From positions 2,208,001 through 2,272,000 of the forward strand of contig CP182352.1 of the NCBI GenBank assembly GCA_048571215.1: a stretch of DNA of 64,000 bases. The letters are read 5' to 3'. Of the stretch, positions 1 to 64,000 are shown one piece after another; positions within the stretch are counted from its first letter, which is position 1, and the number at the start of each line of letters is the position of its first letter. The position numbers and the translations under genes were made by a program. The stretch is from Halarcobacter sp. (GTDB taxonomy: Bacteria; Campylobacterota; Campylobacteria; Campylobacterales; Arcobacteraceae). The notes beneath the pieces were generated by a model. It was not told the DNA's origin, did not search any database, and was given only the letters and a program-made list of their open reading frames with translations.

Positions 1-415
1 AAAAGTTCATTTTATAGATTCAGGGTTAGCAAGTTACCTTTTAAACTCAAGTGTTGAGGCTTCTTTAGTAGGTAAAAATGAGCATTTAGGAAATCTAGTT
101 GAAACCTTTGTATATAGTGAACTAATTAAACATCAATCATACTCAGAAGAAAATATAGAAATTTATCACTATAGAGACCAACAACAAAAAGAAGTTGATT
201 TTGTAATTGAATCAAATTCAGGTGATATTGTAGCACTTGAAATCAAATCAGGTTCAACCATTAAAAAAGAACAATTTAAAGGTCTTCTAGCTCTAGCTCA
301 AACAATTAAAAAGAAAAATTTTAAAGGTATTGTTTTATATGGTGGAGATAAGATATTGCCTTTCAAAATTGAAGAATATCAATTTTGGGCAATTCCTTTA
401 AGAGTATTAATTTAA
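1..415 (+). CDS. 3' end of AAA+ ATPase / DUF4143 (REase-fold C-terminus) protein, 5'-truncated by window
   Basis: Manual frame-2 translation KVHFIDSGLASYLL...GNLVETFVYSEL...YHYRDQQQKEVDFVIE...ALEIKSG, stop TAA 413-415; motifs typical of AAA_14+DUF4143 proteins; Gly encoded by GGN. Confidence 0.8.
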   Translation, partial: KVHFIDSGLASYLLNSSVEASLVGKNEHLGNLVETFVYSELIKHQSYSEENIEIYHYRDQQQKEVDFVIESNSGDIVALEIKSGSTIKKEQFKGLLALAQTIKKKNFKGIVLYGGDKILPFKIEEYQFWAIPLRVLI

Positions 416-433
416 TTAAATATATTATACTTT

Positions 434-577
434 ATGCATAAATATCAAGAATTAAAATATCTTGAAAAATATAATATATGTGAAGAAGAAAAAATAAAAC
501 TAATAGAAAACTTATATAGATTAGCACATATTAATTTCAATAATTTTATTGAGAATAATTGAAAAATTATATATTAG
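434..577 (+). CDS. small hypothetical protein upstream of the recombinase (42 aa in code 11, 47 aa if TGA is read)
   Basis: ATG 434, MHKYQELKYLEKYNICEEEKIKLIENLYRLAHINFNNFIENN-TGA-KIIY-TAG. Confidence 0.35.
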
Positions 578-594
578 TATTTAAATACAGAGAT

Positions 595-2400
595 ATGAAT
601 AAAAATGTAATTATTTATTGTAGAGTATCTACCGATAAACAATCTAAAACTTGAGAAAGTTTAGAAGAACAAGAAAGGCAATGTAGGGAATATTGTAAAA
701 ATAATGGTTACCAAGTTTTAGCAGTATTTTCAGAACAATTTACTTGAACAAAAGATAGAAGACCAAAAGTTCAAGAAGCTCTAGAGTTTATAAAAAACTC
801 TGAGCTTCAAATTAATCACATCATAGTATTAAAAATAGATAGAGTTAGTAGATGATGAATTTTAATACACGATAGCTTTAAAAATCAATTTAAAGCATTA
901 TGAGTAACATTAAAAGATACATACTGAGTTATATGAGAAGATAAAAATGTAGTTAAAATAGATTGAATTAATACGGATAAATATAATTGGGCAAAAAGTA
1001 ACTCAAATCAAATTGCAGAAAATGTAACTGTAATGATGAGTGAAAATGAAAGAAATACTATACTACAAAGGCTTTTATGACAAGCTATAAAAAATAATAT
1101 GAGATGATACAAAGTTAGAGATTCTGAGTATGGTTATAAAAATGCAAGAATTATGACTGAGTTTTGAAAAAAAACAATACAAGTTGAAAATACAGAAGAG
1201 AGTATTTATATTAAAAAACTATTTGAGTTAAAAGCTAGATGAGATTTAAGTGATAAAAAAATTGTAGATGAAATTAATTTAATGTGATATAAATCTAGAA
1301 AAAGAGTTAAATGGAATAAAGAAAAAACACAGCCAGTATGAAGTATATGATGAAAACCTCTTAGTGTTGAGCAATTGCAAAGGTATTTAAAAATGACTAT
1401 TTATGCTTGAATTGTTTGTGAGGAATGGACTTGAAATAAACCTATTAAAGCACCTTATAATTGATTAGTTAGTTTAGATGTATGGAATAAAGCTAATAGG
1501 GGAAAGTATAGGTTAACAGAAGTAGAAGATTGAATATTTAAAATAGAGTATTTTAATGGAGAAGAAAAAATTGAAGCTCCAATTATTCAAAAACACAAAA
1601 ACTATAATCCTGAGTATCCTTATTGAAAAGTTTTAGAATGTCCTATATGTTGATGACACTTAACAGCTGAAAAATCTAAATCTAAAAATTGAAGCTATCA
1701 TCATTACTATAGTTGTAGATGAAAAAAATGAGTTAGGCACAAAAATTATTGACTAAGAAGAGATGAGATTAATGAATATATTATAGAGACTTTTTCAAAT
1801 ATTAAATTTGATAAAAATATATTAAAAATATTTAATTTAATATCAAAAGATGTTTTTGAAGATAGAAAAAAAGAGCTACAAGAGAAAGATTTATTAATAA
1901 TTCAAAATATAAAAGATTTAGAAGTAAGAAAAGAATCTATTTTAAATAATATCCCAAATATAATAAACTATCCTGATATTTTAGAAGCACAAAATAATGA
2001 GCTTCAAAAAATAAAACACACTATTTGAGAATTACAAATTAAACAAAAAAACAATACTAAGTCTTTATGATTAAAAAGATTTCAAGATTGTTCTAAAAAA
2101 ATTCTCGAACACCTTGATAAACTAGTATTACAAAGGGATAATCCAGAATTAATACAGCTTGCTTTTGATGTAGTTTTTGATTGAAAAGTAAAGTTTGAAA
2201 ATTTAAAATCTCGAACACCAATTAATAAGGAGTTTTTGGCTTTAAATACAAAAAAAGATTTTCAAAAAAATTGAAAATCTTCATTAAATCTCAAATGGTC
2301 GGAAACAAATAAAAGTTACCACACAATAAAGGATTGGATTGTTAAATTAATAGACAAAATTGATAAGTGGCAGTATGTAATTGAGTGAATAAATATTTAA
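595..2400 (+). CDS. large serine recombinase (resolvase + recombinase + Zn-ribbon + coiled coil), 601 aa, encoded with TGA=Gly (code 25)
   Basis: Frame free of TAA/TAG from ATG 595 to TAA 2398-2400 with ~32 in-frame TGA; YCRVSTDKQ catalytic motif, KIDRVSR motif, CPIC[TGA][TGA]HL and YYSC Zn ribbon; TGG is used for Trp. Confidence 0.92.
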
Positions 2401-2797
2401 CATACTCAGGTGCTCTGAGAAATTTGATATTAGAACTTTTTTAAATTATTTATCAATAGTTGACTTGGAGGAATTAGATGAGTTTAAAAAAACTATAATG
2501 AAAGAATGTTAATTCTTTTTAAATCAATAATAAAAATACTTCTTTATATTTTGTGACACTTAATGAGGTGCATTTGTAGTAAAATAAATATTTTACTATT
2601 AAGTTATAAAATAGTTTCTAACATAAAAAATAAAAAACTTAAATATTTTAATAAAAATTCGTTATTATATAAATAATATAATTATTAAATATCTAATTTA
2701 CTAATTATTAAGTTAATAAAATTACATTTTGTAATATTTCTGCTAAATAATATTTTTATAATATATAATAGAAAAAAAAATGAAAGAAGAGTGAATA

Positions 2798-4328
2798 ATG
2801 TCAAATAATTATGAAACCATAGAAACTTTTTTAAATAACTTTGTGGAATCAATAAGAATTACTGATTCTGCACTTGAAAAAGCAGAAGCTCGTTATAAAA
2901 GTATAGGTAATTGGCTTAATAGGGAAGAATCTGCACTTGTTAAATTTGAACCTGAAATTTATTCTCAAGGTTCAATAAGATTAAATATTGCAATTAAACC
3001 TATACATGACGATGAAGAATATGATTTAGATGCAGTTTGTTTATTAAATAGATTAGCAGTAAATATTATAAGCCAAGAAAAATTAAAAAAAATAGTTGGA
3101 GAAGAATTAGACTTATATGTAAAAGAAAATGGGTTTAAAAAACCTTTACATGAGGGAAAAAGATGTTGGACTATAAAATATTCTGATTCTGCACAATTTC
3201 ATATGGATATATTACCATCCGTCCCAGATGAAGAAGGTTTTAGACAAAAGTTATTTGAAAATAATATTACGTTAGATAGTATTAATAAATTACACACATC
3301 AAGTGCAATCTCAATCACAGATAATACTTCTTCAAACTACCCATATATTCATCATGATTGGAATAAGAGTAACCCTAAGGGCTATCATGAATGGTTTAAA
3401 GAAAAATGTAAAGTTACACAATTAACAAAAAGATTTAATTCTTTGATGGTTGCAACTGAAAGCGTTGAAGAGATACCTAGTCAAGGATATAGTTTTACCT
3501 TTACAAAAAGCAATTATGATTTTAAAAAGACATAGAGATATAATGTTTAAAGGTGATAGTGAACATAAACCTATTTCTGTAATTATAACTACTCTAGCAG
3601 CCAAAGCTTATAAAGGAACAAAAGACTTAAAAGAAACTCTAGATGATATTGTTTTTGGGATGGAAAGAGAAATTGACTGCAATGAAAAATGTATAGTTTT
3701 AAATCCAATAAATCCAAATGAAAATTTTGCAGATAAATGGGAAAACGAACCAATAAAAAAAGAAGTTTTTTTTAGATGGTTAGAACAACTTAAAATTGAT
3801 TATAAATATTTGTCATCAGATAACTATGGTAATACAAAAAATTTACTTGAAAATAGTTTTGGAACAAATGCAATACAAAAAACTTATAATGATAGCTTTG
3901 GGGTAGTTAAAAATTTAGCTATAAGAGCTAAGGAATTATTATCTTTATCTCATGTTCAAAAACCAAAATGGGAAAATAATATAAAATATAGAGTTGATAT
4001 TATTTGTATGAAAAGTAAAAATGGATGGATGTCAAAAGATTTAAAAAGTGGTGAACCAATTGAAAAAAATTGGAATTTAAGATTTGAAGCAAAGATACAA
4101 AATATAGGTTCAGGAAGAAAATTTTATTGGCAAGTTGCAAATAGTGGATTAGAAGCTAAAGATGCAAATTGTTTAAGAGGTAGCTTTTATGAAGGAGTAA
4201 TATCTAAAGGTGGAAAAGTTAGAGAAGAATCAACTAGTTACAGTGGCTCACATTTTGTAAGATGTTTTGTTATTCAAGATAATAAATGTGTTGCAATTAG
4301 TGAACCATTTATTGTAAATATTATTTAA
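2798..4328 (+). pseudogene. CBASS CD-NTase (cGAS/DncV-like, SMODS) with C-terminal AGS-C-like domain, split by a 1-nt frameshift near 3493
   Basis: ORF 2798-3535 has SQGS..L...IKP and EYDLD motifs; ORF 3450-4328 continues with PLQKAIMILKRHRD, KPISVIITTL, NPINPNENFADKW and WQVANSG..LRG..EST.Y.G.H..RCF; removing one T from AGTTTTACC joins them into ~509 aa. Confidence 0.85.
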
Positions 4329-4337
4329 GGAAAAAAT

Positions 4338-5378
4338 ATGAAGTCAGTAATGAATTTTATCTTAAAAATTTTTGAACTTTTAAAGAGTGACCCAAAAACT
4401 ACAATAGCGAAATATATTTTTTTTGGAGGTATTGGACTTCGAGGTATTGGACAAATAGTTTATGAATTTTCCGATAAAGATGTTTCTCATACTCTTACAT
4501 TTTCTGATGGTATTGATTATACTGGATATCTTTTAGTCTTTATAGGTATTGTATTATTAATGATTAGATTTTTTACTATAAAAAACAATTCTCCTACTTT
4601 AGCTTATGGTATTGGCATGGAAAATATGGATATACATTTACCGTTAAAAGCAATTCCTAGTTATGAAAGATATGATTGTATAGAGTTAAGTATTCCTGAA
4701 ATAAATTCATATGATAAAAATGAAGTACTTGAAATTTATAAATTTATTAAAACACTAATTAATTCAAGAGTAGAAAATAAAAACTCACAAAAGGTTTATA
4801 TTGGAGCATTAGGAAGTTTTCCATATCTTTTTTTATTAGGAACCTTATTTAGAAATGCATATTCTCATATACAGTTACTAGATTATGATAGACATGCTAG
4901 TGGCGGAGGGAAATGGTATAAGTTACCACCATATAATGAAAGTACAGAAAAGCTATTTCACAAATTAACGTATGAAGATAAATCTATCGAAGAGAAAATA
5001 CATGAGTTAATAGAAAATGAATTAGATGAAGTAGGTATTGCATTATCATATACTTTTCCTATTAATAAAAAGGCTATTCCTGAATACTTAAGAACCAATA
5101 TACTTTATTTAGAGCATACTTATGGTATAGGGCATGACAAATTATCAAATGAGGAAGCACAAAGAAATTTAATTAATGAATTATCTAAATATATATCTTT
5201 ATTTGCTGATAATGGTAAAAAAATTCATTTATTTGTATCTGCACAATCTTCAATATGTATTAATATAGGGAAATCTTATATGAATAATTCTCATGGAACT
5301 TTAATATTACATAATTATGATAGTTCTACAATAAAATATAATTGGAATATTAAGTTTAATAAAAATAATATAGATTAA
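4338..5378 (+). CDS. 2TM-SAVED CBASS effector
   Basis: Two N-terminal hydrophobic segments, then a SAVED-like region (VYIGALGSFPYLFLLG; IHLFVSAQSSICINIGK); directly after the CD-NTase with AAGGA RBS. Confidence 0.8.
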   Translation: MKSVMNFILKIFELLKSDPKTTIAKYIFFGGIGLRGIGQIVYEFSDKDVSHTLTFSDGIDYTGYLLVFIGIVLLMIRFFTIKNNSPTLAYGIGMENMDIHLPLKAIPSYERYDCIELSIPEINSYDKNEVLEIYKFIKTLINSRVENKNSQKVYIGALGSFPYLFLLGTLFRNAYSHIQLLDYDRHASGGGKWYKLPPYNESTEKLFHKLTYEDKSIEEKIHELIENELDEVGIALSYTFPINKKAIPEYLRTNILYLEHTYGIGHDKLSNEEAQRNLINELSKYISLFADNGKKIHLFVSAQSSICINIGKSYMNNSHGTLILHNYDSSTIKYNWNIKFNKNNID

Positions 5379-5423
5379 TTTTTTTGAAATAATACAACAA
5401 TATAATAAAAAAGGATAAATTAA

Positions 5424-6074
5424 ATGACAATAGATTCATATTTTAAAGAATTAAACGAAGCAATTGATTTCACTGATAGTATGGGGTTAAAATTGCCTAA
5501 AAAAATTAATTTTGACTATGATAAACGATATTTTACGGAAGAAGGCAACTATAAACTAATCAAAGTATATAATGATATTTTTCAGTCTAAATTAATTAAT
5601 GTCTCTGATATGTATGAATTTGCATTAGGGATGATTGCAAACTGTAGTCCTCTTCATTATTTTTTAAAAAAATATTTAGATAAAGAGTTAGGTTGCAAAT
5701 CATATTTTACAATAGGATATATATTATTTGACGATGAAAAGGGAAATTCTTATCATAAAATAACTCAAGAAATTGTTAAAGATTGTCTAAATAATTCTAA
5801 GTTTCCTAAGGATCATCATGTATGGTTAACTTTAGATAGTGGTGAAATTCTTGATTTAACATTTCCTTTAACATATTCTAGTATTCATGATAAAAATTTT
5901 AATAATAGTCTAGAGCAAGGTAAAATTGGAATAAGCTTCATAAATCGGCACATTAATGACTTTCAACATTCAATGACATATAAACCAATACTTATAGGTG
6001 AAAATTTTTTTAGTAAAATCGGATTTGATTTAGAAGATATCTCGTATGTTATGTATAATAAATATATAATATAG
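5424..6074 (+). CDS. hypothetical protein
   Basis: 216-aa ORF with AAGGA RBS; C...H.WLTL..GEILDLT pattern loosely recalls papain/transglutaminase-like folds (unverified). Confidence 0.6.
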   Translation: MTIDSYFKELNEAIDFTDSMGLKLPKKINFDYDKRYFTEEGNYKLIKVYNDIFQSKLINVSDMYEFALGMIANCSPLHYFLKKYLDKELGCKSYFTIGYILFDDEKGNSYHKITQEIVKDCLNNSKFPKDHHVWLTLDSGEILDLTFPLTYSSIHDKNFNNSLEQGKIGISFINRHINDFQHSMTYKPILIGENFFSKIGFDLEDISYVMYNKYII

Positions 6075-6173
6075 TTTATATTATTATTTAAATGTATAAA
6101 TTCTTATTAATTGTGACGCATTTGTGACAAAATGTTTATATAATTTACTAGAAATTCAATATAAGGAAAAAAA

Positions 6174-6515
6174 ATGGCATTATCAGAAATTGATTGTAGT
6201 AAAGTAAAAAACCTTGGTGATATTCAAGGTAGTGGAACAATAGACCAAACTGGAGAAAATAAAGGTATAGATAAAGGAAAAGTTGCTTGTATGCAAAAAT
6301 ATTATCTTGATGATAAAAAAAATAAAAAAGAAGCTAATGAAATAAAAATGATGATTAGCAAATATTATAAAAAATATGAGGCTGATGAAAACTTTTATAA
6401 AGCTCTTTGCAATTGTTGTCAAGAAAAAGTCAAAGGTTTTCCAGGTATTGAAGGAAGTAATCAATGGGAAAAGTTATATAAATGCTTATCCAATAAGGGT
6501 TACAAAAAAAGTTAA
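6174..6515 (+). CDS. small Cys-rich hypothetical protein
   Basis: 113-aa ORF with AAGGA RBS. Confidence 0.6.
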   Translation: MALSEIDCSKVKNLGDIQGSGTIDQTGENKGIDKGKVACMQKYYLDDKKNKKEANEIKMMISKYYKKYEADENFYKALCNCCQEKVKGFPGIEGSNQWEKLYKCLSNKGYKKS

Positions 6516-6530
6516 TTATACAAACTAAAA

Positions 6531-6553
6531 TAGGTATAGATTATCTATACCTA
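6531..6553. terminator. palindrome between convergent genes
   Basis: TAGGTATAGA-TTA-TCTATACCTA. Confidence 0.4.
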
Positions 6554-7723
6554 TTTACAAAATGCTTCATCAAAACTTGGTTTGCCTAGAAACTTAACAT
6601 TACTTATCTCAGTAATATCTCTTCTTTGATTTTCTATTATGTGTAAATATCCTATTTCTTTTTTTCTCTCATTATCTATATAGTCTTTTCCTGTAAGTTG
6701 CAATAAATTTATTACAGCATCAATATAAGAAATTTTTTTATCATCTAAATCTTTGCATATTGAATTATGTGTTTCTTCTATAATTTTTTTAATAATATCT
6801 TTTTTTAGGTAATAAATATATTTTGTATCTTTTCCTAAATAAAATATAAAGTCTTTATTTGAGTTTATTTCTACTTCTCTAACAGATGGCACTCTTATTA
6901 TTGCAATATATTTTTTTGAAATTAAATCAATAATATCAATTTTATAACTTGAATTAAAAAGCTCTAAAGTAATTATTAAAGAGTATGCTATAAAAATAAA
7001 TGAAATTGTAGATAAAAACATCCTTTTTAAATGTTCTTTAAAATTGAATCTAGCAATCTTATCAAAAATTAGTATTATAAATAAAACTGCTAAGAAAAGT
7101 CCTCCCACTATTAAAAATGCTTTTATCATATTTTTTATATACAAGTAAGTGATTAAACTTAAGGTATCAAGAGAGAGATTCTCAATAATAACACCTATAT
7201 TTAATAGGTTTTCACTTACTAAAATAGTTACGATAAAAGAAGTTACTACTATAAAGTAATGTATATTTTTTAAAAATAATCCTGTTATCTTATCAAAATT
7301 AAACTCTTTGTTTTTTTCTTTAAACAATTTTTTTAAATAAAAAAATTCTTTCTCAAATCTTTTTAAAATAGTATTGTTTTCTTCTTTATGTTCAATAATC
7401 AAACACTTTATTATTATTTTTTCTTTATTCTCATGAGATACATTAGAAATTTTGTTTTTTAGTCTCTTTAAAAAGCCCTCTAAATTCTTATTTGAATATA
7501 TATTAAAGTGTTCGTATTCTATAATATTTTCATTTGAAACAATTATTGCAAATGCAGAATATTGTTTTTGAGTAGAAAACATAATCTGAAAACTACTAGG
7601 ATCATTTTCATATCTAAAACTTTCTACATACTCATCTATTTTCTGAATATTCTCTAAGTTACATTCAGTAAATAGTCCACTATATAATTTAAAATCTTCA
7701 TTTTCTTTAATCAAAATTGACAA
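6551..7723 (-). CDS. hypothetical membrane protein
   Basis: 390-aa ORF, TTG start with AAGGAG RBS, several hydrophobic segments. Confidence 0.65.
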   Translation of the reverse strand: MSILIKENEDFKLYSGLFTECNLENIQKIDEYVESFRYENDPSSFQIMFSTQKQYSAFAIIVSNENIIEYEHFNIYSNKNLEGFLKRLKNKISNVSHENKEKIIIKCLIIEHKEENNTILKRFEKEFFYLKKLFKEKNKEFNFDKITGLFLKNIHYFIVVTSFIVTILVSENLLNIGVIIENLSLDTLSLITYLYIKNMIKAFLIVGGLFLAVLFIILIFDKIARFNFKEHLKRMFLSTISFIFIAYSLIITLELFNSSYKIDIIDLISKKYIAIIRVPSVREVEINSNKDFIFYLGKDTKYIYYLKKDIIKKIIEETHNSICKDLDDKKISYIDAVINLLQLTGKDYIDNERKKEIGYLHIIENQRRDITEISNVKFLGKPSFDEAFCK

Positions 7724-7813
7724 GTTTTACTCCTTATAATAATTTCTAGTATATAAAAAATATGTCACAATCGACGTCACAAAAAGTATAAATTTTTAAA
7801 TTTATTATTTTAA

Positions 7814-7899
7814 AGCCATTTCCTGCTATTCATTATAATTAAATGGAAGATTAATTCTACTACTATTAGGACTATCCTACAAAGATAAACACTCTGTTC
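7814..7899. repeat. copy 1 of an ~87-bp structured non-coding repeat
   Basis: About 80% identical by manual alignment to 9802-9888 (AGCCA.TTCCTGCTAT.CATT...ACTAT.AGG.CTATCCT...TAAACAC). Confidence 0.8.
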
Positions 7900-8232
7900 A
7901 TTGTTCAATAATTAATCGTCTAGTCAATCAACCAACTAATCAATTCTACAATAAGCAATTTTAAGGAAGTGTTTTTATGCACTTCTTTTTTTGTCTAAAC
8001 ACCTCTCTTAAAAGCTAATACCCATAAAATGTTTTTTGAAAATATTTAACTTCTAAAAATCAAGGATTATAAGGAGGGTCAGCAATTACAATATCCAATT
8101 TTTTCAAAAACCATATTTTGCACAAAAGATTATATAAGTGGCAAAATATTACATTTGACAGCTATTACTTGCATTGTTGATTAATTAGTGGGATTAATCG
8201 TCCTACTATTTTATATTCTTAACTTATATACT

Positions 8233-8406
8233 ATGAGTAAGATAATACATCTATCAGAAAAAGATAGAGAACAAATCGGTAAACTAAAATGTAAAATAAC
8301 CAGTTTACGAAATGAGATAAGCGATTATGAATGGGAATTAAGAAGCATTTATAAAAGCAAGAACTTAAGTAGGTTTGAAATAGAATCTACACTGCAAAAT
8401 TTATAG
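8233..8406 (+). CDS. small coiled-coil hypothetical protein (57 aa)
   Basis: ATG 8233 within track ORF 8188-8406; followed by hairpin AGAGGAA/TTCCTCT + T-run; no SD, like the recoded neighbours. Confidence 0.5.
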   Translation: MSKIIHLSEKDREQIGKLKCKITSLRNEISDYEWELRSIYKSKNLSRFEIESTLQNL

Positions 8407-8446
8407 AGGAATTTTTCCTCTTTTTTTAATACTTAATTTTTATATT

Positions 8447-9193
8447 ATGAAAAATATTACACACAAAGTTATTCAAGGAGGTTGTCTTGAAGTTATGAGA
8501 AAAATACCTAATAATTCAATAGATTTTATTTGTTCTGATTTTCCTTATAACATATCTTGAAAATGAGGTCTTACAATAAAGTGAGACAAAATAGTTAAAG
8601 CTGATTTTTGAGAATGGGATAAATGGGATTCGCAAGATGAATATTTAAACTTTGTATTTGAAATTTGTAACGAATACAAAAGAATATTAAAACCAAATGC
8701 TAGTTTAGTTTTATTCTTCTCTTATCATTATGCAGGATGGTTAGCTTATGAGTTACAAAGAAGATGATTATTTACATTTAGAAATCAAATTATCTTTAAC
8801 AAAGTAAATCCGCAAGTTCATTATAGAAAAAATGGTTTTAGATCATGTCATGAAGTTTGAGTTTGGTTAGTCAATGATTGATGAAATTTTAGTAAGCCAA
8901 GAGTATTTAACTTTTTGTGACAATCTAAAATGAAAAATGTTTTAAATTATGAGATTGGCAAAAATAAGCAATCTAATCATCCTACTGAAAAACCTGAATT
9001 TTTAATATGAGGTTTAATTGAAGTTTTTACAAATATTTGAGATATTGTTTTAGATAGTTTTGCAGGTGGTGGTACTACAGGAGTTGCTGCTTATAAAAAG
9101 AATAGAAGTTGTATTTCTATTGAAAAAGAAGCAGGATTTATTAATACTATTAGAAAAAGGCAAGAAAAAGCCAAAAATAAAAAGGGATATTAG
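8447..9193 (+). CDS. N6-adenine/N4-cytosine DNA methyltransferase (beta-class motif order), 248 aa, encoded with TGA=Gly (code 25)
   Basis: Open from ATG 8447 to TAG 9191-9193 with 11 in-frame TGA; DFPY catalytic motif, DF[TGA]EWD, HPTEKP, NI[TGA]DIVLDSFAGGGTT SAM-binding motif. Confidence 0.92.
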
Positions 9194-9256
9194 TCCCTTT
9201 TTTGTTTCTTTATCTAATAAATAATACAATTATATATTTATATCTAGGTTTATACA

Positions 9257-9715
9257 ATGAAAAAAACAATAATATTTTTATCAACACTAAGTATCTTATC
9301 TTTTGCAAATGATGTTTATACAGATAGTAAAAACAAACTAATGTGGCAAGATAGCAAAGATGTAATGAGTATTCAAAAGCCTTATGTTACAAGAGATAAT
9401 TTTAGTAGTGGAAAATATACTAAACTTTCTGGTGATACTGCTTTTAATTATTGTGATACTTTAGTATTAAATGGTTTTAATGATTGGAGACTTCCAACAA
9501 TTGAAGAGCTTAAGGAACTAAATAAAATACAAGATGATTTATCTTTTAATAAAAGAGGTTCTTATTATTGGAGTTCAACATATAATTTAAAAGATAGTAT
9601 GAAAAATCGTTCTGTTATGGTTGGGCACGATATGAGTTTAAAAAGTCCTTTATGGGATAGAAGTTTAATAGTTGGAAATTATACAAATGTTAGGTGTGTT
9701 AGGGATATTAAATAA
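9257..9715 (+). CDS. secreted DUF1566 (Lcl C-terminal) domain protein
   Basis: Signal peptide; LMWQ, YC..L...GFNDWRLPTIEEL, YWSST, VRCVR motifs. Confidence 0.85.
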   Translation: MKKTIIFLSTLSILSFANDVYTDSKNKLMWQDSKDVMSIQKPYVTRDNFSSGKYTKLSGDTAFNYCDTLVLNGFNDWRLPTIEELKELNKIQDDLSFNKRGSYYWSSTYNLKDSMKNRSVMVGHDMSLKSPLWDRSLIVGNYTNVRCVRDIK

Positions 9716-9801
9716 GACTAAACATTTGCTCACCGCGAAAGCTTATAATTTATTATAAGTCGTGGATGAGCCAACAACTGCAAGGTGTTAGTTTTTTATA
9801 G

Positions 9802-9888
9802 AGCCAATTCCTGCTATCCATTCCAATCAAATCAAAGATTTAATTCCATTACTATCAGGGCTATCCTGCGGAGCTAAACACCCTCTTC
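9802..9888. repeat. copy 2 of an ~87-bp structured non-coding repeat
   Basis: Direct imperfect repeat of 7814-7899; internal stems CCTG/CAGG and AATCAAATC/GATTTAATT. Confidence 0.8.
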
Positions 9889-10268
9889 TATTTTTAAATT
9901 TTTATTTCATAACAGAATAAAAACAACAAACATTTCTTTTATTAGATTTTGCAAACTCAATTGTTCATAAGCTTTTTAGTCGCTATATTCTAATATCTTA
10001 TTTACTGACTCTAAAATTAAATTCTCAATATTTCAAATTCTAATTTTATACCAAGCAAAAAGCTATTTCATTTCACTTTGAAAAAAGCCCAATGAACTAA
10101 CTAAAGAGGCAAAAGCCTAAAAAAGATAAAGAGTTTAGTTTTTCTCTTCTTAAAATTAAAAAGAAGAGTTAAAAACCCTTCTGAATCTTCAAAAGAAGCA
10201 AATGCGGTTTTGCGTCGCTTAGCAAAATCTTTCTTTAGAAAAAAGGCAAAACTTTTAAAGGATATGAG

Positions 10269-10733
10269 ATGACAAAGTTAGAGATAGAAAATGAGTTTAG
10301 AGATGTAGTAGGTATAAATGAAGCTAAAAAGGTATATAAAACATTAGCTAAAAAACTTCATCCTGATGTTGGAGGAAGTGATGAAGAGTTTAAAATATTA
10401 AATGCTGTATATAATGATTTTATAGAGAATAAAATACATTTTTCAAATGATAGTAAAATTGATATTGAATTAGAGAAGATTATAAGTCAAATATTACATT
10501 ATGAGGATATTACAATAGAATTAGTAGGTTCTTGGATTTGGGTTAGTGGAAATACTAAAGAGATAAAAGATAAATTAAAAGAGCTTGGTTTTAAATGGGC
10601 TAGTAAAAAGAAGATGTGGTACTATGGAGAGATGAAAGCTAAAAATCCTAATCCTAAATCTATGGATGAGATTAAAGCTAAATATGGGAGTAAGGCTTTT
10701 AAGGATAAGGAGAGAGGTAGTATAGCAGGTTGA
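10269..10733 (+). CDS. J-domain (DnaJ-like) protein of the type common on conjugative/mobile elements
   Basis: YKTLAKKLHPDVGGSDEEFK (HPD motif) plus WIWVSGNT..IKDKLKELGFKW..KKKMWY; ends in a TGA stop. Confidence 0.8.
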   Translation: MTKLEIENEFRDVVGINEAKKVYKTLAKKLHPDVGGSDEEFKILNAVYNDFIENKIHFSNDSKIDIELEKIISQILHYEDITIELVGSWIWVSGNTKEIKDKLKELGFKWASKKKMWYYGEMKAKNPNPKSMDEIKAKYGSKAFKDKERGSIAG

Positions 10734-10913
10734 TTTCTGCTATGTTATAAATTTCAAAATTTTTAAATTGTTATTTAAATTTATATTATAAGAAAGTTTG
10801 ATATTTATAAAGGTTATTACAAATAATAAGTGCATATACTAATAATTCTATAATTTATATTTAAGTAAATACTAGATAAATTTATCATTTAAGTTCTATT
10901 TAAAGGAAACACT

Positions 10914-13900
10914 TTGAATTTTTTTAAAATCTTCTTAGCTCTATTTATATTTAATATTTACTCTTTTGCAGGAGTCACATTTTATGATTTTTGGATTAAA
11001 GATTCTCCTTATCTCGAAGGTAAAACAAATAACTTTGATGCACAGTTTAAAATTAAAAATACAGGAAGTTCCTCTTTATATATTCAGCAGGTTGAAGTAA
11101 CAATATTAAATTCTAATGGTAGTTATAACAGTAATTGTTGGTATAAAAATGTCAATAAAACTTTGTATCCAAATAGTTCTTATTCATCAGGTATTGGGTA
11201 TTGTACATTAAATTCCACTGGTGATTTTAAAGTTGTAGCAAAAGTTAAATATGGAAATAATTATTATGATAGTCCAACAAAACATTCTATTACAGTAACA
11301 GCTCCTGTAAATAATGCACCCACAATAGAAAAGAGTGGAACACAACCAACAACAGTTGAAGTTGGGAAACCAATAGCATTTGCATTAAGAGCAAAAGATA
11401 GTGATGGAAATCTTTCAAGTGTAGATTTTGACTGGAATGATGGTTCTTCAAATGAAGTTGTTGGAAAAAGTGCAGCAGGAACATATGAGAATTTAGTATT
11501 TAGTAGAACATTTAATAAAACAGGAAATTTTACAGCAAGTGCAACTGCATATGATAAAGATGGTGCAAAGAGTGGAAGAATACAATTTAGTTTTTCTGTA
11601 ACAGCTCCTGTAAATAATGCACCCACAATAGAAAAGAGTGGAACACAACCAACAACAGTTGAAGTTGGGAAACCAATAGCATTTGCATTAAGAGCAAAAG
11701 ATAGTGATGGAAATCTTTCAAGTGTAGATTTTGACTGGAATGATGGTTCTTCAAATGAAGTTGTTGGAAAAAGTGCAGCAGGAACATATGAGAATTTAGT
11801 ATTTAGTAGAACATTTAATAAAACAGGAAATTTTACAGCAAGTGCAACTGCATATGATAAAGATGGTGCAAAGAGTGGAAGAATACAATTTAGTTTTTCT
11901 GTAACAGCTCCTGTAAATAATGCACCAACAATAGAAAAGAGTGGAACACAACCAACAACAGTTGAAGTTGGGAAACCAATAGCATTTGCATTAAGAGCAA
12001 AAGATAGTGATGGAAATCTTTCAAGTGTAGATTTTGACTGGAATGATGGTTCTTCAAATGAAGTTGTTGGAAAAAGTGCAGCAGGAACATATGAGAATTT
12101 AGTATTTAGTAGAACATTTAATAAAACAGGAAATTTTACAGCAAGTGCAACTGCATATGATAAAGATGGTGCAAAGAGTGGAAGAATACAATTTAGTTTT
12201 TCTGTAACAGCTCCTGTAAATAATGCACCAACAATAGAAAAGAGTGGAACACAACCAACAACAGTTGAAGTTGGGAAACCAATAGCATTTGCATTAAGAG
12301 CAAAAGATAGTGATGGAAATCTTTCAAGTGTAGATTTTGACTGGAATGATGGTTCTTCAAATGAAGTTGTTGGGAAAAGTGTAGCAGGAACATATGAGAA
12401 TTTAGTATTTAGTAGAACATTTAATAAAACAGGAAATTTTACAGCAAGTGCAACTGCATATGATAAAGATGGTGCAAAGAGTGGAAGAATACAATTTAGT
12501 TTTTCTGTAACAGCTCCTGTAAATAATGCACCAACAATAGAAAAGAGTGGAACACAACCAACAACAGTTGAAGTTGGGAAACCAATAGCATTTGCATTAA
12601 GAGCAAAAGATAGTGATGGAAATCTTTCAAATGTAGATTTTGACTGGAATGATGGTTCTTCAAATGAAGTTGTTGGGAAAAGTGCAGCAGGAACATATGA
12701 GAATTTAGTATTTAGTAGAACATTTAATAAAACAGGAAATTTTACAGCAAGTGCAACTGCATATGATAAAGATGGTGCAAAGAGTGGAAGAATACAATTT
12801 AGTTTTTCTGTAACAGCTCCTGTAAATAATGCACCAACCCACATATCTACAACAATTACACCTACACAAATTATTGAAGCAGAAGATATTAATATTAAAA
12901 CAATATTTAATGATGTTGATGGCGATTTTATTGTTAATGTAAAAGTAAGATACAAAAACATTAATTCTTTAAGTTGGACAGAATTAAATTTATCTCACTT
13001 ATCTACAGAATCAAATAATGAAATTTTTACAGGGACTATTAGTGGTGGTCTAGTAAGTGGAGAATATGAATTACAAGTTCAAGCAAGTGATAAAGAGAAT
13101 TTAACTGATAGTGATGTTTTACATACAACAGATTGGATTGCTGTTAATAGTTTTATTGTAAAAGAAAAAGGCAATAATATTCCAGAGATAATACATATCT
13201 CTACATCAGGTACAAGTACTTCTAATTCTATCAAAACTAATGAAGAAACATTAACTGTAACCCTTAAAATTAAAGATATAGATGGAAATATAGATAGATT
13301 AGAATTTGACTTTGATAAAGATTACGACTTGACAGAAGATAATGAGAAGCAAAATTTTTTCTTTAATACAACAGACAAAGAAATTACTCAAACTATTTCA
13401 TTTCAGTATACAGATGATTACTTAGAAAATTGTCCAAATTTATCAGGACAATTATATTCTGACATTTTATATGATGGCACTTGTTGGAAAAATCATAAGA
13501 GATGGAAAGCCATTGTATATGATAAAAAAGGGAATAGTACAACATTAATACAAGAAGGAGATGCCACACATATATATTCTTCAGATGGTTTAGAAAAATA
13601 TCAATTAGAAAAGAAGAATAAAGAAAAAAATGTAAAAGTTGAAGAATTAGAAAAAAATAAAAAAAATTATGATGATTATATTTCCAGCTTACTAGAAAAC
13701 ATAGATAAAACTTTAAAAGAAAATGATCCTAAACTTGGAAAATTTGAAGAGCAAGAACAAATTTTTGAGCTAAGTAAAGGTGGAGATATAATTAGTTCAA
13801 AATTAAGGATAACATATGTAGGTAGAGAAGATGAAAATGATACATCAAACTATCCTGCTAATGTTGTTCTTTCAATAAAAAGAAAAGATACACCTATATA

Positions 13901-15119
13901 TATTGGTAACAAGGAATTTAATTCAATAGCTTATAATTTAGAACATTTAAAAGCTATACTTGATCTAAGTAATAAATATATATATGATGAAATATTCTTT
14001 AAAAATATATGTTCAAAAGATGATAATCAAGTGATTGGAGTATGCCAAGCAGTTGAATTGGAATCAATAATTACTGAAGAAAGTGTAAAAGATATCGCAT
14101 CTGCAATTTCTGATAAAATGGGGAGTTCAGTTAGTGAAATTTCAAAAGCTACAAGAGATGGAGTACTAAAAGCAACTAAAGAAATTGTTTCAAGCTATGC
14201 AGAGACCCCACAAGATTTAGCTAATGCTGCAACAATAGTTTTTGGATTTACTAAAGATTTAATTAAAAATCCAAAAGAAACTATTAATAATAGCATTGAC
14301 AAGGTTAATGAAACAGCTGAAATATTAGGTATGTTTAAAGATGAATTATTAGAAGTAATACCTAATCTATCTGATATAATTAGTCATTTTACTCCTGTAG
14401 AGAAAGCATTTTTTACAGCATATATAACTACACATGTGGCACATGAATTAGCACCAACAAGTAAATTAAAACTTGCAAAATTAGCTAAAACTGATAAAAT
14501 AAAAAGAGCAAAATGGCTTAGAATTTCAAAACTTTTACAAATTTCAAAAGAACTTGGATATAAAATAAAATATTCCTATTTAATAAATTTTAATGATAAA
14601 GATTTTGATGTAATCGATCGTATTCTTACAAGAAAATATGAGAATAATCCATTAACTAAATCTGAGCATGTAATATTATCATTATTAGAAAAAGATAGAA
14701 AAAGTGAGTGGAGACCTTGGCTTTTAAATATGTGGTATGGAAATGTCTTTAATGATAAAAGAAGAGATAATTTTGATTATAATGAAGTATATATATTAGG
14801 TAAAAATGGAGATTATTATAGACTTGATTCATTCAATACTAAAAAACAACCTAAAGGAATCTTTTCGAGAAAAGATACACAAATGTCTGAACAACCTGAA
14901 CAAGCTATCAAGTATTTAGATGAGTTTGCAGAGAAATATCCTTCAGGTGCACAAATTGCTAATGTTCCAAGTAGTCAAAAAATGGGTATAACTGGAACAT
15001 TAAAAGGTCAGATGTATTTAGAAGTTCCAGTACAAAATAATAGTATACCTCAAAATATTTTAGACCATGCAAAAGATTTAAAAATTAAGATAAGAGATAT
15101 AGATGGAAAAATTTATTAA
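10914..15119 (+). CDS. large secreted polymorphic-toxin-like protein with five tandem 101-aa beta-rich (Ig/PKD-like) repeats and a putative C-terminal nuclease-type toxin domain
   Basis: 1401 aa, Sec-type signal peptide, NNAPTI...DSDG..VDFDWNDG repeats; C-terminus NEVYI..YRLDS..SRK.TQ..LEVPVQ..IRDIDGKIY resembles toxin tips; overlapping small downstream gene. Confidence 0.7.
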   Translation: MNFFKIFLALFIFNIYSFAGVTFYDFWIKDSPYLEGKTNNFDAQFKIKNTGSSSLYIQQVEVTILNSNGSYNSNCWYKNVNKTLYPNSSYSSGIGYCTLNSTGDFKVVAKVKYGNNYYDSPTKHSITVTAPVNNAPTIEKSGTQPTTVEVGKPIAFALRAKDSDGNLSSVDFDWNDGSSNEVVGKSAAGTYENLVFSRTFNKTGNFTASATAYDKDGAKSGRIQFSFSVTAPVNNAPTIEKSGTQPTTVEVGKPIAFALRAKDSDGNLSSVDFDWNDGSSNEVVGKSAAGTYENLVFSRTFNKTGNFTASATAYDKDGAKSGRIQFSFSVTAPVNNAPTIEKSGTQPTTVEVGKPIAFALRAKDSDGNLSSVDFDWNDGSSNEVVGKSAAGTYENLVFSRTFNKTGNFTASATAYDKDGAKSGRIQFSFSVTAPVNNAPTIEKSGTQPTTVEVGKPIAFALRAKDSDGNLSSVDFDWNDGSSNEVVGKSVAGTYENLVFSRTFNKTGNFTASATAYDKDGAKSGRIQFSFSVTAPVNNAPTIEKSGTQPTTVEVGKPIAFALRAKDSDGNLSNVDFDWNDGSSNEVVGKSAAGTYENLVFSRTFNKTGNFTASATAYDKDGAKSGRIQFSFSVTAPVNNAPTHISTTITPTQIIEAEDINIKTIFNDVDGDFIVNVKVRYKNINSLSWTELNLSHLSTESNNEIFTGTISGGLVSGEYELQVQASDKENLTDSDVLHTTDWIAVNSFIVKEKGNNIPEIIHISTSGTSTSNSIKTNEETLTVTLKIKDIDGNIDRLEFDFDKDYDLTEDNEKQNFFFNTTDKEITQTISFQYTDDYLENCPNLSGQLYSDILYDGTCWKNHKRWKAIVYDKKGNSTTLIQEGDATHIYSSDGLEKYQLEKKNKEKNVKVEELEKNKKNYDDYISSLLENIDKTLKENDPKLGKFEEQEQIFELSKGGDIISSKLRITYVGREDENDTSNYPANVVLSIKRKDTPIYIGNKEFNSIAYNLEHLKAILDLSNKYIYDEIFFKNICSKDDNQVIGVCQAVELESIITEESVKDIASAISDKMGSSVSEISKATRDGVLKATKEIVSSYAETPQDLANAATIVFGFTKDLIKNPKETINNSIDKVNETAEILGMFKDELLEVIPNLSDIISHFTPVEKAFFTAYITTHVAHELAPTSKLKLAKLAKTDKIKRAKWLRISKLLQISKELGYKIKYSYLINFNDKDFDVIDRILTRKYENNPLTKSEHVILSLLEKDRKSEWRPWLLNMWYGNVFNDKRRDNFDYNEVYILGKNGDYYRLDSFNTKKQPKGIFSRKDTQMSEQPEQAIKYLDEFAEKYPSGAQIANVPSSQKMGITGTLKGQMYLEVPVQNNSIPQNILDHAKDLKIKIRDIDGKIY
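11295..12839 (+). repeat. five near-identical 303-bp tandem repeats plus a partial sixth
   Basis: GTAACAGCTCCTGTAAATAATGCACC recurs at 11295, 11598, 11901, 12204, 12507, 12810. Confidence 0.97.
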
Positions 15120-15687
15120 TAAAAAATATCACTACTATGATCATTGGTGGCAAGATGACAAAAAGCCTCAAGACAAACTTACTTTAGAAGAAGCTCAAAG
15201 AAGATTTAATGATAAAAAACCTACAGGAAATACATTTTATATATTAGTAGGAGAGGATGAAACTGACCCAAAATATATTATTAATTATGTTTCTATGGAC
15301 TTAATTTCAGTCTATAAATTAAATGATAATTTTGATGATATTGTACAAATTTCTTACATAATTATGCATAATTTAGATGATAATAAACTTTATTTGAATC
15401 AGTTCCACTTTAATAAATATGATGGAATAAATGCTATAAGCAATAATTTAATTATATGGTCTTTTATAAAAAATTATAATAATGGAAATCCTATATGGGA
15501 AGTTTTAGAAAAACAGAGAAATGAATATTTAGTTTTTGCTAACAACAAAGAAGAGTATAGTGATATAACTTTTACTATTAATGGTAATGAACAATGGAGA
15601 GAATATCCAAAATTTGGAAACTGGGATTGGATGATTGAAGATTTAGAGTTTTTATTAAATAAATATGAGGAGATGAAGAATGAATAA
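15103..15687 (+). CDS. putative immunity protein for the upstream toxin
   Basis: 194 aa, aromatic/acidic, overlaps the toxin stop; WREYPKFGNWD C-terminal motif; call is mainly positional. Confidence 0.6.
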   Translation: MEKFINKKYHYYDHWWQDDKKPQDKLTLEEAQRRFNDKKPTGNTFYILVGEDETDPKYIINYVSMDLISVYKLNDNFDDIVQISYIIMHNLDDNKLYLNQFHFNKYDGINAISNNLIIWSFIKNYNNGNPIWEVLEKQRNEYLVFANNKEEYSDITFTINGNEQWREYPKFGNWDWMIEDLEFLLNKYEEMKNE

Positions 15688-16750
15688 ATTACTTAATATT
15701 ATTTTATTATCTATTATAACAGTTTTTTTAGTATCTTGTGGAGGAGGTGGAGAAGATGGAGGAGATTCATCTTCATCATCGAATGTGGCAAGAGTTGAAT
15801 TAGGTCCTATCTCTAGTGCAACAGTAACTATATCATCTTTAAATGGTATAAAACTTGATGAGTACATAACAAATGAAAATGGATATTTTACTCCAAATAG
15901 AGAAAAATTATCAGAAGAAATTAACAATTATAACCCTGATATGAAATATGTAAGAATAATTTCAACTGGAGGAATTGATATTGACCCTAATGATGATGAG
16001 ATAATTGTGGAAAGTGAAAAGAATGAAGTTAAAGGGCAAGTTACTGGAATTCTTCCTATATCAAGACTCTTAGAAAATAAAGAATTTAGGATTAATGCTT
16101 TTACTTCAGTGGTTGAAAAATCTCTGAAGAATACTCTTAATATTGATGAAGAGATAATAAACAAAATTTTAGAAGAAAATAGTTTTGAAGACATAAATAA
16201 TGATGGTAATATTACTATAGATGACATAATTGATTACAAAATGTCAGAGCATGAAACAAATGCAGAAAAAACATTAATGGAATCTTGGGTACCAGTAATA
16301 ACAAGTGGTGATGAGGAAGAAGAAAATAATTTAATTAGTGAATATAAAACAACATATAATTTAATTTCACCAATTTCAGAATTACTTCGGAATGAAAAAC
16401 TTATAGTTTTCCCTTATTTAAAAAATGGTTACTACATTCAATATTCTATACAAAAAGATTATTCAGAAGCAAACTTCAAACCATATTATAATGGTGAAAA
16501 GTTAACTCTAAATAATTATGAAGTTATGTATTATCAAGAGTGTTCACTTTCAGAAGAATGTTCAAAAATTCAAAAAATATATTTTGATGGAGAAAGATAT
16601 TTTGTTGATTATTTAAAAGTAAAAAAAACATATTTTATTGATGAAGAAAAAATAACTGGATTTAGACAAAAAGAAGAAGATATAAAAAAAGAAATTGAAC
16701 AAATCGAAGAAGAAATTGAAAATATAAAAACTACTGAATTGTCTTTATAA
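15680..16750 (+). CDS. lipoprotein, hypothetical
   Basis: Lipobox FLVS-C followed by Gly/Ser linker; acidic DIDPNDD and DINNDGNITIDD loops. Confidence 0.75.
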   Translation: MNKLLNIILLSIITVFLVSCGGGGEDGGDSSSSSNVARVELGPISSATVTISSLNGIKLDEYITNENGYFTPNREKLSEEINNYNPDMKYVRIISTGGIDIDPNDDEIIVESEKNEVKGQVTGILPISRLLENKEFRINAFTSVVEKSLKNTLNIDEEIINKILEENSFEDINNDGNITIDDIIDYKMSEHETNAEKTLMESWVPVITSGDEEEENNLISEYKTTYNLISPISELLRNEKLIVFPYLKNGYYIQYSIQKDYSEANFKPYYNGEKLTLNNYEVMYYQECSLSEECSKIQKIYFDGERYFVDYLKVKKTYFIDEEKITGFRQKEEDIKKEIEQIEEEIENIKTTELSL

Positions 16751-16773
16751 AAAGACCTATTTAAAATAGGTCT

Positions 16774-17025
16774 TTATTTAAGTTCCCTAAAAAACTCACA
16801 TATATCAACATCTAAAATCTGGGCAATTTTATGAAGTTGAGTAATATTAAAATGCCTTTTATTTGTATATAATTCAGCAGAACTAATTAAACTTGGAGAT
16901 TTATTCCCCATTTCAAAAGATAAAGCCAATTGACTTAATTCAGCTTCTTTTCTAAGTCTAGCAACATTTTTACCAATCAAGATATGTAATTCATCTTCAC
17001 TTAAATTATTCAGTTTTTTATTCAT
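16774..17025 (-). CDS. XRE-family HTH transcriptional regulator
   Basis: IGKNVARLRKEAELSQLALS...ISSAE...LHKIAQILDV. Confidence 0.85.
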   Translation of the reverse strand: MNKKLNNLSEDELHILIGKNVARLRKEAELSQLALSFEMGNKSPSLISSAELYTNKRHFNITQLHKIAQILDVDICEFFRELK

Positions 17026-17112
17026 TTTACCTCACACTACTATTGTAATGTAAGTATAGATATGTAATAATCTTTTATCAAACTACAATTGTAGTGTACA
17101 AAGGAAAATATC

Positions 17113-17352
17113 ATGAAACCCATCCTCTCAATTCTACTAATAATCCTACTTTCAACATCACTTCTAAGTGATGAAACAAAAAAAGAAACTCAAAAAATAG
17201 AAGAAAAACAGGCAATGACAGATGAAGAGTTTTTAAAAAAATTTATGAAATTAGATAAAGAAGTAGAAGAAGCAAAAGCAAAAACTAAAGCTTTAGAAAA
17301 ACTTGAAAAAAAAGTTGATGAATTGGCAAAAACCCTTGGAGTAGATAAGTAA
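17113..17352 (+). CDS. small secreted coiled-coil protein
   Basis: Signal peptide, AAGGA RBS, divergent from the XRE gene. Confidence 0.65.
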   Translation: MKPILSILLIILLSTSLLSDETKKETQKIEEKQAMTDEEFLKKFMKLDKEVEEAKAKTKALEKLEKKVDELAKTLGVDK

Positions 17353-17433
17353 TCTATTTTTTGCACTCATTTTAGAAATGTGATAAAATCTATATATCTC
17401 CTAAAAATAATTTATAAATCTAAATTATGGAAA

Positions 17434-19026
17434 ATGACTGAAATATCATGAGGTAATTTTGAATCAAATGAAAATATTCCAAAATTAAAACAAACAAGTC
17501 CAGAAGATATTCAAAAAGCGTGAGAAGATATAGAATATTCAAATCATTTACAAAAAGTAAATGATGTTTTAAATGTACTTAATTTTCCTAATAATGCTGA
17601 AAAAAAATTTAGAACTATTTTAGATAAGCAAGATGATAAAACTTTGATTGAACTATCAAAACAATCAAAATGAGATATTCAATCTTTTTTGCTAAATAAT
17701 AGAAAAACTGAAAAATCTACAGAAGAAGAAAAGCATTTAGATAAAAATGTAAATATAAACTCTAAAATTTCAAAAATCAAATCAACTTTTTCTCCTGAGA
17801 TTCTAAGTAATAATCCTGATATTGAAAACCTAATTAACTCTTTTGATTTACAAAAAGATGAATGAGAAAACATAAATATTATTGATAAAATTCTAAATCT
17901 TTTAAAAGAGCCTTGAAAACTAAAATCAATAGTTGATGATTTATGATGAGCAGATAAAAACAATCCAAAATATTTAGAATTCAAAGAAAGTTTAATTTGA
18001 ATAGATTCTAGTTTTGAAAACTATTTTAATGATCTTGAAAATATAAACTCAAAAGATGAGTTAAATACAAATAATATAGTTTGAGAGATAGAAAAAGAAT
18101 CTTGATGACTTGAAACAATTGATTTAAATAGTTCTAATCCTGTTTCAAAACTAAGTTTAATTTGAAGTGATTATAGTTTTGATGAAAAAATTGATAAAGG
18201 GGCGCTTTGAGAGTTAATGAATACAAGTGAAAATAAATTAAAAGAGATTCAAAATAGTATAACTATTTTGAAAAATGTATATACTCCCTTCGATAGTTTA
18301 TTAAATCAAATCAAAACTAACTGGCAAAAACAAGATTTAAAAGAGACATTAAAAAACCCTTTATCTAGATTTCCAAGCAGTACATTTGCAAATTTAGAAA
18401 AGGTTTATAAAGATATTTGAATTGATTCAAATATACAGCTAAAACAATTTGATATATCAAGTTTAGCTGATGTAAAAAATGCTAATGAATTAAGAGTTAA
18501 AATTGAAAATATCAAAACCAAATTTGAACAAATAAAACTTCAAATTCTAGAAAGAAAAGATGAGATTTTAAAAGATTATAAAGCAAATGTAAAAGAGCTT
18601 TTACAAAGAAAAGAAAAAGCCAAAGAAAAACAACTTGAAGTATTAAAATTTATGAAAGCTAGTTGATTTGATTTAATCCCAAAATCTATTACTGATAAAC
18701 TAATATTAAATCTTCAAAATAATTCATTTCAAATACAAGGTTTAGATTTAAATGTACAAAACATAGATTTAAAAAACTGACATTTTTGAGAATCATTAAA
18801 TATAGACAATGAAACTTGATTTAATACTCTAGCTAAAACAAATCTAGTTAAGTTTATGAATAAACTTATATCATGAAATATTGAAGAGCCTTTAAGTGTT
18901 GACGCTATCGCAAATTGAATTTCTGTAACTAATTCAGCAGATTTAAAAAATCAATTTAGAGAATCTTGAATTGTTGATTGATTGGGTTGGAAGTATATTA
19001 AGATTGTTGAGAATTTGAAAAGTTAA
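17434..19026 (+). CDS. hypothetical protein, 530 aa, encoded with in-frame TGA (code 25 inferred)
   Basis: No TAA/TAG from ATG 17434 to TAA 19024-19026; ~22 in-frame TGA and only ~4 GGN; track ORF 18217-18420 is an internal piece. Confidence 0.85.
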
Positions 19027-19028
19027 TA

Positions 19029-19060
19029 AAAAAAGCAAGGTAAAACTACCTTGCTTTTTT
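19029..19060. terminator. bidirectional intrinsic terminator
   Basis: AAAAAAGCAAGGTA-AAAC-TACCTTGCTTTTTT directly after the TAA of the recoded ORF. Confidence 0.8.
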
Positions 19061-19075
19061 ATTGATTAAGAAGAG

Positions 19076-19384
19076 TTAAGATTTAATACCCTTTTTTAGA
19101 ATATGGTAAATCTTTTTATAAGAAATCCAGATTAATACTACAACTCCTATTATTACATAAAGGAGAAACTCCATATTTTCTTTTTCAACAATTATTATAT
19201 AAAGCGTTGAAAAACATTTTAATAAAGACACTATAGATACTAAGACAATTATAATATCTTCTATATTTAACTCTCTTTTTAAAGATAGAGCAACAAAAAC
19301 GTATATAACCAATACAATTAAACTTATAATTTCAATTATCATAATAAAAACCTTATAAATAATTGAGCAATATAAATATAGCAA
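19076..19384 (-). CDS. small three-helix membrane protein (start probably the internal ATG near 19342)
   Basis: Hydrophobic ORF from track. Confidence 0.5.
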   Translation of the reverse strand: MLYLYCSIIYKVFIMIIEIISLIVLVIYVFVALSLKRELNIEDIIIVLVSIVSLLKCFSTLYIIIVEKENMEFLLYVIIGVVVLIWISYKKIYHILKKGIKS

Positions 19385-19407
19385 TAAATATTTTTATGTG
19401 TGTCTTA

Positions 19408-20737
19408 GAGACCGTTCAAAAATCTGTGTCAAGTCACCTAAAGTAACAAATCCATACTTGTTACAACTCTAAATAATTATCCAATCTCCCTTCGAAAAAT
19501 ATAGCAAGTTGGGAGATTGTTAAACTCCAATTATGCACTGGCTGAGTCCATTTTACTTTTGCATTTAATATTCCCATATACAACAATTTTAAAAGTGAAT
19601 TCTCATTAGGGAAAGCTCCTTTTGTTTTGGTTAATTTTCTAAATTGCCTATGTACAGATTCAATAATATTTGTAGTGTACATAATCTTTCTTATCTCTTT
19701 TGGATATTTAAAATAATAAGATAAATTCTCCCATTTATTTTGCCAAGATTGAAGTACTATGGGATATCTTTTCCCCCATTTTTCATCTAGTTTTAAAAGC
19801 TCATCTTCTGCAAGTTCTTTTGTTGTTGCTTGATAAACAAGTTTTAAATCTCTCATAAACTCTTTTTGGTCTTTAGAAGCTACATACTTCAATGAATTAC
19901 GAATTTGATGTACAACACAAAGTTGTACTTCGGTATTTGGATATATTGTTTTAATAGCTTCAGGAAAGCCTTTAAGACCATCTACTGATGCAATTAGTAT
20001 ATCTTCTAATCCTCTATTATTTAAATCAGTAAGAACACTAAGCCAGAAGTTTGCTCCTTCACTTTGGGATAAATATAATCCTAATATATCTTTTTTACCA
20101 TCAATTCCCATCCCTAAAACTGTGTAAACTGCTTTACTCACATACTTCCCACCATCTTTTATTTTATAATGTATCGCATCAAGCCATACAAATGGATAAA
20201 TAGCTTCTAAAGGTCTACTTTGCCAAGCTTTTACCTTATCTATAATTTTATCTGTAATAGTGCTTATTGTTGCACTTGATAATTGTATTTGATATATCTC
20301 TTCAATATGTTTTATAATATCTCTATAGCTTAATCCTAAGCCATACATAGATAATATCTTTTCTTCTATTTCATTAGACATTGTTGTTTGGTTTTTCTTT
20401 ACAAGTTGTGGTTCAAAAGAACCTGTTCTATCTCTTGGAGTATTCAATTCAAAGGAACCACTTGTTGATTTTATTGTTTTAGAGCTTTTACCATTCTTTC
20501 TATTTTTATTTCCTGCAAATACATCTTGAGTTATATGAGAATCTAATTCTGCTTCTAAAGCAGCTTCAACTAATTGTTTTACTAATGGAGCAAGTACTCC
20601 ATCTTTACCATTGATATTTTTACCTGCAAGTAAATCTTGTACAGCTTCATTAAAATCAAATTGTTTTTTCTTTTCCATCTATATCAATCCTTATAATATT
20701 TATTATATCAGACTGACACAGATTTTCTAACACTCCC
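19408..20737 (-). mobile_element. IS256-family insertion sequence
   Basis: Imperfect terminal inverted repeats (GAGACCGTTCAAAAATCTGTGTCA / TGACACAGATTTTCTAACACTCCC) and 8-bp target duplication GTGTCTTA at 19400-19407 and 20738-20745. Confidence 0.93.
19461..20678 (-). CDS. IS256-family (Mutator-like) DDE transposase
   Basis: RNG...PRDR..SFEPQ, YPFVWLDA, DGLKGF, QLCVVHQIRN, YTTNIIES motifs. Confidence 0.95.
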   Translation of the reverse strand: MEKKKQFDFNEAVQDLLAGKNINGKDGVLAPLVKQLVEAALEAELDSHITQDVFAGNKNRKNGKSSKTIKSTSGSFELNTPRDRTGSFEPQLVKKNQTTMSNEIEEKILSMYGLGLSYRDIIKHIEEIYQIQLSSATISTITDKIIDKVKAWQSRPLEAIYPFVWLDAIHYKIKDGGKYVSKAVYTVLGMGIDGKKDILGLYLSQSEGANFWLSVLTDLNNRGLEDILIASVDGLKGFPEAIKTIYPNTEVQLCVVHQIRNSLKYVASKDQKEFMRDLKLVYQATTKELAEDELLKLDEKWGKRYPIVLQSWQNKWENLSYYFKYPKEIRKIMYTTNIIESVHRQFRKLTKTKGAFPNENSLLKLLYMGILNAKVKWTQPVHNWSLTISQLAIFFEGRLDNYLEL

Positions 20738-20745
20738 GTGTCTTA

Positions 20746-21040
20746 ATTTTATTTTGTATTTGTTTGTTGATTTTATTTTAGTGTTATTCGTTTTATCTTA
20801 GTTTTTTTAATTTAATTTTTTACTGTTTTTATTTATTTAGTTTTTAAATATTTTTTAGTTTTTATTTTGTTCTTTTAACTTTGTTTTACTATTTTTTATT
20901 TTAATGTTTTTGTAATTTTAATTTTGTTCTATTTTAATGTTTTTGTAATTTTTTTGATTCTTATTTTTTTAACTTTTGTTTTACTATTTTTATTTTTTCT
21001 TTAATTTTATTTTTTCTGTTTTTTATTTACTTAATTTAGA
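20746..21040. repeat. extremely T-rich low-complexity tract with short internal duplications
   Basis: ATTTTAATGTTTTTGTAATTT twice and AACTT(T)TGTTTTACTATTTTT twice; no ORF in the track. Confidence 0.7.
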
Positions 21041-21249
21041 TTGCTCTTAAATTAGCCAATTAAGACTAATCAAGAGTAGTATATCTTAATTATTTATCTT
21101 TGTCTAGTAAGTTCTAAAAAATATAAATTTATTCACAGAATAAAACAATAAAAAAAGCATTAATTTTTAAATTAATAACTTATTTTCTCTTCTAATCCTA
21201 TCTCAACAAACCAAGTGCTATTATTCTCCCCTAAAAAAAGGAGAATAGC

Positions 21250-22191
21250 ATGAAACTAACTGAAGTTATAAAAGATTTTAAATTTCATTGTGAATATGAA
21301 AAAAACTTAAGTGAAAAAACATTACAAGCGTATAATATAGATTTAAAACAATTTCAAGAGTTTAAAGATTATAAAAGTATAGATATTAAAGATTTTGATA
21401 AATACAAATTAAAAGATTATATTCAAAGTTTATATACACAAGACTTTAAAGCAAAAACTATAAAAAGGAAAGTTGCAGTTTTAAAAGCTCTTTTTACATA
21501 TTTAGAATTTGAAGAAATGATTTTAGTTAGTCCATTTAGAAAAATGAGAGTTTCGATTAAAGAACCTAAAAATCTACCTAAAACAATGGAACTAAAAGAG
21601 GTAAGAAAAGTTCTAAAATATTTATATAAATCAAAAGAAGAATTTTTAGATAAAGATGTTTATACATACAAAGCATTGGTAAGAGATATAGCAATAATAG
21701 AGATTTTATTTTCAACAGGTATAAGAGTATCTGAGTTATGCAGTATAAAACAAAAGAATATAAATTTACAAGCTGGGATTATCAAAATAAAAGGTAAAGG
21801 AGATAAAGAAAGGATAATACAAATATGTGATAATGAAGTAAAAAAAATACTTAGAGAATATATAAATTTATTTAGTATTCAAATGGAAAAAACAGAATAT
21901 TTTTTAGTTAATAGATTAGCAAATAAAACTTCAGAACAATCTGTTAGACTTATGATAAAAAAATATCAAAAGCTATGTGGTCTTGATAAACATATTACTC
22001 CCCATATGTTTAGACATAGCTTTGCTACTTTACTTTTAGAAGAAGGTGTTGATATACGATATATACAGCACATGTTGGGACATTCTTCAATCTCTACAAC
22101 CCAAATTTATACTCAAGTTAATATGAAACAACAGAAGAAGATACTGAATACAAAACATCCAAGGAGGGGTTTAAGTTTTGTAGATGAATGA
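21250..22191 (+). CDS. XerC/XerD-like tyrosine recombinase
   Basis: TGIRVSEL, KGKGDKER, HMFRHSFAT, LGHSSISTTQIY; AAGGAG RBS; TGA stop. Confidence 0.95.
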   Translation: MKLTEVIKDFKFHCEYEKNLSEKTLQAYNIDLKQFQEFKDYKSIDIKDFDKYKLKDYIQSLYTQDFKAKTIKRKVAVLKALFTYLEFEEMILVSPFRKMRVSIKEPKNLPKTMELKEVRKVLKYLYKSKEEFLDKDVYTYKALVRDIAIIEILFSTGIRVSELCSIKQKNINLQAGIIKIKGKGDKERIIQICDNEVKKILREYINLFSIQMEKTEYFLVNRLANKTSEQSVRLMIKKYQKLCGLDKHITPHMFRHSFATLLLEEGVDIRYIQHMLGHSSISTTQIYTQVNMKQQKKILNTKHPRRGLSFVDE

Positions 22192-22193
22192 TT

Positions 22194-22209
22194 GATAATA
22201 GGTAGTTAT
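22194..22209 (+). other. putative tyrosine-recombinase core site (left)
   Basis: GATAA-TAGGTAG-TTAT; exact reverse complement at 25447-25462. Confidence 0.7.
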
Positions 22210-24462
22210 GATTAAGAAATTATTTGACCGTGAACATGAAAGACATCTTTTAAAAACTTTTTTTGAGAGTAATGATTCCTTTTTTATTGTAATTGGAGAA
22301 AGTGGTGTTGGTAAAAGTTCTATTATCCAAAATACTTTAATAAAAAACTTTTCTTTATCAGAAATAATATCAATATCTTTTAAACCTGAAAATAATATAA
22401 ATAATTTTATTGAAGATGAAGATTTTCTTAAAAATCGGATACACAGTTTATATAGTGAATGTAGAAAAAGAAATATAAATATAGTAAAAAATATAACGAT
22501 AGATTTTAAAGATAAACTTTCAACAATATCGACTAGTGTAGGTATTTCAGGACCGGTAATAGGTTTGGGATTTTCAAATAAAAATATAACTGTTGATGAA
22601 GATTATATTATTCAGTTTGATAAAATAATATATGGTAAACCATATAAAATAATATATTTTTCTAATATAGAACTAGCTAATGCAAATGACTTAAAAATTG
22701 TTGAGCTTTTTTTTAAGTTAGTTAGAAATAAAAAATTAAATATAAAAATGATATTTGAAGTAGGTACATTAAGTGAAAATACAAATTCTACTTTTTTAAA
22801 AAAGCTTTTAGAAGAACATGATGTTTTAGTAAAGCCTTTTAATGAATATTTTACAAATGACTTTTATAAGTTCTATCATAAAGCTAATCCACCGATTGAG
22901 CTATTTGCAAAATCAAAGGGCAATCCCTTTTATATAGTTCACTATTCAAAAAGTATAAAAAATTTTGCAATATTTGATTTAATTAAATCAAAACTTGCTT
23001 CATTAGATATAGACTTATTAAATATAGTCTATACATTATATATACTTGGAGGTTCTGCATCTATTAAAGACTTCAAAGAATTAAGTGAAATTAAAATTGA
23101 TACATTATTATTTCAAATTGAACAATTAGAATTACTTGAAATTCTAACAATCTATAAAAATAAAGTTTCATTTTTTCACTCATTTTTTTCTATATTTTTA
23201 GATACGAAAGACTCAGTAGTTTTAACAGAAATTAGTATTAGAATTAAAAATAGGTTGTTAAATGATTTAGAAAATATTCAAGATGATAATATCCTTTTAC
23301 TGATAAATCTTTTATATAAAACTAATGAAATTAAGAAATTAAGAAAGGTTGGATGGGATTTAGCAAAAAAAACATATTTAGAGCAAAAATATAATTTAAC
23401 AATTTTTATTTGTAAGATACTAATAGAAAATATTTCTGAAAAAAAGTTAAAAACTTTTCCTTCTCTTTTACTAATTCAGTCTTCTATATTAATTGGTAAT
23501 GCTCAAAATTATTTAAAGTACCTAAAAAAATTTGTAAGTATAGATATTAATAATAAATATCTTGTTTCATGCATCAAATCACAGTTACTTTACCAAGAAA
23601 ATAAGTTTCAAGAATCAGTAAATGAAATAGAGAGAACTTTAAAAGAAATTAATAACCAAAGGCTTGAAATAATTCTTTTAGGACTGAATTGTAGTAATTA
23701 TATTGCACTAGGAAACTTTAAAGAAGCTAAAAGTAATTTCATACAAGCAAAAAGCCTTGCAGAAATATTAAATTATAAAGAAATTCTTTTTGAACTTTTA
23801 CGACTTAGTCCTAAGATATTTGGTTGGAAAGTGGGAAGTGAGCTAATATATAAATTTACTAACAATAAAATATCTAATAGTTATGAATATACTAAATACA
23901 AATCTAAACATAATTTAGGTTTTGCAAAAATTCTTACAACAGAAGGTAAAGAAGGACTTGATGAACTATTAGAATCCAAAAGTTATTTTGAAATAAACAG
24001 TATGCCAGAAGTCACTTATTCAGTTGTAGGATTGTCTGTTTATTTAATACTAAAAGAATCATTAGATGATGCAATGTTCTATTTATTAGATGCAAAAAAG
24101 TTTTATACTAAAGCTTTTAATATTTTAAATAATAGAGATAAACCTTTATCTGACCCTATACTTGTATATAAATCAAACTATAACTTATCTTTAATTTATT
24201 TAATTTTAGGAGATTATCCAAATGCAAAGAAGTTTTATAATAATATTTCTATACCAACTTCGGCTTCTTTCTATGAAGCAAGAATAAAGAAAAATGAATG
24301 GTTATATAAAACTATAAAAGAAAAAAGATAAATCTAATTAATGATGTTTATGACAAAAAAACTTGGCCTGTGAGTAAATTTAATTTTACACTTTCTAAGT
24401 TAAGTTTTTTTGACTTAAATTTAAAAATCATTACAAATGAGAATCTACCTAAAGAGCTATAG
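22208..24462 (+). CDS. P-loop NTPase (STAND-like) with winged-helix and TPR-like repeats; probable frameshift in the A-run at ~24321-24326
   Basis: Walker A GESGVGKS, KGNPFY motif, helical TPR-like C-terminal half; track ORF stops at 24331 but the shifted frame continues KINLINDVYDKKTW...PKEL to TAG 24460-24462. Confidence 0.7.
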
Positions 24463-25443
24463 CTTTTTTTGTCTTTTTACTGAATATTTGATTAATTGTT
24501 CAAACATATCCTCAAAACTTTTAAAAAATGTATTAGCTACTTTTGAAAATGCAACTCCTGTTAAAAAAGGACCTGTATTTATTTCTAATAAATAAGCATC
24601 CCTATTTTTTATATCATATCTAAAATCCATACGACAATAATCTTTAATTTCTAAAAAATCGATTAGTTTTTTAGCTATATTTACAAGTGTGACATCCTTT
24701 ATACACTTTAATTCCCTAACAAATCCTGATTCTTTTTCTTTTGCATAAGAAGAAATATAGTTACCCTCATATTCTTGCCTTAAAGGTAAAATCTTCCAGT
24801 TATCAGTATGAATACATGCAACAGTAACCTCTTCGCCTAGTAATGCTTCTTCAATCAAAATATCATCAATACCATTTTCCAATAAAACTTTTATATTACC
24901 AATAGCTTCTTCATAAGAGTAAGCTAAAGGGTTTTTTACAAACTCCATTCCAATGCTATTATCAAACTTAGATGGTTTAATAAATAAAGGAAGAGAAAGG
25001 CTAGAAATAGAATCAAATGAAAAGTCATACTTATTACTAAATAATATTGAATTTGAAGTGGTTATACCTTTACTTGTCACAACTTTTTTTAATAAATCTT
25101 TATCTTGACATAACGTTTGAACAAAGGAAGAAGAACCTATATAGGGCTTTTTTATCAAGTGCAAAAATGAAGGAAGATGAGAACCAATAAATATATTAGA
25201 TCCATCTGTTAGATTCCAAAAAATTGAATTATCATATTTTTCTATAAGATTAAATATTTCTTTTCTATTTAATTTATGATAATCTAACAATATAACATTA
25301 AATCCTATACTTTCAAGAGAAGACTTTACTATATTAATTTCATCTAATGATGCTAAAAACCTTGAGAAAACATAAGGATTTTTCAATCCTTTATTTTTTT
25401 TAATCCAATCCTCTCTTGATTCAAAAAATAAAAATATATTCAT
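24457..25443 (-). CDS. ATP-grasp ligase (D-Ala-D-Ala ligase-like fold)
   Basis: PYIGSS, QDKDLLK, PLFIKP..DNSIG, LIEE.L.G.E.TV, RMDFR, LLEINTGP. Confidence 0.85.
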   Translation of the reverse strand: MNIFLFFESREDWIKKNKGLKNPYVFSRFLASLDEINIVKSSLESIGFNVILLDYHKLNRKEIFNLIEKYDNSIFWNLTDGSNIFIGSHLPSFLHLIKKPYIGSSSFVQTLCQDKDLLKKVVTSKGITTSNSILFSNKYDFSFDSISSLSLPLFIKPSKFDNSIGMEFVKNPLAYSYEEAIGNIKVLLENGIDDILIEEALLGEEVTVACIHTDNWKILPLRQEYEGNYISSYAKEKESGFVRELKCIKDVTLVNIAKKLIDFLEIKDYCRMDFRYDIKNRDAYLLEINTGPFLTGVAFSKVANTFFKSFEDMFEQLIKYSVKRQKKL

Positions 25444-25446
25444 TTG

Positions 25447-25462
25447 ATAACTACCTATTATC
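25447..25462 (-). other. putative tyrosine-recombinase core site (right, inverted)
   Basis: ATAACTACCTATTATC is the reverse complement of 22194-22209; with 25446 it forms GATAA-N7-TTATC. Confidence 0.7.
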
Positions 25463-25573
25463 TATTGTTAAATTTAATAAATATTTTAGCAGGTTATTTA
25501 TTAAAACTTTTTGCTTATTATTGAAAAGTATGAGATAATATGAACATAGTTTACTTTACTATTAAATACTTCT

Positions 25574-25984
25574 ATGTTAAATAAATTAAATACAAATACT
25601 TTAAAAGAGTCTTATATCCTTTCTAATGAAGAAATAAAATTATCTAGACAATTCATTATAGAAAATCAAAATATAATGCAAAAAGATTTTGAAGAAAGTC
25701 TATCGGAAAACAAATTATTAATTTTAATTAACCCTATACATGTACCAATAAAAGAAAATTATATACTTGCTATGAAAGCAATAGTTATTATGAAAGAAAA
25801 TTGAGCAAAAAGATTAGATGAATTTGATAATTATTTCAATATAACAGATAATAAACTATCTGATTATCATGATAAAATAAATAAATTAAAAAAGGAAGTG
25901 GATAAACAACAGAAACTTGATGAGAAAAAAGCAAATACATTAATGAATAAGATTAAGAGTTGAGATTATTTAGATGAAAAATAA
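25574..25984 (+). CDS. hypothetical protein, 136 aa with two in-frame TGA (code 25 inferred)
   Basis: Track ORF ends at TGA 25802-25804 but the frame continues 59 codons to TAA 25982-25984, followed by a terminator. Confidence 0.65.
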
Positions 25985-26010
25985 AAATCAGCAATTCTAA
26001 AAAACAAAGC

Positions 26011-26052
26011 AAAAAAATCAAGGTAGTATAAATCTCCACCTTGATTTTTTTT
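26011..26052. terminator. intrinsic terminator similar to the one at 19029
   Basis: AAAAAAATCAAGGT...ACCTTGATTTTTTT. Confidence 0.7.
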
Positions 26053-26104
26053 AGCTAATTGTTTTTTGCCCTTAAATCACTTTTATTTTTTAATATTTGT
26101 GATT

Positions 26105-26437
26105 ATGAATACAAATATACTTATGGATTTATCAAGAAATACTCTTTGAGCTTGATATTTAGATGTTCAATTTTTAGTTGAACTTGTTGAAAAATACAAT
26201 CTTGATATAGATGATATATCTGAAAATATTGAATTCTGTTTTTGAAAAGAGTTTAAAACAGATATAAACTATTTCATTTATGAAGCTTTAACTCAAATTG
26301 CTTCAAAATTTATTGAATCAAATATTGAATTATTTGAATCTGAAAGTAATGAATTTGAAATCTATACAAATTTTTTTGATAGTCATATATATTTCACTTC
26401 GGAAATTGTTCAAAGTGAATTTGAGAACTTTTATTAA
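26105..26437 (+). CDS. acidic hypothetical protein, 110 aa with three in-frame TGA (code 25 inferred)
   Basis: MNTNILMDLSRNTL[TGA]A[TGA]YLDVQ...CF[TGA]KEF...EIYTNFFDSHIYF...ENFY-TAA; no GGN codons. Confidence 0.7.
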
Positions 26438-26456
26438 AAAGTTCTCTTTTTAAACT

Positions 26457-26627
26457 TTAATAATACCTCTTCAAACACTCTTCACACATCTTATGAGAAA
26501 TAGAATAACCTTTAGCATCCCATTTCTCAGTAAATTCATCTAAACTATCACATCAAGGACATAGCTCAATATATTTTCTATCTTCATCTATATATAAAAT
26601 ATTCTCTTTTGCTTCTCTATAAAACAT
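26457..26627 (-). CDS. small zinc-finger-like protein, 56 aa with one in-frame TGA (code 25 inferred)
   Basis: MFYREAK...ELCP[TGA]CDS...SISHKMCEECLKRYY; TGA lies inside the first CxxC pair. Confidence 0.65.
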
Positions 26628-26671
26628 ATAAATATAAATTAATTGGTATTTTAATTGAGTGCTTTGGCGAA

Positions 26672-26810
26672 CAAAAAAAGCGGAGAAAGCTATCACCGCA
26701 AAACCAAACATATTAGATGTATCAATCACATAAAATAAGTGGAAATGATAACTTCCTCCACTCTTTAAATGATTGATTTAAAATAATTCTATTATGTATG
26801 ATTTTGCTTT
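26672..26810 (-). promoter_or_regulatory. structured RNA leader with two alternative pairings
   Basis: 26793-26807 pairs with 26698-26712; 26746-26762 pairs with 26679-26695, all three mismatches being G-U on the minus strand, followed by U7. Confidence 0.55.
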
Positions 26811-27047
26811 TTTACTATAAACATTTTTCTAAATATTTCAAATATATTTTAGAACTTCTAAAATGTTTGTACAACACATTTATACAAAAAAATAGTATTT
26901 TAAAATTTAAAGACAATTACTATATTGATGGTATATTAAATTAGCATTAAAGAGCCTAAAAATAGTATTTTTTTGACAAAAAATAAAATTTTATGCTTTA
27001 ATTAATTTCGTTGCGCAACGACTTTAAAATTTAAATAAAATATTATA

Positions 27048-27413
27048 TTGAATACATTTGAAACCCTTTTAGAGATAAAAACAGCAAAAAAGAATTTATC
27101 TCTAAAAGCAATATATATAAAACATCCAAGTAAAAAATTAAAATGAACCTTTTATATTTACTACTTTGATAAAATTAGTCACTCTTTACATATCAACTGA
27201 ATAAATAAAAAAACTATTTCAGAAAGTTCGCTAGAAGAGATTATAAATAGAGTATTTAAAAAAGAAGAAAATAAAAATAAAAAACCAAGTGTTTTTTACT
27301 TTTCTATGCAAGATGATATTGTGTATATTGATAGAGTTAAATTAAAAGCTCAAACAAATAAAAAATGAGAAATTATAAAACTACTTATTGATAGTTCAAA
27401 ATTATACTCTTAA
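27048..27413 (+). CDS. hypothetical protein, ~121 aa with three in-frame TGA (code 25 inferred; may be truncated)
   Basis: TTG 27048 to TAA 27411-27413 with no TAA/TAG between; no GGN codons. Confidence 0.5.
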
Positions 27414-27658
27414 GAAATCTAGAGATTATCATCTATTGGTTTTACCAATAGAGCAAGTTTGCACATTTTCTAGAATTCTTAAGAATTCATCGAAAAAGTG
27501 CGAAACTTGTTCAGGGAAATTAAATTAAAAATTTATCCCTAAAAACCCTTATCAAAAAAATAAAAAACTTGTGATTATAAATTAAAAATTGATAGTTTTT
27601 TATGAAGTCGCAAAACTATAAAGTTTTACTCAAAATGAGAGATAAAAATAAGCGTATT

Positions 27659-27889
27659 TTATCTCCCTAATAAGAAATCCTCTCTTACAGCTTCTCTACC
27701 CCTTTCTATAAAATATAGAATTGTAGAAGTAAGAGTATTTCTATTTAAAAGCTCTTGCAATTTCTTTAACTCATCATATTCCCTTTGAGTGAAAGAAAGC
27801 ATAACCTTTTTTTCTCTTGATTCTTCTTTTTCAAGTTTAGGTCTTCCGACCACTCTATTTTTTCTTCGTTCTAGTTCTTCTTTATCCAT
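27659..27889 (-). CDS. small DNA-binding protein (RHH-like)
   Basis: GRPK..KKVMLSFTQREYDELKKL; AAGGA RBS; divergent from mob genes. Confidence 0.6.
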   Translation of the reverse strand: MDKEELERRKNRVVGRPKLEKEESREKKVMLSFTQREYDELKKLQELLNRNTLTSTILYFIERGREAVREDFLLGR

Positions 27890-28065
27890 AGTAAAATTCC
27901 TTTAAAAGAATTATATATCAAAAAATATTAAATTACTATGCTTAAACTATTTAAATCTAGTTAAATCTATTTTTTCTTACTTTTTATTAATTAATACTAA
28001 GTATTTATTATAAAATTTAAGTAAAAATACTTTAAAATTAGTTTATATCAAATAAGGAGCCTGTT

Positions 28066-28293
28066 ATGACTAGTGATGAAAGAGTGATATTTGAAACCCT
28101 ATATTCAAAACATAAAAAAATTGCCTTAAGTAAAAAAGAAATGTCTTTGGAGTGCGGGATTAGTGTATCAACCCTAGACAGACTTAGAAAAAATGGCTTA
28201 GGATGTGCATATAAAAAAGAGCGAAATGGAGATATTTTTTATCCCTTAACAGAACTTGCAAAATATTACACACAAGTAGTACAAACTTATTAA
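28066..28293 (+). CDS. excisionase/AlpA-like HTH protein
   Basis: LSKKEMSLECGISVSTLDRLRKNG...IFYPL..LAKY. Confidence 0.7.
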   Translation: MTSDERVIFETLYSKHKKIALSKKEMSLECGISVSTLDRLRKNGLGCAYKKERNGDIFYPLTELAKYYTQVVQTY

Positions 28294-28307
28294 TTAAAGA
28301 GTTAATT

Positions 28308-28670
28308 ATGAGTAACTATCAAAAAGAGTATAAGAAACAATATAATGAAAAGAATAAAATAGTAACCTTTCCATTATCAAATGCCTTTTACAGCGAACTA
28401 AAAAAAAGAGCATATTATCTTGATGTAAAAACAAACTCTTATGCAAAAAATATTGTAACAGAGTATTTAAATGACAATGTTTTTAGAACTCTTACAAGTG
28501 AGAAAAAAGAGATTATCAAGGAGTATATACATATATCAAGAGGTATTGCTAATAACATCAATCAAATAGCTCATAAAACAAATATTGAATCAACAGTAGA
28601 TATTAATATTTTAATATCTTCATTAAAAAACTATGAAGATGAGTTTAAAAAATTCATAACCAAGATTTAA
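28308..28670 (+). CDS. mobC: MobC-like relaxosome accessory protein
   Basis: RGIANNINQIAHKTN motif; directly before the relaxase. Confidence 0.8.
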   Translation: MSNYQKEYKKQYNEKNKIVTFPLSNAFYSELKKRAYYLDVKTNSYAKNIVTEYLNDNVFRTLTSEKKEIIKEYIHISRGIANNINQIAHKTNIESTVDINILISSLKNYEDEFKKFITKI

Positions 28671-28671
28671 T

Positions 28672-29520
28672 ATGATAATTAAATCAATGAGTAGAAAGAG
28701 TAAATCTTTTTCACAACTATATGACTATTTAATGAGAGAAGAGCAATCATTCTGTTTTACAAGAAATGCTTACTCAAATCCCAAAAACAAAAAAGAACTA
28801 ATAAAAGAGTTTATGCAAAATAGCTATTATCTAAAAAATGCAAGAGGTAAAAACTATTTATACCATGAACTATTATCATTAGAGCAAAACAACTTATCAA
28901 TAAAAAGACAAAAAGAGATACTTTTAGATCTAGCAGATAAATTTCTAAAACTTAGAGCTAGTAATCATATAGCTTTTGGTGTAGTTCATGAAGATAAACA
29001 ACATATACATCTTCATCTAATGCTTAGTGCCAATGAAATTGAAGGACAAAAACGAGTAAGACTATCAAAGCAAGAACTAGCTTCAATACAAGCTACACTA
29101 GAGCATTATAAAAATGGAAAATATTTAGAACTTTCTCAATCTGAATTTTATCAAAAAAGAAAAGACCTTTCAAAGATGTACCAAAAAGAACAAGAGATGA
29201 AGCATAGAAGAAATAAACAGCCTAAAAAAGAGATGATAAAAGAAGAATTAGAAAAAATCTTTAAAACAGCAACATCAAGAAAATATTTAGAAAACTATCT
29301 AAAAAATAGAGGTTTTACACTTGATAAATCAAGAGGGCAAACTATAAAAATCATCTATGAAAACAAGCCCTATAGATTAAAAACACTTGGACTTGAAAAG
29401 GAATATAAAGAATTAGAAAAAAGACTAGAACAAATACAAGAAAGAGAGATGAAACGGCAAAGAGCAAAAGAAGAAAGAATCCAAACTAGAAAAAACCAAG
29501 AACAAACATTTGAAAGATGA
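28672..29520 (+). CDS. MOBP-type HUH relaxase
   Basis: MIIK...LYDYL, YHELLS, VVHEDKQHIHLHL; TGA stop overlapping the next gene. Confidence 0.85.
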   Translation: MIIKSMSRKSKSFSQLYDYLMREEQSFCFTRNAYSNPKNKKELIKEFMQNSYYLKNARGKNYLYHELLSLEQNNLSIKRQKEILLDLADKFLKLRASNHIAFGVVHEDKQHIHLHLMLSANEIEGQKRVRLSKQELASIQATLEHYKNGKYLELSQSEFYQKRKDLSKMYQKEQEMKHRRNKQPKKEMIKEELEKIFKTATSRKYLENYLKNRGFTLDKSRGQTIKIIYENKPYRLKTLGLEKEYKELEKRLEQIQEREMKRQRAKEERIQTRKNQEQTFER

Positions 29521-31141
29521 AAAAGGAAAAAGAGATGAATACATCAAAAAAAGAAAAGTTCATAAAGTAAATGATAACCTTATTTTATATAAAATAAATA
29601 TACATAAAAGGTTATTAATGGAATCTCTTGCTTCACTGATTTTACTTATATTATTTAGTATATTAATTATTTCATTTATGAATAAATATTTAAGAGGATT
29701 TGGACTTGGATTTTTAAATCCAGTTTCAATACTACTATCATACATCACAAAACCACCATTAAAAGATGATGGAATGATGAATAAACAAGATGAATTAAAA
29801 CTCTTTTCAAGATTTAATTCAGGGCTTTTAATTGATGTAAAAAACAAAAGGCTTTCAGAAGATGAAAGTTGTAAACACTTAGCTTTAATTTCTAGAACAG
29901 GTGGAGGTAAAACCACCTCATACGTTCTACCTAATATCTATAAACTATCAGAAGAAAAATGCTCAATGGTTATCACTGATTTAAGTGGAGAAATATTTGA
30001 TAAAACAAGTGGTTATCTAGAAAAAAAAGGTTATAAAATTTATGTTTTAGACCCAAATAATCTCGATGAATCCATAAGATACAACCCTTTAGAGTTTTCA
30101 AATACTTCAGTTGAAATTGATACCCTTAGTGAAATATTACTTGCTTCAGCAGGATTAAGGGTAACCAGTTCTGAAGACAGAATTTGGAGTGATGGGGCGA
30201 AAAGCCTTATATCAATTTTAATAAAAGTTTTAAAAGGAACAGAAGATAAGAAGTTTATCAATTTAGCAAACGTAAGATATATGATAAATCAATTTGGAGC
30301 AGATGGAAAAGCATTAAATGAGTTTATAAAAAGATATGCAGATGATAAAACATTAAATGAATATAATGGTTTTGTTAGTGGCTATGATAGAACTCTTCAA
30401 TCCTTTGTATCTAATGCAAGTGTAGCCTTAAGTCCTATTGGAATAAATGATAATTTAGAAAAACTCACATATTCAAATACTATTGATTTTAAAAAGATAA
30501 GAGAAGAAAAATCAGTAGTATATATAAGAATTAAAGAGACAGAACAAGAACAATACAGCTTTCTTTTAAATTTATTTTATACTCAACTATTTAACACCAT
30601 GCTAAATAAAATCCCCGCAAAAAATGACTTACCAATTTATTGTTTACTTGATGAATTTGGTAATATGAATATTCCTAAATTTCCATCTATAATTACAACC
30701 ATTAGAAAGTATAAAGTTTCAATATCAATTATCTTGCAAAATATTAGTCAGTTAAACGAAGTATATTCACCAAATAAAGCTAAAACTATCTTAGATGGTG
30801 GGATAGCTAGTAAACTAATTTTAAGTGGTGCAGATTTAGATTTAGCCTCATCTTTAGAAAGGATGTTTGGTAAAAGGAAAAAGCTAGAAGAAACAGCAGA
30901 TGGAAATTATGTATATGAAAATATAGATGTAATGAGTGCTAGTGAGATTAGAACAATGAAAGACAATGAAGCTTTATTTGTTTATGCAAATAAAAGACCT
31001 TTAAAAATGGATATAAAACCATACTATAAAGATTTTATGTTTAATAGTTTTTCAAAAATAAATCCAAGTAAACAAAAACTTCAAAGTCACGATGACAATA
31101 TTGTTTATGTTGACTTGAACAATATAGATTGGGGTGAGTAA
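29510..31141 (+). CDS. VirD4/TraG-family type IV coupling protein
   Basis: N-terminal TM, Walker A SRTGGGKT, ITDLSGEI, Walker B LLDEFGN, ILQNISQL. Confidence 0.9.
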   Translation: MKDEKGKRDEYIKKRKVHKVNDNLILYKINIHKRLLMESLASLILLILFSILIISFMNKYLRGFGLGFLNPVSILLSYITKPPLKDDGMMNKQDELKLFSRFNSGLLIDVKNKRLSEDESCKHLALISRTGGGKTTSYVLPNIYKLSEEKCSMVITDLSGEIFDKTSGYLEKKGYKIYVLDPNNLDESIRYNPLEFSNTSVEIDTLSEILLASAGLRVTSSEDRIWSDGAKSLISILIKVLKGTEDKKFINLANVRYMINQFGADGKALNEFIKRYADDKTLNEYNGFVSGYDRTLQSFVSNASVALSPIGINDNLEKLTYSNTIDFKKIREEKSVVYIRIKETEQEQYSFLLNLFYTQLFNTMLNKIPAKNDLPIYCLLDEFGNMNIPKFPSIITTIRKYKVSISIILQNISQLNEVYSPNKAKTILDGGIASKLILSGADLDLASSLERMFGKRKKLEETADGNYVYENIDVMSASEIRTMKDNEALFVYANKRPLKMDIKPYYKDFMFNSFSKINPSKQKLQSHDDNIVYVDLNNIDWGE

Positions 31142-31891
31142 ATGGGATTTTTTGAACAATTAAATGCTGAAATAACAAGAATGACAATAGAAAACTTTAT
31201 AGCATTATCTTTAATGTTTTATATCCCTTTTCACTTTTCAAGAAAAGCAGAGAGTTTATTTTTACATCTAGTGTATTCATTTTTAGGATTATATATGATT
31301 CTTTTTACGCAGGATACAAGAATATTAAATGATCCTAAATTACTTGTGGGATTAGGCTTGATTATTCCTCAAATTAGATTTATAATCCAGTTTGTAAAAG
31401 ATTCTATATTTACAATAAAAATGATGACTGCAAATACTTATTATTTCTTTGTAACCATATATTACAAAATTCTTAGATTTAAAGCATGGGTTGAAGATGT
31501 AATCTTGATGTTTAAAAACTTTGAATTTAAACATGAAAAGAAAAACTATTCTTACCATGAAGAAAATAACTATCAAGAAAAAAAGCAAGAACAAAACTAT
31601 AATGAAAAAGATAGCTATGAATATGAAGAATCATCAAAGCAAGAAGAACAACAAACATCTTATGAAGAGCCTAAAAAAGACTATGGAGAGCATGAAAGGT
31701 TTTATAGTTCAAATGCTTATATAGTTTTGGGTGTTAGTGTAGATGATGATTATAATGAAATTAAAAAAGCATATAAAATGCTTGTGAAGATTTATCATCC
31801 TGATTTACATCTTGATGAATTCAAACTATATAATGAGATTATGCAAAATATAAATCAGGCACATGACAAGCTTAAAAAAATCCATAATTAG
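31142..31891 (+). CDS. membrane protein with C-terminal J-domain
   Basis: TM segments; AYIVLGV..IKKAYKMLVKIYHPD...INQAHDKL. Confidence 0.8.
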   Translation: MGFFEQLNAEITRMTIENFIALSLMFYIPFHFSRKAESLFLHLVYSFLGLYMILFTQDTRILNDPKLLVGLGLIIPQIRFIIQFVKDSIFTIKMMTANTYYFFVTIYYKILRFKAWVEDVILMFKNFEFKHEKKNYSYHEENNYQEKKQEQNYNEKDSYEYEESSKQEEQQTSYEEPKKDYGEHERFYSSNAYIVLGVSVDDDYNEIKKAYKMLVKIYHPDLHLDEFKLYNEIMQNINQAHDKLKKIHN

Positions 31892-31899
31892 GAATATAA

Positions 31900-32238
31900 A
31901 TGTTTAATAGAAATAAATTTACCGATGATGATTTTAGAGACTTAGAAAGACAAGAAGCGTATGAGAGAAGAAAAAATGAACAGATGGTTAAAGGTGTTGG
32001 AAACTTTATTTATAGATTCTTTGTTTATTGTTTTATTTGGATTACGGGATATTTATTAACTATGACAATTCTAGCAGGTGCTTTAAAAATGGGAGTACTT
32101 TTATCAGCTATTATTGGAATGATTCTTCCTATTATAGTTATTAGAAAAGTAGAGTATATAAAAGAGAATCCATTTAAAAGTTTAGTTTTAACAGCTTTTC
32201 TACTTTTTATATCAATGATTGCTTTTGATGTTAGGTAA
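31900..32238 (+). CDS. small membrane protein
   Basis: 112 aa, three hydrophobic segments. Confidence 0.65.
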   Translation: MFNRNKFTDDDFRDLERQEAYERRKNEQMVKGVGNFIYRFFVYCFIWITGYLLTMTILAGALKMGVLLSAIIGMILPIIVIRKVEYIKENPFKSLVLTAFLLFISMIAFDVR

Positions 32239-32265
32239 AAAAATATAAATTCTGAAATTTCTTTT

Positions 32266-32286
32266 TAGGTATCACATAGGTATCAC
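32266..32286. repeat. tandem 10-bp direct repeat, candidate integrase arm-type sites
   Basis: TAGGTATCAC at 32266 and 32277, about 70 bp inside the tRNA fragment. Confidence 0.55.
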
Positions 32287-32354
32287 TTAAATTTCTAGCA
32301 ATAAAAAAAGCCCGACATGAAAACTCCAAAGAGTCCATCATATCGAGCTTTAAA

Positions 32355-32404
32355 TGGCACGCCTGGTAGGATTCGAACCCACAACCGCCGGGGCCGAAAC
32401 CCTG
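32355..32404 (-). pseudogene. 3' half of tRNA-Arg(TCG); likely att site at the island boundary
   Basis: Reverse complement CAGGG-TTTCGGC-CCCGG-CGGTT-GTGGG-TTCGAAT-CCTAC-CAGGCGT-G-CCA; no D-arm or acceptor 5' strand upstream. Confidence 0.8.
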
Positions 32405-32885
32405 TGGGTGATTTTTTTGCTACTTTTTTTTCACAAAAAAAAGTCGGAATAAGTTAAGATGTACAGTAAAAGTTTATTTACACTCAAATATTATAAACAA
32501 CAAATTATTATTCATTATAAATCAAGCAAATTTTCCACATAATATTCACAAATACCAAAACACTTGGAGAAAAAATGAAAAACTAGTCTTTATCCTTGCC
32601 ATAAGCACTTTTAGAGGTTACATTTGCCATAAAACGTTCGGGTAAAAACTATGTACCAGAAGAAGATGAAGCCCCTACTATAAGAAATAAAAGCTCAGAT
32701 TGTAAAAGTAAATCAAAAATAAATAGTTATTTTTAAAAGATTAGCTTTTACTATTTGTAAACAAATTGTAAAAATTTCTACAAAATGATATTTACATTTT
32801 TTTATTATAATTATATTCATAAAAAAAGTTTGATTTAATTATACTCCTCCTTGAAAAAAACTCTTTTTAAATTCGTTCTTCTTTT

Positions 32886-34343
32886 TTAAGAAGAACAACT
32901 AAGTTGTAAATTTACATGCTCTACAGGTGTAGGTTTGGCATACCTTTCAAAATCTTTATGCTCATCAAATGGATTTTGTGCAATATTTAGTAAGTCATTT
33001 GTAAGTTCAAAATCACCATTTTCTGCTTTTTGTATAGCTTCTTGAAGCATATAGTTTTTTATTACAAATTTAGGATTTGCCTTTTTCATTTGTTTTTTTC
33101 TTTGTTCTTTAGTTCTATTTTCTTTTTCTACTACACTTTTATATTCATCAAACCATTTTTGTATAGGCTCTCTAAAAACACACATATCAAGTATTGAAGA
33201 GATATTATCAAGGTTTTCTAGTTTTGTTAGTTCATAAAAAAAGCAGTTGTAGTCAGATTTTGCTGATTCTAAGGCACCTAGTAGTTGTACTATTAAATCT
33301 AAATTTGAATCTTCACTTAGAGTTTCATCTAATCCTAATCTATTATTCATAATCTCTAAATATCTCTTTTGATGTAAGGATTCAAAACTCTTAAGATACT
33401 TCATAAGTTTACTAAAATCACAAATTTTTCCTAAGTTATAAGCCAAGACTTCTAAATTCCATTTTGCTATATGGGGTTGATTATTATAAGAGTATCTCCC
33501 TTCCACATCTGTATGATTGCAAATACAGTGTTTTTCAAAATAATCCATAAAAGCGTATGGTCCATAATCTATAGTTAAACCTGCCATACTCATATTGTCT
33601 GTATTCATAACTCCATGCATAAAACCATAAACCATCCATTGAGCCATCAAGGCTGCTGTTTTATCTACAAGTTCATAAAACATCTTTTCATATCTATTTT
33701 CTACTCCAATTAGATGTGGATATGACTCTTTTATAACATACTCAGCTAGATTTGTTAGGTTTTCATTTGCATTTTTACCGCGAGAAAAAAACTCAAAGGT
33801 TCCTATTCTAACCCAAGAGGGTGACATACGCATAACAATTGCACCCTTTTCTGATTTTCCATAATCTCTATAAACAGGATGAGAAGAACCAATGATTGCT
33901 AAGGCTCTTGTGGTAGGAATTCCTAAAGCATGCATATGTTCACTCATAATAAACTCTCTAATACTTGAACGCAATACAGCCCTACCATCCCCTTGCCTTG
34001 AATACCTAGTAAGACCTGAACCCTTTGTTTGTAAATGCCAACTATTTACTGCACCTAAATTTATTGCTCTTCCATCACCTAATTGTGGTACAAAATATCC
34101 AAACTGATGACCTGCATATCCCATAGCGTATGGAATAGAACCTTTTAAAACATGTTCACCATTTACAAATTCAAGAAATTTTTTTGTTTCACATTCACTA
34201 TAATCTAAGCCAATTAAATCACAGGCACTTTTACTATAAGCTATAAGATGGGGATTATTTAATGGTTGTGCATCAAGTTTTTGATAGAATTTATCTTCAA
34301 GTTCAAAATAATTTATATCTAGTTTTATATCTTCTAATTTCAT
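32886..34343 (-). CDS. selO: protein adenylyltransferase SelO/YdiU
   Basis: YAGHQFG..QLGDGRA, KGSGLTRYSRQGDGRAVLRSSIRE, HGVMNTDN, DYGP, C-terminal LSCSS. Confidence 0.95.
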   Translation of the reverse strand: MKLEDIKLDINYFELEDKFYQKLDAQPLNNPHLIAYSKSACDLIGLDYSECETKKFLEFVNGEHVLKGSIPYAMGYAGHQFGYFVPQLGDGRAINLGAVNSWHLQTKGSGLTRYSRQGDGRAVLRSSIREFIMSEHMHALGIPTTRALAIIGSSHPVYRDYGKSEKGAIVMRMSPSWVRIGTFEFFSRGKNANENLTNLAEYVIKESYPHLIGVENRYEKMFYELVDKTAALMAQWMVYGFMHGVMNTDNMSMAGLTIDYGPYAFMDYFEKHCICNHTDVEGRYSYNNQPHIAKWNLEVLAYNLGKICDFSKLMKYLKSFESLHQKRYLEIMNNRLGLDETLSEDSNLDLIVQLLGALESAKSDYNCFFYELTKLENLDNISSILDMCVFREPIQKWFDEYKSVVEKENRTKEQRKKQMKKANPKFVIKNYMLQEAIQKAENGDFELTNDLLNIAQNPFDEHKDFERYAKPTPVEHVNLQLSCSS

Positions 34344-34504
34344 ATTTACTCTTTATGCAATTATCATGCCTATGGGGTTTTTCTAAGATTAGCTAAAAAA
34401 TATAAAACAACTCTTTATTAGAAAATCTAATAATAAAATTTACATCTTTTTAACTCTTATGAAAAATTAGTTATAATTGCCAAAAAATTAGACCTAGGAT
34501 TGAT

Positions 34505-35656
34505 ATGATTGAAAATATAGAAACAGCTTTATGCCATGCAACAAAATTTGCACCAAACCAAGATATATATGGTGCTTCACACTTTCCAATATACAACACT
34601 GGAACTTTTGATTTAAAAAAACAAGATGGCGATAAGATTTATGACTATACAAGAAGTGACAACCCTACAAGAGAAACTTTAGAAAACCTATTTACCCATG
34701 CAGAAAATGGTGCTGGATGTGTATGTACCCATACTGGAATTGCTTCTGTTGCCTTACTTTTTGAGACTGTATTAAAAGCAAACTCAGAAATTTTGGTTGA
34801 AGCTGATTGTTATGGAGGAACCTTTAGACTTCTAAAAGTATTTCAAGATAAATACAATATTAAAGTACATTTTGCAAACTTTTTAGAATTTAATAAACTT
34901 GAAGAGGTTTTAAAAAACAATCCTATAGATTTAGTACTTTGTGAGTCACCAACAAATCCAGGACTAAAAATAATTGACTTAGAAAATGTAGCAAATTTAG
35001 CACATAATTATAATTCACTCTTTGCAGTAGATAACTCACTTGCAACTTTTATTTCACAAAAACCCTTAGATTTAGGTGCTGATTTTTCATTATTTTCAAC
35101 AACTAAATATGTATCAGGTCATGGAGCTGTAGTTGCTGGTGCCATTGTTGCAAAAACAAAAGAGTTAGCCGATGATATCCACTACTATGCAAATGCCCAT
35201 GGTAGAAGTCAAAACCCTATGGATGTATATCTAATAAGTTTAGGATTGCCTACTTTAAATATTAGAATGAAAGCCCACTTTGAAACTGCTTTAGAGATAG
35301 TTGAGTTTTTAAAAGAGCAAGAGTATGTAAAAAAAGTGACTTTCCCAGCACTAAAAACTCACCCTCAATATGAACTAGCAAAAAAACAAATGAAGTATAT
35401 CCCTGCTGTTTTTTGTGTAGATTTTACTAGTGTAGAACTAGCAGAACAATTCATAGAAAAAACAAAAATCTTTACAGAAAAATGTTCATTTGGAAGTCCT
35501 GATTCAAGAGTTGAAATCCCTGCAAAAATCTCCCATGCCTCTTTTTCAAAAGAGGAGCTTGCTGCTATTGGGATTTCGGATACGACTGTTAGATTTTCGA
35601 TTGGTTTAGAAAATGCACAAGATTTAATAAAAGATATAAAACAAGCTGTAAAGTAG
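34505..35656 (+). CDS. PLP-dependent Cys/Met metabolism enzyme (cystathionine gamma-synthase/lyase family)
   Basis: YDYTRSDNPTR, ESPTNP, VDNS, STTKYVSGH, VRFSIGLE. Confidence 0.9.
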   Translation: MIENIETALCHATKFAPNQDIYGASHFPIYNTGTFDLKKQDGDKIYDYTRSDNPTRETLENLFTHAENGAGCVCTHTGIASVALLFETVLKANSEILVEADCYGGTFRLLKVFQDKYNIKVHFANFLEFNKLEEVLKNNPIDLVLCESPTNPGLKIIDLENVANLAHNYNSLFAVDNSLATFISQKPLDLGADFSLFSTTKYVSGHGAVVAGAIVAKTKELADDIHYYANAHGRSQNPMDVYLISLGLPTLNIRMKAHFETALEIVEFLKEQEYVKKVTFPALKTHPQYELAKKQMKYIPAVFCVDFTSVELAEQFIEKTKIFTEKCSFGSPDSRVEIPAKISHASFSKEELAAIGISDTTVRFSIGLENAQDLIKDIKQAVK

Positions 35657-35659
35657 TAG

Positions 35660-37153
35660 ATGAAAGATAGTTTTTTTAAACCAATACCTTGTGGAGAAAC
35701 TTTACCACCAAATAATGTACATGCGGTGTCTGTATCTATGCCAACAATACAAGATGTGATAGATTATGAAGAAAATCCAACAGCATGTGAAAAGATAAAA
35801 AGTGGTTATCCAAGATTTGTATTACATCCATATTTAAAAATATTAGCAAACTATATAAAAGACAAATATAAAATATCTGATAAATATGAAGTAGTAGTAT
35901 TAAGTTCACAAAAAGCAGTTAAACTAATAAGTGATAAATACTATATTCACAATAAAATTGAAATAGATGAACCTTTTGGAGTTATTTTAGTTCAAAAAGG
36001 AACATCTCAACTTCAAAAAGTATTAAGTTATATTCAACATGTTGGATGCAATCTCTCTTCAAGATTTGCAGAAGAGTATTTATATAAATTTGGCTTAATA
36101 GATAAGTTACACAAAGAAAAATTAGAAGATAAAACAAAAGCAAAAGATATTATTTTAAACACTTTAGCAAAAGCGTATAATCAGCCTAAAGAAAACATAT
36201 GTTTGGCACCCTCAGGAATGAATGCGATTTATTCTGTTATAAGAGGACTAAACTCTATACAAAGCCACAATGGAAGAGATATATTAGTTCAATTTGGTTG
36301 GTTATATCTTGATACTATGAATATAGTAAACCATCATTTTAATAGACAAAAAATATTTTCAGATATTTTAAATCTAGATTTACTAGAAAAATATTTAGAA
36401 AAAAATGGTTTAAAAGTTACTGCAATCATAACAGAGATACCAACTAATCCCCAACTAAAAACTTTGGATATACAAAGACTAAGAAAATTGTGTGATAAGT
36501 ATAATATTCCACTTGTAATAGATACAACTTTTTCTACCCCATATAATCTAAACCTAGAAAATTATGCTGATATTTTTGTTGAATCTTTGACAAAATTTGC
36601 TTGTGGAAATGCAGATGTATTAATGGGTGCTATTATTTTAAATAAAAAACATAATTTATCCCATATGAATAAAGAATTTTTCAAACATTGTGATCCTGTT
36701 TATATAAAAGATATTCAAAGATTAGCTTACGAAATTAAAGATTATGAAGAAAGAGTAAAAAAAGTATCAAAAAATACAAAAAAATTAATAGAGTATTTAA
36801 CTAATTGTTCTTATATAGACAAGATTTATCACTGCATGAGTGAAGAAAACAAAATAAACTATAAGAAAATAGTAAAGGATAAAAACTCTTATACAGGTAT
36901 CATCTCAGTAACCTTCAAAAAACCTATAAAAGAGGTTTATGATAAGTTAAATTTTGCAAAAGGACCTAGTTTGGGAACTGAATTTACTCTTCTTATGCCT
37001 TATACCTATTTAGCACATTATGATTTAATCACCTCAAAAGGGGGAAATGATTTTTTAGAAAAAATAGATCTTCCTATTGAGCTAGTTAGAATTTCAGTTG
37101 GAACTGAACCTATATTAGAAATTATAAAAGAGTTTGAAAAGTTAGAGAAATAA
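35660..37153 (+). CDS. long-form PLP-dependent cystathionine gamma-synthase-like protein
   Basis: HAVSVSMPT, GYPRF, PSGMNAI, EIPTNP, ESLTKF, KGPSLGTEFTL. Confidence 0.85.
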   Translation: MKDSFFKPIPCGETLPPNNVHAVSVSMPTIQDVIDYEENPTACEKIKSGYPRFVLHPYLKILANYIKDKYKISDKYEVVVLSSQKAVKLISDKYYIHNKIEIDEPFGVILVQKGTSQLQKVLSYIQHVGCNLSSRFAEEYLYKFGLIDKLHKEKLEDKTKAKDIILNTLAKAYNQPKENICLAPSGMNAIYSVIRGLNSIQSHNGRDILVQFGWLYLDTMNIVNHHFNRQKIFSDILNLDLLEKYLEKNGLKVTAIITEIPTNPQLKTLDIQRLRKLCDKYNIPLVIDTTFSTPYNLNLENYADIFVESLTKFACGNADVLMGAIILNKKHNLSHMNKEFFKHCDPVYIKDIQRLAYEIKDYEERVKKVSKNTKKLIEYLTNCSYIDKIYHCMSEENKINYKKIVKDKNSYTGIISVTFKKPIKEVYDKLNFAKGPSLGTEFTLLMPYTYLAHYDLITSKGGNDFLEKIDLPIELVRISVGTEPILEIIKEFEKLEK

Positions 37154-37154
37154 C

Positions 37155-37496
37155 CTATAACTTTAAAACTCCATTTACCCTTGCTGCACTATCTTTTTTT
37201 GATAAGGTAAGTCTAACGATAGAATCTTCTATCGCCTTTAAATTATGTAAAATACTAGCTTCTAAAGATACAATATCACCTTTGATTAGATTATAAGTGT
37301 TATTACCAAGCCCAAAATCTATTTTGCCATCAACTATCTCAACTGTAATTGGATAATTTGTTTTATGGTCTTTCATGATTTGTTCTTTTTTAAATACAAT
37401 TCTAATCTCTTTTGCAAAATCACTCTCAAGCATAGGGGTGATTTGTACTTTCTCTTCACTATAAACTAAATTCTCATAAATATTAACTTTTTTCAT
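37155..37496 (-). CDS. cupin-domain protein
   Basis: MKDHKTNYPITVEIVDG...HNLKAIEDSIVRL; ATG 37496 has a GGAG RBS. Confidence 0.8.
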   Translation of the reverse strand: MKKVNIYENLVYSEEKVQITPMLESDFAKEIRIVFKKEQIMKDHKTNYPITVEIVDGKIDFGLGNNTYNLIKGDIVSLEASILHNLKAIEDSIVRLTLSKKDSAARVNGVLKL

Positions 37497-37563
37497 TTTA
37501 AACTCCATTTTTAGGTAGTTTAACAAAAAAGGGTTCTCAAAGAATTGATACTAGTCAATTTTA

Positions 37564-38991
37564 TTAAATATATTGGGCATTAAAATACAATAAAACTCCA
37601 AGTATTAACATCACAATTGGGGCTAAGTACTCTATAAAATCTATAAAGTTTTGTGATCTATTTGAAACTTTATTTACACTAACCCCTAGAAATGATGATA
37701 AAAATATTATAACTCCCATTCCTAAACTTATAAAAATAGAAGCTAAGATTACTGCAAAATATGTTTTTAAAATAAAAGCATAAATAAATAAAACTACCGT
37801 ACCAGGACAAGGTATTAAACCAGCTGTTAAAACAAAATATAAATCTTTTTTCATAAAATTTGGTTTTAGATTTGTCATTGTCTTTGGTTGTTTTACACTC
37901 CAAGTTGGGTTTACATTTGCTGATGTTGAACAACAAGAACTACAAGAACACTCATTGTGCTTAAACTTATTAAATAATATATATAAAGCTAAAAAAACTA
38001 TTAAAATAGATGATATTTTAGTAAGTATCTCAACGGAATCATTAATAAAGTTATTTAGAACTGATTGTAAAATAAATACTGATATCACAACTAATATTAA
38101 AGCACCCAAGATATGAATAAAAGCTGTTAATTGTGAAATAAAAAAAGCTTTTAGATAAGAACTTTTATTTGATGAAAAATAGGCAAATGCAAGTGACTTA
38201 CCATGTCCTGGTCCTAAAGCATGGATTATCCCATAAATAAATGAAACAAAAAGGAGAGTAAATAAAGCAATAGTATCACCTTGTTTTATCTTTAATAGAT
38301 AGTGTTTAACCTTTTTTGTAAATTTAGACAATAGGGTTTCAGTTTGTTTTTTTTCAATATTATTTTGTTTTAAAGGTACTACTTCTTTATTACTAAGTTC
38401 TTTTTCTTTGAAAGTGGGAGTTATAAAAAATGCAACATCTTGTCTTTTTAATACTTTTTTATAATCAAAATCAGCATTTAATTTTATGCTATTTTTTGCT
38501 AATACTAAGACAAAATAGTTTTCATCATCATTTATCTTTATATATAAGATGTTATCTTCTATAACTTTATAATCTAAATTTATAAAATATTCAAAATGAA
38601 GTAAAGAGTTTTTTATATAAACTTTATATTTTTTTATCTTTATTGGTTCTGATTTATCTTTGTTAATAATCTTATCGTATGAGATATGGGTTAAAAAGTT
38701 TTTAGGTTTAATATAATCCAAAAGTGATTGTTCTATAGGTTTCAATTCACTTTTATCTAAATAGTTATTTTGATTTCTATCATATATTTGTTTTAATTGG
38801 TCTGTAAACTCTTTTGTCAAAACCCAAGTGATTTTGGCATCATCTATTTTATCTTTTGTAGCATTTATCTTTATTGCTACTTGAGTTAAAGGAGAGTATA
38901 CAGTACAAAGTGCACACCCAAAAAGGGTGTGTGTAAAAAGTACTAAAATAAATAGATATTTACTTATATGTTTTTGCAATTTCATTTGCAA
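37564..38991 (-). CDS. periplasmic DUF1007-like domain fused to NicO/RcnA-type metal transporter
   Basis: YGIIHALGPGHGK and GLIPCPG motifs; exact start uncertain. Confidence 0.85.
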   Translation of the reverse strand: MQMKLQKHISKYLFILVLFTHTLFGCALCTVYSPLTQVAIKINATKDKIDDAKITWVLTKEFTDQLKQIYDRNQNNYLDKSELKPIEQSLLDYIKPKNFLTHISYDKIINKDKSEPIKIKKYKVYIKNSLLHFEYFINLDYKVIEDNILYIKINDDENYFVLVLAKNSIKLNADFDYKKVLKRQDVAFFITPTFKEKELSNKEVVPLKQNNIEKKQTETLLSKFTKKVKHYLLKIKQGDTIALFTLLFVSFIYGIIHALGPGHGKSLAFAYFSSNKSSYLKAFFISQLTAFIHILGALILVVISVFILQSVLNNFINDSVEILTKISSILIVFLALYILFNKFKHNECSCSSCCSTSANVNPTWSVKQPKTMTNLKPNFMKKDLYFVLTAGLIPCPGTVVLFIYAFILKTYFAVILASIFISLGMGVIIFLSSFLGVSVNKVSNRSQNFIDFIEYLAPIVMLILGVLLYFNAQYI

Positions 38992-39865
38992 CTTTTAATA
39001 AATTTTGATTCCAATTATATGCTAAAGGGTCGATTTTAGATACTGTTCCATTGATACTTTTTGAGATTGTTTTTGCACCTTTTTGTGAAAATTGAGGTGA
39101 AACAAAAACTATTTTGATGCCATGCTCTTTTGCTTTTTTTACCAACTCTACTAGCTGGGCAGGTTTTGGTTCTTTTCCTTCAACTTCTATAGCTATTTGT
39201 TCAAGATCATATCTATTTGAAAAATATCCCCATGATGGATGAAATACCATAAATGGTCTATCTTTATATGGACTTAATATTTTTTTTAACTTTTTATCTA
39301 AATTATCAATCTCTTCTAAAAATTTATTATAATTTTTCTCATAAAAAGCTTTATTTTTAATATCTATTTTTACTAAAGCATCAAGAATATTTTTTGCTTG
39401 AATTTTAACTAAAATGGGATCTAACCAAACATGTGGATCTAAGCCTGAGTGTTCATGTTCATCATGGTCTTCATGCTCATCATGGTGTTCATGTTCATCA
39501 TGATGTTCTGCATCATCCATATTTTCTTCATGATGTGTATGTTTTGCTATTGCTTGCTTTTTAATACCATCTGCTGTATCAATTATTAACATATTTTTAT
39601 TTGCACTTTTAAATCTATCTAACCAAACATTTTCAAAAGGTACATCTATTGAAAAATAGATCTCTGATTTGGACAAAAGTCTCATCTGAGAAGTTTTAGG
39701 TTCATAAGTTGCAGGACTTGCTCCTGGTTTTACCATTACATTTATTGTAACTTTATCTTTTGCAATTTTTTCTACAAAATATTTTTGTGGTAATATAGAG
39801 ACAGTAACCTCTTTTGCATATATTATTGAAGTAAATACTAAAAATAGTATATATAGCTTTTTCAT
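38960..39865 (-). CDS. znuA: zinc ABC-type substrate-binding protein (ZnuA family)
   Basis: His/Glu-rich loop, DPHVWLDP, FHPSWGYF, EVEGKEP. Confidence 0.9.
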   Translation of the reverse strand: MKKLYILFLVFTSIIYAKEVTVSILPQKYFVEKIAKDKVTINVMVKPGASPATYEPKTSQMRLLSKSEIYFSIDVPFENVWLDRFKSANKNMLIIDTADGIKKQAIAKHTHHEENMDDAEHHDEHEHHDEHEDHDEHEHSGLDPHVWLDPILVKIQAKNILDALVKIDIKNKAFYEKNYNKFLEEIDNLDKKLKKILSPYKDRPFMVFHPSWGYFSNRYDLEQIAIEVEGKEPKPAQLVELVKKAKEHGIKIVFVSPQFSQKGAKTISKSINGTVSKIDPLAYNWNQNLLKVANEIAKTYK

Positions 39866-39888
39866 TATTATAACCCTTTTATAATTTC

Positions 39889-39948
39889 TGCAATTGAGTT
39901 GCGTTTTGGAATTCTAATAAAGAATCACTTTAATGCAACTGAATTGCT
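39889..39948. promoter_or_regulatory. two palindromic boxes, candidate Zur/Fur-family operators
   Basis: TGCAATTGAGTTGCG (39889) and TGCAACTGAATTGCT (39934) between divergent znuA and the Fur-family gene. Confidence 0.6.
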
Positions 39949-40001
39949 TTTGTATTATTTTTATTAAATCTATTTTTAAATTTTTAAGGTTATAATATAA
40001 T

Positions 40002-40361
40002 ATGAATTTAAATAATTTACCAACAAAATTTAAACTAACCACTGCTAGAAAAGAGATTCTAGAGATTTTTATTAAAGCTAATAAGCCATTAAGTTATGAA
40101 GATATAAAAGATAAACTTAATATGGATAAAGCTACTTTTTATAGAAATATTATTAAGTTTGAAAATGAAGATATCATAAACTCATTTGAATCAAATGACA
40201 AAAAAAGATATTTTGAGATTTTAAATAAACAACACTCACACTTCATATGTACTGTCTGCTCAAAAATAGAGTGTATACATGAGAAGCTTGATATTGATAT
40301 TAAAGGTCATCAAATAGATAATATTATTATAAAGGGTATCTGCCCTAATTGTTTAAAATAA
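40002..40361 (+). CDS. Fur-family regulator (probably Zur)
   Basis: TARKEIL, ATFYRN, HSHFICTVC, C-terminal CPNC. Confidence 0.9.
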   Translation: MNLNNLPTKFKLTTARKEILEIFIKANKPLSYEDIKDKLNMDKATFYRNIIKFENEDIINSFESNDKKRYFEILNKQHSHFICTVCSKIECIHEKLDIDIKGHQIDNIIIKGICPNCLK

Positions 40362-40370
40362 AGGAAAAAA

Positions 40371-41654
40371 ATGATAGTAGATAAATTGATAACTTTAAAT
40401 AGGTTTATCAATAAAGAAGCTCTAAGTGGTATTTTACTTTTTTTAGCAACTGTTGCTGCTGTAATAGTTGCAAATTCAAGTTTAGGGCAAGCATACTATG
40501 ACCTGTGGCATCTACCACTTGGTATAAATATTGGTGAAATATCAATCTCAATGACTTTAACATATTGGATTGATGATGCTTTAATGGCACTATTTTTCTT
40601 AATGGTTGGATTAGAGATAAAAAGAGAGATGCTAATAGGTGAGCTTTCATCTGTTGCAAAAGCCTCTTTCCCAATTATAGCTGCAATTGGGGGTATGGCT
40701 ATACCTGCATTAATTTATGTAGGCTTAAACCCATCTAATCCTCTTGGATTTGGTATACCTATGGCTACAGATATAGCTTTTGCTTTAGGTATCTTGATGC
40801 TTTTAGGTACAAGAGTTAACCCTGCACTAAAACTATTTTTAGTTGCCCTTGCTGTTGTTGATGACTTAGGGGCTGTATTAGTTGTAGCCACTGTTTATAC
40901 AAGTGAAATACATAGTGAATATTTTTTACATGCAGGAGTTATTTATGCTTTAATTTGGGCACTAAACTTTAAAGGTGTTACTAAATTAGCCCCTTATTTA
41001 GTATTAGGGATATTCTTATGGATATATATTCATGCTATTGGAATACATGCTACTGTTGCAGGTGTATTATTAGCATTTGCAATACCAATTAAATCAAAAA
41101 TCAATGAGAAAGAATTTATTGAAAACTCAAGGGAAGATATAGATGCCTTTGAAAAACATATAGACAAATCAGAAATTTTAAACCATCATCAAATAGATAA
41201 CTTGGAAAATATAGCTTATAACTACGATAAGGTACAAAATCCCTTAGTAAGGTTAGAACACAACCTACATGGAATATCTGCATTTTTTATTATGCCTTTA
41301 TTTGCCTTTTCAAATGCAGGAGTTTTAATTGACTTTTCAACAGTAAGTGCAAACCTAATGGTAGTTCTAGGTGTAGTATTTGGTTTACTACTAGGAAAAC
41401 CAATAGGTATTTTAGGTTTTACTTATTTAGCAACTAAATTTAAAATAGTAAAAAAACCTGATAATATCTCTTGGAGTGAAATCTTAGCAGTTGGTTTTTT
41501 AGGTGGAATAGGTTTTACAATGTCAATATTTATTACCCACTTAGCATTTATAGATGAAAATTTAATTAGTGCAGTAAAACTTGGAGTTTTTGCAGCTTCC
41601 TTTATAGCAGCGATTATTGGAGTTATTTTAATCCTTAGATTAAAAAAGAATTAA
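40371..41654 (+). CDS. nhaA: Na+/H+ antiporter NhaA
   Basis: GLEIKRE, PMATDIAFALG, LAVVDDLGA, GIGFTMSIF. Confidence 0.95.
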   Translation: MIVDKLITLNRFINKEALSGILLFLATVAAVIVANSSLGQAYYDLWHLPLGINIGEISISMTLTYWIDDALMALFFLMVGLEIKREMLIGELSSVAKASFPIIAAIGGMAIPALIYVGLNPSNPLGFGIPMATDIAFALGILMLLGTRVNPALKLFLVALAVVDDLGAVLVVATVYTSEIHSEYFLHAGVIYALIWALNFKGVTKLAPYLVLGIFLWIYIHAIGIHATVAGVLLAFAIPIKSKINEKEFIENSREDIDAFEKHIDKSEILNHHQIDNLENIAYNYDKVQNPLVRLEHNLHGISAFFIMPLFAFSNAGVLIDFSTVSANLMVVLGVVFGLLLGKPIGILGFTYLATKFKIVKKPDNISWSEILAVGFLGGIGFTMSIFITHLAFIDENLISAVKLGVFAASFIAAIIGVILILRLKKN

Positions 41655-41706
41655 CATTAATTTAACACACAAACTTTATAATTACTGAAAAAAAGGAATT
41701 AATTAT

Positions 41707-42198
41707 ATGAAAAGTAGTAAATTAGTATCAACATTGAAGATTTTAACTTTATCTTCGATTTTTGCAGTATCTGCACTTATGGCTTCACAAGTAGAGATTG
41801 AAGATGCTTATGTTAGAGCAACACCTCCAGGACTTCCTAACTCAGCAGCATTTTTAACAATAAAAAATGAGTCTGATAAAGATGTATCTATATTAAATGC
41901 ATTCTCAAAAGTTTCAAAAGTAGTTGAACTTCATACACATGATATGAAAGATGGTGTTATGAAAATGTATCGTGTTGAGAAAATAGATGTACCTGCAAAA
42001 GGGCAAACTGTACTTAAACCTGGTGGATATCACATAATGTTAATTGGTCTAAATAAAGCTTTAAAAGTTGGAGAAGATGTAACTTTTTCTTTAGAACTTT
42101 CAAATGGTGAAACTCTTACTATTGTTGCTCCTGTTAAAACTGTTATGTCAGGGATGAAACATAATGGAAACAAAATGATGATGGGTTCAAAAAAATAA
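41707..42198 (+). CDS. PCu(A)C copper chaperone
   Basis: VELHTH...GVMKM...LKPGGYHIML. Confidence 0.9.
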   Translation: MKSSKLVSTLKILTLSSIFAVSALMASQVEIEDAYVRATPPGLPNSAAFLTIKNESDKDVSILNAFSKVSKVVELHTHDMKDGVMKMYRVEKIDVPAKGQTVLKPGGYHIMLIGLNKALKVGEDVTFSLELSNGETLTIVAPVKTVMSGMKHNGNKMMMGSKK

Positions 42199-42201
42199 AT
42201 T

Positions 42202-42687
42202 ATGTCAAAAGAGAAAAATAAGTTAAGAAGTACAATAGTTCAAATTGCTATTGTACTTTTTATAGTAGTTGGATATTTTTTGATTGACTTTAACGCTCTT
42301 TATCAGTCATTTAAGGGTGAAGCTCAACTTGTAACACAAAATAAAGAGTGTGACTTACACAAAAGTTCTTGTAGTATAAAAATACAAGATGGTACAACCT
42401 TTGAACTAACAGTATCACCTAAAACAATCCCATTAATGGAACCTATAAAATTCTTTATCAAAAGCAATAAGCCTGATTTAAAAGATTTGTATATAAATAT
42501 TTATGCTACAAATATGTTTATGGGTGATTTTAATATTCCCCTTAAAAATTTAGGAAATGGGAATTATCAAGCCATTGCTACACTACCAACTTGCCCAGTT
42601 GGAAATATGGAATGGAATGGGGATATAAAAATAGAACAATTTAATAAAACAATTGGAGCTAGATTCCAATTTAAAACGGATATATAA
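42202..42687 (+). CDS. hypothetical exported protein in a copper-assembly operon
   Basis: N-terminal TM, CDLHKSSC, NMFMG, LPTC. Confidence 0.75.
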   Translation: MSKEKNKLRSTIVQIAIVLFIVVGYFLIDFNALYQSFKGEAQLVTQNKECDLHKSSCSIKIQDGTTFELTVSPKTIPLMEPIKFFIKSNKPDLKDLYINIYATNMFMGDFNIPLKNLGNGNYQAIATLPTCPVGNMEWNGDIKIEQFNKTIGARFQFKTDI

Positions 42688-43259
42688 TGAAGATATTTTT
42701 AAGACTAGGTATTATTTTTATTGTGGCAGTTGTTTTAATATCACTATTGAAACCATTTGTTGATGATTATAGAGAAGCCCAAAAATATGATTTTAAAGTT
42801 AATACTGCTGATGGACCTATTACTAAAAAAAGTTTCATTGGAAAACCTTTGGCTGTATATTTTGGATATAGTTATTGTCCAGATGTTTGTCCAACCTCAT
42901 TGAGTTCACTAGCTCAAGCATTAGATAGTTTTGATAAAGAAAAAACAAAAGATTTTGTAGGTTTATTTATAAGTGTAGACCCAGATAGAGATACCCTAGA
43001 AAACCTAAAACAATACGCTGGATATTTCCATCCAAACTTTATTGGGGCAACATCAAATAAAGAGAATATTGATGATATAACAAAAAGATATGGTACTTAT
43101 TATCAAAAAGTTCAATTAGATGATTCGGCTATTGGATATTCAGTAGCTCACACTTCTTTTATATATCTATTTGATAGAGATGGTAAATTTAGAGGAAAAG
43201 TCGATCACTTTTCAGACCCCGCACAAATCAAAATTAAATTAAAAGAGATTTTAGAATAG
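42687..43259 (+). CDS. SCO1/SenC-family protein
   Basis: YFGYSYCPDVCP, ISVDPDRD, AHTSFIYL. Confidence 0.93.
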   Translation: MKIFLRLGIIFIVAVVLISLLKPFVDDYREAQKYDFKVNTADGPITKKSFIGKPLAVYFGYSYCPDVCPTSLSSLAQALDSFDKEKTKDFVGLFISVDPDRDTLENLKQYAGYFHPNFIGATSNKENIDDITKRYGTYYQKVQLDDSAIGYSVAHTSFIYLFDRDGKFRGKVDHFSDPAQIKIKLKEILE

Positions 43260-43304
43260 CAATTTTATTCTATATCTCTTTTTCTATTTAGGTATAATCT
43301 ATTT

Positions 43305-44102
43305 ATGAAACTAAAATACCTAAAAGAGACTTTTTTTGAAAATATTCAAAACTCAAACGACAATTTTTCAAAACATTTCCATGATACGTATACTATTGGT
43401 ATAACCCATCAAGGTTTATTTAAATCAGTAAATGAAAACAAAGCTATTTTATCTTATAAAAATTCCACTAGGATTATAAACCCAGGTGAGGTTCATGGTG
43501 GTAACTCAAAATCTTGGAAATATACTAACTTTTATCCATCCCTTGAACTTATAAGTGATATTTACCAACAAATATTTTTTGAAAAAAAAATACCAATTTT
43601 CAAAGAACATATAATTGAAGATATATACCTTTACAAACTACTATTAGACTTTTTTGTAAGTACTTATAAAAATCAAGATAGTATGATAATTGAAACCAAT
43701 ATGATAACTGCCCTATCCTATTTAATAAAAAACTATACCCTAACAAAGATTGATGAGCCAGAGTTTTACAATAAAAAGATACTAAAAGATTCTATAGAAT
43801 ACATAAAAGATAGTTTAGAAACAAATATCTCCCTTGATACTTTAGCCTCAAACTCAAATCTTAGTAAATACCATTTCCTTAGAGTATTTAGAAACTCTAT
43901 TGGGATAACTCCACACCAATATATATTGATTCAAAAAATAGAAAAAAGTAAAGAGCTTATTTTAAAAGGTATGAATCTTAATGAAGTAGCTTATTCAACA
44001 GGCTTTAATGACCAATCTCATTTTATTAGAAATTTTAAAAGAATTTATGGTTATGTACCAAGTAAACTAAAACAAAACAGCAATTTTATTCTATACAAAT
44101 AA
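43305..44102 (+). CDS. AraC-family regulator
   Basis: HFHDTYTIG cupin region; SKYHFLRVF and GFNDQSHFIRNFK. Confidence 0.93.
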   Translation: MKLKYLKETFFENIQNSNDNFSKHFHDTYTIGITHQGLFKSVNENKAILSYKNSTRIINPGEVHGGNSKSWKYTNFYPSLELISDIYQQIFFEKKIPIFKEHIIEDIYLYKLLLDFFVSTYKNQDSMIIETNMITALSYLIKNYTLTKIDEPEFYNKKILKDSIEYIKDSLETNISLDTLASNSNLSKYHFLRVFRNSIGITPHQYILIQKIEKSKELILKGMNLNEVAYSTGFNDQSHFIRNFKRIYGYVPSKLKQNSNFILYK

Positions 44103-44140
44103 AAAATAATATATTAAACTTCCATAAAAAAGAATTTTAT

Positions 44141-45031
44141 ATGACAGATACAAATAAAAATATATTTTACTTCTTGCTATTTCTAGCAATGTTTGCTTGG
44201 GGAGCTTCTTGGGTTAATGTAAAAGTTTTAAGCTCATATATAAATGAGTTTGAAACCATGTTTTTTAGATTTTTCATAACTGCTATTACTATGATTCCAA
44301 TAATACTATATTTGAAAAAATCTTTTAAAATTGATTTAAAAAGTTTTCTCTTAGTTGTTGTTACAGCTATTGTATTTATCTTATATATGAAATATTTCTT
44401 TTTGGGAACAAAATATGGAACTGCAAGTTTAGGTGGAGCTTTTGTAACCACACTTATTCCTATAAATACTTTTCTAATCTTAGCATTTTTCAAAGAAAGA
44501 AAAATCACAAAAAAAGATGCCTTTGCTCTTTTTATAGGAGCTTTGGGAGTTATGACCATATTAAATGTTTGGTCTTTTAATAGTGAAGAGATTTTTTTAA
44601 AACAAAACTTTTATTTCATCTTAGCATCAATTTTTTGGCCTATAATTACAATATTAAGTTCTAAATCAAGCAAAATCTCCCCTATAGTATTTACCTTTTA
44701 TCTTTATTTAGTAACCTCGATACTAAATATACTATTTTTTGTAGATTTAACAACTATTGATTATGGAAGTTTTGATAAGATTTTTTATATAAATATCTTT
44801 ATACTTTCAATTATTTCTTCAACTTATGCAAATACAATATATTTTTTAGGTATTGAAAAACTAGGAGCTAGAGAAGTAAGTAGTTTTATATTTTTTGTTC
44901 CCTTTTCAGCGATAGTTTTAAGTGCTATTTTCTTAAAAGAGCACATAAACCTATCAATAATAATTGGTACAATTTTAACTATTACTGCTATAAAAATCTT
45001 AAATAATATAAAATTATTTAAGAGATTATAG
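44141..45031 (+). CDS. DMT/EamA-family transporter
   Basis: About 10 hydrophobic segments; WGASW motif. Confidence 0.88.
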   Translation: MTDTNKNIFYFLLFLAMFAWGASWVNVKVLSSYINEFETMFFRFFITAITMIPIILYLKKSFKIDLKSFLLVVVTAIVFILYMKYFFLGTKYGTASLGGAFVTTLIPINTFLILAFFKERKITKKDAFALFIGALGVMTILNVWSFNSEEIFLKQNFYFILASIFWPIITILSSKSSKISPIVFTFYLYLVTSILNILFFVDLTTIDYGSFDKIFYINIFILSIISSTYANTIYFLGIEKLGAREVSSFIFFVPFSAIVLSAIFLKEHINLSIIIGTILTITAIKILNNIKLFKRL

Positions 45032-45039
45032 CTAATAGT

Positions 45040-45747
45040 TTATCTTACATAAGAACCATTGTTAAAATCAACTGTTGTTCCATTTACATACTCTGGACAA
45101 TCAGTTGCTAGCCAAAAAATAACTTCAGCAGCTTCTTCAGGTTCTGCAAATCTTCCACAAGGAACTGCTTTTTTGAATTCTGCTTTTCTCTCTTCTGAGT
45201 TATCTTTTTGCATATCTGTTTCTACAGGACTTGGTGCAATACAATTTACTATAATCCCATGACTTCCAAGAAGTTTAGCAAAAATCTTTGTAGCATTTAT
45301 TAGTCCTGCTTTTGCAATTCCATACCAAATATCAGGATGACCTATTTGACCTGCAATAGAAGCTGTATTTACAATCCGTCCATAAGCTCTTTTTTTCATC
45401 CCTTCACTAAAAAGTGTGATTAACTCAACTGGTGCATACAAATCCACATTCATAATGTGCTCTTTTGCGTCTAAAGGATAATTATCATAGGTGTATTTTG
45501 GTTGCATATAACCTGCATTGTTAACAAGAACATCAATATCTCCCACCTCTTTTGCAAGCTCTTTAAGCCCTTGTATATTTGATAAATCATATTCAATTGT
45601 TTTTACTTTTGGATTATCTTTTAAAGGAAAATTAGAAAAATCTCTGGCTACAGCAATAACTTCAAAATCTACTTCTAAAAATTTTTTAACTACCTCTAAG
45701 CCTATACCTTTATTTCCCCCTGTAACTAAAACTCTATTTAACATCAT
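45040..45747 (-). CDS. short-chain dehydrogenase/reductase
   Basis: TGGNKGIG, NNAG, YGIAK. Confidence 0.92.
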   Translation of the reverse strand: MMLNRVLVTGGNKGIGLEVVKKFLEVDFEVIAVARDFSNFPLKDNPKVKTIEYDLSNIQGLKELAKEVGDIDVLVNNAGYMQPKYTYDNYPLDAKEHIMNVDLYAPVELITLFSEGMKKRAYGRIVNTASIAGQIGHPDIWYGIAKAGLINATKIFAKLLGSHGIIVNCIAPSPVETDMQKDNSEERKAEFKKAVPCGRFAEPEEAAEVIFWLATDCPEYVNGTTVDFNNGSYVR

Positions 45748-45853
45748 AATTCCTTTATATTTTTTTCTATTATAACAAGGATTTTAATAAATCCAAATGA
45801 TATATTTATGATTTTTTTAGTAATCTATAATAATAAATAAAAAAGGACAAGAG

Positions 45854-46552
45854 ATGAAAAAAATTTTGCTAACTATTTTTATAATTTCAAACATTTTTGC
45901 AATAGATTTAATAAAACTGCCATTAATGGAATTAAATGTAAATCACAAATACTCAAATGGCAAAGAGCAAGTTATCAATATAAAAAGGGAAGTAGATGAA
46001 GTTTGTTTAAATGTCCCAATAAATGTTGAAAACTTCCAAAGTGAAAATTTAGCATCATCAAAAGTTAATTCAAAATGTAAAAAAACTTTTATCACTACAC
46101 AAGGTCTTATCCAACCAATCACGTTTGATGAAAAAATTAAAACAGTTGGAGAACTTGAGGTTCTAAATTTTATTTTAGGAAAATCTTCAAAATACTCTTC
46201 AGAATATATATTAGTAGATAGTAGAACCAAAGATTGGTTTGATGCAGGAACAATCCCAAGTGCAGTAAATATCCCTTACAATGACTTAGATTATGATGAA
46301 GATTTCTTAGATGATTACAAAAAAGCTTATAAAAATCTTGGAGTTAAAGTATTAGGAAAAGATAAATTTGATTTTAAAAATGCAAAAACTGCAATCTTTT
46401 TTTGTAATGGTTCATGGTGTGGTCAATCTCCAAGGGCTATGAAAAAATTGATTAAAATAGGATATCCTAAAGAAAAAATGATGTGGTATAGGGGTGGAAT
46501 TGCAGCTTGGGCTGGTGTATCTTTGACTTTAACTAAAAATATAGGAAAATAA
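45854..46552 (+). CDS. secreted rhodanese-like protein
   Basis: Signal peptide, LVDSR, GTIPSAVNIP, FCNGSWCGQS, YRGG..W. Confidence 0.88.
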   Translation: MKKILLTIFIISNIFAIDLIKLPLMELNVNHKYSNGKEQVINIKREVDEVCLNVPINVENFQSENLASSKVNSKCKKTFITTQGLIQPITFDEKIKTVGELEVLNFILGKSSKYSSEYILVDSRTKDWFDAGTIPSAVNIPYNDLDYDEDFLDDYKKAYKNLGVKVLGKDKFDFKNAKTAIFFCNGSWCGQSPRAMKKLIKIGYPKEKMMWYRGGIAAWAGVSLTLTKNIGK

Positions 46553-46561
46553 TCCTATATT

Positions 46562-48166
46562 TTAGTTCTGATTAAAAAACTTTTTAAATGCAGCAGCTAT
46601 CTCTTCATTTGTAGCCTCTGCATTTGGTTTTAACTTCATAGGTAAAGTTTCTTTTTTAGATGGAGCTTTATTAAAAAGTTTATCTAAATTTATTTTATCT
46701 CCAAGTTTCTTTTTAATAGATTTTTTAATCTTGTCTTTTACTTTATTTTTAATAAAACTACTTGTATCAACTTTAATTTTTGGATCTTTTATTGAACCTT
46801 TAATTGTTGTATCAAAATTGTAATCTTTTATTTTAGTTTGAACAAGTGCGTTTATTGTTTGCTTTTCAGTATCTAGTGTACTACTTGGTACTACAATTCT
46901 TGTATAAGCACTTTGCATATCAATAACTGAATTTATAATGTTGTTATCAATATCACTTTTTAGATTTACACTTTCATATACCTCTTTTGTTATATCGAAT
47001 TTTGCAAATGTATTGATAATCGTAGAGAATTCATTTTTAATAAATTGACCATTGATTAGTTTTCCATCAACCTTACCAATTTTTGAAGCTAAATTATAAT
47101 CTATACTAACATCTGATTTTGAGGTAAATATTTCTGGATAATACATCATATGTAGTAAGTCTTTTATTTCTACATCTTTTATTGTTGCTTTAAAATCATT
47201 ATTAAGTAAATTGAAGTTTAATTTTCCACCAAATATTTCTGATAAACCGTCTATTGATAAACCATTTTTATCTTGTTTAATATTTCCATTTAAACTCAAA
47301 TTACCTCTCATCGCTGTTTGTGTTACATCGTATAGGTTCGCTAAATTTGGAACTTGGATTAAATAATCACTTGTAAAACTACTATCTTTTAAATCAAATA
47401 TTGCTTTTTTTATGTCAAAATTTGCCATTGATGTTTCAATACTTGCCATTGTTACAGCTTTAGTTTTAACTAAATTTGTTACAGCCTCCCCTTTAAAAGT
47501 TAAAGCTTTTACAAGTTTTTGATTAAAGTCTTTATTTACTAAAGTATTATTTACTAAGCCTTTAGAAAGTTTTGTAACAATTTTACCATCAAGATTTTTT
47601 ATATCTGCACTTTTAATATCACCCTCAATAGAAACAAAACCTGAAGCATATCTTGGTTGGTCTATTGTATACAATAACTCGTCAATTTTTGCATTTTTAA
47701 TAGTAAAGAAAATATTACTTGGTTTAAACTCAACTAAATTTATATCATACTTTGTATCACTTGACGCGAATTTACTAAGTCCAACTACTTTTGTTAGAGC
47801 TTTATCGCCTTTTACTGTACCGCTTGTAGAAAATGAACCATTTAATTTTTGTTTAGTTATATTTTGAAGTTTTGATAGATCTTTTATATTTATATCATAT
47901 TTTAAATCTACACTTTTTGATAAAAGTGCCAATTTACCCTCAATATTTATAATTGAATTATCATCAATTGTAGCTTTAAAAACTATATCACTAGTAGTTA
48001 ATTTAAAATCATTTACTTTTAAATTTACATCTTTTTGTCCCTCATTTACTTTTTGTTCTATCAAAGTTGCAACTAAAGAGTTACCCCCTGAGGTAAATAA
48101 AATCCAATAAGTACCCACTATAACAGTTACAATAAGAAATGTTAATCCGAAAAAAAGCTTCTTCAT
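46562..48166 (-). CDS. hypothetical AsmA-like envelope protein
   Basis: N-terminal TM anchor followed by repetitive beta-rich sequence. Confidence 0.65.
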   Translation of the reverse strand: MKKLFFGLTFLIVTVIVGTYWILFTSGGNSLVATLIEQKVNEGQKDVNLKVNDFKLTTSDIVFKATIDDNSIINIEGKLALLSKSVDLKYDINIKDLSKLQNITKQKLNGSFSTSGTVKGDKALTKVVGLSKFASSDTKYDINLVEFKPSNIFFTIKNAKIDELLYTIDQPRYASGFVSIEGDIKSADIKNLDGKIVTKLSKGLVNNTLVNKDFNQKLVKALTFKGEAVTNLVKTKAVTMASIETSMANFDIKKAIFDLKDSSFTSDYLIQVPNLANLYDVTQTAMRGNLSLNGNIKQDKNGLSIDGLSEIFGGKLNFNLLNNDFKATIKDVEIKDLLHMMYYPEIFTSKSDVSIDYNLASKIGKVDGKLINGQFIKNEFSTIINTFAKFDITKEVYESVNLKSDIDNNIINSVIDMQSAYTRIVVPSSTLDTEKQTINALVQTKIKDYNFDTTIKGSIKDPKIKVDTSSFIKNKVKDKIKKSIKKKLGDKINLDKLFNKAPSKKETLPMKLKPNAEATNEEIAAAFKKFFNQN

Positions 48167-48418
48167 AAAAATCCTTTTTTAAAATATCATCTATTATACT
48201 TTAAGTAAATTGAAATAACTATTATGTGTTACTTAAAGTAAACTTTTTGTAATTTTAATATGAAACTAATTAAGTTTTAACACACTATCGTGTATAATCT
48301 CAGCCGAACAAGGTGATAAGTAGGGAAATATTTGCATTTATGTAAGTATTGCTACAGTTTTCTGTGGTTACGCTATCCGAACAGACTTTGTAAAAAAATA
48401 TATTATAAGGAATCTAGA

Positions 48419-48733
48419 ATGAAAAAAATCGTTCTTTTAATGCTAGCTATTGCTGGTGCTGCTTTCGCTGCTGATGGTGCAGTTGCAAATGAAACTTTAA
48501 AAGCTTACTCTGTAGTTGCTGCAGGTATTGGTCTTGGTCTTGCTGCACTTGGTGGTGCTATCGGTATGGGTAACACTGCTGCTGCAACAATCGCTGGTAC
48601 TGCTAGAAACCCAGGTTTAGGTGGAAAATTAATGACAACTATGTTCATTGCTTTAGCGATGATCGAAGCACAAGTTATTTATGCACTTGTTGTTGCTATG
48701 ATTGCATTATATGCAAACCCATTCTTAGGGTAA
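48419..48733 (+). CDS. atpE: ATP synthase F0 subunit c
   Basis: GLAALGGAIGMG..ARNP..MFIALAMIEAQVIY; ATG 48419 with AAGGA RBS; N-terminal extension. Confidence 0.95.
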   Translation: MKKIVLLMLAIAGAAFAADGAVANETLKAYSVVAAGIGLGLAALGGAIGMGNTAAATIAGTARNPGLGGKLMTTMFIALAMIEAQVIYALVVAMIALYANPFLG

Positions 48734-48764
48734 TTTATAAAGCTACAGTTTTTATAAATACTTT

Positions 48765-48798
48765 AAAAGGTCAAGAGTTTTTCTCTTGACCTTTTTTT
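48765..48798. terminator. bidirectional intrinsic terminator
   Basis: AAAAGGTCAAGAG-loop-CTCTTGACCTTTTTTT. Confidence 0.85.
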
Positions 48799-48802
48799 AT
48801 CT

Positions 48803-49516
48803 CTAATAATTTATAGATTGAGCAAACTCATTTTCTAAATTTATTTTATCCTCTTCTAATCTTTGTTTTATAACTTTAGCAAAAGAATCAGGATATATCT
48901 CATATTCACTACTAGATAAGCCATTTATTGTGGCATTTACAATATCATTAGGTGAAGTTTTTGGCATTTGTAAATCTTTTGACATTGCAGTATCGATAGG
49001 ACCTGGTAACACTTCATATACTAATATATCTTTTGTTTTTAATTCTGCTCTTAAAGCCTGTGTTACAGAGTGTAAAGCACTTTTTGATGCACAATATAAA
49101 GCCATAATAGGAAGGTTTATCAATGCCAAAATAGATGATATATTTATAATAATTCCACCTTTATTTATATTACTAGATAAGATTCTGCAACTATTTAAAG
49201 TACCAAATAGATTTACATCAAAATCTATAGTTTCATCATCAAACAATCTTTTATCACTATTTGCACCTGCATTATTTACTAAAATATCTATTTTTTCAAT
49301 ACCTGTTATTACACTTTTAAATTGCTCTTTATTTGTAATATCTAATTGGATAAGTTCTATTTTATTTGAAAGCTTTTTTATAGAATCCAATTTGTTTATA
49401 TCTCTTGCTGCACAATATATTTTTTTAACATTCTGATTTAAAAACTCTTTTACAAACGCATTTCCTAAACCACCACTTGCTCCTGTAATAAATACAATTT
49501 TATTTTCTAAATTCAT
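48803..49516 (-). CDS. short-chain dehydrogenase/reductase
   Basis: TGASGGLG, NNAG, YCASK. Confidence 0.92.
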   Translation of the reverse strand: MNLENKIVFITGASGGLGNAFVKEFLNQNVKKIYCAARDINKLDSIKKLSNKIELIQLDITNKEQFKSVITGIEKIDILVNNAGANSDKRLFDDETIDFDVNLFGTLNSCRILSSNINKGGIIINISSILALINLPIMALYCASKSALHSVTQALRAELKTKDILVYEVLPGPIDTAMSKDLQMPKTSPNDIVNATINGLSSSEYEIYPDSFAKVIKQRLEEDKINLENEFAQSINY

Positions 49517-49525
49517 CTAATATCC

Positions 49526-49954
49526 TTAATCTTCTATATTTATATAAACTTTGTTTAATAATCTAATTAAACTTCTATACTCCTCTTCACTCAATCCCTT
49601 TGAAAGTAGTTGATTATATTCTTGTGATATTGGAACAACTTTTTCAACCAGCTCTTTTGCTTTTGGTGTTGGGGAAATATTCATAACCCTTCTATCTTCA
49701 CCATTTGATATACGAGTTAAGAAACCTTTTTTTTCAAGCCTATCAAGACTTCTTGTGATATTTGCTTGGTCTTTATAAGTACTATTTGCTAATTCTCTTT
49801 GGGTTAAACCAGGATTTTCAACAATCCTAAATATCAAAGACCACTGTTCAGGAGAGATATCAAACTCTTTAATCTTTTGATTAAAGCCTGTTTTCATGGC
49901 TAATGAGGTTCTATTTAAAACAAATCCTAAGGAATTATTCATATCAAATTTCAT
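49526..49954 (-). CDS. MarR-family regulator
   Basis: GLTQRELA..DQANITRSLDRLEKKG..EDRR; upstream palindrome ATTGTTATAACAAT near 50009. Confidence 0.92.
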   Translation of the reverse strand: MKFDMNNSLGFVLNRTSLAMKTGFNQKIKEFDISPEQWSLIFRIVENPGLTQRELANSTYKDQANITRSLDRLEKKGFLTRISNGEDRRVMNISPTPKAKELVEKVVPISQEYNQLLSKGLSEEEYRSLIRLLNKVYINIED

Positions 49955-50108
49955 GTTTACTCCTAAAATCTAACTATACAATTTTTAAAATTACTTGTCA
50001 AGACAATTATTGTTATAACAATCTTTTCTATGATTTTTCTTTTTAATAAAATATATAAGATTTTACTGCTATAATTCCCAACTTAAAAATTCAAATATTT
50101 TTTTATAT

Positions 50109-50192
50109 GCAGATGTGGTGGAATGGTAGACACGCGGGCTTGAGGGGCTCGTGCTTCACGGCGTGTGAGTTCAAATCTCATCATCTGCACCA
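50109..50192 (+). tRNA. tRNA-Leu(GAG)
   Basis: Full cloverleaf: GCAGATG acceptor, CGGGC-TTGAGGG-GCTCG anticodon arm, long variable arm, GTTCAAATC, CCA end. Confidence 0.93.
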
Positions 50193-50394
50193 TTCATTTT
50201 AGAACTACTTTTTTTGATAAAACAAACATAATATTAAGTAATTTTTCTCACTTTGACTAGTCTTAACTTATATTTAATTTGATACAAAGTCTACATCACT
50301 TTTTTTATTACAAAATTTATTTTTATTTATTGATTTATATTCTTTAATCGGGTGTTAATTTTTAGTCTTTAAAGCTATATATTAAAATATATTA

Positions 50395-52920
50395 TTAATC
50401 TATTTTAATATCATTTTTTCCTTTAAACTCTTTTTCATTTGCACTTGCAACTACTTGTTTAGAAATTAAATCTGTTTGTTGGGCAATATTATTGGTATCT
50501 TGGGCAATATTTGCATTCTCTTGTGTTTGTTTATCTAAGCTAGCTATACTTTCATTTATTTGAGATATTCCTATTTGTTGCTCCTTAGAAGAATCAGAAA
50601 CTGCACCAATAAGCTCTATTGTATTATTTATATTTTTACTAAGACTAATATATCCTTCAATCATTGCATCTGAGATTTGTTTACCTTCATTTGCTTTGGT
50701 ATTGGCATTCTCTACTAAATCTTTTATCTCTTTTGCTGCCTCAGCACTTCTAGCTGCTAAGTTTCTTACTTCTTGTGCAACTACAGCAAAACCTTTACCC
50801 GCTTCTCCCGCTGTTGCAGCTTCAACTGCTGCATTTAAAGATAAGATATTAGTTTGAAATGAAATCTGGTCAATTACTGTAATTGCTTCATTTATTGCAC
50901 TTACTTGATTATGTATATCATCCATTGCTAAAGTTGTTTTTTGAGCTAACTCTTCACCACTTTTTACAGAAGAATCAAGCTCTTGTGAATAAGAATTCAT
51001 CTTTTGTACATTTTGATTATTTAAAATAATACTACTATTTATCTCTTCTATAGCAGCAGAAGTCTCTTCAATAGAAGCTGCAGCAGAATTTGTATTATTT
51101 GCTAAAACTTCAACACTTCTAATTAATTTATCTGAACTATCATCAAGTTTAAGTCCGTTTGTTTTATTTTCAATTAACATTTCAGTTATAGAATCCCCTA
51201 AAAGATTAACCCCATTAGCAAGCTTTAATAAATGCTCTCTTAAATCTTTTGAATCTACTTTTTGTAAATAATTGTATTTAGTATAAGTTTCTAATACTTT
51301 TAAAATATTATCAATATTTGCTTCTAAATTATTTCCCATATGGTTAATAACATTTTTCAATTCATTTAAAGAAGGATTATCAGAGTTTGCATCTATTCTT
51401 TGTGATAAATCTCCTTTTTCAAACTCAGATAAAACTTTTACTGTTTCATTTATAAGTTTTCTATCTTTTTCAATCCCTTCTTTTGTTTTATTGATATTTT
51501 TATTTACAACTTTTGACATTTGTCCAATTTCATCTTTTTTTGATTCATCTAAATAAACTACCTCATTTGTTTCATTATTTAAATATCTAAAAAATGACAT
51601 TAGTCCATTTTCAAAATCTTTTATTGGTTTAATAATAGAACTTCTTAAAATATATACTGAAATAAAGATTATTAAAACTAAAACTGCAAAAGAGATTAAG
51701 GCCAAAATTATATTTAATTTTATACTTCCTGCTAAAGCCTCTTCATCAGCTATTTCAGAAACTATAGCCCATTGTTTATCAAATACTTTAATTCCAGAAT
51801 ATGCACTTAAGTATTTTTTCCCATCATTGTTAACTATTATATTAGCACCAGTTTTATTTTTTAAAGCAGCCATTGTTGCTTCATTTTTAATCTCATACAA
51901 AGAGATACTTGTTTTAGAACTTTTAACATGTTTATTTTCAATTTTATTTAAATACCTGTGATTATTTCTCATTTTATAATCACTACCAACTAAAAATGAG
52001 TTTCCACTTTTTCCTAATCCTGCATTTTCATAGTTTCCATTAAAATTCATAATTGAATCAATTTTATCTATAGGAAATTGTATGATTAGATTACCAACTC
52101 TTCTATTTTGATTATTAAATACAGGAGTTGCTAAAAAAGAAGCTGGTGCATTGTAGCTTGGTTCATATGGTTCAAAATCAGAAAATGCAACTTCACCTTT
52201 TTTAAGCTTATATGCTGTTTTATTTACTTTAGCAATTGCACTATTTGAATATGGTCCACTAATTAAATTTGTTGCAAAATCTTTTTCTTTGAAAGTACTG
52301 TAAATAATTGTTCCTTTCAAATCAACAAGAAAAATATCATATAAAGAAAACTTTTCTAAAATAGTATTGAATGTTTCGTGAAATCTTGTATGTGCAAAGG
52401 CATAATTATTAAAAAAAGTATTTGATTGTTTTAATTTATTCTTTTCTCCAATTTTAGCCTTATTTTTTATAATATACATATATTGGGCTAAAATCCCATT
52501 ATCATTTTGTGGTAAGTATTTATCAGTTTGTTTTTTTGCTTCAATATTAGGCAAATTGAAATTTATTTTGTTTATATAAAATTCATTATAATGTTTTATA
52601 AGCTCATCTTTTACTTTTTGCATATCTACTTCAGAACTTGATTGTGCTGAGATAGTATAAAAACCTCTAATAAATTCATTAAAAGCATCTTGTGTAGAAG
52701 CAGAGTTTGCAGTTGAGATAATTAAACCCTCAATAGTTTTAAAGTATTCAGAAATATGTTGTTTTTTTGCTTCAGTTATAGATTTTAACTGAGTTAACTT
52801 TTCCTTTTCAGAATGTTTTATACTCTCACGTACACTAATTGATAAAATTACAACGGATAAGAATAATAAACTACCAATAATTAGTAACATTAACTTCATA
52901 TTTATACTAAGATTTTTCAC
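50395..52920 (-). CDS. methyl-accepting chemotaxis protein (Cache-type sensor, HAMP)
   Basis: [34 protein letters not shown]; two TM helices. Confidence 0.95.
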
Positions 52921-53167
52921 AATATTTTCCTACAAAAATTAATATTTTTGTATCTTACTAAAAGATAGTAGTGAAATAGTGTCAGTAATAACTTGGTAAA
53001 AATAGTTCTTAATTCTTTTAAATTTGTCCTCTTTTTATTATAGCTTTTTTGCTATTCATTCTCTAAGGTGTTAGTTTAGAACATAAAAAATAAACATTTG
53101 TCTAATTAAACTATTGCGTTTTTAAGTTACAATATTACTATATTTAAATTTTAATAAGGAGGGAATA

Positions 53168-53782
53168 ATGACATTGTATAGTATGTTAGCTTTCGCTGGT
53201 GCGATGTTTTTATTAGCAATCACTCCTGGACCTGGAGTGTTTGCAACAATTTCAAGAGCTTTAGCTTCAGGTTTTAATAATGCTGCTTTTGTAGTATTAG
53301 GTATTGTGTTAGGAGATATCATCTTCTTGCTTTTAGCAATTTTTGGTCTGAGTGCCATAGCTTCTGTTTTAGGTGATTTTTTTATAATAGTAAAATATTT
53401 AGGTGGAGCATATCTTTTATATCTTGGATATAAAATATTAACTTCAAAAGTTGATGAGACAAAAGTTAATGGTGTATATGAACTATCTTGGAAGAAAAAC
53501 TTTTTAGCCGGACTTTTAATAACTCTTGCTAACCCAAAAGTAATACTATTTTATTTGGGATTTTTACCAACATTTGTAAATCTTCAAACTTTAACAGCTA
53601 TTGATATAATAATTATTTCAACTATTGTAACTATTGTACTTGGTGGAGTAATGCTTGGATATGCGTATAGTGCAAGTGGCGCAAAAAAACTATTTAAAAG
53701 TAAAAGTGCAAAAAGAAAAATGAATGTAGTTGCAGGAACTACAATGTTAAGTGCTGGTGGCGTTCTTATTGCAAAAGCTTAG
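53168..53782 (+). CDS. LysE/RhtB-family exporter
   Basis: ITPGPG, KYLGGAYLLYLG, ANPKVILFY. Confidence 0.92.
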   Translation: MTLYSMLAFAGAMFLLAITPGPGVFATISRALASGFNNAAFVVLGIVLGDIIFLLLAIFGLSAIASVLGDFFIIVKYLGGAYLLYLGYKILTSKVDETKVNGVYELSWKKNFLAGLLITLANPKVILFYLGFLPTFVNLQTLTAIDIIIISTIVTIVLGGVMLGYAYSASGAKKLFKSKSAKRKMNVVAGTTMLSAGGVLIAKA

Positions 53783-54811
53783 ATTTAAAAGAAGGAGAGA
53801 CTTCTGCTATCAAAAAAAAGTGTCTTATAGACTTATATTTTTAATCTCTACTCTTTTATTTTTACTTTTTTATTTATACATCTTCATATGCTTTTATTAT
53901 TGATATATTTCTTTGTTGTTTTGGTATTTTCAAAGTATTTATTTAATTCTTTTTGTTTTATATTTAGTATTTTTAGTTCTACTTGCGAAATTGGTGTATT
54001 TAAAAACTCACTTAAAGTTTTTAAATCAAACTCTTGTAATAAAATTGAGTTATTGCAGCATGGGTAATATTTTTGAATTTTCTAAAGTATATTTATGTAA
54101 ATTTTTAAAATCTATTGCATATATAGAACAATTTAAACATAAAAAAAATAACTATCTTACAAGACATCATAAACACCACTTTCTTCTATAATTTTTTATA
54201 ACTATACAAAAAAAATGTCACATTTCATCACACCTGAGATACTTTATTAAATTTATCTGCTTTTGTTATAAATATAAACTTTATAATTATTAATAATATA
54301 TAAATGAGAAGTAAAATTATTTTTATTTTTTATCTCTTAACTTATCATTAAAAAAACTTACAGACAACTCTTTTGCATTTACTTTATAATCTCTTTCTTT
54401 CCTGTAAATACCAATTGTTTTCCACATTTAGGACATTTGTACAAACTTTCTTTTATTGAATAAAAATACATGCATGCCTTATAATGTTTTTCATATGGCA
54501 AATCATATGTACTACAAATGCATTTGTATTTATAAGTTTCATTAACATTAGTACTGATTTTATTTCCTTTTTATTTATAAGATTTTATAAATATAGTATT
54601 ATTATACAGAATTAAAATTATTTTTTTCTTTTTTTATATTATTTGTATGTTGACAATATAAAACTCTAATCTGTAATCTATTTACTAAAAAAATAATTAA
54701 GTTACTTTTTAATCAACTCATATATCTTGAATTGAAAATATTAAATATATATTTAAGTTATATCAAAAGCTACTTTGATATATTAATAATAACTAAAGTT
54801 GAGGAGCTATA

Positions 54812-55831
54812 ATGGGTTTAGAGTATAAAAATATAATTGAAAGTAAGTATCTACCTAATCTCTTTTTCTCTAAAGATAAAAAACAAAGACATATTGGAGT
54901 TGAGATTGAATACTCTAATTTAAACCTACAAAAAAGTGCAATGCTTGTAAAAGAGATTTTTGCAGGAGAAATTATAGAAAAAAACAAATATGAATTATGT
55001 TTAAAAGATAGTTCTTATGGGGATTTTAATTTTGAACTTGATGCACAACTTTTACAAAAAATGCAAAGTGATGGTTTATTTGAAAAACTAAATAAGCTTA
55101 TAGGGGATATTTCAGAGGATATTGATAAGCTTGTGGATAAAACATCTAGAAGATTTGTACCCTTTGAAATAGCGGCACCTCCTATTCCCATATGTGATTT
55201 ATATAAATTAGATAAAATGGTAGAATCTTTAAGACTAAATGGAGCCTTAGGTACTACTCACTCATTACACTATGCCTTTGGAGTTCATTTTAATGTAGAA
55301 CCACCAAGTCAAGATATCGAAGATGTATTAAAACTATTTAAATCTTTTTTAATTATACAAAAATGGATTGAGGCACAAAGTGAAGTTGATATAGCAAGAA
55401 AAATCTCACCTTTTATAAATGATTTTCCAAAAGATTATATTAAAAAGGTTATCTCTTTAGATTATAAGCCAACAAAAGAAGAGTTTACAGAAGACTATAT
55501 TAGCTTCAATCCAACTAGAAACCGTATTTTAGATATGCTTCCTCAACTTGCTTTTTGGGATGAAACAAAAGTTAGAAAGCATCTTCCTAAAGAAAAAATT
55601 AACCCAAGACCAACATACCATTATAGATTACCAAATAGTAAAATAGATCAATTTAGATGGAATCTATCCCAAGAGTTTCAGCTATGGGTTATAGTTGAAT
55701 TATTAGCATCAAATCAAGAACTGTTTACTGAGATGAGTAAACTATTTTTAGAGCAATTAAACTCAAGTATTTTTAATAAAAATGAATGGATAGAGATATG
55801 TCACAAAAAAATCCTAAACCTCTTGTCATAG
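54812..55831 (+). CDS. putative amidoligase (COOH-NH2 ligase family)
   Basis: IGVEIE, FEIAAPP, AFGVHFN, NPTRNR.LD, RPTYHYRLPN. Confidence 0.8.
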   Translation: MGLEYKNIIESKYLPNLFFSKDKKQRHIGVEIEYSNLNLQKSAMLVKEIFAGEIIEKNKYELCLKDSSYGDFNFELDAQLLQKMQSDGLFEKLNKLIGDISEDIDKLVDKTSRRFVPFEIAAPPIPICDLYKLDKMVESLRLNGALGTTHSLHYAFGVHFNVEPPSQDIEDVLKLFKSFLIIQKWIEAQSEVDIARKISPFINDFPKDYIKKVISLDYKPTKEEFTEDYISFNPTRNRILDMLPQLAFWDETKVRKHLPKEKINPRPTYHYRLPNSKIDQFRWNLSQEFQLWVIVELLASNQELFTEMSKLFLEQLNSSIFNKNEWIEICHKKILNLLS

Positions 55832-56481
55832 TAACAGGACCAAAAAAAGGTTTTATCTCTAGATATTTTATAAAATTTTGTATTTTTCTATCTGGTGGGA
55901 AAAGTAAAATAATCACTGAAAATAGTAAATTTAAAAATCTTGAAATGGATGCCTTGCTTATAAGTGGGGGAGATGATTTATATAATGCCTTTATAGATAA
56001 AGATACTTGTGAGATTGATGATATTATTACCTATGAGAGAGATGTTTTAGAATACAAACTATTATATAAAGCAATAGAGGAAAATAAACCTGTCTTTGGG
56101 ATTTGTAGAGGTTATCAACTAATAAATGTTTATTTTGGTGGAGATCTATATGAAGATATTAGAAATGATGGATACGATTATAGATATACCCCCTTTGCTT
56201 GGAAAAATATTTTTCTAAAAAAAGGTAGACAACTTAACTTTTTAACAAAACAAAGGGAGATAAAAATCAACACTCTTCACCATCAAGCTGTAAAAACAGT
56301 GCCAAAAAACTTTAAAATTGAAGCTATTGATAAAGATAATATCATTCAATCAATCTCAATGAAAACTAAAAAAAATTTAATCTTCGGTGTTCAATGGCAT
56401 CCCGAATATCTTTTTTTTATGAAAAGTCATCTAAAACTATTTAAAATGTTAGTAAATAGTGCAATAGAGACTAAAGTTTAG
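55786..56481 (+). CDS. class I glutamine amidotransferase / peptidase C26 (PuuD-like)
   Basis: ISGGDD, GICRGYQ, NTLHHQAV, GVQWHPE. Confidence 0.9.
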   Translation: MDRDMSQKNPKPLVIVTGPKKGFISRYFIKFCIFLSGGKSKIITENSKFKNLEMDALLISGGDDLYNAFIDKDTCEIDDIITYERDVLEYKLLYKAIEENKPVFGICRGYQLINVYFGGDLYEDIRNDGYDYRYTPFAWKNIFLKKGRQLNFLTKQREIKINTLHHQAVKTVPKNFKIEAIDKDNIIQSISMKTKKNLIFGVQWHPEYLFFMKSHLKLFKMLVNSAIETKV

Positions 56482-58027
56482 CCTCTACTCTTAAAGCTTT
56501 ATATAAACTATAACACATAAAAAGCAATACAATAGTAAAAGGTAATCCTGTAGTAATTGCCCCTGCTTGTAATGCAGACAGAGCTTCTTTACCACCTACA
56601 TAAAGTAATGCACCTGCAATGAGACCCTCCATAGAAGCCCAAAATATTCTTTGTGGAATTGGTGCATCTATTTTTCCTCCTGCAGTAATTGAATCGATTA
56701 CTAATGAACCTGAATCTGAACTAGTAACAAAAAATACTAGAACTAAGATTATCCCTAAAACAGAGATAAAAGAGGACATTGGTAGACTAGCAAACATTTG
56801 AAACATAGCTAAGGAAACATCTGAAATACCATTAGCCAACTCACCCACATGGTTTTGAACTTCTACTAATGCTGTTCCACCAAATGCTGACATCCAAAGC
56901 ATTGTAATAAGAGTTGGTATTATCAAAATCGCAATCATAAACTCTCTTACAGTTCTACCTTTAGAAACACGAGCTATAAACATCCCAACAAATGGTGACC
57001 AAGATATCCACCAAGCCCAATAAAAAACTGTCCAACCATGAAACCAAGCTTCATCTTCCCTACCTACAAAATTACTTAAAGGTATTATATTTCCAATATA
57101 GCTTGTAAATGTATGAAAAAATGTTGCAAATATATCTGTAGATATCCCTGCAATAATTACAAAAAATAATAAGACAACTGCAACTAACATATTTATATTA
57201 CTTAAAAGTTTTACTCCACCATCTATACCTCTAACTACTGAGAATATTGCAATAGCAGTAATAAATATAATAATCCCAATTTGAATATTAATAGTACTTC
57301 CAATACCAAATACATAATCCAATCCACTTGCTGCTTGTTGAGCACCTAATCCCAAAGAGGTAGCCAAACCAAAAATAGTTGCTAAAACTGCTAATAAATC
57401 AATAATATGACCAGGCCATCCCCAGATTTTTTCTTTTAATATAGGATAAAATGCTGATCTAATAGTAAGTGGTAACTTTTTGTTATAAGTAAAAAAAGCT
57501 AATGATAAAGCTACAACACCGTAAATAGCCCAAGGATGTATCCCCCAGTGATACATTGTTGCACCCATAGCTAAAGATGCAGCTTCAGGAGTATTTGGTT
57601 CAACACCTAAAGGAGTTTTATACCAAGCTGTATAATATGCAATTGGTTCTGCAACACTCCAGAACATTAGCCCGATTCCCATCCCTGCTGCAAAAAGCAT
57701 TGAGAACCATGAAACCCTTGAAAAATCTGGTTTTGCATCTTTTCCACCAAGTCTTACTTTTCCAACTGGTAAAAATATTAAAGATAAACAAAAAATAACA
57801 AAAAAGTTACCTGCTAACATAAATAACCAATCAAAATTATTGATTGTCCACCATTTAGCTCCATCTAAAACCTCTTTTGCACCAAAAGGAAACATTATAG
57901 TTCCAATAACAAAAAGTAAAATAAGTAATGCACTTAAAAAAAATACTGGATTATGAATATCCATACCTAATACTTCAATGTTATCTTGCCCTACTTCATA
58001 ATCTGTTTTATATGCTGTTCTACTAAT
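56471..58027 (-). CDS. BCCT-family transporter (likely ATT start at 58027; first ATG at 57964)
   Basis: SWFSMLFAAGMGIGL, HWGIHPW, WTVFYWAWWISWSPFVGMFIARVSKGRT. Confidence 0.93.
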   Translation of the reverse strand: MSRTAYKTDYEVGQDNIEVLGMDIHNPVFFLSALLILLFVIGTIMFPFGAKEVLDGAKWWTINNFDWLFMLAGNFFVIFCLSLIFLPVGKVRLGGKDAKPDFSRVSWFSMLFAAGMGIGLMFWSVAEPIAYYTAWYKTPLGVEPNTPEAASLAMGATMYHWGIHPWAIYGVVALSLAFFTYNKKLPLTIRSAFYPILKEKIWGWPGHIIDLLAVLATIFGLATSLGLGAQQAASGLDYVFGIGSTINIQIGIIIFITAIAIFSVVRGIDGGVKLLSNINMLVAVVLLFFVIIAGISTDIFATFFHTFTSYIGNIIPLSNFVGREDEAWFHGWTVFYWAWWISWSPFVGMFIARVSKGRTVREFMIAILIIPTLITMLWMSAFGGTALVEVQNHVGELANGISDVSLAMFQMFASLPMSSFISVLGIILVLVFFVTSSDSGSLVIDSITAGGKIDAPIPQRIFWASMEGLIAGALLYVGGKEALSALQAGAITTGLPFTIVLLFMCYSLYKALRVEAKL

Positions 58028-58295
58028 AATTTATCCTTTATAAAAAATTTATTTAATATTTTATCTTATTCTATGTTTATATTTAATATATAAGGTGTAT
58101 TTTTTTTACATGATATATGTAAAATTTATAACTATAGTGTGTTGTTTTTTATATATTTATGAAAAAATCATCCATTTGACTTAAAAAAAATAATATATTT
58201 ATTATTTATAGAATTATCGTAAAATCAATCATGATATTTATTTTTAATTTAATATTTAAAAAGTATAATTAGCAAAAAAATTCAGGCTTGGTAAG

Positions 58296-60197
58296 ATGTA
58301 TCGTTTAATATTTTCATTTGTTTTATTTTTTAACTTCCTATTTGCTTCAAGCTTGGAATCTCTACTAGAAGAATATGAAGATACCTCTAATAACTCATTA
58401 CAAACTCTAAATGAAAAAATGGGTCATGCAAGAATCTACTCACAAAAAGATTTAAGACTTATGCAATATGATAGATTAAGTGATATATTAAAAGAACTTC
58501 CTATTAATAATCTAAATAAAAGTACTTTTGGAACAAGCACCCTTTCACTTGCAGGAACAAAATCTCAAACTACAGGTTATTTTAGACTTTTTATAAATGA
58601 CCATGAGGTAAGTTCACCCCATACCCAATCTCCTTTTTTGAATTGGTTTGAAATACCAATTGAGTTAATAGATTATGTTGAGATCTATTATGGAGAGGGT
58701 TCTTTTACCTTAGGAAATGAAACAGGGGTTGAGTTTATAAGAGTTTATACAAAAAAAGCCTCAAAACAAAATGGTACTAATATAAAATCAACAATTACAA
58801 ATAAAAGTACAAACTCACAAGAAATTAGCCATTCAGAGCTATTTGAAAATGGTTGGTCATACCTTTTATATTATGCAAATCAAAATACTTTTTTCAATAG
58901 AACTTATAATAATAAAAAGCTTAATTCAAATAGCTCTCAACAATATTTATTTTTAGATGTTTCAGATTCAAAAAATAGTATAAATATCGCTTATACAACC
59001 TTAAATAAAGACAACTACAAAGGTTTGTCTTTTGATGCTAATTCAGATAGTGGTGAGATTGTTGCAGACCATTTTTATATAGATTATAATAGATATTTTT
59101 TAAATGATAAATCTTTAAAACTAAATCTTTCTGTGGATATACAAAATAGAGATTACGAAGAGAGTAATAATGAGGGAATAGCAGCTGGTAACATACTTAA
59201 TAGCTATTTAACAAGAAATATAAAAAACTATAGTGAAGATTTAAAATTTACAAAAATAAATGCCCAACTATCAAAAAACTTTAAAACTAAAAGAAACAAT
59301 CTATTTACTGCTATAAATATAAAAAATAAAAAATATAAAACAAATAGTAGAACTATAAATACAACACAAGTTGGACCCTTTAATAATTTTGATGAAGAAA
59401 CTATTTACTCTATTTTATTGCAAAATGACTATAAAGTTTTAGATAATTTGATTTTTATAGGTAATCTAAAAATTGATAAGTATCAAAGAAGTGGGTATAT
59501 GGAAGATAATACAAAAGTATTATATAGAATTGGTTCTATTTATCTTCCAAATAAAAATCTTGGATTTAAAACTTTTTATACTATAAGCCATATTCCACCC
59601 TCATTTTATAATACAGATTTTGTTTTTTCTTCAAAACCAAAGCTAAAAACACAAGAGTATAGATACTTTACAAGTGAAGGTGCTTATACTTTTGGTGATT
59701 CAAGATTAAGCTTAGAGTATTTTAATGTAAATATTGATGATTATATATATCTTGCATCACCAATAGGGTTTATAAATGTAGATCATACTATAAAAACTGA
59801 TGGTTTTATTTTTGATTATCTTTATAATTTAGATAGAAATAGTAAAATTGAAGTTAACTATTATGCAAGCCAACTAAGTGAAGTAAAAAGTAGCTATACA
59901 CAAGGTGGGTACTTTAAATATATGCAAGATTATGATAGATTTAGTTATTTCACATCATTAATTTATAGACATGGGTTTAAATATCAAGGATTAGATATAA
60001 AAAATAGTTTTAATCTAGCACTTGGTGCCACTTACAATTTTACAAAAAATTTTTCTTTGAGTTTGAAAGGGGAAAATCTTCTTAATAAATCAACTCAATC
60101 TATTTATTCTGATTCCCCTACTGTTGGTAGCTCTACACTATTTTTGCTAAATGATTATGATAGAAATATCTCATTTAGTCTAAAGTGGAGGTTCTAA
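58296..60197 (+). CDS. TonB-dependent receptor-like outer-membrane protein
   Basis: Signal peptide, plug-like region (IPIELIDYVEIY), GENLLN and C-terminal Phe. Confidence 0.8.
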   Translation: MYRLIFSFVLFFNFLFASSLESLLEEYEDTSNNSLQTLNEKMGHARIYSQKDLRLMQYDRLSDILKELPINNLNKSTFGTSTLSLAGTKSQTTGYFRLFINDHEVSSPHTQSPFLNWFEIPIELIDYVEIYYGEGSFTLGNETGVEFIRVYTKKASKQNGTNIKSTITNKSTNSQEISHSELFENGWSYLLYYANQNTFFNRTYNNKKLNSNSSQQYLFLDVSDSKNSINIAYTTLNKDNYKGLSFDANSDSGEIVADHFYIDYNRYFLNDKSLKLNLSVDIQNRDYEESNNEGIAAGNILNSYLTRNIKNYSEDLKFTKINAQLSKNFKTKRNNLFTAINIKNKKYKTNSRTINTTQVGPFNNFDEETIYSILLQNDYKVLDNLIFIGNLKIDKYQRSGYMEDNTKVLYRIGSIYLPNKNLGFKTFYTISHIPPSFYNTDFVFSSKPKLKTQEYRYFTSEGAYTFGDSRLSLEYFNVNIDDYIYLASPIGFINVDHTIKTDGFIFDYLYNLDRNSKIEVNYYASQLSEVKSSYTQGGYFKYMQDYDRFSYFTSLIYRHGFKYQGLDIKNSFNLALGATYNFTKNFSLSLKGENLLNKSTQSIYSDSPTVGSSTLFLLNDYDRNISFSLKWRF

Positions 60198-60655
60198 TGA
60201 AATTTTTATTTTTAACACCACTACTAACTTTTATGCTTTATGCACAAAACTATACCTACTTGATTGATGAGTATGATAAGGTGATAGATTTAGAAGCAAA
60301 GATTATTAGTAAAATCGCCAATGATATTGTAAAAAATGGTGAAATCAATCTATATATTCCAAATATAAAAAATCTTGATAAAAAGATCTATTCTACTAAG
60401 TTTAATCTTGTAGATAGTTGCAAAAAAGCAAATTTTGTATTTATAAAAAATAAAGATGACTTAGATAATTGTAAAAATATGAATAATAAACATTTTTTTA
60501 CAAATAACTATAAAATACTAATAAATGACCATAGATATATAGGAGCATTTTTCTGGAGTAAAAGTAGACCAAATATTGTATTAATCAAAAATAGATTAAA
60601 TAAAAAAAATATACAGTTATCAAAAGAATACGCTCAATTTATAGAAGATTTGTAA
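60185..60655 (+). CDS. periplasmic hypothetical protein (YfiR-like position)
   Basis: Signal peptide; IGAFFW.KSRPNI; lies between the receptor and the GGDEF-EAL gene. Confidence 0.65.
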   Translation: MEVLMKFLFLTPLLTFMLYAQNYTYLIDEYDKVIDLEAKIISKIANDIVKNGEINLYIPNIKNLDKKIYSTKFNLVDSCKKANFVFIKNKDDLDNCKNMNNKHFFTNNYKILINDHRYIGAFFWSKSRPNIVLIKNRLNKKNIQLSKEYAQFIEDL

Positions 60656-62553
60656 TGAAAAACAAATTTATTATAAAAAATCCTCTATACTTAATATTTT
60701 TTTCTATACTTATATCTATATGTTTATCTTTTTTACTTTATGGAACAATAAAACTTGAAAAAAAATTTGAAGATAAGATGTTAGATATTTCAACATCTGA
60801 TGTTATTTCAATCTCAAAAAATAGTTCTCAATCAATCTATAAACTACTTAAAAATAGCAAAAACTATGTAGAAGATATTAAAAAAGATAGTTCTTTACAT
60901 GAAAATATAGAAAAAAATTTAACTCTGCTTCTTACAAAAAATATCAAATATGCTTATTTACTTTACAAAGATAAAAAAGGTGTTTTTAGATTCTTAGCAG
61001 ATGGAGCTAAAGAGGACAAGGCATTTATAAACCAAAAGTTTGATATTGATAGTCCAAAATGGTTAAATATATTTGAAACTAAAAAACCTTTACTTATAAA
61101 ACAACCTTTATTGCATCAGTTATCTATTACATATCTAATTCCAATAATCCATAAAGATAAAGTAACACTTATCCTTGCAATAGATTTTTCTGTTGAAAAA
61201 GTTGAAGATATAAACCAAATTATCTCATCTATAAAATATGCAATTATTACAATCATATTTATTATTGTATTTTTTATAATTGCCCTGATAATCCAAACAA
61301 TAAAATACTTAACAGTCAAAAAAAATGCTTTTACAGACAAACTTACAAATGTTTATAATAGAAACTATCTTCAAGAATCAAAAGATTTTATAAACTTAAG
61401 TGATTATATACTTGTTGCTTTAGATATTGATTTTTTTAAAAAAATCAATGATACTTATGGTCATGATGTTGGAGATAAAGTATTAAGACAAATTGCAAAT
61501 ATATTACAAATAAATATTAGAAACAATGAAGATATTATAGTAAGATATGGTGGGGAAGAGTTTATTATACTACTTAGAAGCAAAAGAAATAGCCAACTTG
61601 ATGCACTTAATATATTAGAAAGAGTTTTTACTTCTATACAAGATGAAAACTTTATAATCTCAAAAAATGAATTTATAAATGTGACTGTATCTATTGGTGT
61701 AAACCTAACTCCTGGCAAGTCAAGAACCTTTCAAGATGCATTCAAATTAGCTGATATAGCACTATATAATGCAAAAAACAAAGGTAGAGATAGAATAGAG
61801 ATTTACTCAAGTGAACAAAATGAAAATCACTTTTTTATGTCAATAAATGATATAAAAAATGCCATTGATGAGAATAGAGTTATCTGCTACTATCAAAAAA
61901 TTTTAGATAATAAAACTAAAAATAGTTCACACTACGAAGCACTTCTTAGAATTGTTTCTAAATCTGGAGAGATAATTACACCAGATAAAATTTTACCTGT
62001 AATAAAAGGAACCTTTATCTCAAGAAATATCACCAAATGTGTTCTAGAAATCTGCTATAATAAATTGATGGAAAATAAAGATATATCTCTTAATGTAAAT
62101 TTAAATCCACAAGATGTTATTAATGATTCAATCTTAAGCATATTAAAAAACTATGCAAATGAGACAAATATTGCACAAAGACTTGGTTTAGAGATTATAG
62201 AAACTGAAGATATTATCAACTATAAAGGTGCGAAGCAAAATCTTCTTATGCTTAAAAATTTAGGCTATAAACTATTTATAGATGACTTTGGAAGTGGTTA
62301 TTCAAACTTTATTTATCTTACCGAAATAAAAACAGATTTTATTAAGATTGATGGAAATATAATAAGAAAAATTTTAGATGATAAAGTTTCATACTTAGTT
62401 GTAAAAAGTATAGTTAATTTTGCAAAAGAAGCTGATATAAAAGTTATAGCAGAATTTGTTAGCAATAAAGAGATATACGAAAAAGTTGAAAAGTTAGATA
62501 TTGAATATTCGCAAGGATACTATTTTCATAAGCCAGAAAAAGATTTAACCTAG
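60655..62553 (+). CDS. membrane GGDEF-EAL c-di-GMP enzyme
   Basis: DIDFFKKINDTYGHDVGD, RYGGEEF, EALLR, IDDFGSGYS, QGYYF. Confidence 0.95.
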   Translation: MKNKFIIKNPLYLIFFSILISICLSFLLYGTIKLEKKFEDKMLDISTSDVISISKNSSQSIYKLLKNSKNYVEDIKKDSSLHENIEKNLTLLLTKNIKYAYLLYKDKKGVFRFLADGAKEDKAFINQKFDIDSPKWLNIFETKKPLLIKQPLLHQLSITYLIPIIHKDKVTLILAIDFSVEKVEDINQIISSIKYAIITIIFIIVFFIIALIIQTIKYLTVKKNAFTDKLTNVYNRNYLQESKDFINLSDYILVALDIDFFKKINDTYGHDVGDKVLRQIANILQINIRNNEDIIVRYGGEEFIILLRSKRNSQLDALNILERVFTSIQDENFIISKNEFINVTVSIGVNLTPGKSRTFQDAFKLADIALYNAKNKGRDRIEIYSSEQNENHFFMSINDIKNAIDENRVICYYQKILDNKTKNSSHYEALLRIVSKSGEIITPDKILPVIKGTFISRNITKCVLEICYNKLMENKDISLNVNLNPQDVINDSILSILKNYANETNIAQRLGLEIIETEDIINYKGAKQNLLMLKNLGYKLFIDDFGSGYSNFIYLTEIKTDFIKIDGNIIRKILDDKVSYLVVKSIVNFAKEADIKVIAEFVSNKEIYEKVEKLDIEYSQGYYFHKPEKDLT

Positions 62554-62606
62554 ATTTTTAACAAAAAATGTTAAAAAACAATTATATAAAAATCAAAAGG
62601 AAATTT

Positions 62607-64000
62607 ATGAATTTCAATTATATAAAAAAAATATTATTCATACTTTTTATACCCCTATTTCTATTTTCACAAGATATAACAGATAAGGAAACTTCATCAC
62701 AAAAAAGTGTGGATGAGCACTTAGATGAACAAGTAGTTGTTGCAAATGAAGTAGTTAAAAATATAAATAAAAATAAATATTTGCAAGAGAACAAAATAAA
62801 AAAAATAAATGATGAAATAAACTACTTTGAAAATAGAATTTCATTAAACAAAAAAGAGGGTTATGCACTAGCAGTTAAAAGAGATGAATTAAAAGTTTTA
62901 CTTCTAAAAGAAAAAAAAGTTTTCAATTCAACATTAGAAAAAATCACTCAAGGTAAAAAGTCTTATAAAGATCAAGAGTATTTTAAAGAGGTTCTAAATA
63001 AAAATATAAAAAGCTTGGAAGACAACTCTTGGATAAACTATAGAAAAGATTTTTTAGAACAAAAAGATAGTAAAGGAGAGATATCAAAAGAGTTTGTTCA
63101 AAACTACAAAGATTTGATAGAACAAAATAGCCAACAACTATTTACCCTTAAATATTTACTTTCAAATATAAGTTTATATAGACATACAAATTTTTTTATA
63201 GACCAATTTAATATCCAAAGTCTAATTGCTTCAATAGACTCTTTAGAATATATCTCTACTCTTTCAGATTTCACCTCATACCATTTTAAATTTTCAATTG
63301 GTGAGATTATTGTTGTGATTTTAATCATGGTATTTTTTAGACTTTTAAATACAAAAATCATTACGCTTCTTTCAACTTTATTAGCAAAATATACTTTTAA
63401 AAATAGTGATGAAGATTTTGAAAAATACTTAAGAAAATCTATACAAAGACCTCTTGTCTTAGCTTTATATACTCTATCCGTACATATATCTATTATGATT
63501 TTAGTAAAAGACATAAAAATTATAGACAATATAATTCCTTGGATAAACACCTTATATTTAGCTTTATTTACTTGGGCAATATATTCTTTTTTGACAAACA
63601 GTATTACAAACTTTGCTCAAAGCTTAGTTGAGAGATATCCAAATGTTAGAAGGGAAATGATTGTCTTTATTTTAAGGATTACAAAAATTGTATTAATCAT
63701 ACTAGTAATTTTATTCCTATTTTCTCAATTAGGTTTAGATATAAAAGCAATTGCTGCATCACTAGGAGTTGGTGGTATTGCTATAGCTTTAGCTTCAAAA
63801 GATACCTTAGCTAACTTTTTTGGTTCGCTAAATATTATGACTGATAACTCATTTTCACAAGGGGATTGGATAAAAACTGATACAATTGAAGGAACTGTAG
63901 TAGATATTAGAATGAGAACAACAAGAATTAGAACCTTTGATAATGCAATGATTACAGTTCCTAACTCTGAACTTGCAAATGCTCATATTCAAAACTATTC
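62607..64000 (+). CDS. MscS-family mechanosensitive channel, 3'-truncated by window
   Basis: Manual translation from ATG 62607; SLGVGGIAIALASKDTLANFFG..GDWI..EGTVVDIRMRTTRIRTFDNAMITVPNS. Confidence 0.9.
   Translation, partial: MNFNYIKKILFILFIPLFLFSQDITDKETSSQKSVDEHLDEQVVVANEVVKNINKNKYLQENKIKKINDEINYFENRISLNKKEGYALAVKRDELKVLLLKEKKVFNSTLEKITQGKKSYKDQEYFKEVLNKNIKSLEDNSWINYRKDFLEQKDSKGEISKEFVQNYKDLIEQNSQQLFTLKYLLSNISLYRHTNFFIDQFNIQSLIASIDSLEYISTLSDFTSYHFKFSIGEIIVVILIMVFFRLLNTKIITLLSTLLAKYTFKNSDEDFEKYLRKSIQRPLVLALYTLSVHISIMILVKDIKIIDNIIPWINTLYLALFTWAIYSFLTNSITNFAQSLVERYPNVRREMIVFILRITKIVLIILVILFLFSQLGLDIKAIAASLGVGGIAIALASKDTLANFFGSLNIMTDNSFSQGDWIKTDTIEGTVVDIRMRTTRIRTFDNAMITVPNSELANAHIQNY

Follow-up and report, generated by a model that had tools for sequence, protein, structure and literature searches.

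Can a bacterial chromosome read with the standard code carry intact genes written in another one? The question arose from a 64,000-nucleotide stretch of a Halarcobacter genome (here called the window; the genome is G000), for which an original prediction, made from the sequence alone, had proposed that genes using UGA as glycine (code 25) are interleaved with standard-code (code 11) genes in one mobile element. The prediction had counted seven frames with a total near 1,800 codons, some 74 of them in-frame TGA. Delimiting open frames with TAA and TAG as the sole stops, we recovered the four blocks and the complete lack of internal TAA and TAG, but the ORFs numbered six and, with the starts chosen, comprised 1,759 codons and 73 in-frame TGA codons. 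The other 29 tabulated ORFs (26 from the island and 3 from the chromosome) all lacked in-frame TGA. Given the base composition, the chance of a frame free of TAA and TAG was 1e-23 for the recombinase, 3e-9 for the methylase and 6e-21 for the 530-amino-acid ORF. A genome-wide scan for ORFs bounded by TAA/TAG, 150 codons or longer, holding 4 or more TGA and not mostly overlain by code-11 ORFs gave these three alone, and the 3.6-Mb host genome yielded no further recoded ORF by the same criteria. A 90-aa ORF with one TGA (26457-26729, minus strand) lies outside the six counted.

We then asked how TGA is read. Where the recombinase has its 32 TGA codons, four of its distant homologs (background glycine content, 5.9%) carried glycine at 64 of 120 residues and tryptophan at 1 of 120. 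TGA and GGN were exchanged at identical positions among methylase orthologs, one of which had its SAM-motif glycines written as TGA, and in the alignment of s2 the invariant Gly17 and Gly47 were TGA in the window copy. As judged from these alignments, TGA in the recoded ORFs is a conserved glycine and not a tryptophan, in agreement with the prediction. Few or no GGN codons, as also predicted, were found in five of the six ORFs, the methylase being the exception with 13 GGN versus 11 TGA.

The host, in contrast to its island, is a standard-code Arcobacteraceae bacterium. Its prfB gene is intact (RF2, 509 bits versus a cut-off of 370 bits) and SelO shares 74% identity with Halarcobacter/Arcobacter proteins. 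Among the 45 tRNAs of the complete genome, the only one with a UCA anticodon is tRNA-Sec; tRNA-Gly(UCA) was not found in the whole genome, and the window itself holds no UCA-anticodon tRNA, as the prediction had noted. Thus, the central claim, genes in a code-25 dialect within a standard-code host, stood.

Such a pattern could be produced by Gracilibacteria reads erroneously joined to an Arcobacter genome, the more so as the runs that contain this DNA are labelled sediment metagenome and the genome may therefore be metagenome-derived. Against such a chimera, Logan contigs of runs X1 and X2 covered window positions 1-11200 with 0 differences, at even depth, and crossed the junctions on either side of blocks 1 and 2 (four in all), which is the part of the island for which the junctions were spanned; these runs may be the source sample and so do not count as independent evidence. 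Four congeners show the same interleaving, as do most of 37 metagenome contigs taken from other records, some of which have flanks 63-83% identical to G000 chromosomal genes. It was found on single contigs in both G000 and G016, on a 1.05-Mb contig in G007, and also in G017. The bridged junctions and this recurrence refute a chimera for practical purposes, and we regard it as exceedingly improbable.

Together, the four recoded blocks make up the second dialect of a single integrative mobilizable element, about 34.6 kb long, within the chromosome. The island spans about window positions -2254 to 32402 (Table 1), homology with the G007 island beginning at -2254. On the right, the island ends in a near-copy (98%) of the tRNA-Arg(UCG) 3' part with its flank, the intact gene lying at genome positions 2904139-2904215, and the same 49 bp occur at both ends of the G007 island. 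No mating-pair genes were detected by Pfam among the scanned element ORFs. The IS256 sequence, of which this genome carries many copies, is a later insertion outside the conserved element. Among the matches listed, its left part recurs eight times at 100% and its right part eight times, with seven matches at 100% and one at 98%. The 530-aa protein, unk530, by which we recognised members of the family, has no Pfam or PHROG family, and its AF2 model (pLDDT 81) gave no informative fold match; 69 homologs were found in the protein database. For s1, no ortholog passed tblastn in related loci; the sole likeness, noted by eye, is to a C-terminal stretch of an ORF on contig L107.

Table 1. Features of the island in window coordinates (recoded ORFs: open frame, in-frame TGA and GGN codons).
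Feature	Position	Strand	Description and evidence
P4-like tyrosine integrase	about -2070 to -970		Left island end, outside the window; read on L135
AAA/DUF4143 ATPase gene, 3' part	1-415	+	Pfam DUF4143; TGA-free; start at about -835 (full gene read on L135)
Large serine recombinase (LSR), recoded	595-2400	+	Pfam Resolvase, Recombinase, Zn_ribbon_recom; 601 codons; open frame 559-2400; 32 TGA (Gly), 4 GGN; no Shine-Dalgarno motif
Putative attP-like core AAATGGTCGG	2293-2302	+	Inside LSR 3' end; alignment
CBASS-like cargo	2798-5378	+	Pfam; TGA-free
SMODS/CD-NTase	2798-3535	+	Pfam
AGS_C	3450-4328	+	Pfam; overlaps SMODS/CD-NTase in another frame
SAVED effector	4338-5378	+	Pfam
N4/N6 DNA methyltransferase (MTase), recoded	8447-9193	+	Pfam N6_N4_Mtase, E 3e-38; 248 codons; open frame 8447-9193; 11 TGA (Gly), 13 GGN
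DnaJ-domain backbone gene	10269-10733	+	TGA-free internally; TGA stop
HTH regulator	16774-17025	-	Pfam; TGA-free
79-aa ORF	17113-17352	+	TGA-free
unk530, recoded	17434-19026	+	530 aa, mostly helical; open frame 17380-19026; 22 TGA (Gly), 4 GGN
IS256-family (Mutator) insertion sequence	19404-20740	-	Pfam Transposase_mut
XerC-like tyrosine recombinase	21250-22191		Pfam; TGA-free internally; TGA stop
STAND NTPase with TPR	22208-24331		Pfam; TGA-free
ATP-grasp protein	24457-25443	-	Pfam; TGA-free
s1, recoded	25574-25984	+	136 codons; open frame 25574-25984; 2 TGA, 0 GGN; weakest of the six
s2, small acidic protein, recoded	26105-26437	+	Open frame 26066-26437; 3 TGA, 0 GGN
s3, recoded	27048-27413	+	121 codons; open frame 27048-27413; 3 TGA, 0 GGN
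Mobilization backbone	27659-32238		Pfam and orthologs; all TGA-free internally; includes 76-aa ORF (-), 75-aa ORF, DnaJ-domain membrane protein, 112-aa ORF
Candidate oriT region	27890-28065		Intergenic, upstream of mob operon; from position
Imperfect palindrome	27958-28023		Inside candidate oriT region; inverted-repeat listing
MobC	28308-28670		Pfam
Relaxase	28672-29520		Pfam; TGA stop
Type IV coupling protein (T4CP)	29510-31141		Pfam
Island right end	32304-32402		98% copy of tRNA-Arg(UCG) 3' part and flank

Integrative mobilizable elements related to the island are widespread in Campylobacterales, and in this family the split between the codes is fixed. The serine recombinase, the N4/N6 methylase, the 530-aa protein, s2 and s3 are always written with UGA as glycine: TGA was present in 25/25 orthologs of unk530, 11/11 of s2, 6/6 of the methylase (G017, G026 and four metagenome contigs), 2/2 of s3 (G007 and G016, with 3-6 TGA and dN/dS of 0.30-0.31) and 1/1 of the recombinase. 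Within the host family, s2 was present in 10 of 184 genomes. Conversely, in-frame TGA was absent from the backbone orthologs of the tyrosine integrase, MobC, the relaxase, the 75-aa ORF and DnaJ2 (0/5 each), the 76-aa ORF (0/6), the HTH regulator (0/3) and the 79-aa ORF (0/4). The exceptions, with TGA within the aligned stretch, were T4CP (1/5, on L101) and DnaJ (3/7), the three DnaJ cases probably being the gene's own TGA stop. The recoded orthologs of congeners and metagenome contigs occupied identical positions in the gene order, the HTH regulator and the 79-aa ORF being kept immediately upstream of unk530, and the code-11/code-25 gene junction at 17100-18972 was kept in the orthologous loci.

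Both sets of genes have also diverged to a similar degree. Between G000 and G007, dS was 0.86 for unk530 and 0.74 for s2, compared to 0.73 for T4CP, 0.75 for MobC and 0.73 for the DUF4143 gene, with dN/dS of 0.19-0.30 for recoded and 0.07-0.28 for backbone genes. Overall, dS was about 0.7-1.3 in both sets and dN/dS of the recoded genes ranged from 0.09 to 0.58. Recoded and backbone genes have thus diverged jointly under purifying selection. This contradicts the recent exchange of DNA inferred in the original prediction, since the recoded genes are long-standing, conserved members of the family's gene set.

The same data bear on whether the recoded genes are dead cargo, arriving repeatedly and one way from Gracilibacteria-like donors, never translated and caught before decay. 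Close relatives of the recombinase are known in Gracilibacteria metagenome-assembled genomes (MAGs), and G000 contains a decayed remnant (genome positions 720990-721514) with 6 TGA, 2 TAG and 5 TAA. In the G554 copy (contig L146), unk530 is interrupted by one TAA and s2 by one TAA/TAG, and the recombinase slot holds unrelated enzymes in G000 and G007 (25% identity), suggesting replacement of the module. But the two stops on L146 were the only ones in all 45 recoded orthologs, leaving 43 of 45 free of TAA and TAG, and none of 5,000 simulated copies of unk530 stayed open after 24.3% random substitutions (mean, 21 new stops), which excludes neutral decay of this gene. Of the close unk530 homologs (identity of 42% or more), most lay on mosaic contigs, one on L107 (53%) being in an all-TGA context. 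Together with the shared dS, the constrained dN/dS and the preserved gene order, these results largely refute dead cargo, which we consider improbable.

We next looked for the recoded genes in true code-25 genomes. As predicted, the nearest genomic relatives of the recombinase were in Gracilibacteria MAGs (64-66% identity); these recombinases abut tRNA-Lys(UUU). Homology to these integrated copies stopped at 2293-2302, exactly at the 3' end of the tRNA, as one would predict for a mosaic copy whose attP, at this putative recombination site, has not recombined. Homologs of s2 were found in 6 of 401 Gracilibacteria-class genomes and lay about 3-4 kb from the LSR in four examined LSR-bearing loci (L171, L173-L175), one of whose LSRs shared 55% identity with the recoded LSR of mosaics L102 and L106. 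In a Gracilibacteria MAG, a STAND gene almost free of TGA and located beside an LSR and tRNA-Trp was 52% identical to cargo of mosaic L101. By sequence similarity, the recoded genes thus have relatives within integrative elements of true code-25 Gracilibacteria genomes. Neither a mosaic copy nor a close homolog of its markers was found in the 401 sampled Gracilibacteria-class genomes and 5 named ones; plasmids are often absent from MAGs, which bears on this search. In this class, unk530 matched in only 5 of the 401 genomes, all at 26-33% identity, the s2 homologs were distant (43-74 bits versus about 190 bits for orthologs), and the MAG recombinases closest to the LSR were flanked exclusively by TGA-rich genes. 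Of the standard-code modules, for which the prediction had proposed such a search, the coupling protein found matches of at most 40% identity, solely in standard-code or contaminant contexts. These results weigh against residence of the element in code-25 cells.

The lack of a mosaic copy in the sampled code-25 genomes would also be in line with a Trojan cargo, by which the recoded genes are kept for the host's benefit, harming or manipulating a UGA=Gly parasite that takes up its DNA, and the element never becomes established there. The island does hold defence genes (CBASS, STAND NTPase), and its TGA-free genes are unadapted to code 25. Yet the recoded genes are of the kind by which mobile elements typically maintain themselves (integrase, methylase), no toxin-like families were detected with Pfam or PHROG, the Gracilibacteria relatives belong to integrative elements, and the attP-like junction matches the Gracilibacteria tRNA-Lys site, pointing to integration rather than damage. 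We therefore give this explanation little credence.

Translation signals separated the two dialects as well. A Shine-Dalgarno-like motif preceded 0.37 of host ORFs (n = 274) and 0.39 of TGA-free mosaic genes (n = 126) but only 0.02 of recoded mosaic genes (n = 62), compared to 0.00-0.05 in true code-25 loci (n = 32, 94 and 18). Hence, the recoded genes resemble Gracilibacteria-class genes, while the backbone is host-like. In the window, AAGGA/GGAG is missing ahead of the recoded ORFs and precedes many neighbours, as the prediction had noted for AAGGA. The genes ending at 10733, 22191 and 29520 do stop at TGA, as predicted, and TGA stops were as common in TGA-free mosaic genes (26/167, 15.6%) as in the host (39/274, 14.2%). 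The TGA-free genes of the element thus show no adaptation to a code-25 cell, which counts against a second host.

Purifying selection without the element ever leaving its host would be explained by conditional decoding, whereby an occasional helper (phage, plasmid or ICE) supplies a UGA-reading tRNA-Gly, and maybe blocks RF2, in Campylobacterales; the recoded genes would be made only with the helper, recoding serving as a helper sensor or timing device. This would liken the island to stop-codon-recoded phages, and a precedent is described in work on recoded phages and prophages that carry suppressor tRNAs in standard-code hosts (Liu et al. 2023, PMC10746230; 10.1101/2021.08.26.457843). Against it, tRNA-Sec is the only UCA-anticodon tRNA of G000, no suppressor tRNA was found in 52 related loci (ARAGORN) or in 127 kb of sister islands (Infernal), and G000 has no other recoded ORF that might mark a helper. 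Moreover, such a difference in Shine-Dalgarno use would not be expected of genes read by one pool of ribosomes, and code-25 genomes contain native relatives of the recoded families. We consider conditional decoding unlikely.

The conserved, selected split suggests that the island family also lives in UGA=glycine bacteria. The evidence favours, with somewhat better than even probability, a dual-host element, with translation of the recoded genes confined to UGA=Gly cells, as in the shuttle element with modules switched by the host's code that had been put forward originally. In the Arcobacter host, RF2 would terminate the recoded ORFs within a few codons, so that they would be silent. Once the DNA enters a UGA=Gly cell, for example an epibiont or predator of the host that resembles Gracilibacteria or Absconditabacteria, they could be translated; the serine recombinase would then insert the DNA at the 3' end of a tRNA gene, for this clade tRNA-Lys(UUU), via the attP within its own 3' end, and the methylase would shield the incoming DNA. 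If so, the genetic code itself would act as a host-specific expression switch. We found no two-code mobile element of this kind in the published literature. The roles of attP, oriT and leading region are proposed from the anatomy of the island: s1 to s3 point toward the presumed oriT and may be early establishment genes in such a cell, an orientation that would fit the leading regions described by Samuel et al. (2024, PMC11541004), where anti-defence genes and methylases are co-oriented, permitting transcription from the incoming strand.

Six reading frames of the island, totaling 1,759 codons from the chosen starts, have no internal TAA or TAG and contain 73 in-frame TGA codons. The original prediction had counted seven such frames with about 1,800 codons and about 74 TGA; these totals held, while the number of frames is six. 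In-frame TGA was absent from the other 29 ORFs tabulated, of which 26 belong to the island and 3 to the chromosome, and three island genes (ends at 10733, 22191, and 29520) terminate in TGA, as had been predicted for neighbors using the standard code (code 11). Calculated from base composition, the chance of a TAA/TAG-free frame was 1e-23 for LSR, a serine recombinase, 3e-9 for MTase, a methylase, and 6e-21 for unk530, a 530-amino-acid helical protein. These three were also the only hits in the 3.61-Mb single-contig genome when we searched for TAA/TAG-bounded ORFs of at least 150 codons that harbor at least four TGA codons and are not mostly covered by ordinary ORFs.

Recoded open frames of the island (positions in the window; s1 to s3 are small proteins)
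Frame	Positions	In-frame TGA	TGA/GGN	Stop codons applied
LSR	559-2400	32	32/4	TAA/TAG only
MTase	8447-9193	11	11/13	TAA/TAG only
unk530	17380-19026	22	22/4	TAA/TAG only
s1	25574-25984	2	2/0	TAA/TAG only
s2	26066-26437	3	3/0	TAA/TAG only
s3	27048-27413	3	3/0	TAA/TAG only

The meaning of TGA was read from homologs. At the TGA columns of LSR, four distant homologs carry glycine in 64 of 120 residues and tryptophan in 1 of 120, the overall glycine frequency there being 5.9%, which bears out the predicted placement of TGA at conserved glycines and led us to reject TGA=Trp (code 4). At these columns, close database homologs alternate between tryptophan and glycine, a pattern that gene callers translating TGA as Trp would produce. 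Selenocysteine fits poorly, with 32 TGA codons in one gene aligned to glycine. Aligned codon pairs comprised 14 TGA-TGA and 6 TGA-GGN for unk530 and 2 to 9 TGA-GGN for pairs of methylases, TGA and GGN being exchanged at identical positions among MTase orthologs, one of which writes the glycines of its FxGxG SAM motif as TGA. In s2, two invariant glycines are TGA codons in the window. The glycine columns of homologs, the TGA/GGN exchange, and the invariant glycines of s2 thus identify the dialect as UGA=Gly and, judged from sequence, the recoded genes are written in code 25.

The genome that carries them uses the standard code. The chromosomal SelO adjacent to the island is 74% identical to Halarcobacter/Arcobacter proteins, followed by those of Poseidonibacter, Aliarcobacter, and Marinarcus; prfB, encoding RF2, is intact (509 bits against a cutoff of 370 bits); the only UCA anticodon among the 45 tRNAs is that of tRNA-Sec; and code-11 ORFs cover about 94% of the genome. 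On these genomic grounds the host is a standard-code Arcobacteraceae bacterium and not a code-25 organism, in keeping with the original assignment. Its tRNA set is small: the only glycine tRNAs are three copies of tRNA-Gly(UCC), and the arginine tRNAs have no anticodons other than UCG and UCU. A helper-supplied tRNA-Gly(UCA) could decode the recoded genes in this same host, but the genome has no UCA tRNA besides tRNA-Sec, and no suppressor tRNA was detected in the window, in the 52 related loci scanned with ARAGORN, or in 127 kb of sister islands scanned with Infernal; we regard this explanation as unlikely. An assembly artefact is hardly credible, since X1/X2 Logan contigs cover positions 1 to 11200 and cross the four junctions of the LSR and MTase blocks with even depth and 0 differences, although these runs possibly derive from the source sample. 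One contig joined 2255 to 7257 with a side of only 21 letters, and this joint was taken as spurious. No RNA data set was among those listed as containing positions 16500 to 20000.

The island begins at -2254 in window coordinates, where homology with a congener island starts. A P4-like tyrosine integrase and an AAA/DUF4143 ATPase are encoded at its left end. The right end, at 32304 to 32402, duplicates the 3' part of tRNA-Arg(UCG) and its flank with 98% identity, the intact gene being 696 kb away. The left end shares only the 8-nt core GCCGAAAC with this right-end fragment, and the sister island of the congener G007, which adjoins tRNA-Arg(UCG), has an identical 49-bp repeat at both ends. The interior encodes CBASS-like genes, a PKD-repeat protein, an HTH regulator, an IS256 copy, a XerC-like recombinase, a STAND NTPase, an ATP-grasp protein, MobC, a relaxase, and a coupling protein. 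The mobility genes are the integrase, MobC, the relaxase, and T4SS-DNA_transf, and no VirB4-like family was found among the 30 ORFs scanned. By gene content, the island is an integrative mobilizable element (IME) of about 34.6 kb, with an integrase, a relaxase, and a coupling protein and, among these ORFs, no mating-pair genes of its own.

Several further features of the island were recorded. The CBASS cyclase is split between two frames overlapping by 86 nt (SMODS/DncV-like, 2798 to 3535; AGS_C, 3450 to 4328) and looks like a frameshifted CD-NTase gene. The Rfam Flavo-1 model, whose gathering score is 42, matches the minus strand at 7815 to 7877 and 9803 to 9866 with 27 and 41.7 bits. These matches form a 48-nt direct repeat (7805 to 7852 and 9793 to 9840, 79% identical) around a 2-kb cassette containing a 72-amino-acid ORF, the recoded methylase, and a TGA-free Lcl_C gene; a third match adjoins the methylase in the congener G017 (contig L096, 11388 to 11450), and the repeats may be cassette boundaries or recombination sites. 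An IS256-family insertion sequence (19404 to 20740) directly follows unk530; among the matches listed, the rest of the genome has eight more copies of its left part, all at 100%, and eight more of its right part, seven at 100% and one at 98%. Within the 1,401-amino-acid PKD-repeat gene, five tandem 303-bp units, 98 to 100% identical, and 34 nt of a sixth occupy 11290 to 12838, and a 565-amino-acid antisense ORF across them is probably a repeat artefact. Just beyond the right end, at 32395 to 32492, lies an approximately 80- to 100-bp repeat with more than 20 genomic copies at 86 to 92% and more in congeners, which looks like a REP- or MITE-type element.

Two of the recoded frames encode recognizable proteins. 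LSR matched Pfam Resolvase (E value of 5e-19) and Zn_ribbon_recom above the cutoffs, its Recombinase domain scored 19.5 bits, slightly below the 21.1-bit cutoff, and R10, S12, and Q16 of its YCRVSTDKQ motif were invariant in 21 sequences. Its predicted architecture, a resolvase domain with the catalytic serine followed by recombinase and zinc-ribbon domains, is that of a large serine recombinase. MTase is an N4/N6 DNA methylase. For unk530, s1, s2, and s3 no family match was obtained. AF2 models of unk530 and s2 were confident (pLDDT of 81 and 80, respectively), and neither had a Foldseek match in the PDB at an E value of ≤0.001; for unk530, the wide VIA-align search returned only generic helical bundles (best Z of 8.9). 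The 69 database homologs of unk530 all lie on contigs of at most 28 kb, and the protein was unmatched in PLSDB plasmids, INPHARED phages, and IMG/VR. The top PLSDB match of the coupling protein was 37% identical. Known anti-defense families were not detected in the island by family and fold searches. That the recoded genes are cargo directed against epibionts and serving the host seems to us improbable.

The split between two codes extends across a family of islands. Related islands with intact TGA-rich ORFs occur in the congeners G007, G016, and G017; among these ORFs are an unk530 ortholog with 22 TGA, a methylase 93% identical in nucleotide sequence, s2, s3, and further recombinases and membrane proteins. 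The G016 island has at least 10 recoded ORFs among TGA-free genes across more than 25 kb, including membrane proteins with 24, 15, and 8 TGA codons and a 518-codon ORF with 23, indicating that recoded cargo differs from island to island. Among 37 metagenome contigs encoding unk530, most are mosaics of recoded genes and a TGA-free backbone, with about 10 to 25 TGA in unk530 and none in long neighboring ORFs; all-TGA contexts were restricted to contig L107 and the most distant matches. The common gene order is coupling protein, DnaJ2 (a DnaJ-domain membrane protein), LSR, MTase, and DnaJ, then HTH, a 79-amino-acid ORF, unk530, and XerC-like, then s2, s3, ORFs of 76 and 75 amino acids, MobC, relaxase, and coupling protein. 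In the metagenome mosaics L102 and L106, the coupling protein and DnaJ2 genes are followed directly by the recoded recombinase and methylase and the P4-like integrase module is missing, an order as would be expected for a circular or differently integrated form of the element.

Across all loci, TGA was carried by 25/25 orthologs of unk530, 11/11 of s2, 6/6 of the methylase, 2/2 of s3, and 1/1 of LSR, and the recoded families contained only two TAA/TAG codons in total, both on one contig. Backbone families had TGA in 0/3 to 0/6 orthologs, except for the coupling protein (1/5, a single TGA in the metagenome locus L101) and DnaJ (3/7), in which the TGA is probably the gene's own stop codon. The flanks of several mosaic contigs are 63 to 83% identical to chromosomal genes of the source genome, showing that these mosaics reside in related standard-code chromosomes. 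Of the 184 species genomes searched in the host family, 10, from 7 of 22 genera, contain s2, each time with one to three TGA codons. Among 401 genomes sampled from the order, unk530 was found in four, namely, the source genome and three others from three further families.

We then compared substitution in the two gene sets. Between the source genome and G007, dS was 0.86 for unk530, 0.74 for s2, and 1.32 for s3, and 0.73 for the coupling protein, 0.75 for MobC, 1.19 for the relaxase, and 0.73 for DUF4143; dN/dS was 0.19 to 0.30 for recoded and 0.07 to 0.28 for backbone genes, and 0.09 to 0.58 for recoded genes in other pairs. In a neutral simulation at the observed divergence of 24.3%, none of 5,000 copies of unk530 remained open, with a mean of 21 new stops. 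The low dN/dS, the shared dS, and the simulation thus indicate that the recoded genes are not recent dead cargo, and repeated arrival of dead code-25 cargo, largely refuted by these data, is a poor explanation. Such a pattern of substitution argues that the recoded genes have been translated with UGA as sense throughout the divergence of the family. The recent exchange originally proposed has to be abandoned in view of the backbone-like dS, the purifying selection, and the family-wide split.

The source genome also contains a decayed second unk530 (genome positions 720990 to 721514; 56% identity over 173 amino acids) with six TGA, two TAG, and five TAA codons, and this remnant shows what such a gene would look like after selection is lost. 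A few kilobases away, at 713775 to 717281, lie genes whose homologs flank an intact unk530 beside tRNA-Asn in the metagenome locus L108, and the region may be an older element at a different site.

The two gene sets also differ in their translation start signals. A Shine-Dalgarno-like motif preceded 0.37 of host ORFs (n = 274), 0.39 of TGA-free mosaic ORFs (n = 126), and 0.02 of recoded mosaic ORFs (n = 62). In true code-25 loci, where TGA makes up 0.61 to 0.69 of glycine codons, the fraction was 0.00 to 0.05 (n = 32, 94, and 18). TGA stops ended 26 of 167 TGA-free mosaic genes (15.6%), compared to 39 of 274 host genes (14.2%), and the next TAA/TAG after a TGA stop lay at a median of 9 codons, compared to 4 in the host. 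By their stop codons and start signals, the TGA-free mosaic genes are ordinary host-style genes.

Relatives of the recoded genes were found in code-25 bacteria. LSR is 64 to 66% identical to recombinases of Gracilibacteria metagenome-assembled genomes (MAGs), whose neighbors are all TGA rich and whose genes abut tRNA-Lys(UUU). The homology between these and the mosaic copies of the source genome and metagenome locus L105 reaches AAATGGT(G/C)GG and breaks off at the very position from which the MAGs continue into the 3' end of the tRNA; the two mosaic copies have a common but different 33-codon tail. We infer that the MAG copies are integrated, and the mosaics would keep an unrecombined attP in the 3' end of LSR (2293 to 2302). 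Distant s2 homologs occur in 6 of 401 Gracilibacteria-class genomes, all in all-TGA contexts, and in four of the regions examined (L171, L173, L174, and L175) they lie about 3 to 4 kb from large serine recombinases, that of L174 being 55% identical to LSR of the mosaics L102 and L106. The end of the recombinase gene adjoins or overlaps a tRNA gene in L173, L174, and L175; in L171, no such gene was detected. These s2-homolog regions also contain a Walker ATPase of about 785 amino acids, a Replic_Relax protein, and restriction systems. In the Gracilibacteria MAG contig L005 (16033 to 20799), a 1,588-amino-acid STAND NTPase with 3 TGA and 53 GGN codons has a serine recombinase on one side and tRNA-Trp on the other. 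Its identity to a TGA-free cargo gene of mosaic L101 is 52%, and it looks like a standard-code gene now in a code-25 chromosome, TGA encoding about 60% of glycines in the genome holding L005.

The same 401 sampled Gracilibacteria-class genomes, together with 5 named ones that were also searched, contained no mosaic copy or close marker homolog. unk530 matched in 5 of the 401 at 26 to 33% identity, and the coupling protein, with at most 40% identity, only on standard-code or 65%-GC contaminant contigs. What these genomes share with the islands is limited to distant homologs of recoded genes, related recombinases, and one cargo gene, the element itself being integrated in standard-code Campylobacterales.

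Taking together the partition by code and Shine-Dalgarno motif, the co-divergence under selection, and the homology to genes of code-25 elements, we give somewhat more credence than doubt to a dual-host element whose second gene set is read in a UGA=Gly cell. While in Arcobacter, the element would be maintained through its tyrosine integrase and mobilization genes, with the recoded ORFs cut short by RF2. Once in a UGA=Gly cell, the recoded set would be translated: LSR would insert the DNA at the 3' end of a tRNA and the methylase would protect it. The genes s1 to s3 lie beside a presumed oriT (27890 to 28065) and point toward it, and they may be leading-region genes like those described for conjugative plasmids (PMC11541004). 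More tentatively, and with doubt prevailing, the islands could be interphylum shuttles between Campylobacterales and UGA=Gly Patescibacteria living on them, with code and ribosome-binding signal as the switch. Of the original prediction, the observation thus stands and its shuttle option is the one we favor, whereas recent exchange is rejected.

A reassigned code is usually regarded as a barrier to gene flow. Here, a family of mobile elements retains, under selection, two sets of genes that differ in code and in translation start signal, which implies that selection acts on both sides of the code barrier. Should Gracilibacteria-like cells translate the recoded set, this would be a natural case of the genetic code as a host-specific expression switch and a genomic sign of a physical link of Arcobacteraceae or other Campylobacterales with UGA=Gly Patescibacteria. 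Screening standard-code genomes for intact TGA=Gly modules could then reveal hosts and, were the shuttle real, such modules would flag hosts of uncultured Gracilibacteria, and epibionts might ferry mobile DNA between hosts. A study of Gracilibacteria identified, in its available text, no hosts for those it covered (PMC11452946). If a helper tRNA acted in the host instead, the islands would be a new kind of code-gated satellite. Under both readings, standard annotation pipelines overlook the recoded genes or label them pseudogenes.

Among known systems, the phages predicted for Gracilibacteria and Absconditabacteria, and perhaps also for standard-code bacteria, are TGA free, and every prophage in those CPR genomes is pure code 25, with no mosaic described in the available portion of the study (Liu et al., mBio 2023, PMC10746230). 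Phages and islands are alike in that each is mobile DNA proposed to function on either side of the boundary between UGA=Gly and standard code, and each raises codon choice as a possible determinant of host range. However, the phages avoid in-frame TGA throughout and back up their TGA stops, whereas the islands have a fixed TGA-dense subset, their other genes use TGA stops at the host rate, and they are integrative mobilizable elements integrated in standard-code chromosomes. A dual-code phage would have no in-frame TGA and rare or backed-up TGA stops; the 73 TGA codons in six ORFs do not match this pattern.

The island resembles IMEs that insert at tRNA genes: a tyrosine integrase and a 3' fragment of a tRNA mark opposite ends, MobC, relaxase, and coupling protein occur without genes for mating-pair formation, and defense genes are carried as cargo. 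It differs in having a second, presumably silent gene set in another code, including an integrase of another family with a putative att site of its own. In conjugative-plasmid leading regions, anti-defense genes and methylases are, in the sections available to us, oriented for transcription from the incoming strand (Samuel et al., Nature 2024, PMC11541004). In the island, too, a methylase and small uncharacterized genes adjoin the presumed oriT and face it, the layout expected of genes expressed first in a recipient, but here they would be readable only by a recipient of a different code, oriT and transfer direction both being presumed. Patescibacteria carry a conjugation-like type IV system, and the available part of that survey gives only 109 relaxase homologs in 103 genomes (PMC12102498).

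Stop-recoded phages and prophages of standard-code hosts use TAG=Gln or TGA=Trp, according to the available text of two reports (PMC10746230; 10.1101/2021.08.26.457843). Phage structural and lysis genes would be expected of such an element, as would a suppressor tRNA or other code-change machinery. Pfam detected no phage families among the ORFs scanned, PHROGs matched only one family without known function among 14 ORFs, and there was no suppressor tRNA, so that the island is not itself a phage of this type. According to these reports, suppressor tRNAs, release factors, or tRNA synthetases are common in recoded phages; the islands have none. The islands further differ by UGA=Gly, by recoded genes without the host Shine-Dalgarno motif, and by homologs native to code-25 bacteria. 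We found no description of elements of standard-code hosts with a UGA=Gly gene subset in the open-access literature and bioRxiv. In both recoded phages and islands, only part of the genes need the reassigned stop, and recoding is thus able to gate their expression. The kind already known is that of recoded mobile elements in standard-code hosts, of which the island family is a variant.

Follow-up and report, generated by a model that had tools for sequence, protein, structure and literature searches.

The question raised by this locus is why a bacterium that ends translation at TGA should carry an intact gene in which TGA stands 32 times where glycine is expected. The gene lies in a window of 64,000 nucleotides, the whole stretch of DNA analysed here (positions 2,208,001 to 2,272,000 of contig CP182352.1, from the Halarcobacter genome G000), and coordinates below are those of the window unless genome positions are given. 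An earlier note on this DNA had proposed a hidden large serine recombinase (LSR) of 601 aa with about 32 UGA-glycine codons. With table 25, positions 595-2400 (+) indeed translate into 601 residues before a TAA stop; TGA is used exactly 32 times in this frame and GGN four times. In code 11 the frame is closed at codon 20 by the first TGA (652-654), and the code-11 ORF list holds no ORF of at least 100 aa over 595-2400, so that the gene is missed by the ORF track, both as the note had said. When the gene was shuffled 2000 times, in-frame TAA/TAG codons averaged 50 with a minimum of 31; the real gene has none, so its open frame is not due to chance.

The recombinase motifs quoted in the note are all present, and its domain assignment is borne out in two of three Pfam families by the protein's own score: Resolvase (PF00239, E 4.9e-19) and Zn_ribbon_recom (PF13408, E 9.1e-6) are above cut-off, while Recombinase (PF07508, E 0.0012, 19.5 bits) falls slightly below its cut-off of 21.1 but is matched at E<=0.01 by 10 of 13 aligned relatives, the best at 9.7e-12. 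The catalytic residues (R10/S12 and D82-R83-x-x-R86) and the four zinc ligands (C349, C352, C374, and H382) are invariant across the 13 relatives. The nearest solved structure is the TP901-1 catalytic domain (3bvp); whole-protein matches to CcrB and XisF are weak and far under the cut-offs of those families. The region 595-2400 is an intact LSR of the code-25 type that its host cannot read.

The meaning of TGA was read from a codon alignment of 15 LSR relatives, none of which (0/15) has an internal TAA or TAG. The 412 aligned cells that face the TGAs of this gene hold 194 TGA, 115 GGN, 103 other codons, and no TGG, and those that face its TGG codons hold 68 TGG, nine others, and neither TGA nor GGN. 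Because TGA and TGG never share a column, TGA as tryptophan (code 4) is ruled out. Three code-11 relatives have glycine in 61 of 87 cells facing TGA, in agreement with the proposal that TGA occupies glycine sites. A selenocysteine reading was also considered, the host having a tRNA-Sec of normal length, yet the TGA columns are glycine columns. The alignment indicates that TGA is glycine in this gene. Close homologues in the databases are recoded too, and not code-11 Campylobacterota genes with TGA off the glycine columns, the contrary outcome named in the earlier note; they are stored with W where the DNA has TGA, which is a gene-caller artefact.

G000 itself is a code-11 organism. Judged by the named homologues of its element proteins and by the label of L005 in a tree, it belongs to Campylobacterota and probably to Arcobacteraceae. 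The genome is a single contig of 3.61 Mb with 28.5% GC, encodes both RF1 and RF2, and uses TGA as the terminal stop of 316 of its 2283 genes of at least 200 aa. Code-25 organisms have a glycine tRNA that reads UGA. No tRNA-Gly(UCA) is present among the 45 ARAGORN tRNAs or the 44 above-cut-off Rfam matches of G000, where tRNA-Sec is the sole tRNA with a UCA anticodon. In the mobile element that carries the LSR (see below), neither tRNA-Gly(UCA) nor any other tRNA was found. A suppressor tRNA was sought as well; normal thresholds gave none, and the 6029 matches of a relaxed ARAGORN run are pure noise. In code-25 organisms, as described in PMC6851277, TGA is not a stop and RF2 is absent, and G000 shows none of the code-25 features that were compared. 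Recoding across the host genome is likewise ruled out, since the three clear code-25 ORFs of the whole of G000 (the LSR, a methylase, and a 530-aa gene) are confined to the element; two small recoded genes in it were recognised only by comparison among elements.

The element extends over 34.6 kb, from genome position 2,205,756, 2.2 kb ahead of the window, to window position 32,400, so that its in-window part is 1-32400. Its two ends have in common an 8-nt core and an arm-type repeat (25 of 26 nt matching), one copy of which lies at 32268-32293 (+) and the second immediately before the code-11 tyrosine integrase of the left end (genome 2,205,930-2,207,030; PF00589). The right att site of this integrase is the 3' half of a tRNA-Arg(UCG) gene, which ends in the anticodon-loop core (32355-32400, -). 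In G000 the flanks are parts of a dispersed host repeat and the intact tRNA-Arg of the host is 660 kb away. In G007 a sister element, whose integrase is 92-93% identical, has inserted with the same core and the same ends into a tRNA-Arg that is intact, so that the G000 copy is a secondary-site insertion. A contig from soil that matches the left end at 99% identity begins exactly at the att core, which indirectly suggests that the element is mobile. Mobilisation families are represented (PF03432, PF02534, and PF05713), and no mating-pair families were found among the element proteins scanned, a scan that covered the small ORFs in part only. With an integrase and flanking att sites, a relaxase and a coupling protein, and no mating-pair genes, the element is, as judged from its sequence, an integrative mobilisable element. 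The earlier note had called the LSR the integrase of a code-25 element. A code-25-type LSR integrase that the host cannot read it is; but a separate code-25 element is not supported, the LSR being a module of a mixed-code element whose ends are made by the code-11 tyrosine integrase.

The backbone of the element is in code 11 and comprises the tyrosine integrase, a DUF4143 ATPase, DnaJ-domain genes, MobC, the relaxase, and the coupling protein. The 3' part of the 416-aa AAA/DUF4143 ATPase gene occupies 2-415 (+), and in L005, L022, L033, G007, and G556 the same gene precedes a recoded LSR, either immediately or almost so. A 154-aa DnaJ-domain gene with a TGA stop follows at 10269-10733 (+). 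The mobilisation module (28308-31141, +) consists of MobC (28308-28670), the relaxase (28672-29520, TGA stop), and the type IV coupling protein (to 31141), and is followed by a 249-aa DnaJ-domain gene and a 112-aa gene (31142-32238, +). Other code-11 genes are a CBASS-type cargo (2798-5378, +), with a cyclase in two frames (2798-3535 and 3516-4328) and a SAVED-2TM effector (4338-5378), a XerC/D-like tyrosine recombinase with a TGA stop (21250-22191, +), and a passenger transposase of the Mutator family (19461-20678, -). Interspersed are the code-25 genes: besides the LSR, an N6/N4 DNA methyltransferase (8447-9193, +; 248 aa, 11 TGA), a mostly helical 530-aa protein with no family assigned (17434-19026, +; 22 TGA), a conserved 110-aa gene known from seven elements (26105-26437, +; 3 TGA, 0 GGN), and a conserved 121-aa gene with a TTG start (27048-27413, +; 3 TGA). 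A 79-aa gene without TGA is conserved immediately upstream of the 530-aa gene (17113-17352, +). Two Flavo-1-like repeats, at 7804-7885 (-), under the Rfam gathering score, and at 9790-9874 (-), with 41.7 bits, slightly short of the gathering score of 42, prompt the idea of cassette or integron capture, which was rejected since they bracket the methylase segment only and leave the LSR outside.

The same division between two codes is found throughout a family of elements. Intact LSR copies with 20-28 TGA are present in code-11 elements of a Campylobacteraceae genome bin (L005) and of five metagenome contigs (L019, L022, L029, L033, and L035). The coupling protein was found in 12 of 184 family genomes, all of which were mapped except G489 and G482, where the contigs are short. 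Clear code-25 ORFs occur in 14/14 of the Campylobacterota elements scored (38 of 227 ORFs), and in 0 of 172 ORFs in 187 kb of their host flanks. The count of 14/14 is biased, since most elements were located through their recoded genes; a code-11 query led to G016, G020, and G556. The separation is nearly complete at the codon level: 77 backbone genes hold 715 GGN and two internal TGA, and 28 recoded genes hold 407 TGA and 201 GGN. Thirteen of the 77 backbone genes have a TGA stop, so that read-through of these is expected in a code-25 cell. Elsewhere the LSR was found neither in 400 other genomes of the phylum nor in 183 others of the family; a plasmid collection gave only distant LSR matches (<27%) and none to the 530-aa gene, and neither the LSR motif nor the 530-aa gene was found in the viral contigs searched.

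The recoded genes are evidently maintained. The median dN/dS under code 25, by a simple counting method in which several pairs are saturated, is 0.135 for the LSR (18 unsaturated of 21 pairs), 0.14 for the methylase, 0.28 for the 530-aa gene, and 0.21 for the 110-aa gene, similar to the 0.075-0.235 of code-11 backbone genes. These ratios indicate purifying selection on the recoded genes and, with no in-frame TAA/TAG in the LSR, uphold the view that no decay is visible. The suggestion that the LSR was acquired very recently, on the other hand, is not supported: other hosts have elements of this family with intact copies, 43-69% identical and under purifying selection. Recoded intact methylase genes are also found in G017, G306, L029, L033, and G032. 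The earlier reading was right in part but did not reach far enough: what was found is a family of elements partitioned between two genetic codes.

A striking aspect of the partition is that each code has its own recombinase. Code-25 recombinases were seen in 15 elements and fall into four unrelated types: the LSR of G000, shared by seven elements (G000, L005, L019, L022, L029, L033, and L035), a second LSR type (G007 and G306), a third (G016, G547, and G556), and a tyrosine recombinase (G017, G020, and G557). The three LSR types are mutually only 24-28% identical. In twelve elements the code-25 enzyme stands in the slot that follows the code-11 integrase module; the corresponding slot of G205 shows no recoded recombinase, and the contigs of G447, G469, and G488 are partial. 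Unrelated enzymes that replace each other in the same code suggest that the recombinase function is needed.

Where the LSR is likely to act can be read from its own 3' end. LSR homologues align as far as an invariant Trp568 and then split into two tail types. The chromosomal copies in code-25 organisms run into a tRNA-Lys, -His or -Trp gene on the opposite strand (L018; L020, L024, L025, L030, and L031; L034), and the distant code-11 relatives L023, L026, and L027 likewise end in tRNAs. The element-borne LSRs have a few bases that resemble a tRNA 3' end, followed by a conserved non-tRNA tail; alignment A1 shows this tail in 10 of its 19 rows, and among the fetched loci it is seen solely at LSR gene ends. 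Both forms occur within one 90% cluster: P0067 is 99% identical to the attP-tail proteins P0004, P0065, and P0066 over residues 343-570 and then runs into a reversed tRNA-Pro unlike that of the host, its motif being present in 0 of 201 Campylobacterota genomes. P0067, like P0210 and P0211, is a protein from a single short contig (5.7 kb for P0067) in which TGA is deduced from W at glycine columns. In a quick tree the attP-type clade of 19 rows (support 95) includes P0067, and its sister is formed by tRNA-type copies, the code-25 chromosomal L018 among them; L019 falls outside the clade and groups with L020 and L034. The 19 rows comprise 15 attP-type copies, one tRNA-type copy, and three that are partial or unplaced. 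These comparisons point to an attachment site inside the 3' end of the LSR gene itself, with a probable crossover point in a core at 2296-2303 (+), which starts from the W568 codon and is the reverse complement of a tRNA-Pro-type 3' end. The gene in G000, with its conserved non-tRNA tail in the unrecombined form (2304-2400, +), would then carry an unused attP. No attL/attR pair, which the earlier note had proposed to seek in the flanks, was found to bracket the LSR. No joint between the LSR and a tRNA appeared among the matches listed from the contigs of 4 of 18 runs, and the tRNA-end cores of the other recoded recombinases that were examined gave very short matches only.

Recoding reaches the backbone in some elements. 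G306, a complete, single-contig, code-11 genome, has two mobilisation modules, one per code, the recoded one with 8 TGA in the relaxase and 23 in the coupling protein, and G506 has a recoded mobilisation module on a short contig. In the coupling-protein tree the recoded versions stand at three or four separate places, one within the clade of the G000 copy, and it appears that this protein was recoded several times. P0211, for example, has W at 12 glycines of the G000 coupling protein and nests with the G000, G007, and G017 copies. Recoded backbone genes imply that the backbone has functioned in code-25 cells. There is also a mirror case, in a different element seen on five contigs, where a code-25 LSR sits at a tRNA-His of a code-25 chromosome and the mobilisation genes after it, which include a coupling-protein-like ATPase, are in code 11 (85 GGN, with TGA used three times as a stop and never internally). 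No contig was found with a G000-type backbone in a code-25 chromosome, the metagenome records having been seen up to 10 kb; those LSR copies for which DNA of a code-25 chromosome is available (L018, the L020 group, and L034) have neighbours that differ from the backbone.

The reading that best accommodates these results is that the element moves to and fro between Campylobacterota and Patescibacteria of code 25, with a separate integrase for each code, to which we assign a probability of roughly 0.6; the earlier note's suggestion that the LSR is functional only in a recoded partner agrees with it. In the Campylobacterota host, insertion of the element would fall to the code-11 tyrosine integrase, and its mobilisation, through a secretion channel borrowed in trans, to the relaxase and coupling protein, which are also in code 11. 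The UGA-rich genes would be silent there, because RF2 would terminate their translation after a few codons. The excised circle would enter, by cell contact, a bacterium in which UGA is glycine (Gracilibacteria/Absconditabacteria), plausibly an attached epibiont, where the LSR, the methylase, and the other recoded genes would become readable. The LSR would then recombine its own internal attP with a tRNA 3' end, and integration would exchange its last ~30 residues for tRNA-derived ones. A return to Campylobacterota would complete the cycle, and the genetic code itself would serve as a host-specific switch. According to PMC12102498, Patescibacteria have a widespread type IV system, mostly without a relaxase, with relaxases in 103 genomes. 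Several results weigh against the shuttle reading: among the contigs seen, none joins this backbone to a code-25 chromosome; P0067, P0210, and P0211 come from single short contigs; 13 of the 77 backbone genes stop at TGA; the GC3 of recoded genes goes with the code-11 side; LSR distances do not match those of the backbone; and the slot in G205 shows no recoded recombinase. At even odds, the proposal can be widened to the family as a whole: it would alternate between Campylobacterota and attached UGA-recoded Patescibacteria with one integrase, and sometimes one mobilisation module, per code, and the parasite would be a vector that carries defence cargo between prey cells.

An alternative without a second host is that recoding is conditional and occurs in the Campylobacterota cell, once tRNA-Gly(UCA) has been provided, and RF2 weakened, by a helper that is either a recoded phage or a parasite attacking the cell. 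We know of no helper that does both. The GC3 of the recoded genes follows that of the backbone (rho 0.90, n=14, the points not being independent) and also roughly tracks the Campylobacterota flanks. Most replication would thus seem to take place in Campylobacterota, which also fits expression in the host. The predominance of unrecombined copies among the sampled members of the LSR clade (15/19 attP-type) is also in line with conditional recoding, and code-switching recoded phages of standard-code hosts are reported in the introduction of PMC10746230. However, the suppressor tRNA is missing from host and element alike, and LSRs that target non-host tRNAs, the second integrase, and the duplicate mobilisation modules are left unexplained. 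Conditional recoding is unlikely.

Quite unlikely is the proposal that the recoded genes are dead cargo, captured repeatedly from the environment by an ordinary Campylobacterota element, with a selection signal that arose in the code-25 donors, and now decaying. The four unrelated types in the recombinase slot agree with it, as does the departure of the LSR tree from the backbone: LSR distances are not congruent with those of the relaxase, coupling protein, and MobC (Mantel, 31-38 of 120), and the 530-aa and 110-aa genes show weak congruence only (142 and 97 of 5040 at best). Other points in its favour are a relic of the 530-aa gene at another place in G000, decayed by 7 internal TAA/TAG, and an orphan intact homologue placed between host genes of G263. 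The distribution of the 530-aa gene nevertheless shows that decayed copies are nearly absent. It is present in 8 of 184 family genomes from 7 genera and in 3 of 401 phylum genomes (2 of 400 besides G000); TGA is its only 'stop' in 7/7 of the other family genomes, and 69 of its 69 database homologues look recoded. (Its protein was modelled poorly from the single sequence, with pLDDT 42, and at pLDDT 82 and pTM 0.57 from an alignment; the latter model had no fold match in PDB or BFVD at E<=0.001.) The 110-aa gene is present in G482 and G506 and was not found in G489, G017 or G556, and look-alikes of the 121-aa gene, recoded and in the same place, occur in G007, G016, G020, G306, and G547, with the N-terminus matched by eye. 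The 530-, 110-, and 121-aa genes keep their position and order across genera and families. Moreover, recoding of backbone genes requires a backbone that works in code-25 cells, and the GC3 of the recoded genes matches that of the backbone. The dead-cargo proposal is already weakened by these observations.

It is very unlikely that code-25 bacteria are the home of the family and the Campylobacterota copies dead ends of a one-way spill-over. The fully recoded mobilisation modules of G306 and G506 would be expected if it were so, and among 150 relaxase representatives there are four with W at >=2 of 8 glycine columns. Against this, W at glycine columns is found in only 2 of 120 coupling-protein homologues and not in the other 118, the named ones being mostly from Campylobacterota, and the recoded coupling proteins are nested and look derived. 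Some backbone genes (13 of 77) stop at TGA, and the tyrosine integrase comes with half of a tRNA-Arg of the host type, by which the tRNA is restored in G007. An assembly chimera or binning error that joined Gracilibacteria DNA to a Campylobacterota genome, which the fragmented metagenome bins of several carriers and the 3-4 kb contigs with the G506 and G032 matches might suggest, is hardly credible and already largely refuted by the gene-to-gene alternation of the codes, by four single-contig genomes with such elements (G000, G016, G306, and G556), and by a public 13,656-bp contig that holds the junction, integrase, LSR, cargo, and methylase in one piece with 0 differences, at a depth of 37.6 against 44-48 in the flank (its run X1 is possibly the source of the assembly and not independent).

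The shuttle reading would have several consequences if true. The hosts of most Patescibacteria are unknown, according to PMC10746230 and PMC6851277. An element that passes through both cell types would name Campylobacterota as a candidate host group, complete with sequence tags, and the elements would record which Gracilibacteria live on which Campylobacterota. The family would also offer a natural example, outside phages, of a genetic code that turns genes on or off according to the host, a strategy opposite to that of phages that avoid TGA. Independently of the model, recoded genes are a blind spot: standard annotation overlooks them, and databases hold tryptophan in place of glycine. The LSR subfamily is a candidate tool whose tRNA-end target can be read from its own sequence.

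How the element compares with known systems may be considered part by part. Other systems are known in which an integrase gene is split by the att site it contains. The G000 LSR has the same catalytic motifs, and probably the same domain order, as known large serine recombinases (TP901-1 integrase, CcrB, and XisF), but differs in being in code 25 within a code-11 genome, in the probable att site in the 3' end of its gene, in its apparent targeting of tRNA 3' ends, and in a C-terminus that would be rewritten on integration; no paper on its subfamily was found in the literature searched. Integrative mobilisable elements likewise have a tyrosine integrase that targets tRNA or tmRNA, a module of MobC, relaxase, and coupling protein, defence cargo, and no mating channel of their own. 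Unlike them, the present element adds a further set of genes, with another recombinase among them, that is in another genetic code and under selection.

Among phages, those of Gracilibacteria/Absconditabacteria compatible with codes 11 and 25 have no in-frame TGA, so that all their genes are readable in both hosts, and the prophages described are wholly in code 25 (Liu et al., 2023; PMC10746230). Such phages are, like the element, mobile DNA proposed there to meet both recoded Patescibacteria and standard-code bacteria; the elements, in contrast, are split into TGA-dense genes (38 of the 227 ORFs scored) and TGA-free ones. Stop-codon-recoded phages of standard-code hosts, such as the TAG-to-Gln phages of Prevotella, are described in the introduction of the same paper (PMC10746230), and resemble the element in having one genome in two codes, with in-frame stops that gate some of the genes. 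The element differs in that it is not a phage, that the gated genes are for integration and mobilisation rather than late genes, and that it is without a code-switching tRNA. A mixed-code mobilisable element was not described in the literature searched, which was without most subscription journals. The general picture that emerges is that the parts, an LSR and an integrative mobilisable element, are of known kinds, and that what appears to be new is the partition of one element between two genetic codes and, if our reading is correct, the shuttling between two kinds of cell that such a partition would serve.

The 530-aa recoded gene (window 17434-19026), in which TGA is read as glycine, has further copies or homologues elsewhere. 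A decayed remnant of it (L049) lies near tRNA-Asn genes in the host genome, G000 (720,990-721,514), and in another genome, G513, the gene comes after tRNA-Asn, at a contig end. In G263, an intact recoded homologue of 543 aa, with 9 TGA codons and 29% identity, has host genes on both sides (locus L068, 14679-16310), and the element backbone, the code-11 genes common to the family, was not seen in 35 kb. The relic in G000 has a Flavo-1-like repeat beside it, at genome position 721,730. Two such repeats (window 7804-7885 and 9790-9874) are located on either side of the segment carrying the recoded N6/N4 DNA methyltransferase (window 8447-9193), and further copies are present in G017, G007, and G002.

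The flanks of the G000 element (genome ~2,205,500-2,205,760, and window 32,400 onward) both belong to a dispersed host repeat family of more than 15 copies. Left of the element, an operon with ABC transporter and carboxylase-like genes is preceded by a Guanidine-I riboswitch (L001, 5613-5711). A separate element with code-11 genes (L020, 1-10981; also L024, L025, L030, and L031), different from that of G000, has been integrated at tRNA-His by a code-25 large serine recombinase in two distinct code-25 chromosomes. In several elements the DUF4143 ATPase is replaced by a "mobile mystery protein" A/B pair (HTH and Fic), situated behind the integrase (L037, 11241-12226; L055; L059). On a 2.8-kb contig of G032 (C145; L039), which may be misbinned, recoded DUF2958, DUF7222, and methylase genes adjoin a TGA-free gene.

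Within the element cargo, the CBASS cyclase (window 2798-4328) is broken into two frames near 3490-3535, and its halves match successive parts of one PADLOC model. The two-frame form has identical letters in a public contig, which may be the source of the assembly and so is not independent. A T-rich low-complexity stretch (window 20800-21040) has a transposase on one side and a XerC/D-like gene on the other. The cargo also encodes a 1401-aa PKD-repeat protein (window 10914-15119), whose five 303-bp PKD repeats are 98-99% identical; a 194-aa gene comes after it, and the two probably form a pair resembling a polymorphic secreted protein.

Follow-up and report, generated by a model that had tools for sequence, protein, structure and literature searches.

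In the window analysed here, a stretch of 64,000 nucleotides of Halarcobacter sp. (contig CP182352.1, positions 2,208,001 to 2,272,000), the sequenced population contains a 3269-bp block in two coexisting orientations, and the crossover falls inside two short inverted sites. As the whole explanation we favour, at a probability of roughly three in four, that a recombinase flips this block at the inverted sites and that a fixed promoter outside it selects the gene to be expressed. The features of the locus, with the evidence for each, are as follows.

21250-22191, + strand: Xer-like tyrosine recombinase ORF of 313 aa, in the cassette-associated clade (Pfam, conserved catalytic residues, tree)
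22194-22209, + strand: near recombination site, GATAA, 7-bp spacer, TTAT(G) (sequence, assembly-graph break, family logo)
22208-24331, + strand: NTPase-TPR ORF of STAND type, 707 aa (weak Pfam, Atlas neighbours, homologues)
24313-24462, + strand: remnant, out of frame, of the NTPase-TPR gene's conserved C-terminal tail (translation in another frame aligns to the tails of P0152-P0154)
24457-25443, - strand: ATP-grasp ORF, D-Ala-D-Ala-ligase-like, 328 aa (Pfam Dala_Dala_lig_C)
25447-25462, - strand: far recombination site, identical to the near one but inverted (sequence, assembly breaks)
25483-25491, - strand: extended -10 motif TGCTAAAAT, outside the far site and pointing into the cassette (motif match; putative promoter)
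28308-31141, + strand: MobC, relaxase and type IV coupling protein (Pfam)

The first-pass annotation had reported a 16-bp site just behind the recombinase ORF together with an exact reverse-complement copy, and its coordinates and ORFs were confirmed: the 16-mer begins 2 bp past the stop codon, its exact reverse complement lies at 25447-25462, and the segment including both sites (22194-25462) measures 3269 bp. The palindromic arms that it described are present but unequal in length, with 4 perfect bp in the near site (GATAA/TTATG) and 5 bp in the far site (GATAA/TTATC). The near site overlaps the ATG of the NTPase-TPR gene at 22208, the ATG of the ATP-grasp gene starts 3 bp within the far site, and the purine-rich spacer is placed like a ribosome-binding site, a role predicted for it. 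Exact-repeat statistics were dropped as stand-alone evidence because the genome, at 28.5% GC, contains 112 exact inverted pairs of at least 16 bp within 5 kb, three of them in the window. The 16-bp site has only two copies at up to one mismatch in the whole 3.6-Mb genome. Moreover, among 689 ATAA-N7-TTAT motifs only two pairs are inverted with matching spacers at a distance of 0.3-15 kb, and both adjoin recombinase paralogues, namely the one at this locus and a 64%-identical paralogue; the site pair therefore stands above chance. Rfam gave no match in 17000-33000, no tRNA was found near the locus, and a genome search for a difH-like pattern had no match. Judged by MobC, the relaxase and the type IV coupling protein, the switch appears to be carried by a mobilisable element, and a related locus (L223) has the same mobilisable backbone and recombinase with a different cassette.

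Both orientations were found in assemblies of sequencing runs. In runs X1 and X3 the block 22194-25462 forms a single contig that breaks exactly at both sites and is flanked by four 44-nt junction contigs. Two of these match the window fully (depths 25.6 and 11 in X1, 23.1 and 20.9 in X3) and two match 30 letters only, up to the site edge (19.3 and 15.8; 26.7 and 28.8); the run data are contigs, and contig depth is not the share of cells. In X4, the run for which loose-end letters were displayed, the loose ends are letter-for-letter reverse complements of 22180-22193 and 22210-22223, that is, the inverted junctions. No substitutions are listed over the block. The four runs examined come from one study with at most two samples, are labelled metagenomes and are probably the source of the genome; further runs, X5-X8, had shares of 0.05-0.06, and no RNA run was listed as containing this DNA; the recombinase gene has no cover in X1-X3, which proves nothing. 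The inversion proposed from the letters is supported, with both junction types present at similar depth. Both orientations in one population, with crossover at the repeats, are the mark of a programmed inversion switch, seen here in samples that may not be clonal.

The recombinase matches Pfam Phage_integrase (PF00589, E 4e-43) and Phage_int_SAM_1 (PF02899), both above cut-off, and residues R159, K183, H252, R255, H278 and Y287 are conserved among 44 aligned sequences, giving the catalytic R-K-H-R-H/W-Y set and core-binding domain of a tyrosine recombinase. An assignment as the chromosomal dimer resolvase XerC, XerD, XerA or XerH was ruled out by scores below the curated cut-offs (XerC 254 against 335 bits, XerD 247 against 330, XerA 212 against 220), by patchy occurrence (close homologues in 23 of 184 family genomes), by a separate XerH encoded in this genome (E 5e-87) and by the adjoining site pair. 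A single-protein scan of viral contigs had no match, and two small phage-collection records (L210, L211) were rejected as excised circles, being linear and without a site pair. On a FastTree phylogeny, from which rows below 105 bits, short distant loci, L006 and L209 were omitted, the site pairs track the recombinase clade. The adjacent recombinase is probably the invertase of the block.

The same site architecture accompanies this recombinase clade in many bacteria. An inverted GATAA-N7-TTAT pair was found at 39 of 58 family recombinase loci of at least 8 kb, but at only 2 of 81 distant loci; 19 of the 58 showed no site pair within the DNA examined, and none had a direct pair. Among 10 further loci, four have the pair and in two more the DNA ends at the site. 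These loci include near-duplicates and are not independent, amounting to 53 cassettes with 44 DNA-distinct cargo clusters. Thirty-five different spacers occur among 48 cassettes, whereas the identity of the two spacers within 47 of the 48 follows from the design of the search and does not count as evidence. Of 48 cassettes, 41 have genes in both directions that begin at the sites. Between relatives the cargo is flipped (L030/L035 at 94.6%, L043/L032, L227/L231, L031/L209; two named Aliarcobacter cryaerophilus plasmids share one recombinase accession and have opposite gene order) and replaced at both sites (L030/L031, the paralogue/L043, L048/L078, L066/L067), and one cassette recurs at 97.5% identity in two contexts (L032/L034). 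Short-read contigs of L002, L047, L054, L075, L082, L128 and L130 also end at the site. Cargoes comprise ligase/STAND-TPR, glycosyltransferase/sensor and Thoeris-like TIR/SIR2 pairs as well as restriction systems; ligase and NTPase pairs make up 12 of 53 cassettes, Thoeris-like pairs 4 of 53 (ThsA-like SIR2-SLOG with TIR partners, PADLOC models, E 3e-59 to 5e-151) and one-way restriction-modification cargo 8 of 53. The site follows homologous recombinases with different cargo, a point that the first-pass annotation had suggested checking, and the idea of a gene-capture platform gained support from the exchange of cargo at the sites.

Within the cassette studied here, the NTPase-TPR protein fits the STAND layout of N-terminal P-loop NTPase, helical middle and C-terminal TPR. 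Its Pfam matches (TPR/nSTAND1/AAA_16) are weak and below cut-off, a Walker A motif lies at residues 30-38, and its Atlas neighbours are AAA_16/AAA_22/TPR clusters with feature scores of 0.96-0.98. The structure model, used for TPR and STAND likeness only, gave TPR fold matches and the STAND-TPR protein 6mfv at low confidence (pLDDT 56, pTM 0.36). The NTPase begins at the N-terminus and no effector domain was found; neither PHROGs nor NCBIfam gave a match. With 707 aa against 779-784 aa in homologues, an in-frame stretch of 30 residues missing near residue 631 and a frameshift near 24321, the allele looks damaged; the tail remnant overlaps the ATP-grasp stop, as in intact cassettes. The ATP-grasp enzyme is apparently intact, with Dala_Dala_lig_C at E 7e-17, fold residues retained and 18 homologues at E<=1e-20, its close subfamily occurring in only 2 of 184 family genomes. 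It was rejected as a true D-Ala-D-Ala ligase, reaching 94 bits with NCBIfam Ddl against a cut-off of 243. Because the sensor half looks damaged, the switch in this strain may now only turn the ligase up or down. The defence module considered possible in the first-pass annotation has backing in the other cargoes of the family, but not in the window's own pair, with its damaged-looking NTPase-TPR gene and no convincing PADLOC match (only weak mad3, E 2e-4).

The expression slot is probably the far site, behind the extended -10 motif at 25483-25491. A motif of this kind is described as an Epsilonproteobacterial promoter in the accessible text of PMC3656092, and in this genome it stands upstream of 42 of 406 divergent genes (7.3 expected). 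For cassettes arranged as here, it occurs on nine of 30 far-side flanks and on three of 30 recombinase-side flanks, with 2.3 expected on each side; overall only 20 of 53 cassettes carry it, two of them on both flanks. Five of eight one-way restriction cassettes start at the motif-bearing flank. In L042, L033, L231, L012, L130 and L059 a hairpin separates the recombinase from the near site. The 2-bp gap of the present locus holds no terminator, so that read-through from the recombinase is possible. No terminators were found in a scan of the region, and a plain -10/-35 (generic sigma-70) scan stayed at chance level (49 against 46 expected).

We propose that the dedicated Xer-like recombinase would bind the two inverted GATAA-N7-TTAT sites with their identical spacers and flip the 3269-bp block, the association of its clade with site pairs pointing to the adjacent enzyme. 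A fixed promoter outside the far site would express whichever gene begins there, and the spacer would serve that gene as ribosome-binding site. The orientation of the window would yield mainly the ATP-grasp ligase and the flipped one mainly the NTPase-TPR protein, while the gene at the near site would receive at most read-through from the recombinase. More tentatively, the two genes could be maker and sensor of one immune-type signal, the ligase furnishing the product and the TPR protein sensing it, by analogy with TIR and SIR2-SLOG in the family's Thoeris-like cassettes; the switch might then keep the halves apart within a cell and both in the population. Either/or expression, dependence on the recombinase and a role in defence are what we infer.

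Several other explanations were weighed against this proposal. A chance inverted repeat, or a repressor operator before two unrelated genes, would fit a genome with 112 exact inverted pairs, yet its likelihood is practically nil: it is already refuted by recombinant junctions exactly at the sites, and the sites are conserved beside homologues, where flips and swaps break at them. It is very unlikely that two strains occur together, each fixed in one orientation, or that the flipping is due to something else (the paralogue, XerH or homologous recombination), the adjacent recombinase being a passenger. The runs are labelled metagenomes, and the second family recombinase or XerH could act on the site, but the block shows no listed substitutions, both forms occur at similar depth in two samples, the site pairs follow the recombinase clade on the tree, other family loci likewise have short-read contigs ending at the site, and 16 bp is very short for RecA.

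Two further explanations, both of which we hold to be distinctly improbable and to the same degree, accept the inversion and differ in what it does. According to the first-pass annotation, flipping would choose the gene read from the recombinase transcript. The gap of 2 bp without a hairpin, and the same tight spacing in L001, L002, L003, L006, L028 and L046, would allow this, but the slot is probably the wrong one: motifs are enriched on the far side (9/30 against 3/30), including TGCTAAAAT here, and read-through is inapplicable to the many family cassettes that lie upstream of the recombinase and divergent from it. Alternatively, the inverted sites would load and exchange cargo in the manner of pdif, with inversion a by-product and both genes on either way through the far promoter plus recombinase read-through or through internal promoters, so that flipping would change little. 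Site-bounded cargo exchange is well supported, the L032/L034 cassette sits in two contexts, Thoeris-like halves and restriction systems normally act in one cell, the recombinase here lacks a terminator after it, and pdif modules with matching spacers invert too (accessible text of PMC13141974). Against this stand the 41 of 48 two-directional cassettes with genes starting at the sites, a layout needless for capture alone, the enrichment of extended -10 motifs on one flank per arrangement, the hairpins that part recombinase from near site in six loci, and the 5 of 8 one-way restriction cassettes beginning at the motif-bearing flank.

Beyond the promoter-selected switch that we prefer, a wider reading is speculative and on balance unlikely: a widespread, undescribed immune platform would split a two-part system between sister cells, one in a mark or signal state (ligase product, sugar, TIR nucleotide) and the other in a sensor/effector state. 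Co-expression would be self-harming, the recombinase would hold the population at about half and half, protection would act between cells, for instance by way of a signal that lysis sets free or that phage progeny carry or are tagged with, different spacers would let several cassettes flip independently, and cargo would be exchanged as in integrons. Should maker and sensor really occupy different cells, bacterial immunity at the level of the population could be put to the test here. A recombinase next to defence genes is commonly written off as a sign of mobile DNA; the present clade instead seems to operate a small switch that chooses which half of a gene pair each cell expresses, and seems to take up fresh cargo at the same sites. 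Together, the 16-bp site and the recombinase offer a search handle for new defence systems and, since sensor and partner enzyme come in one cassette, for ligands of STAND-TPR sensors. With 313 aa, short sites and 35 natural spacers in 48 cassettes, the recombinase is also a candidate orthogonal inversion tool.

No published description of this switch design was found in the literature searched, supplements and most subscription papers lying outside its reach. The accessible text of PMC9881135 treats inversions that alter genes and have their repeats in coding sequence, and makes no mention of ATP-grasp, Thoeris or TPR, and that of PMC8195603 makes no mention of recombinases. Loci of this kind could figure, undescribed, in large inverton tables (PMC9881135, PMC10028968).

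The switch works like the Ureaplasma mba or phage Mu G inversion combined with pdif-like module exchange and is a member of neither. STAND-TPR sensors (Avs/AVAST, MalT-like) join an NTPase to a TPR sensor, an architecture shared by the window protein, which was rejected as an Avs/AVAST anti-phage STAND for want of an effector domain or a PADLOC match. Unlike Thoeris, the family cassettes put maker and sensor on opposite strands of an invertible block and not in one operon. In integrons, a recombinase lies beside a site that loads promoterless cargo behind a fixed promoter, as here; an integron was rejected, since the enzyme is not IntI (109 bits with TIGR02249, cut-off 265), site pairs are inverted with direct pairs at 0 of 58 loci, and no attC arrays were seen. 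The fimS element (FimB/FimE), Bacteroides invertible promoters and hsdS invertons likewise show tyrosine-recombinase phase variation in mixed populations, but what they invert is a promoter or a portion of a gene, whereas in the present locus entire genes flip and the promoter seems to stay in place. The phage Mu G segment with Gin and the P1 C segment with Cin use serine recombinases whose crossover in coding sequence gives chimeric proteins, with tail fibres as cargo. They and the E. coli e14 P segment/PinQ, which links inversion to phage defence (accessible text of PMC12529663), share with this locus an adjacent invertase, a fixed outside promoter and two alternative convergent gene sets, but differ in their serine recombinases and fixed tail-fibre cargo from the tyrosine recombinase here. 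In Ureaplasma parvum, according to the accessible text of PMC3599477, XerC mediates inversion at the mba/UU376 and UU172/UU171 loci; a Xer-type recombinase, short inverted repeats with ATAA/TTATC-like words and a switch between two opposed genes are common to both systems. There, one repeat lies inside a gene and the cargo is a fixed surface antigen, whereas here each site falls at or outside a start codon, entire genes change places, the neighbouring recombinase is a dedicated one on mobile DNA, and the cargo is exchangeable and of immune type. The pdif (dif) modules of Acinetobacter Rep_3/OrfX plasmids, as described in the accessible text of PMC13141974, are bounded by inversely oriented Xer-type sites, invert at identical spacers, form arrays and carry varied cargo between replicons, and inversely oriented sites bounding exchangeable modules are also what we found. 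In pdif sites the XerC arm differs from the XerD arm, the spacer measures 6 bp and the host supplies XerCD, whereas the present sites have symmetric GATAA/TTATC arms, a 7-bp spacer that is a likely ribosome-binding site, their own adjacent recombinase and a cargo that is mostly a convergent pair.

The ORF and sequence check bore out the positions that the first-pass annotation had given for three reading frames and two 16-bp sites in the window. These are, with the surrounding features:

17287-19062 and 25978-31891, backbone of a mobilisable element with MobC, relaxase, coupling protein and a DnaJ-domain gene, shared with locus L223 at 68-78%
19408-20737, IS256-family element preceding the recombinase; the genome has 14 more near-complete copies
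20738-21048, low-complexity tract, very rich in T, which separates the IS from the promoter region of the recombinase and in part resembles L223
21250-22191, + strand, recombinase
22194-22209, near site
22208-24331, + strand, NTPase-TPR gene
25443-24457, - strand, ATP-grasp ligase gene
25447-25462, far site
25483-25491, candidate extended -10 motif TGCTAAAAT (motif match), 20 bases outside the far site

It had also been proposed that the segment between the sites inverts, and sequencing contigs contain both junction types. Four runs labelled as metagenomes (X1-X4), from a single study with no more than two samples and probably the source of the genome, were compared as assembled contigs with window 20900-26200. 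The block 22194-25462 was assembled as a separate contig in both X1 and X3, accompanied by four 44-nt junction contigs. Two of these matched the window end to end (depths 25.6 and 11 in X1, 23.1 and 20.9 in X3); the other two matched over 30 letters, ending at the outer edge of a site (19.3 and 15.8 in X1, 26.7 and 28.8 in X3). X2 contributed one piece of the type that matches the window up to the site edge. The loose ends in X4 are both inverted junctions: 22180-22193 appears in reverse complement beyond 25462, and 22210-22223 likewise ahead of 25447. Both orientations are present in the sequenced samples, at the level of the population rather than of a single clone, and the inverted form accounts for about half of the depth at the junctions (49% and 56%), an approximate value since contig depth does not equal share of cells.

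Exact inverted 16-mers less than 5 kb apart are common (112 in the genome, three in the window), so that an exact inverted match alone is weak proof. The 16-mer of the window has two copies only at up to one mismatch in the whole 3.6-Mb genome, and the 689 ATAA-N7-TTAT motifs genome-wide yield just two inverted pairs with matching spacer at 0.3-15 kb, the window's own and one adjoining a paralogue of 64% identity at a distance of 84 kb. With recombinant junctions at exactly these two sites, a chance inverted repeat has a practically negligible probability. The site consensus is GATAA, a 7-bp spacer (first base T or C, last A or G) and TTAT(C/G); four bases further out there is a less pronounced AAY.

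The recombinase retains all six catalytic residues and scores under the cut-offs for XerC, XerD, XerA and IntI; the genome encodes a separate XerH. Its close homologues are patchy (23/184 genomes of the family, 15/401 of the order). Judging by homologues, the genome probably belongs with Arcobacteraceae-like Campylobacterales. Site conservation beside homologous recombinases with differing cargo held up: counting loci of at least 8 kb, an inverted pair with matching spacer was found at 39 of 58 loci of family recombinases (identity of at least 39%; window, paralogue and near-duplicates included) versus 2 of 81 loci of more distant recombinases, a set higher in G+C. Direct pairs occurred at 0/58 and 1/81. 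A FastTree phylogeny (106 rows) grouped 42 of the 43 loci that bear a pair in a single 79-row clade (support 96), and 26 of 27 long loci without a pair lay outside it. Ten loci added later gave pairs in four, no pair in four and a contig ending at the site in two, one repeating an earlier locus. That mixed strains, or another enzyme, account for the two orientations seems quite improbable: the evidence is at population level, but no substitutions relative to the window were listed in the run contigs, and we infer from the association of site and recombinase that the latter is the inverting enzyme.

Seven family contigs terminate within about 12 bases of a site, and close homologues of both cargo proteins include several on contigs of 3354-3389 bases, one cassette's size; both would be expected if mixed orientations interrupt the assembly. 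Cassettes are found either on the downstream side of the recombinase or divergently on its upstream side. Two cassettes whose spacers differ occur in each of L032 and L129, L042/L214 and L231 have a cassette on either side of the recombinase, and L074 has nested sites. Separately, L040:1877-3899 (likewise L014) holds a tandem pair of family recombinases with no site pair in the available DNA. L038 and L039 have no GATAA pair; a 13-14-bp inverted repeat beginning TAGTAAAGAACTA, downstream of the recombinase, encloses 4.5-5 kb of restriction-type genes and may represent a sister subclade's variant of the site. Lone sites at L229:1389-1405 and L230:8916-8932, with outer-flank-like sequence on both sides, may be empty sites, for which simple inversion fails to account.

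Relatives differ by flips and by swaps. L030/L035 (94.6% over 1710 bp), L043/L032, L227/L231 and L031/L209 carry the same cargo turned round, and two named A. cryaerophilus plasmids with an identical recombinase accession have opposite gene order. The suggestion of a gene-capture platform found support in unrelated cargoes replaced within the same platform, homology stopping and restarting at the sites, in L030/L031 (97.8% identity through the near site), paralogue/L043 (9.7 versus 1.6 kb), L048/L078 and L066/L067. Four gut loci with platforms 91-93% identical carry four cargoes, homology ending at the near site and the far sides being unaligned at the site; a restriction cassette common to L032/L034 stands in two different contexts and is 97.5% identical from one site to the other; and in L223, which has the mobilisable backbone of the window and a recombinase gene 81% identical to the window's, the cargo is a different one and homology restarts about 500 bp past the far site. 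Because some swaps (paralogue/L043, L048/L078) involve unlike spacers, exchange may proceed either by the recombinase requiring only the first spacer bases or by homologous replacement via the flanks.

The 53 cassettes (821-9720 bp) form 44 DNA-distinct clusters, and 41 of the first 48 have a two-directional layout. Scanning of 92 + 18 cargo proteins points to a recurring rule, an enzyme on one strand and a sensor or effector on the other. An ATP-grasp ligase opposes a P-loop/TPR protein in 12 cassettes (Pfam match in 10; L209 and L138 by similarity); elsewhere glycosyltransferase, kinase, aminotransferase, prenyltransferase or methyltransferase genes oppose NTPase-TPR, Mrr-NTPase-TPR, SIR2, membrane or unknown proteins. 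TIR opposes SIR2-SLOG in four cassettes, in both orientations; PADLOC ThsA matched the three scanned (E 3e-59 to 5e-151), and the TIR glutamate is kept. Eight cassettes carry one-way restriction-modification cargo. That the system is only a capture platform on which inversion is neutral would suit the swaps, and is unlikely given the two-directional layout of most cassettes. The paralogue's own 9.7-kb cassette (L213, G000:C1:2313810-2324505, outside the window; spacer unlike the window's) sets genes for an inositol-phosphate-synthase/SHMT fusion, CAP12-type TIR, DegT aminotransferase, radical SAM and GNAT against a 1227-aa SIR2-domain gene. A cassette on a viral contig (L131:11320-14689) carries leucine-rich-repeat (BspA/DUF285) genes, which suggests that the design serves surface or receptor variation as well.

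PMC3656092 gives the sigma-70 promoter of Epsilonproteobacteria as an extended -10 box. In this genome, TGnTA(A/T)AAT is over-represented in front of divergent genes (42/406, 7.3 expected) and not behind convergent genes (4/156, 2.4 expected). For cassettes downstream of the recombinase, TGnTAnnnT occurs in 9/30 distinct far flanks and 3/30 near flanks (2.3 expected for each); for divergent cassettes, in 8/21 near flanks (1.9 expected) and 2/21 far flanks (1.4 expected). The box-like motif is absent in 33/53 cassettes. In six homologues a strong hairpin separates the recombinase stop from the near site; the window has a 2-bp gap there and no hairpin. Judged by motif evidence alone, namely this side bias, the placement of TGCTAAAAT and the homologues' hairpins, the ligase is probably expressed in the window orientation and the NTPase-TPR gene once flipped. 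Of the earlier idea that flipping changes the gene read with the recombinase, the inversion stood and the recombinase-side slot is probably wrong. Weak read-through into the near slot is possible; a read-through slot behind the recombinase as the main arrangement has little probability in view of the far-flank motifs, and would be compatible with the switch itself.

The window ligase is Ddl-like, yet far under the Ddl cut-off, and its partner is a STAND-like NTPase-TPR protein without effector domain. Relative to three homologues (779-784 aa), the latter has an in-frame loss of 30 residues around residue 631, and a frameshift at about 24321 puts its conserved tail in another reading frame. Because X1-X3 contigs align gap-free with the window there, deletion and frameshift are probably real; the NTPase gene is split in L209 too. 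The mobilisable element looks decayed in its left part, and its ends were not found. Also in the window, 10914-15687 encodes a protein of 1401 aa, in which five PKD repeats (303 bp each, near-identical) are accompanied by a C-terminal domain without assignment, then an overlapping 194-aa gene, a layout that we take to resemble a polymorphic toxin with its immunity gene; a repeat of about 100 bp at 32395-32492 recurs in about 25 similar copies at other places in the genome.

We favour, at a probability of roughly 0.75, a recombinase that flips an exchangeable cassette and would thereby operate an either/or switch between two genes, probably separating the maker from the sensor of an immune-type signal. 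That two halves of one immune system would reside in different sister cells is a tentative and rather doubtful extension. No published description of the design was found in the literature searched, which did not extend to supplements and most subscription papers. What this locus adds is sequence data that show both orientations directly, swap breakpoints resolved to the base and an indication of the promoter side. The window switch lacks the defining features of Xer resolvases, of pdif modules and of integrons; it works like the Ureaplasma mba switch and the Mu G segment, and its family exchanges modules as pdif modules do.
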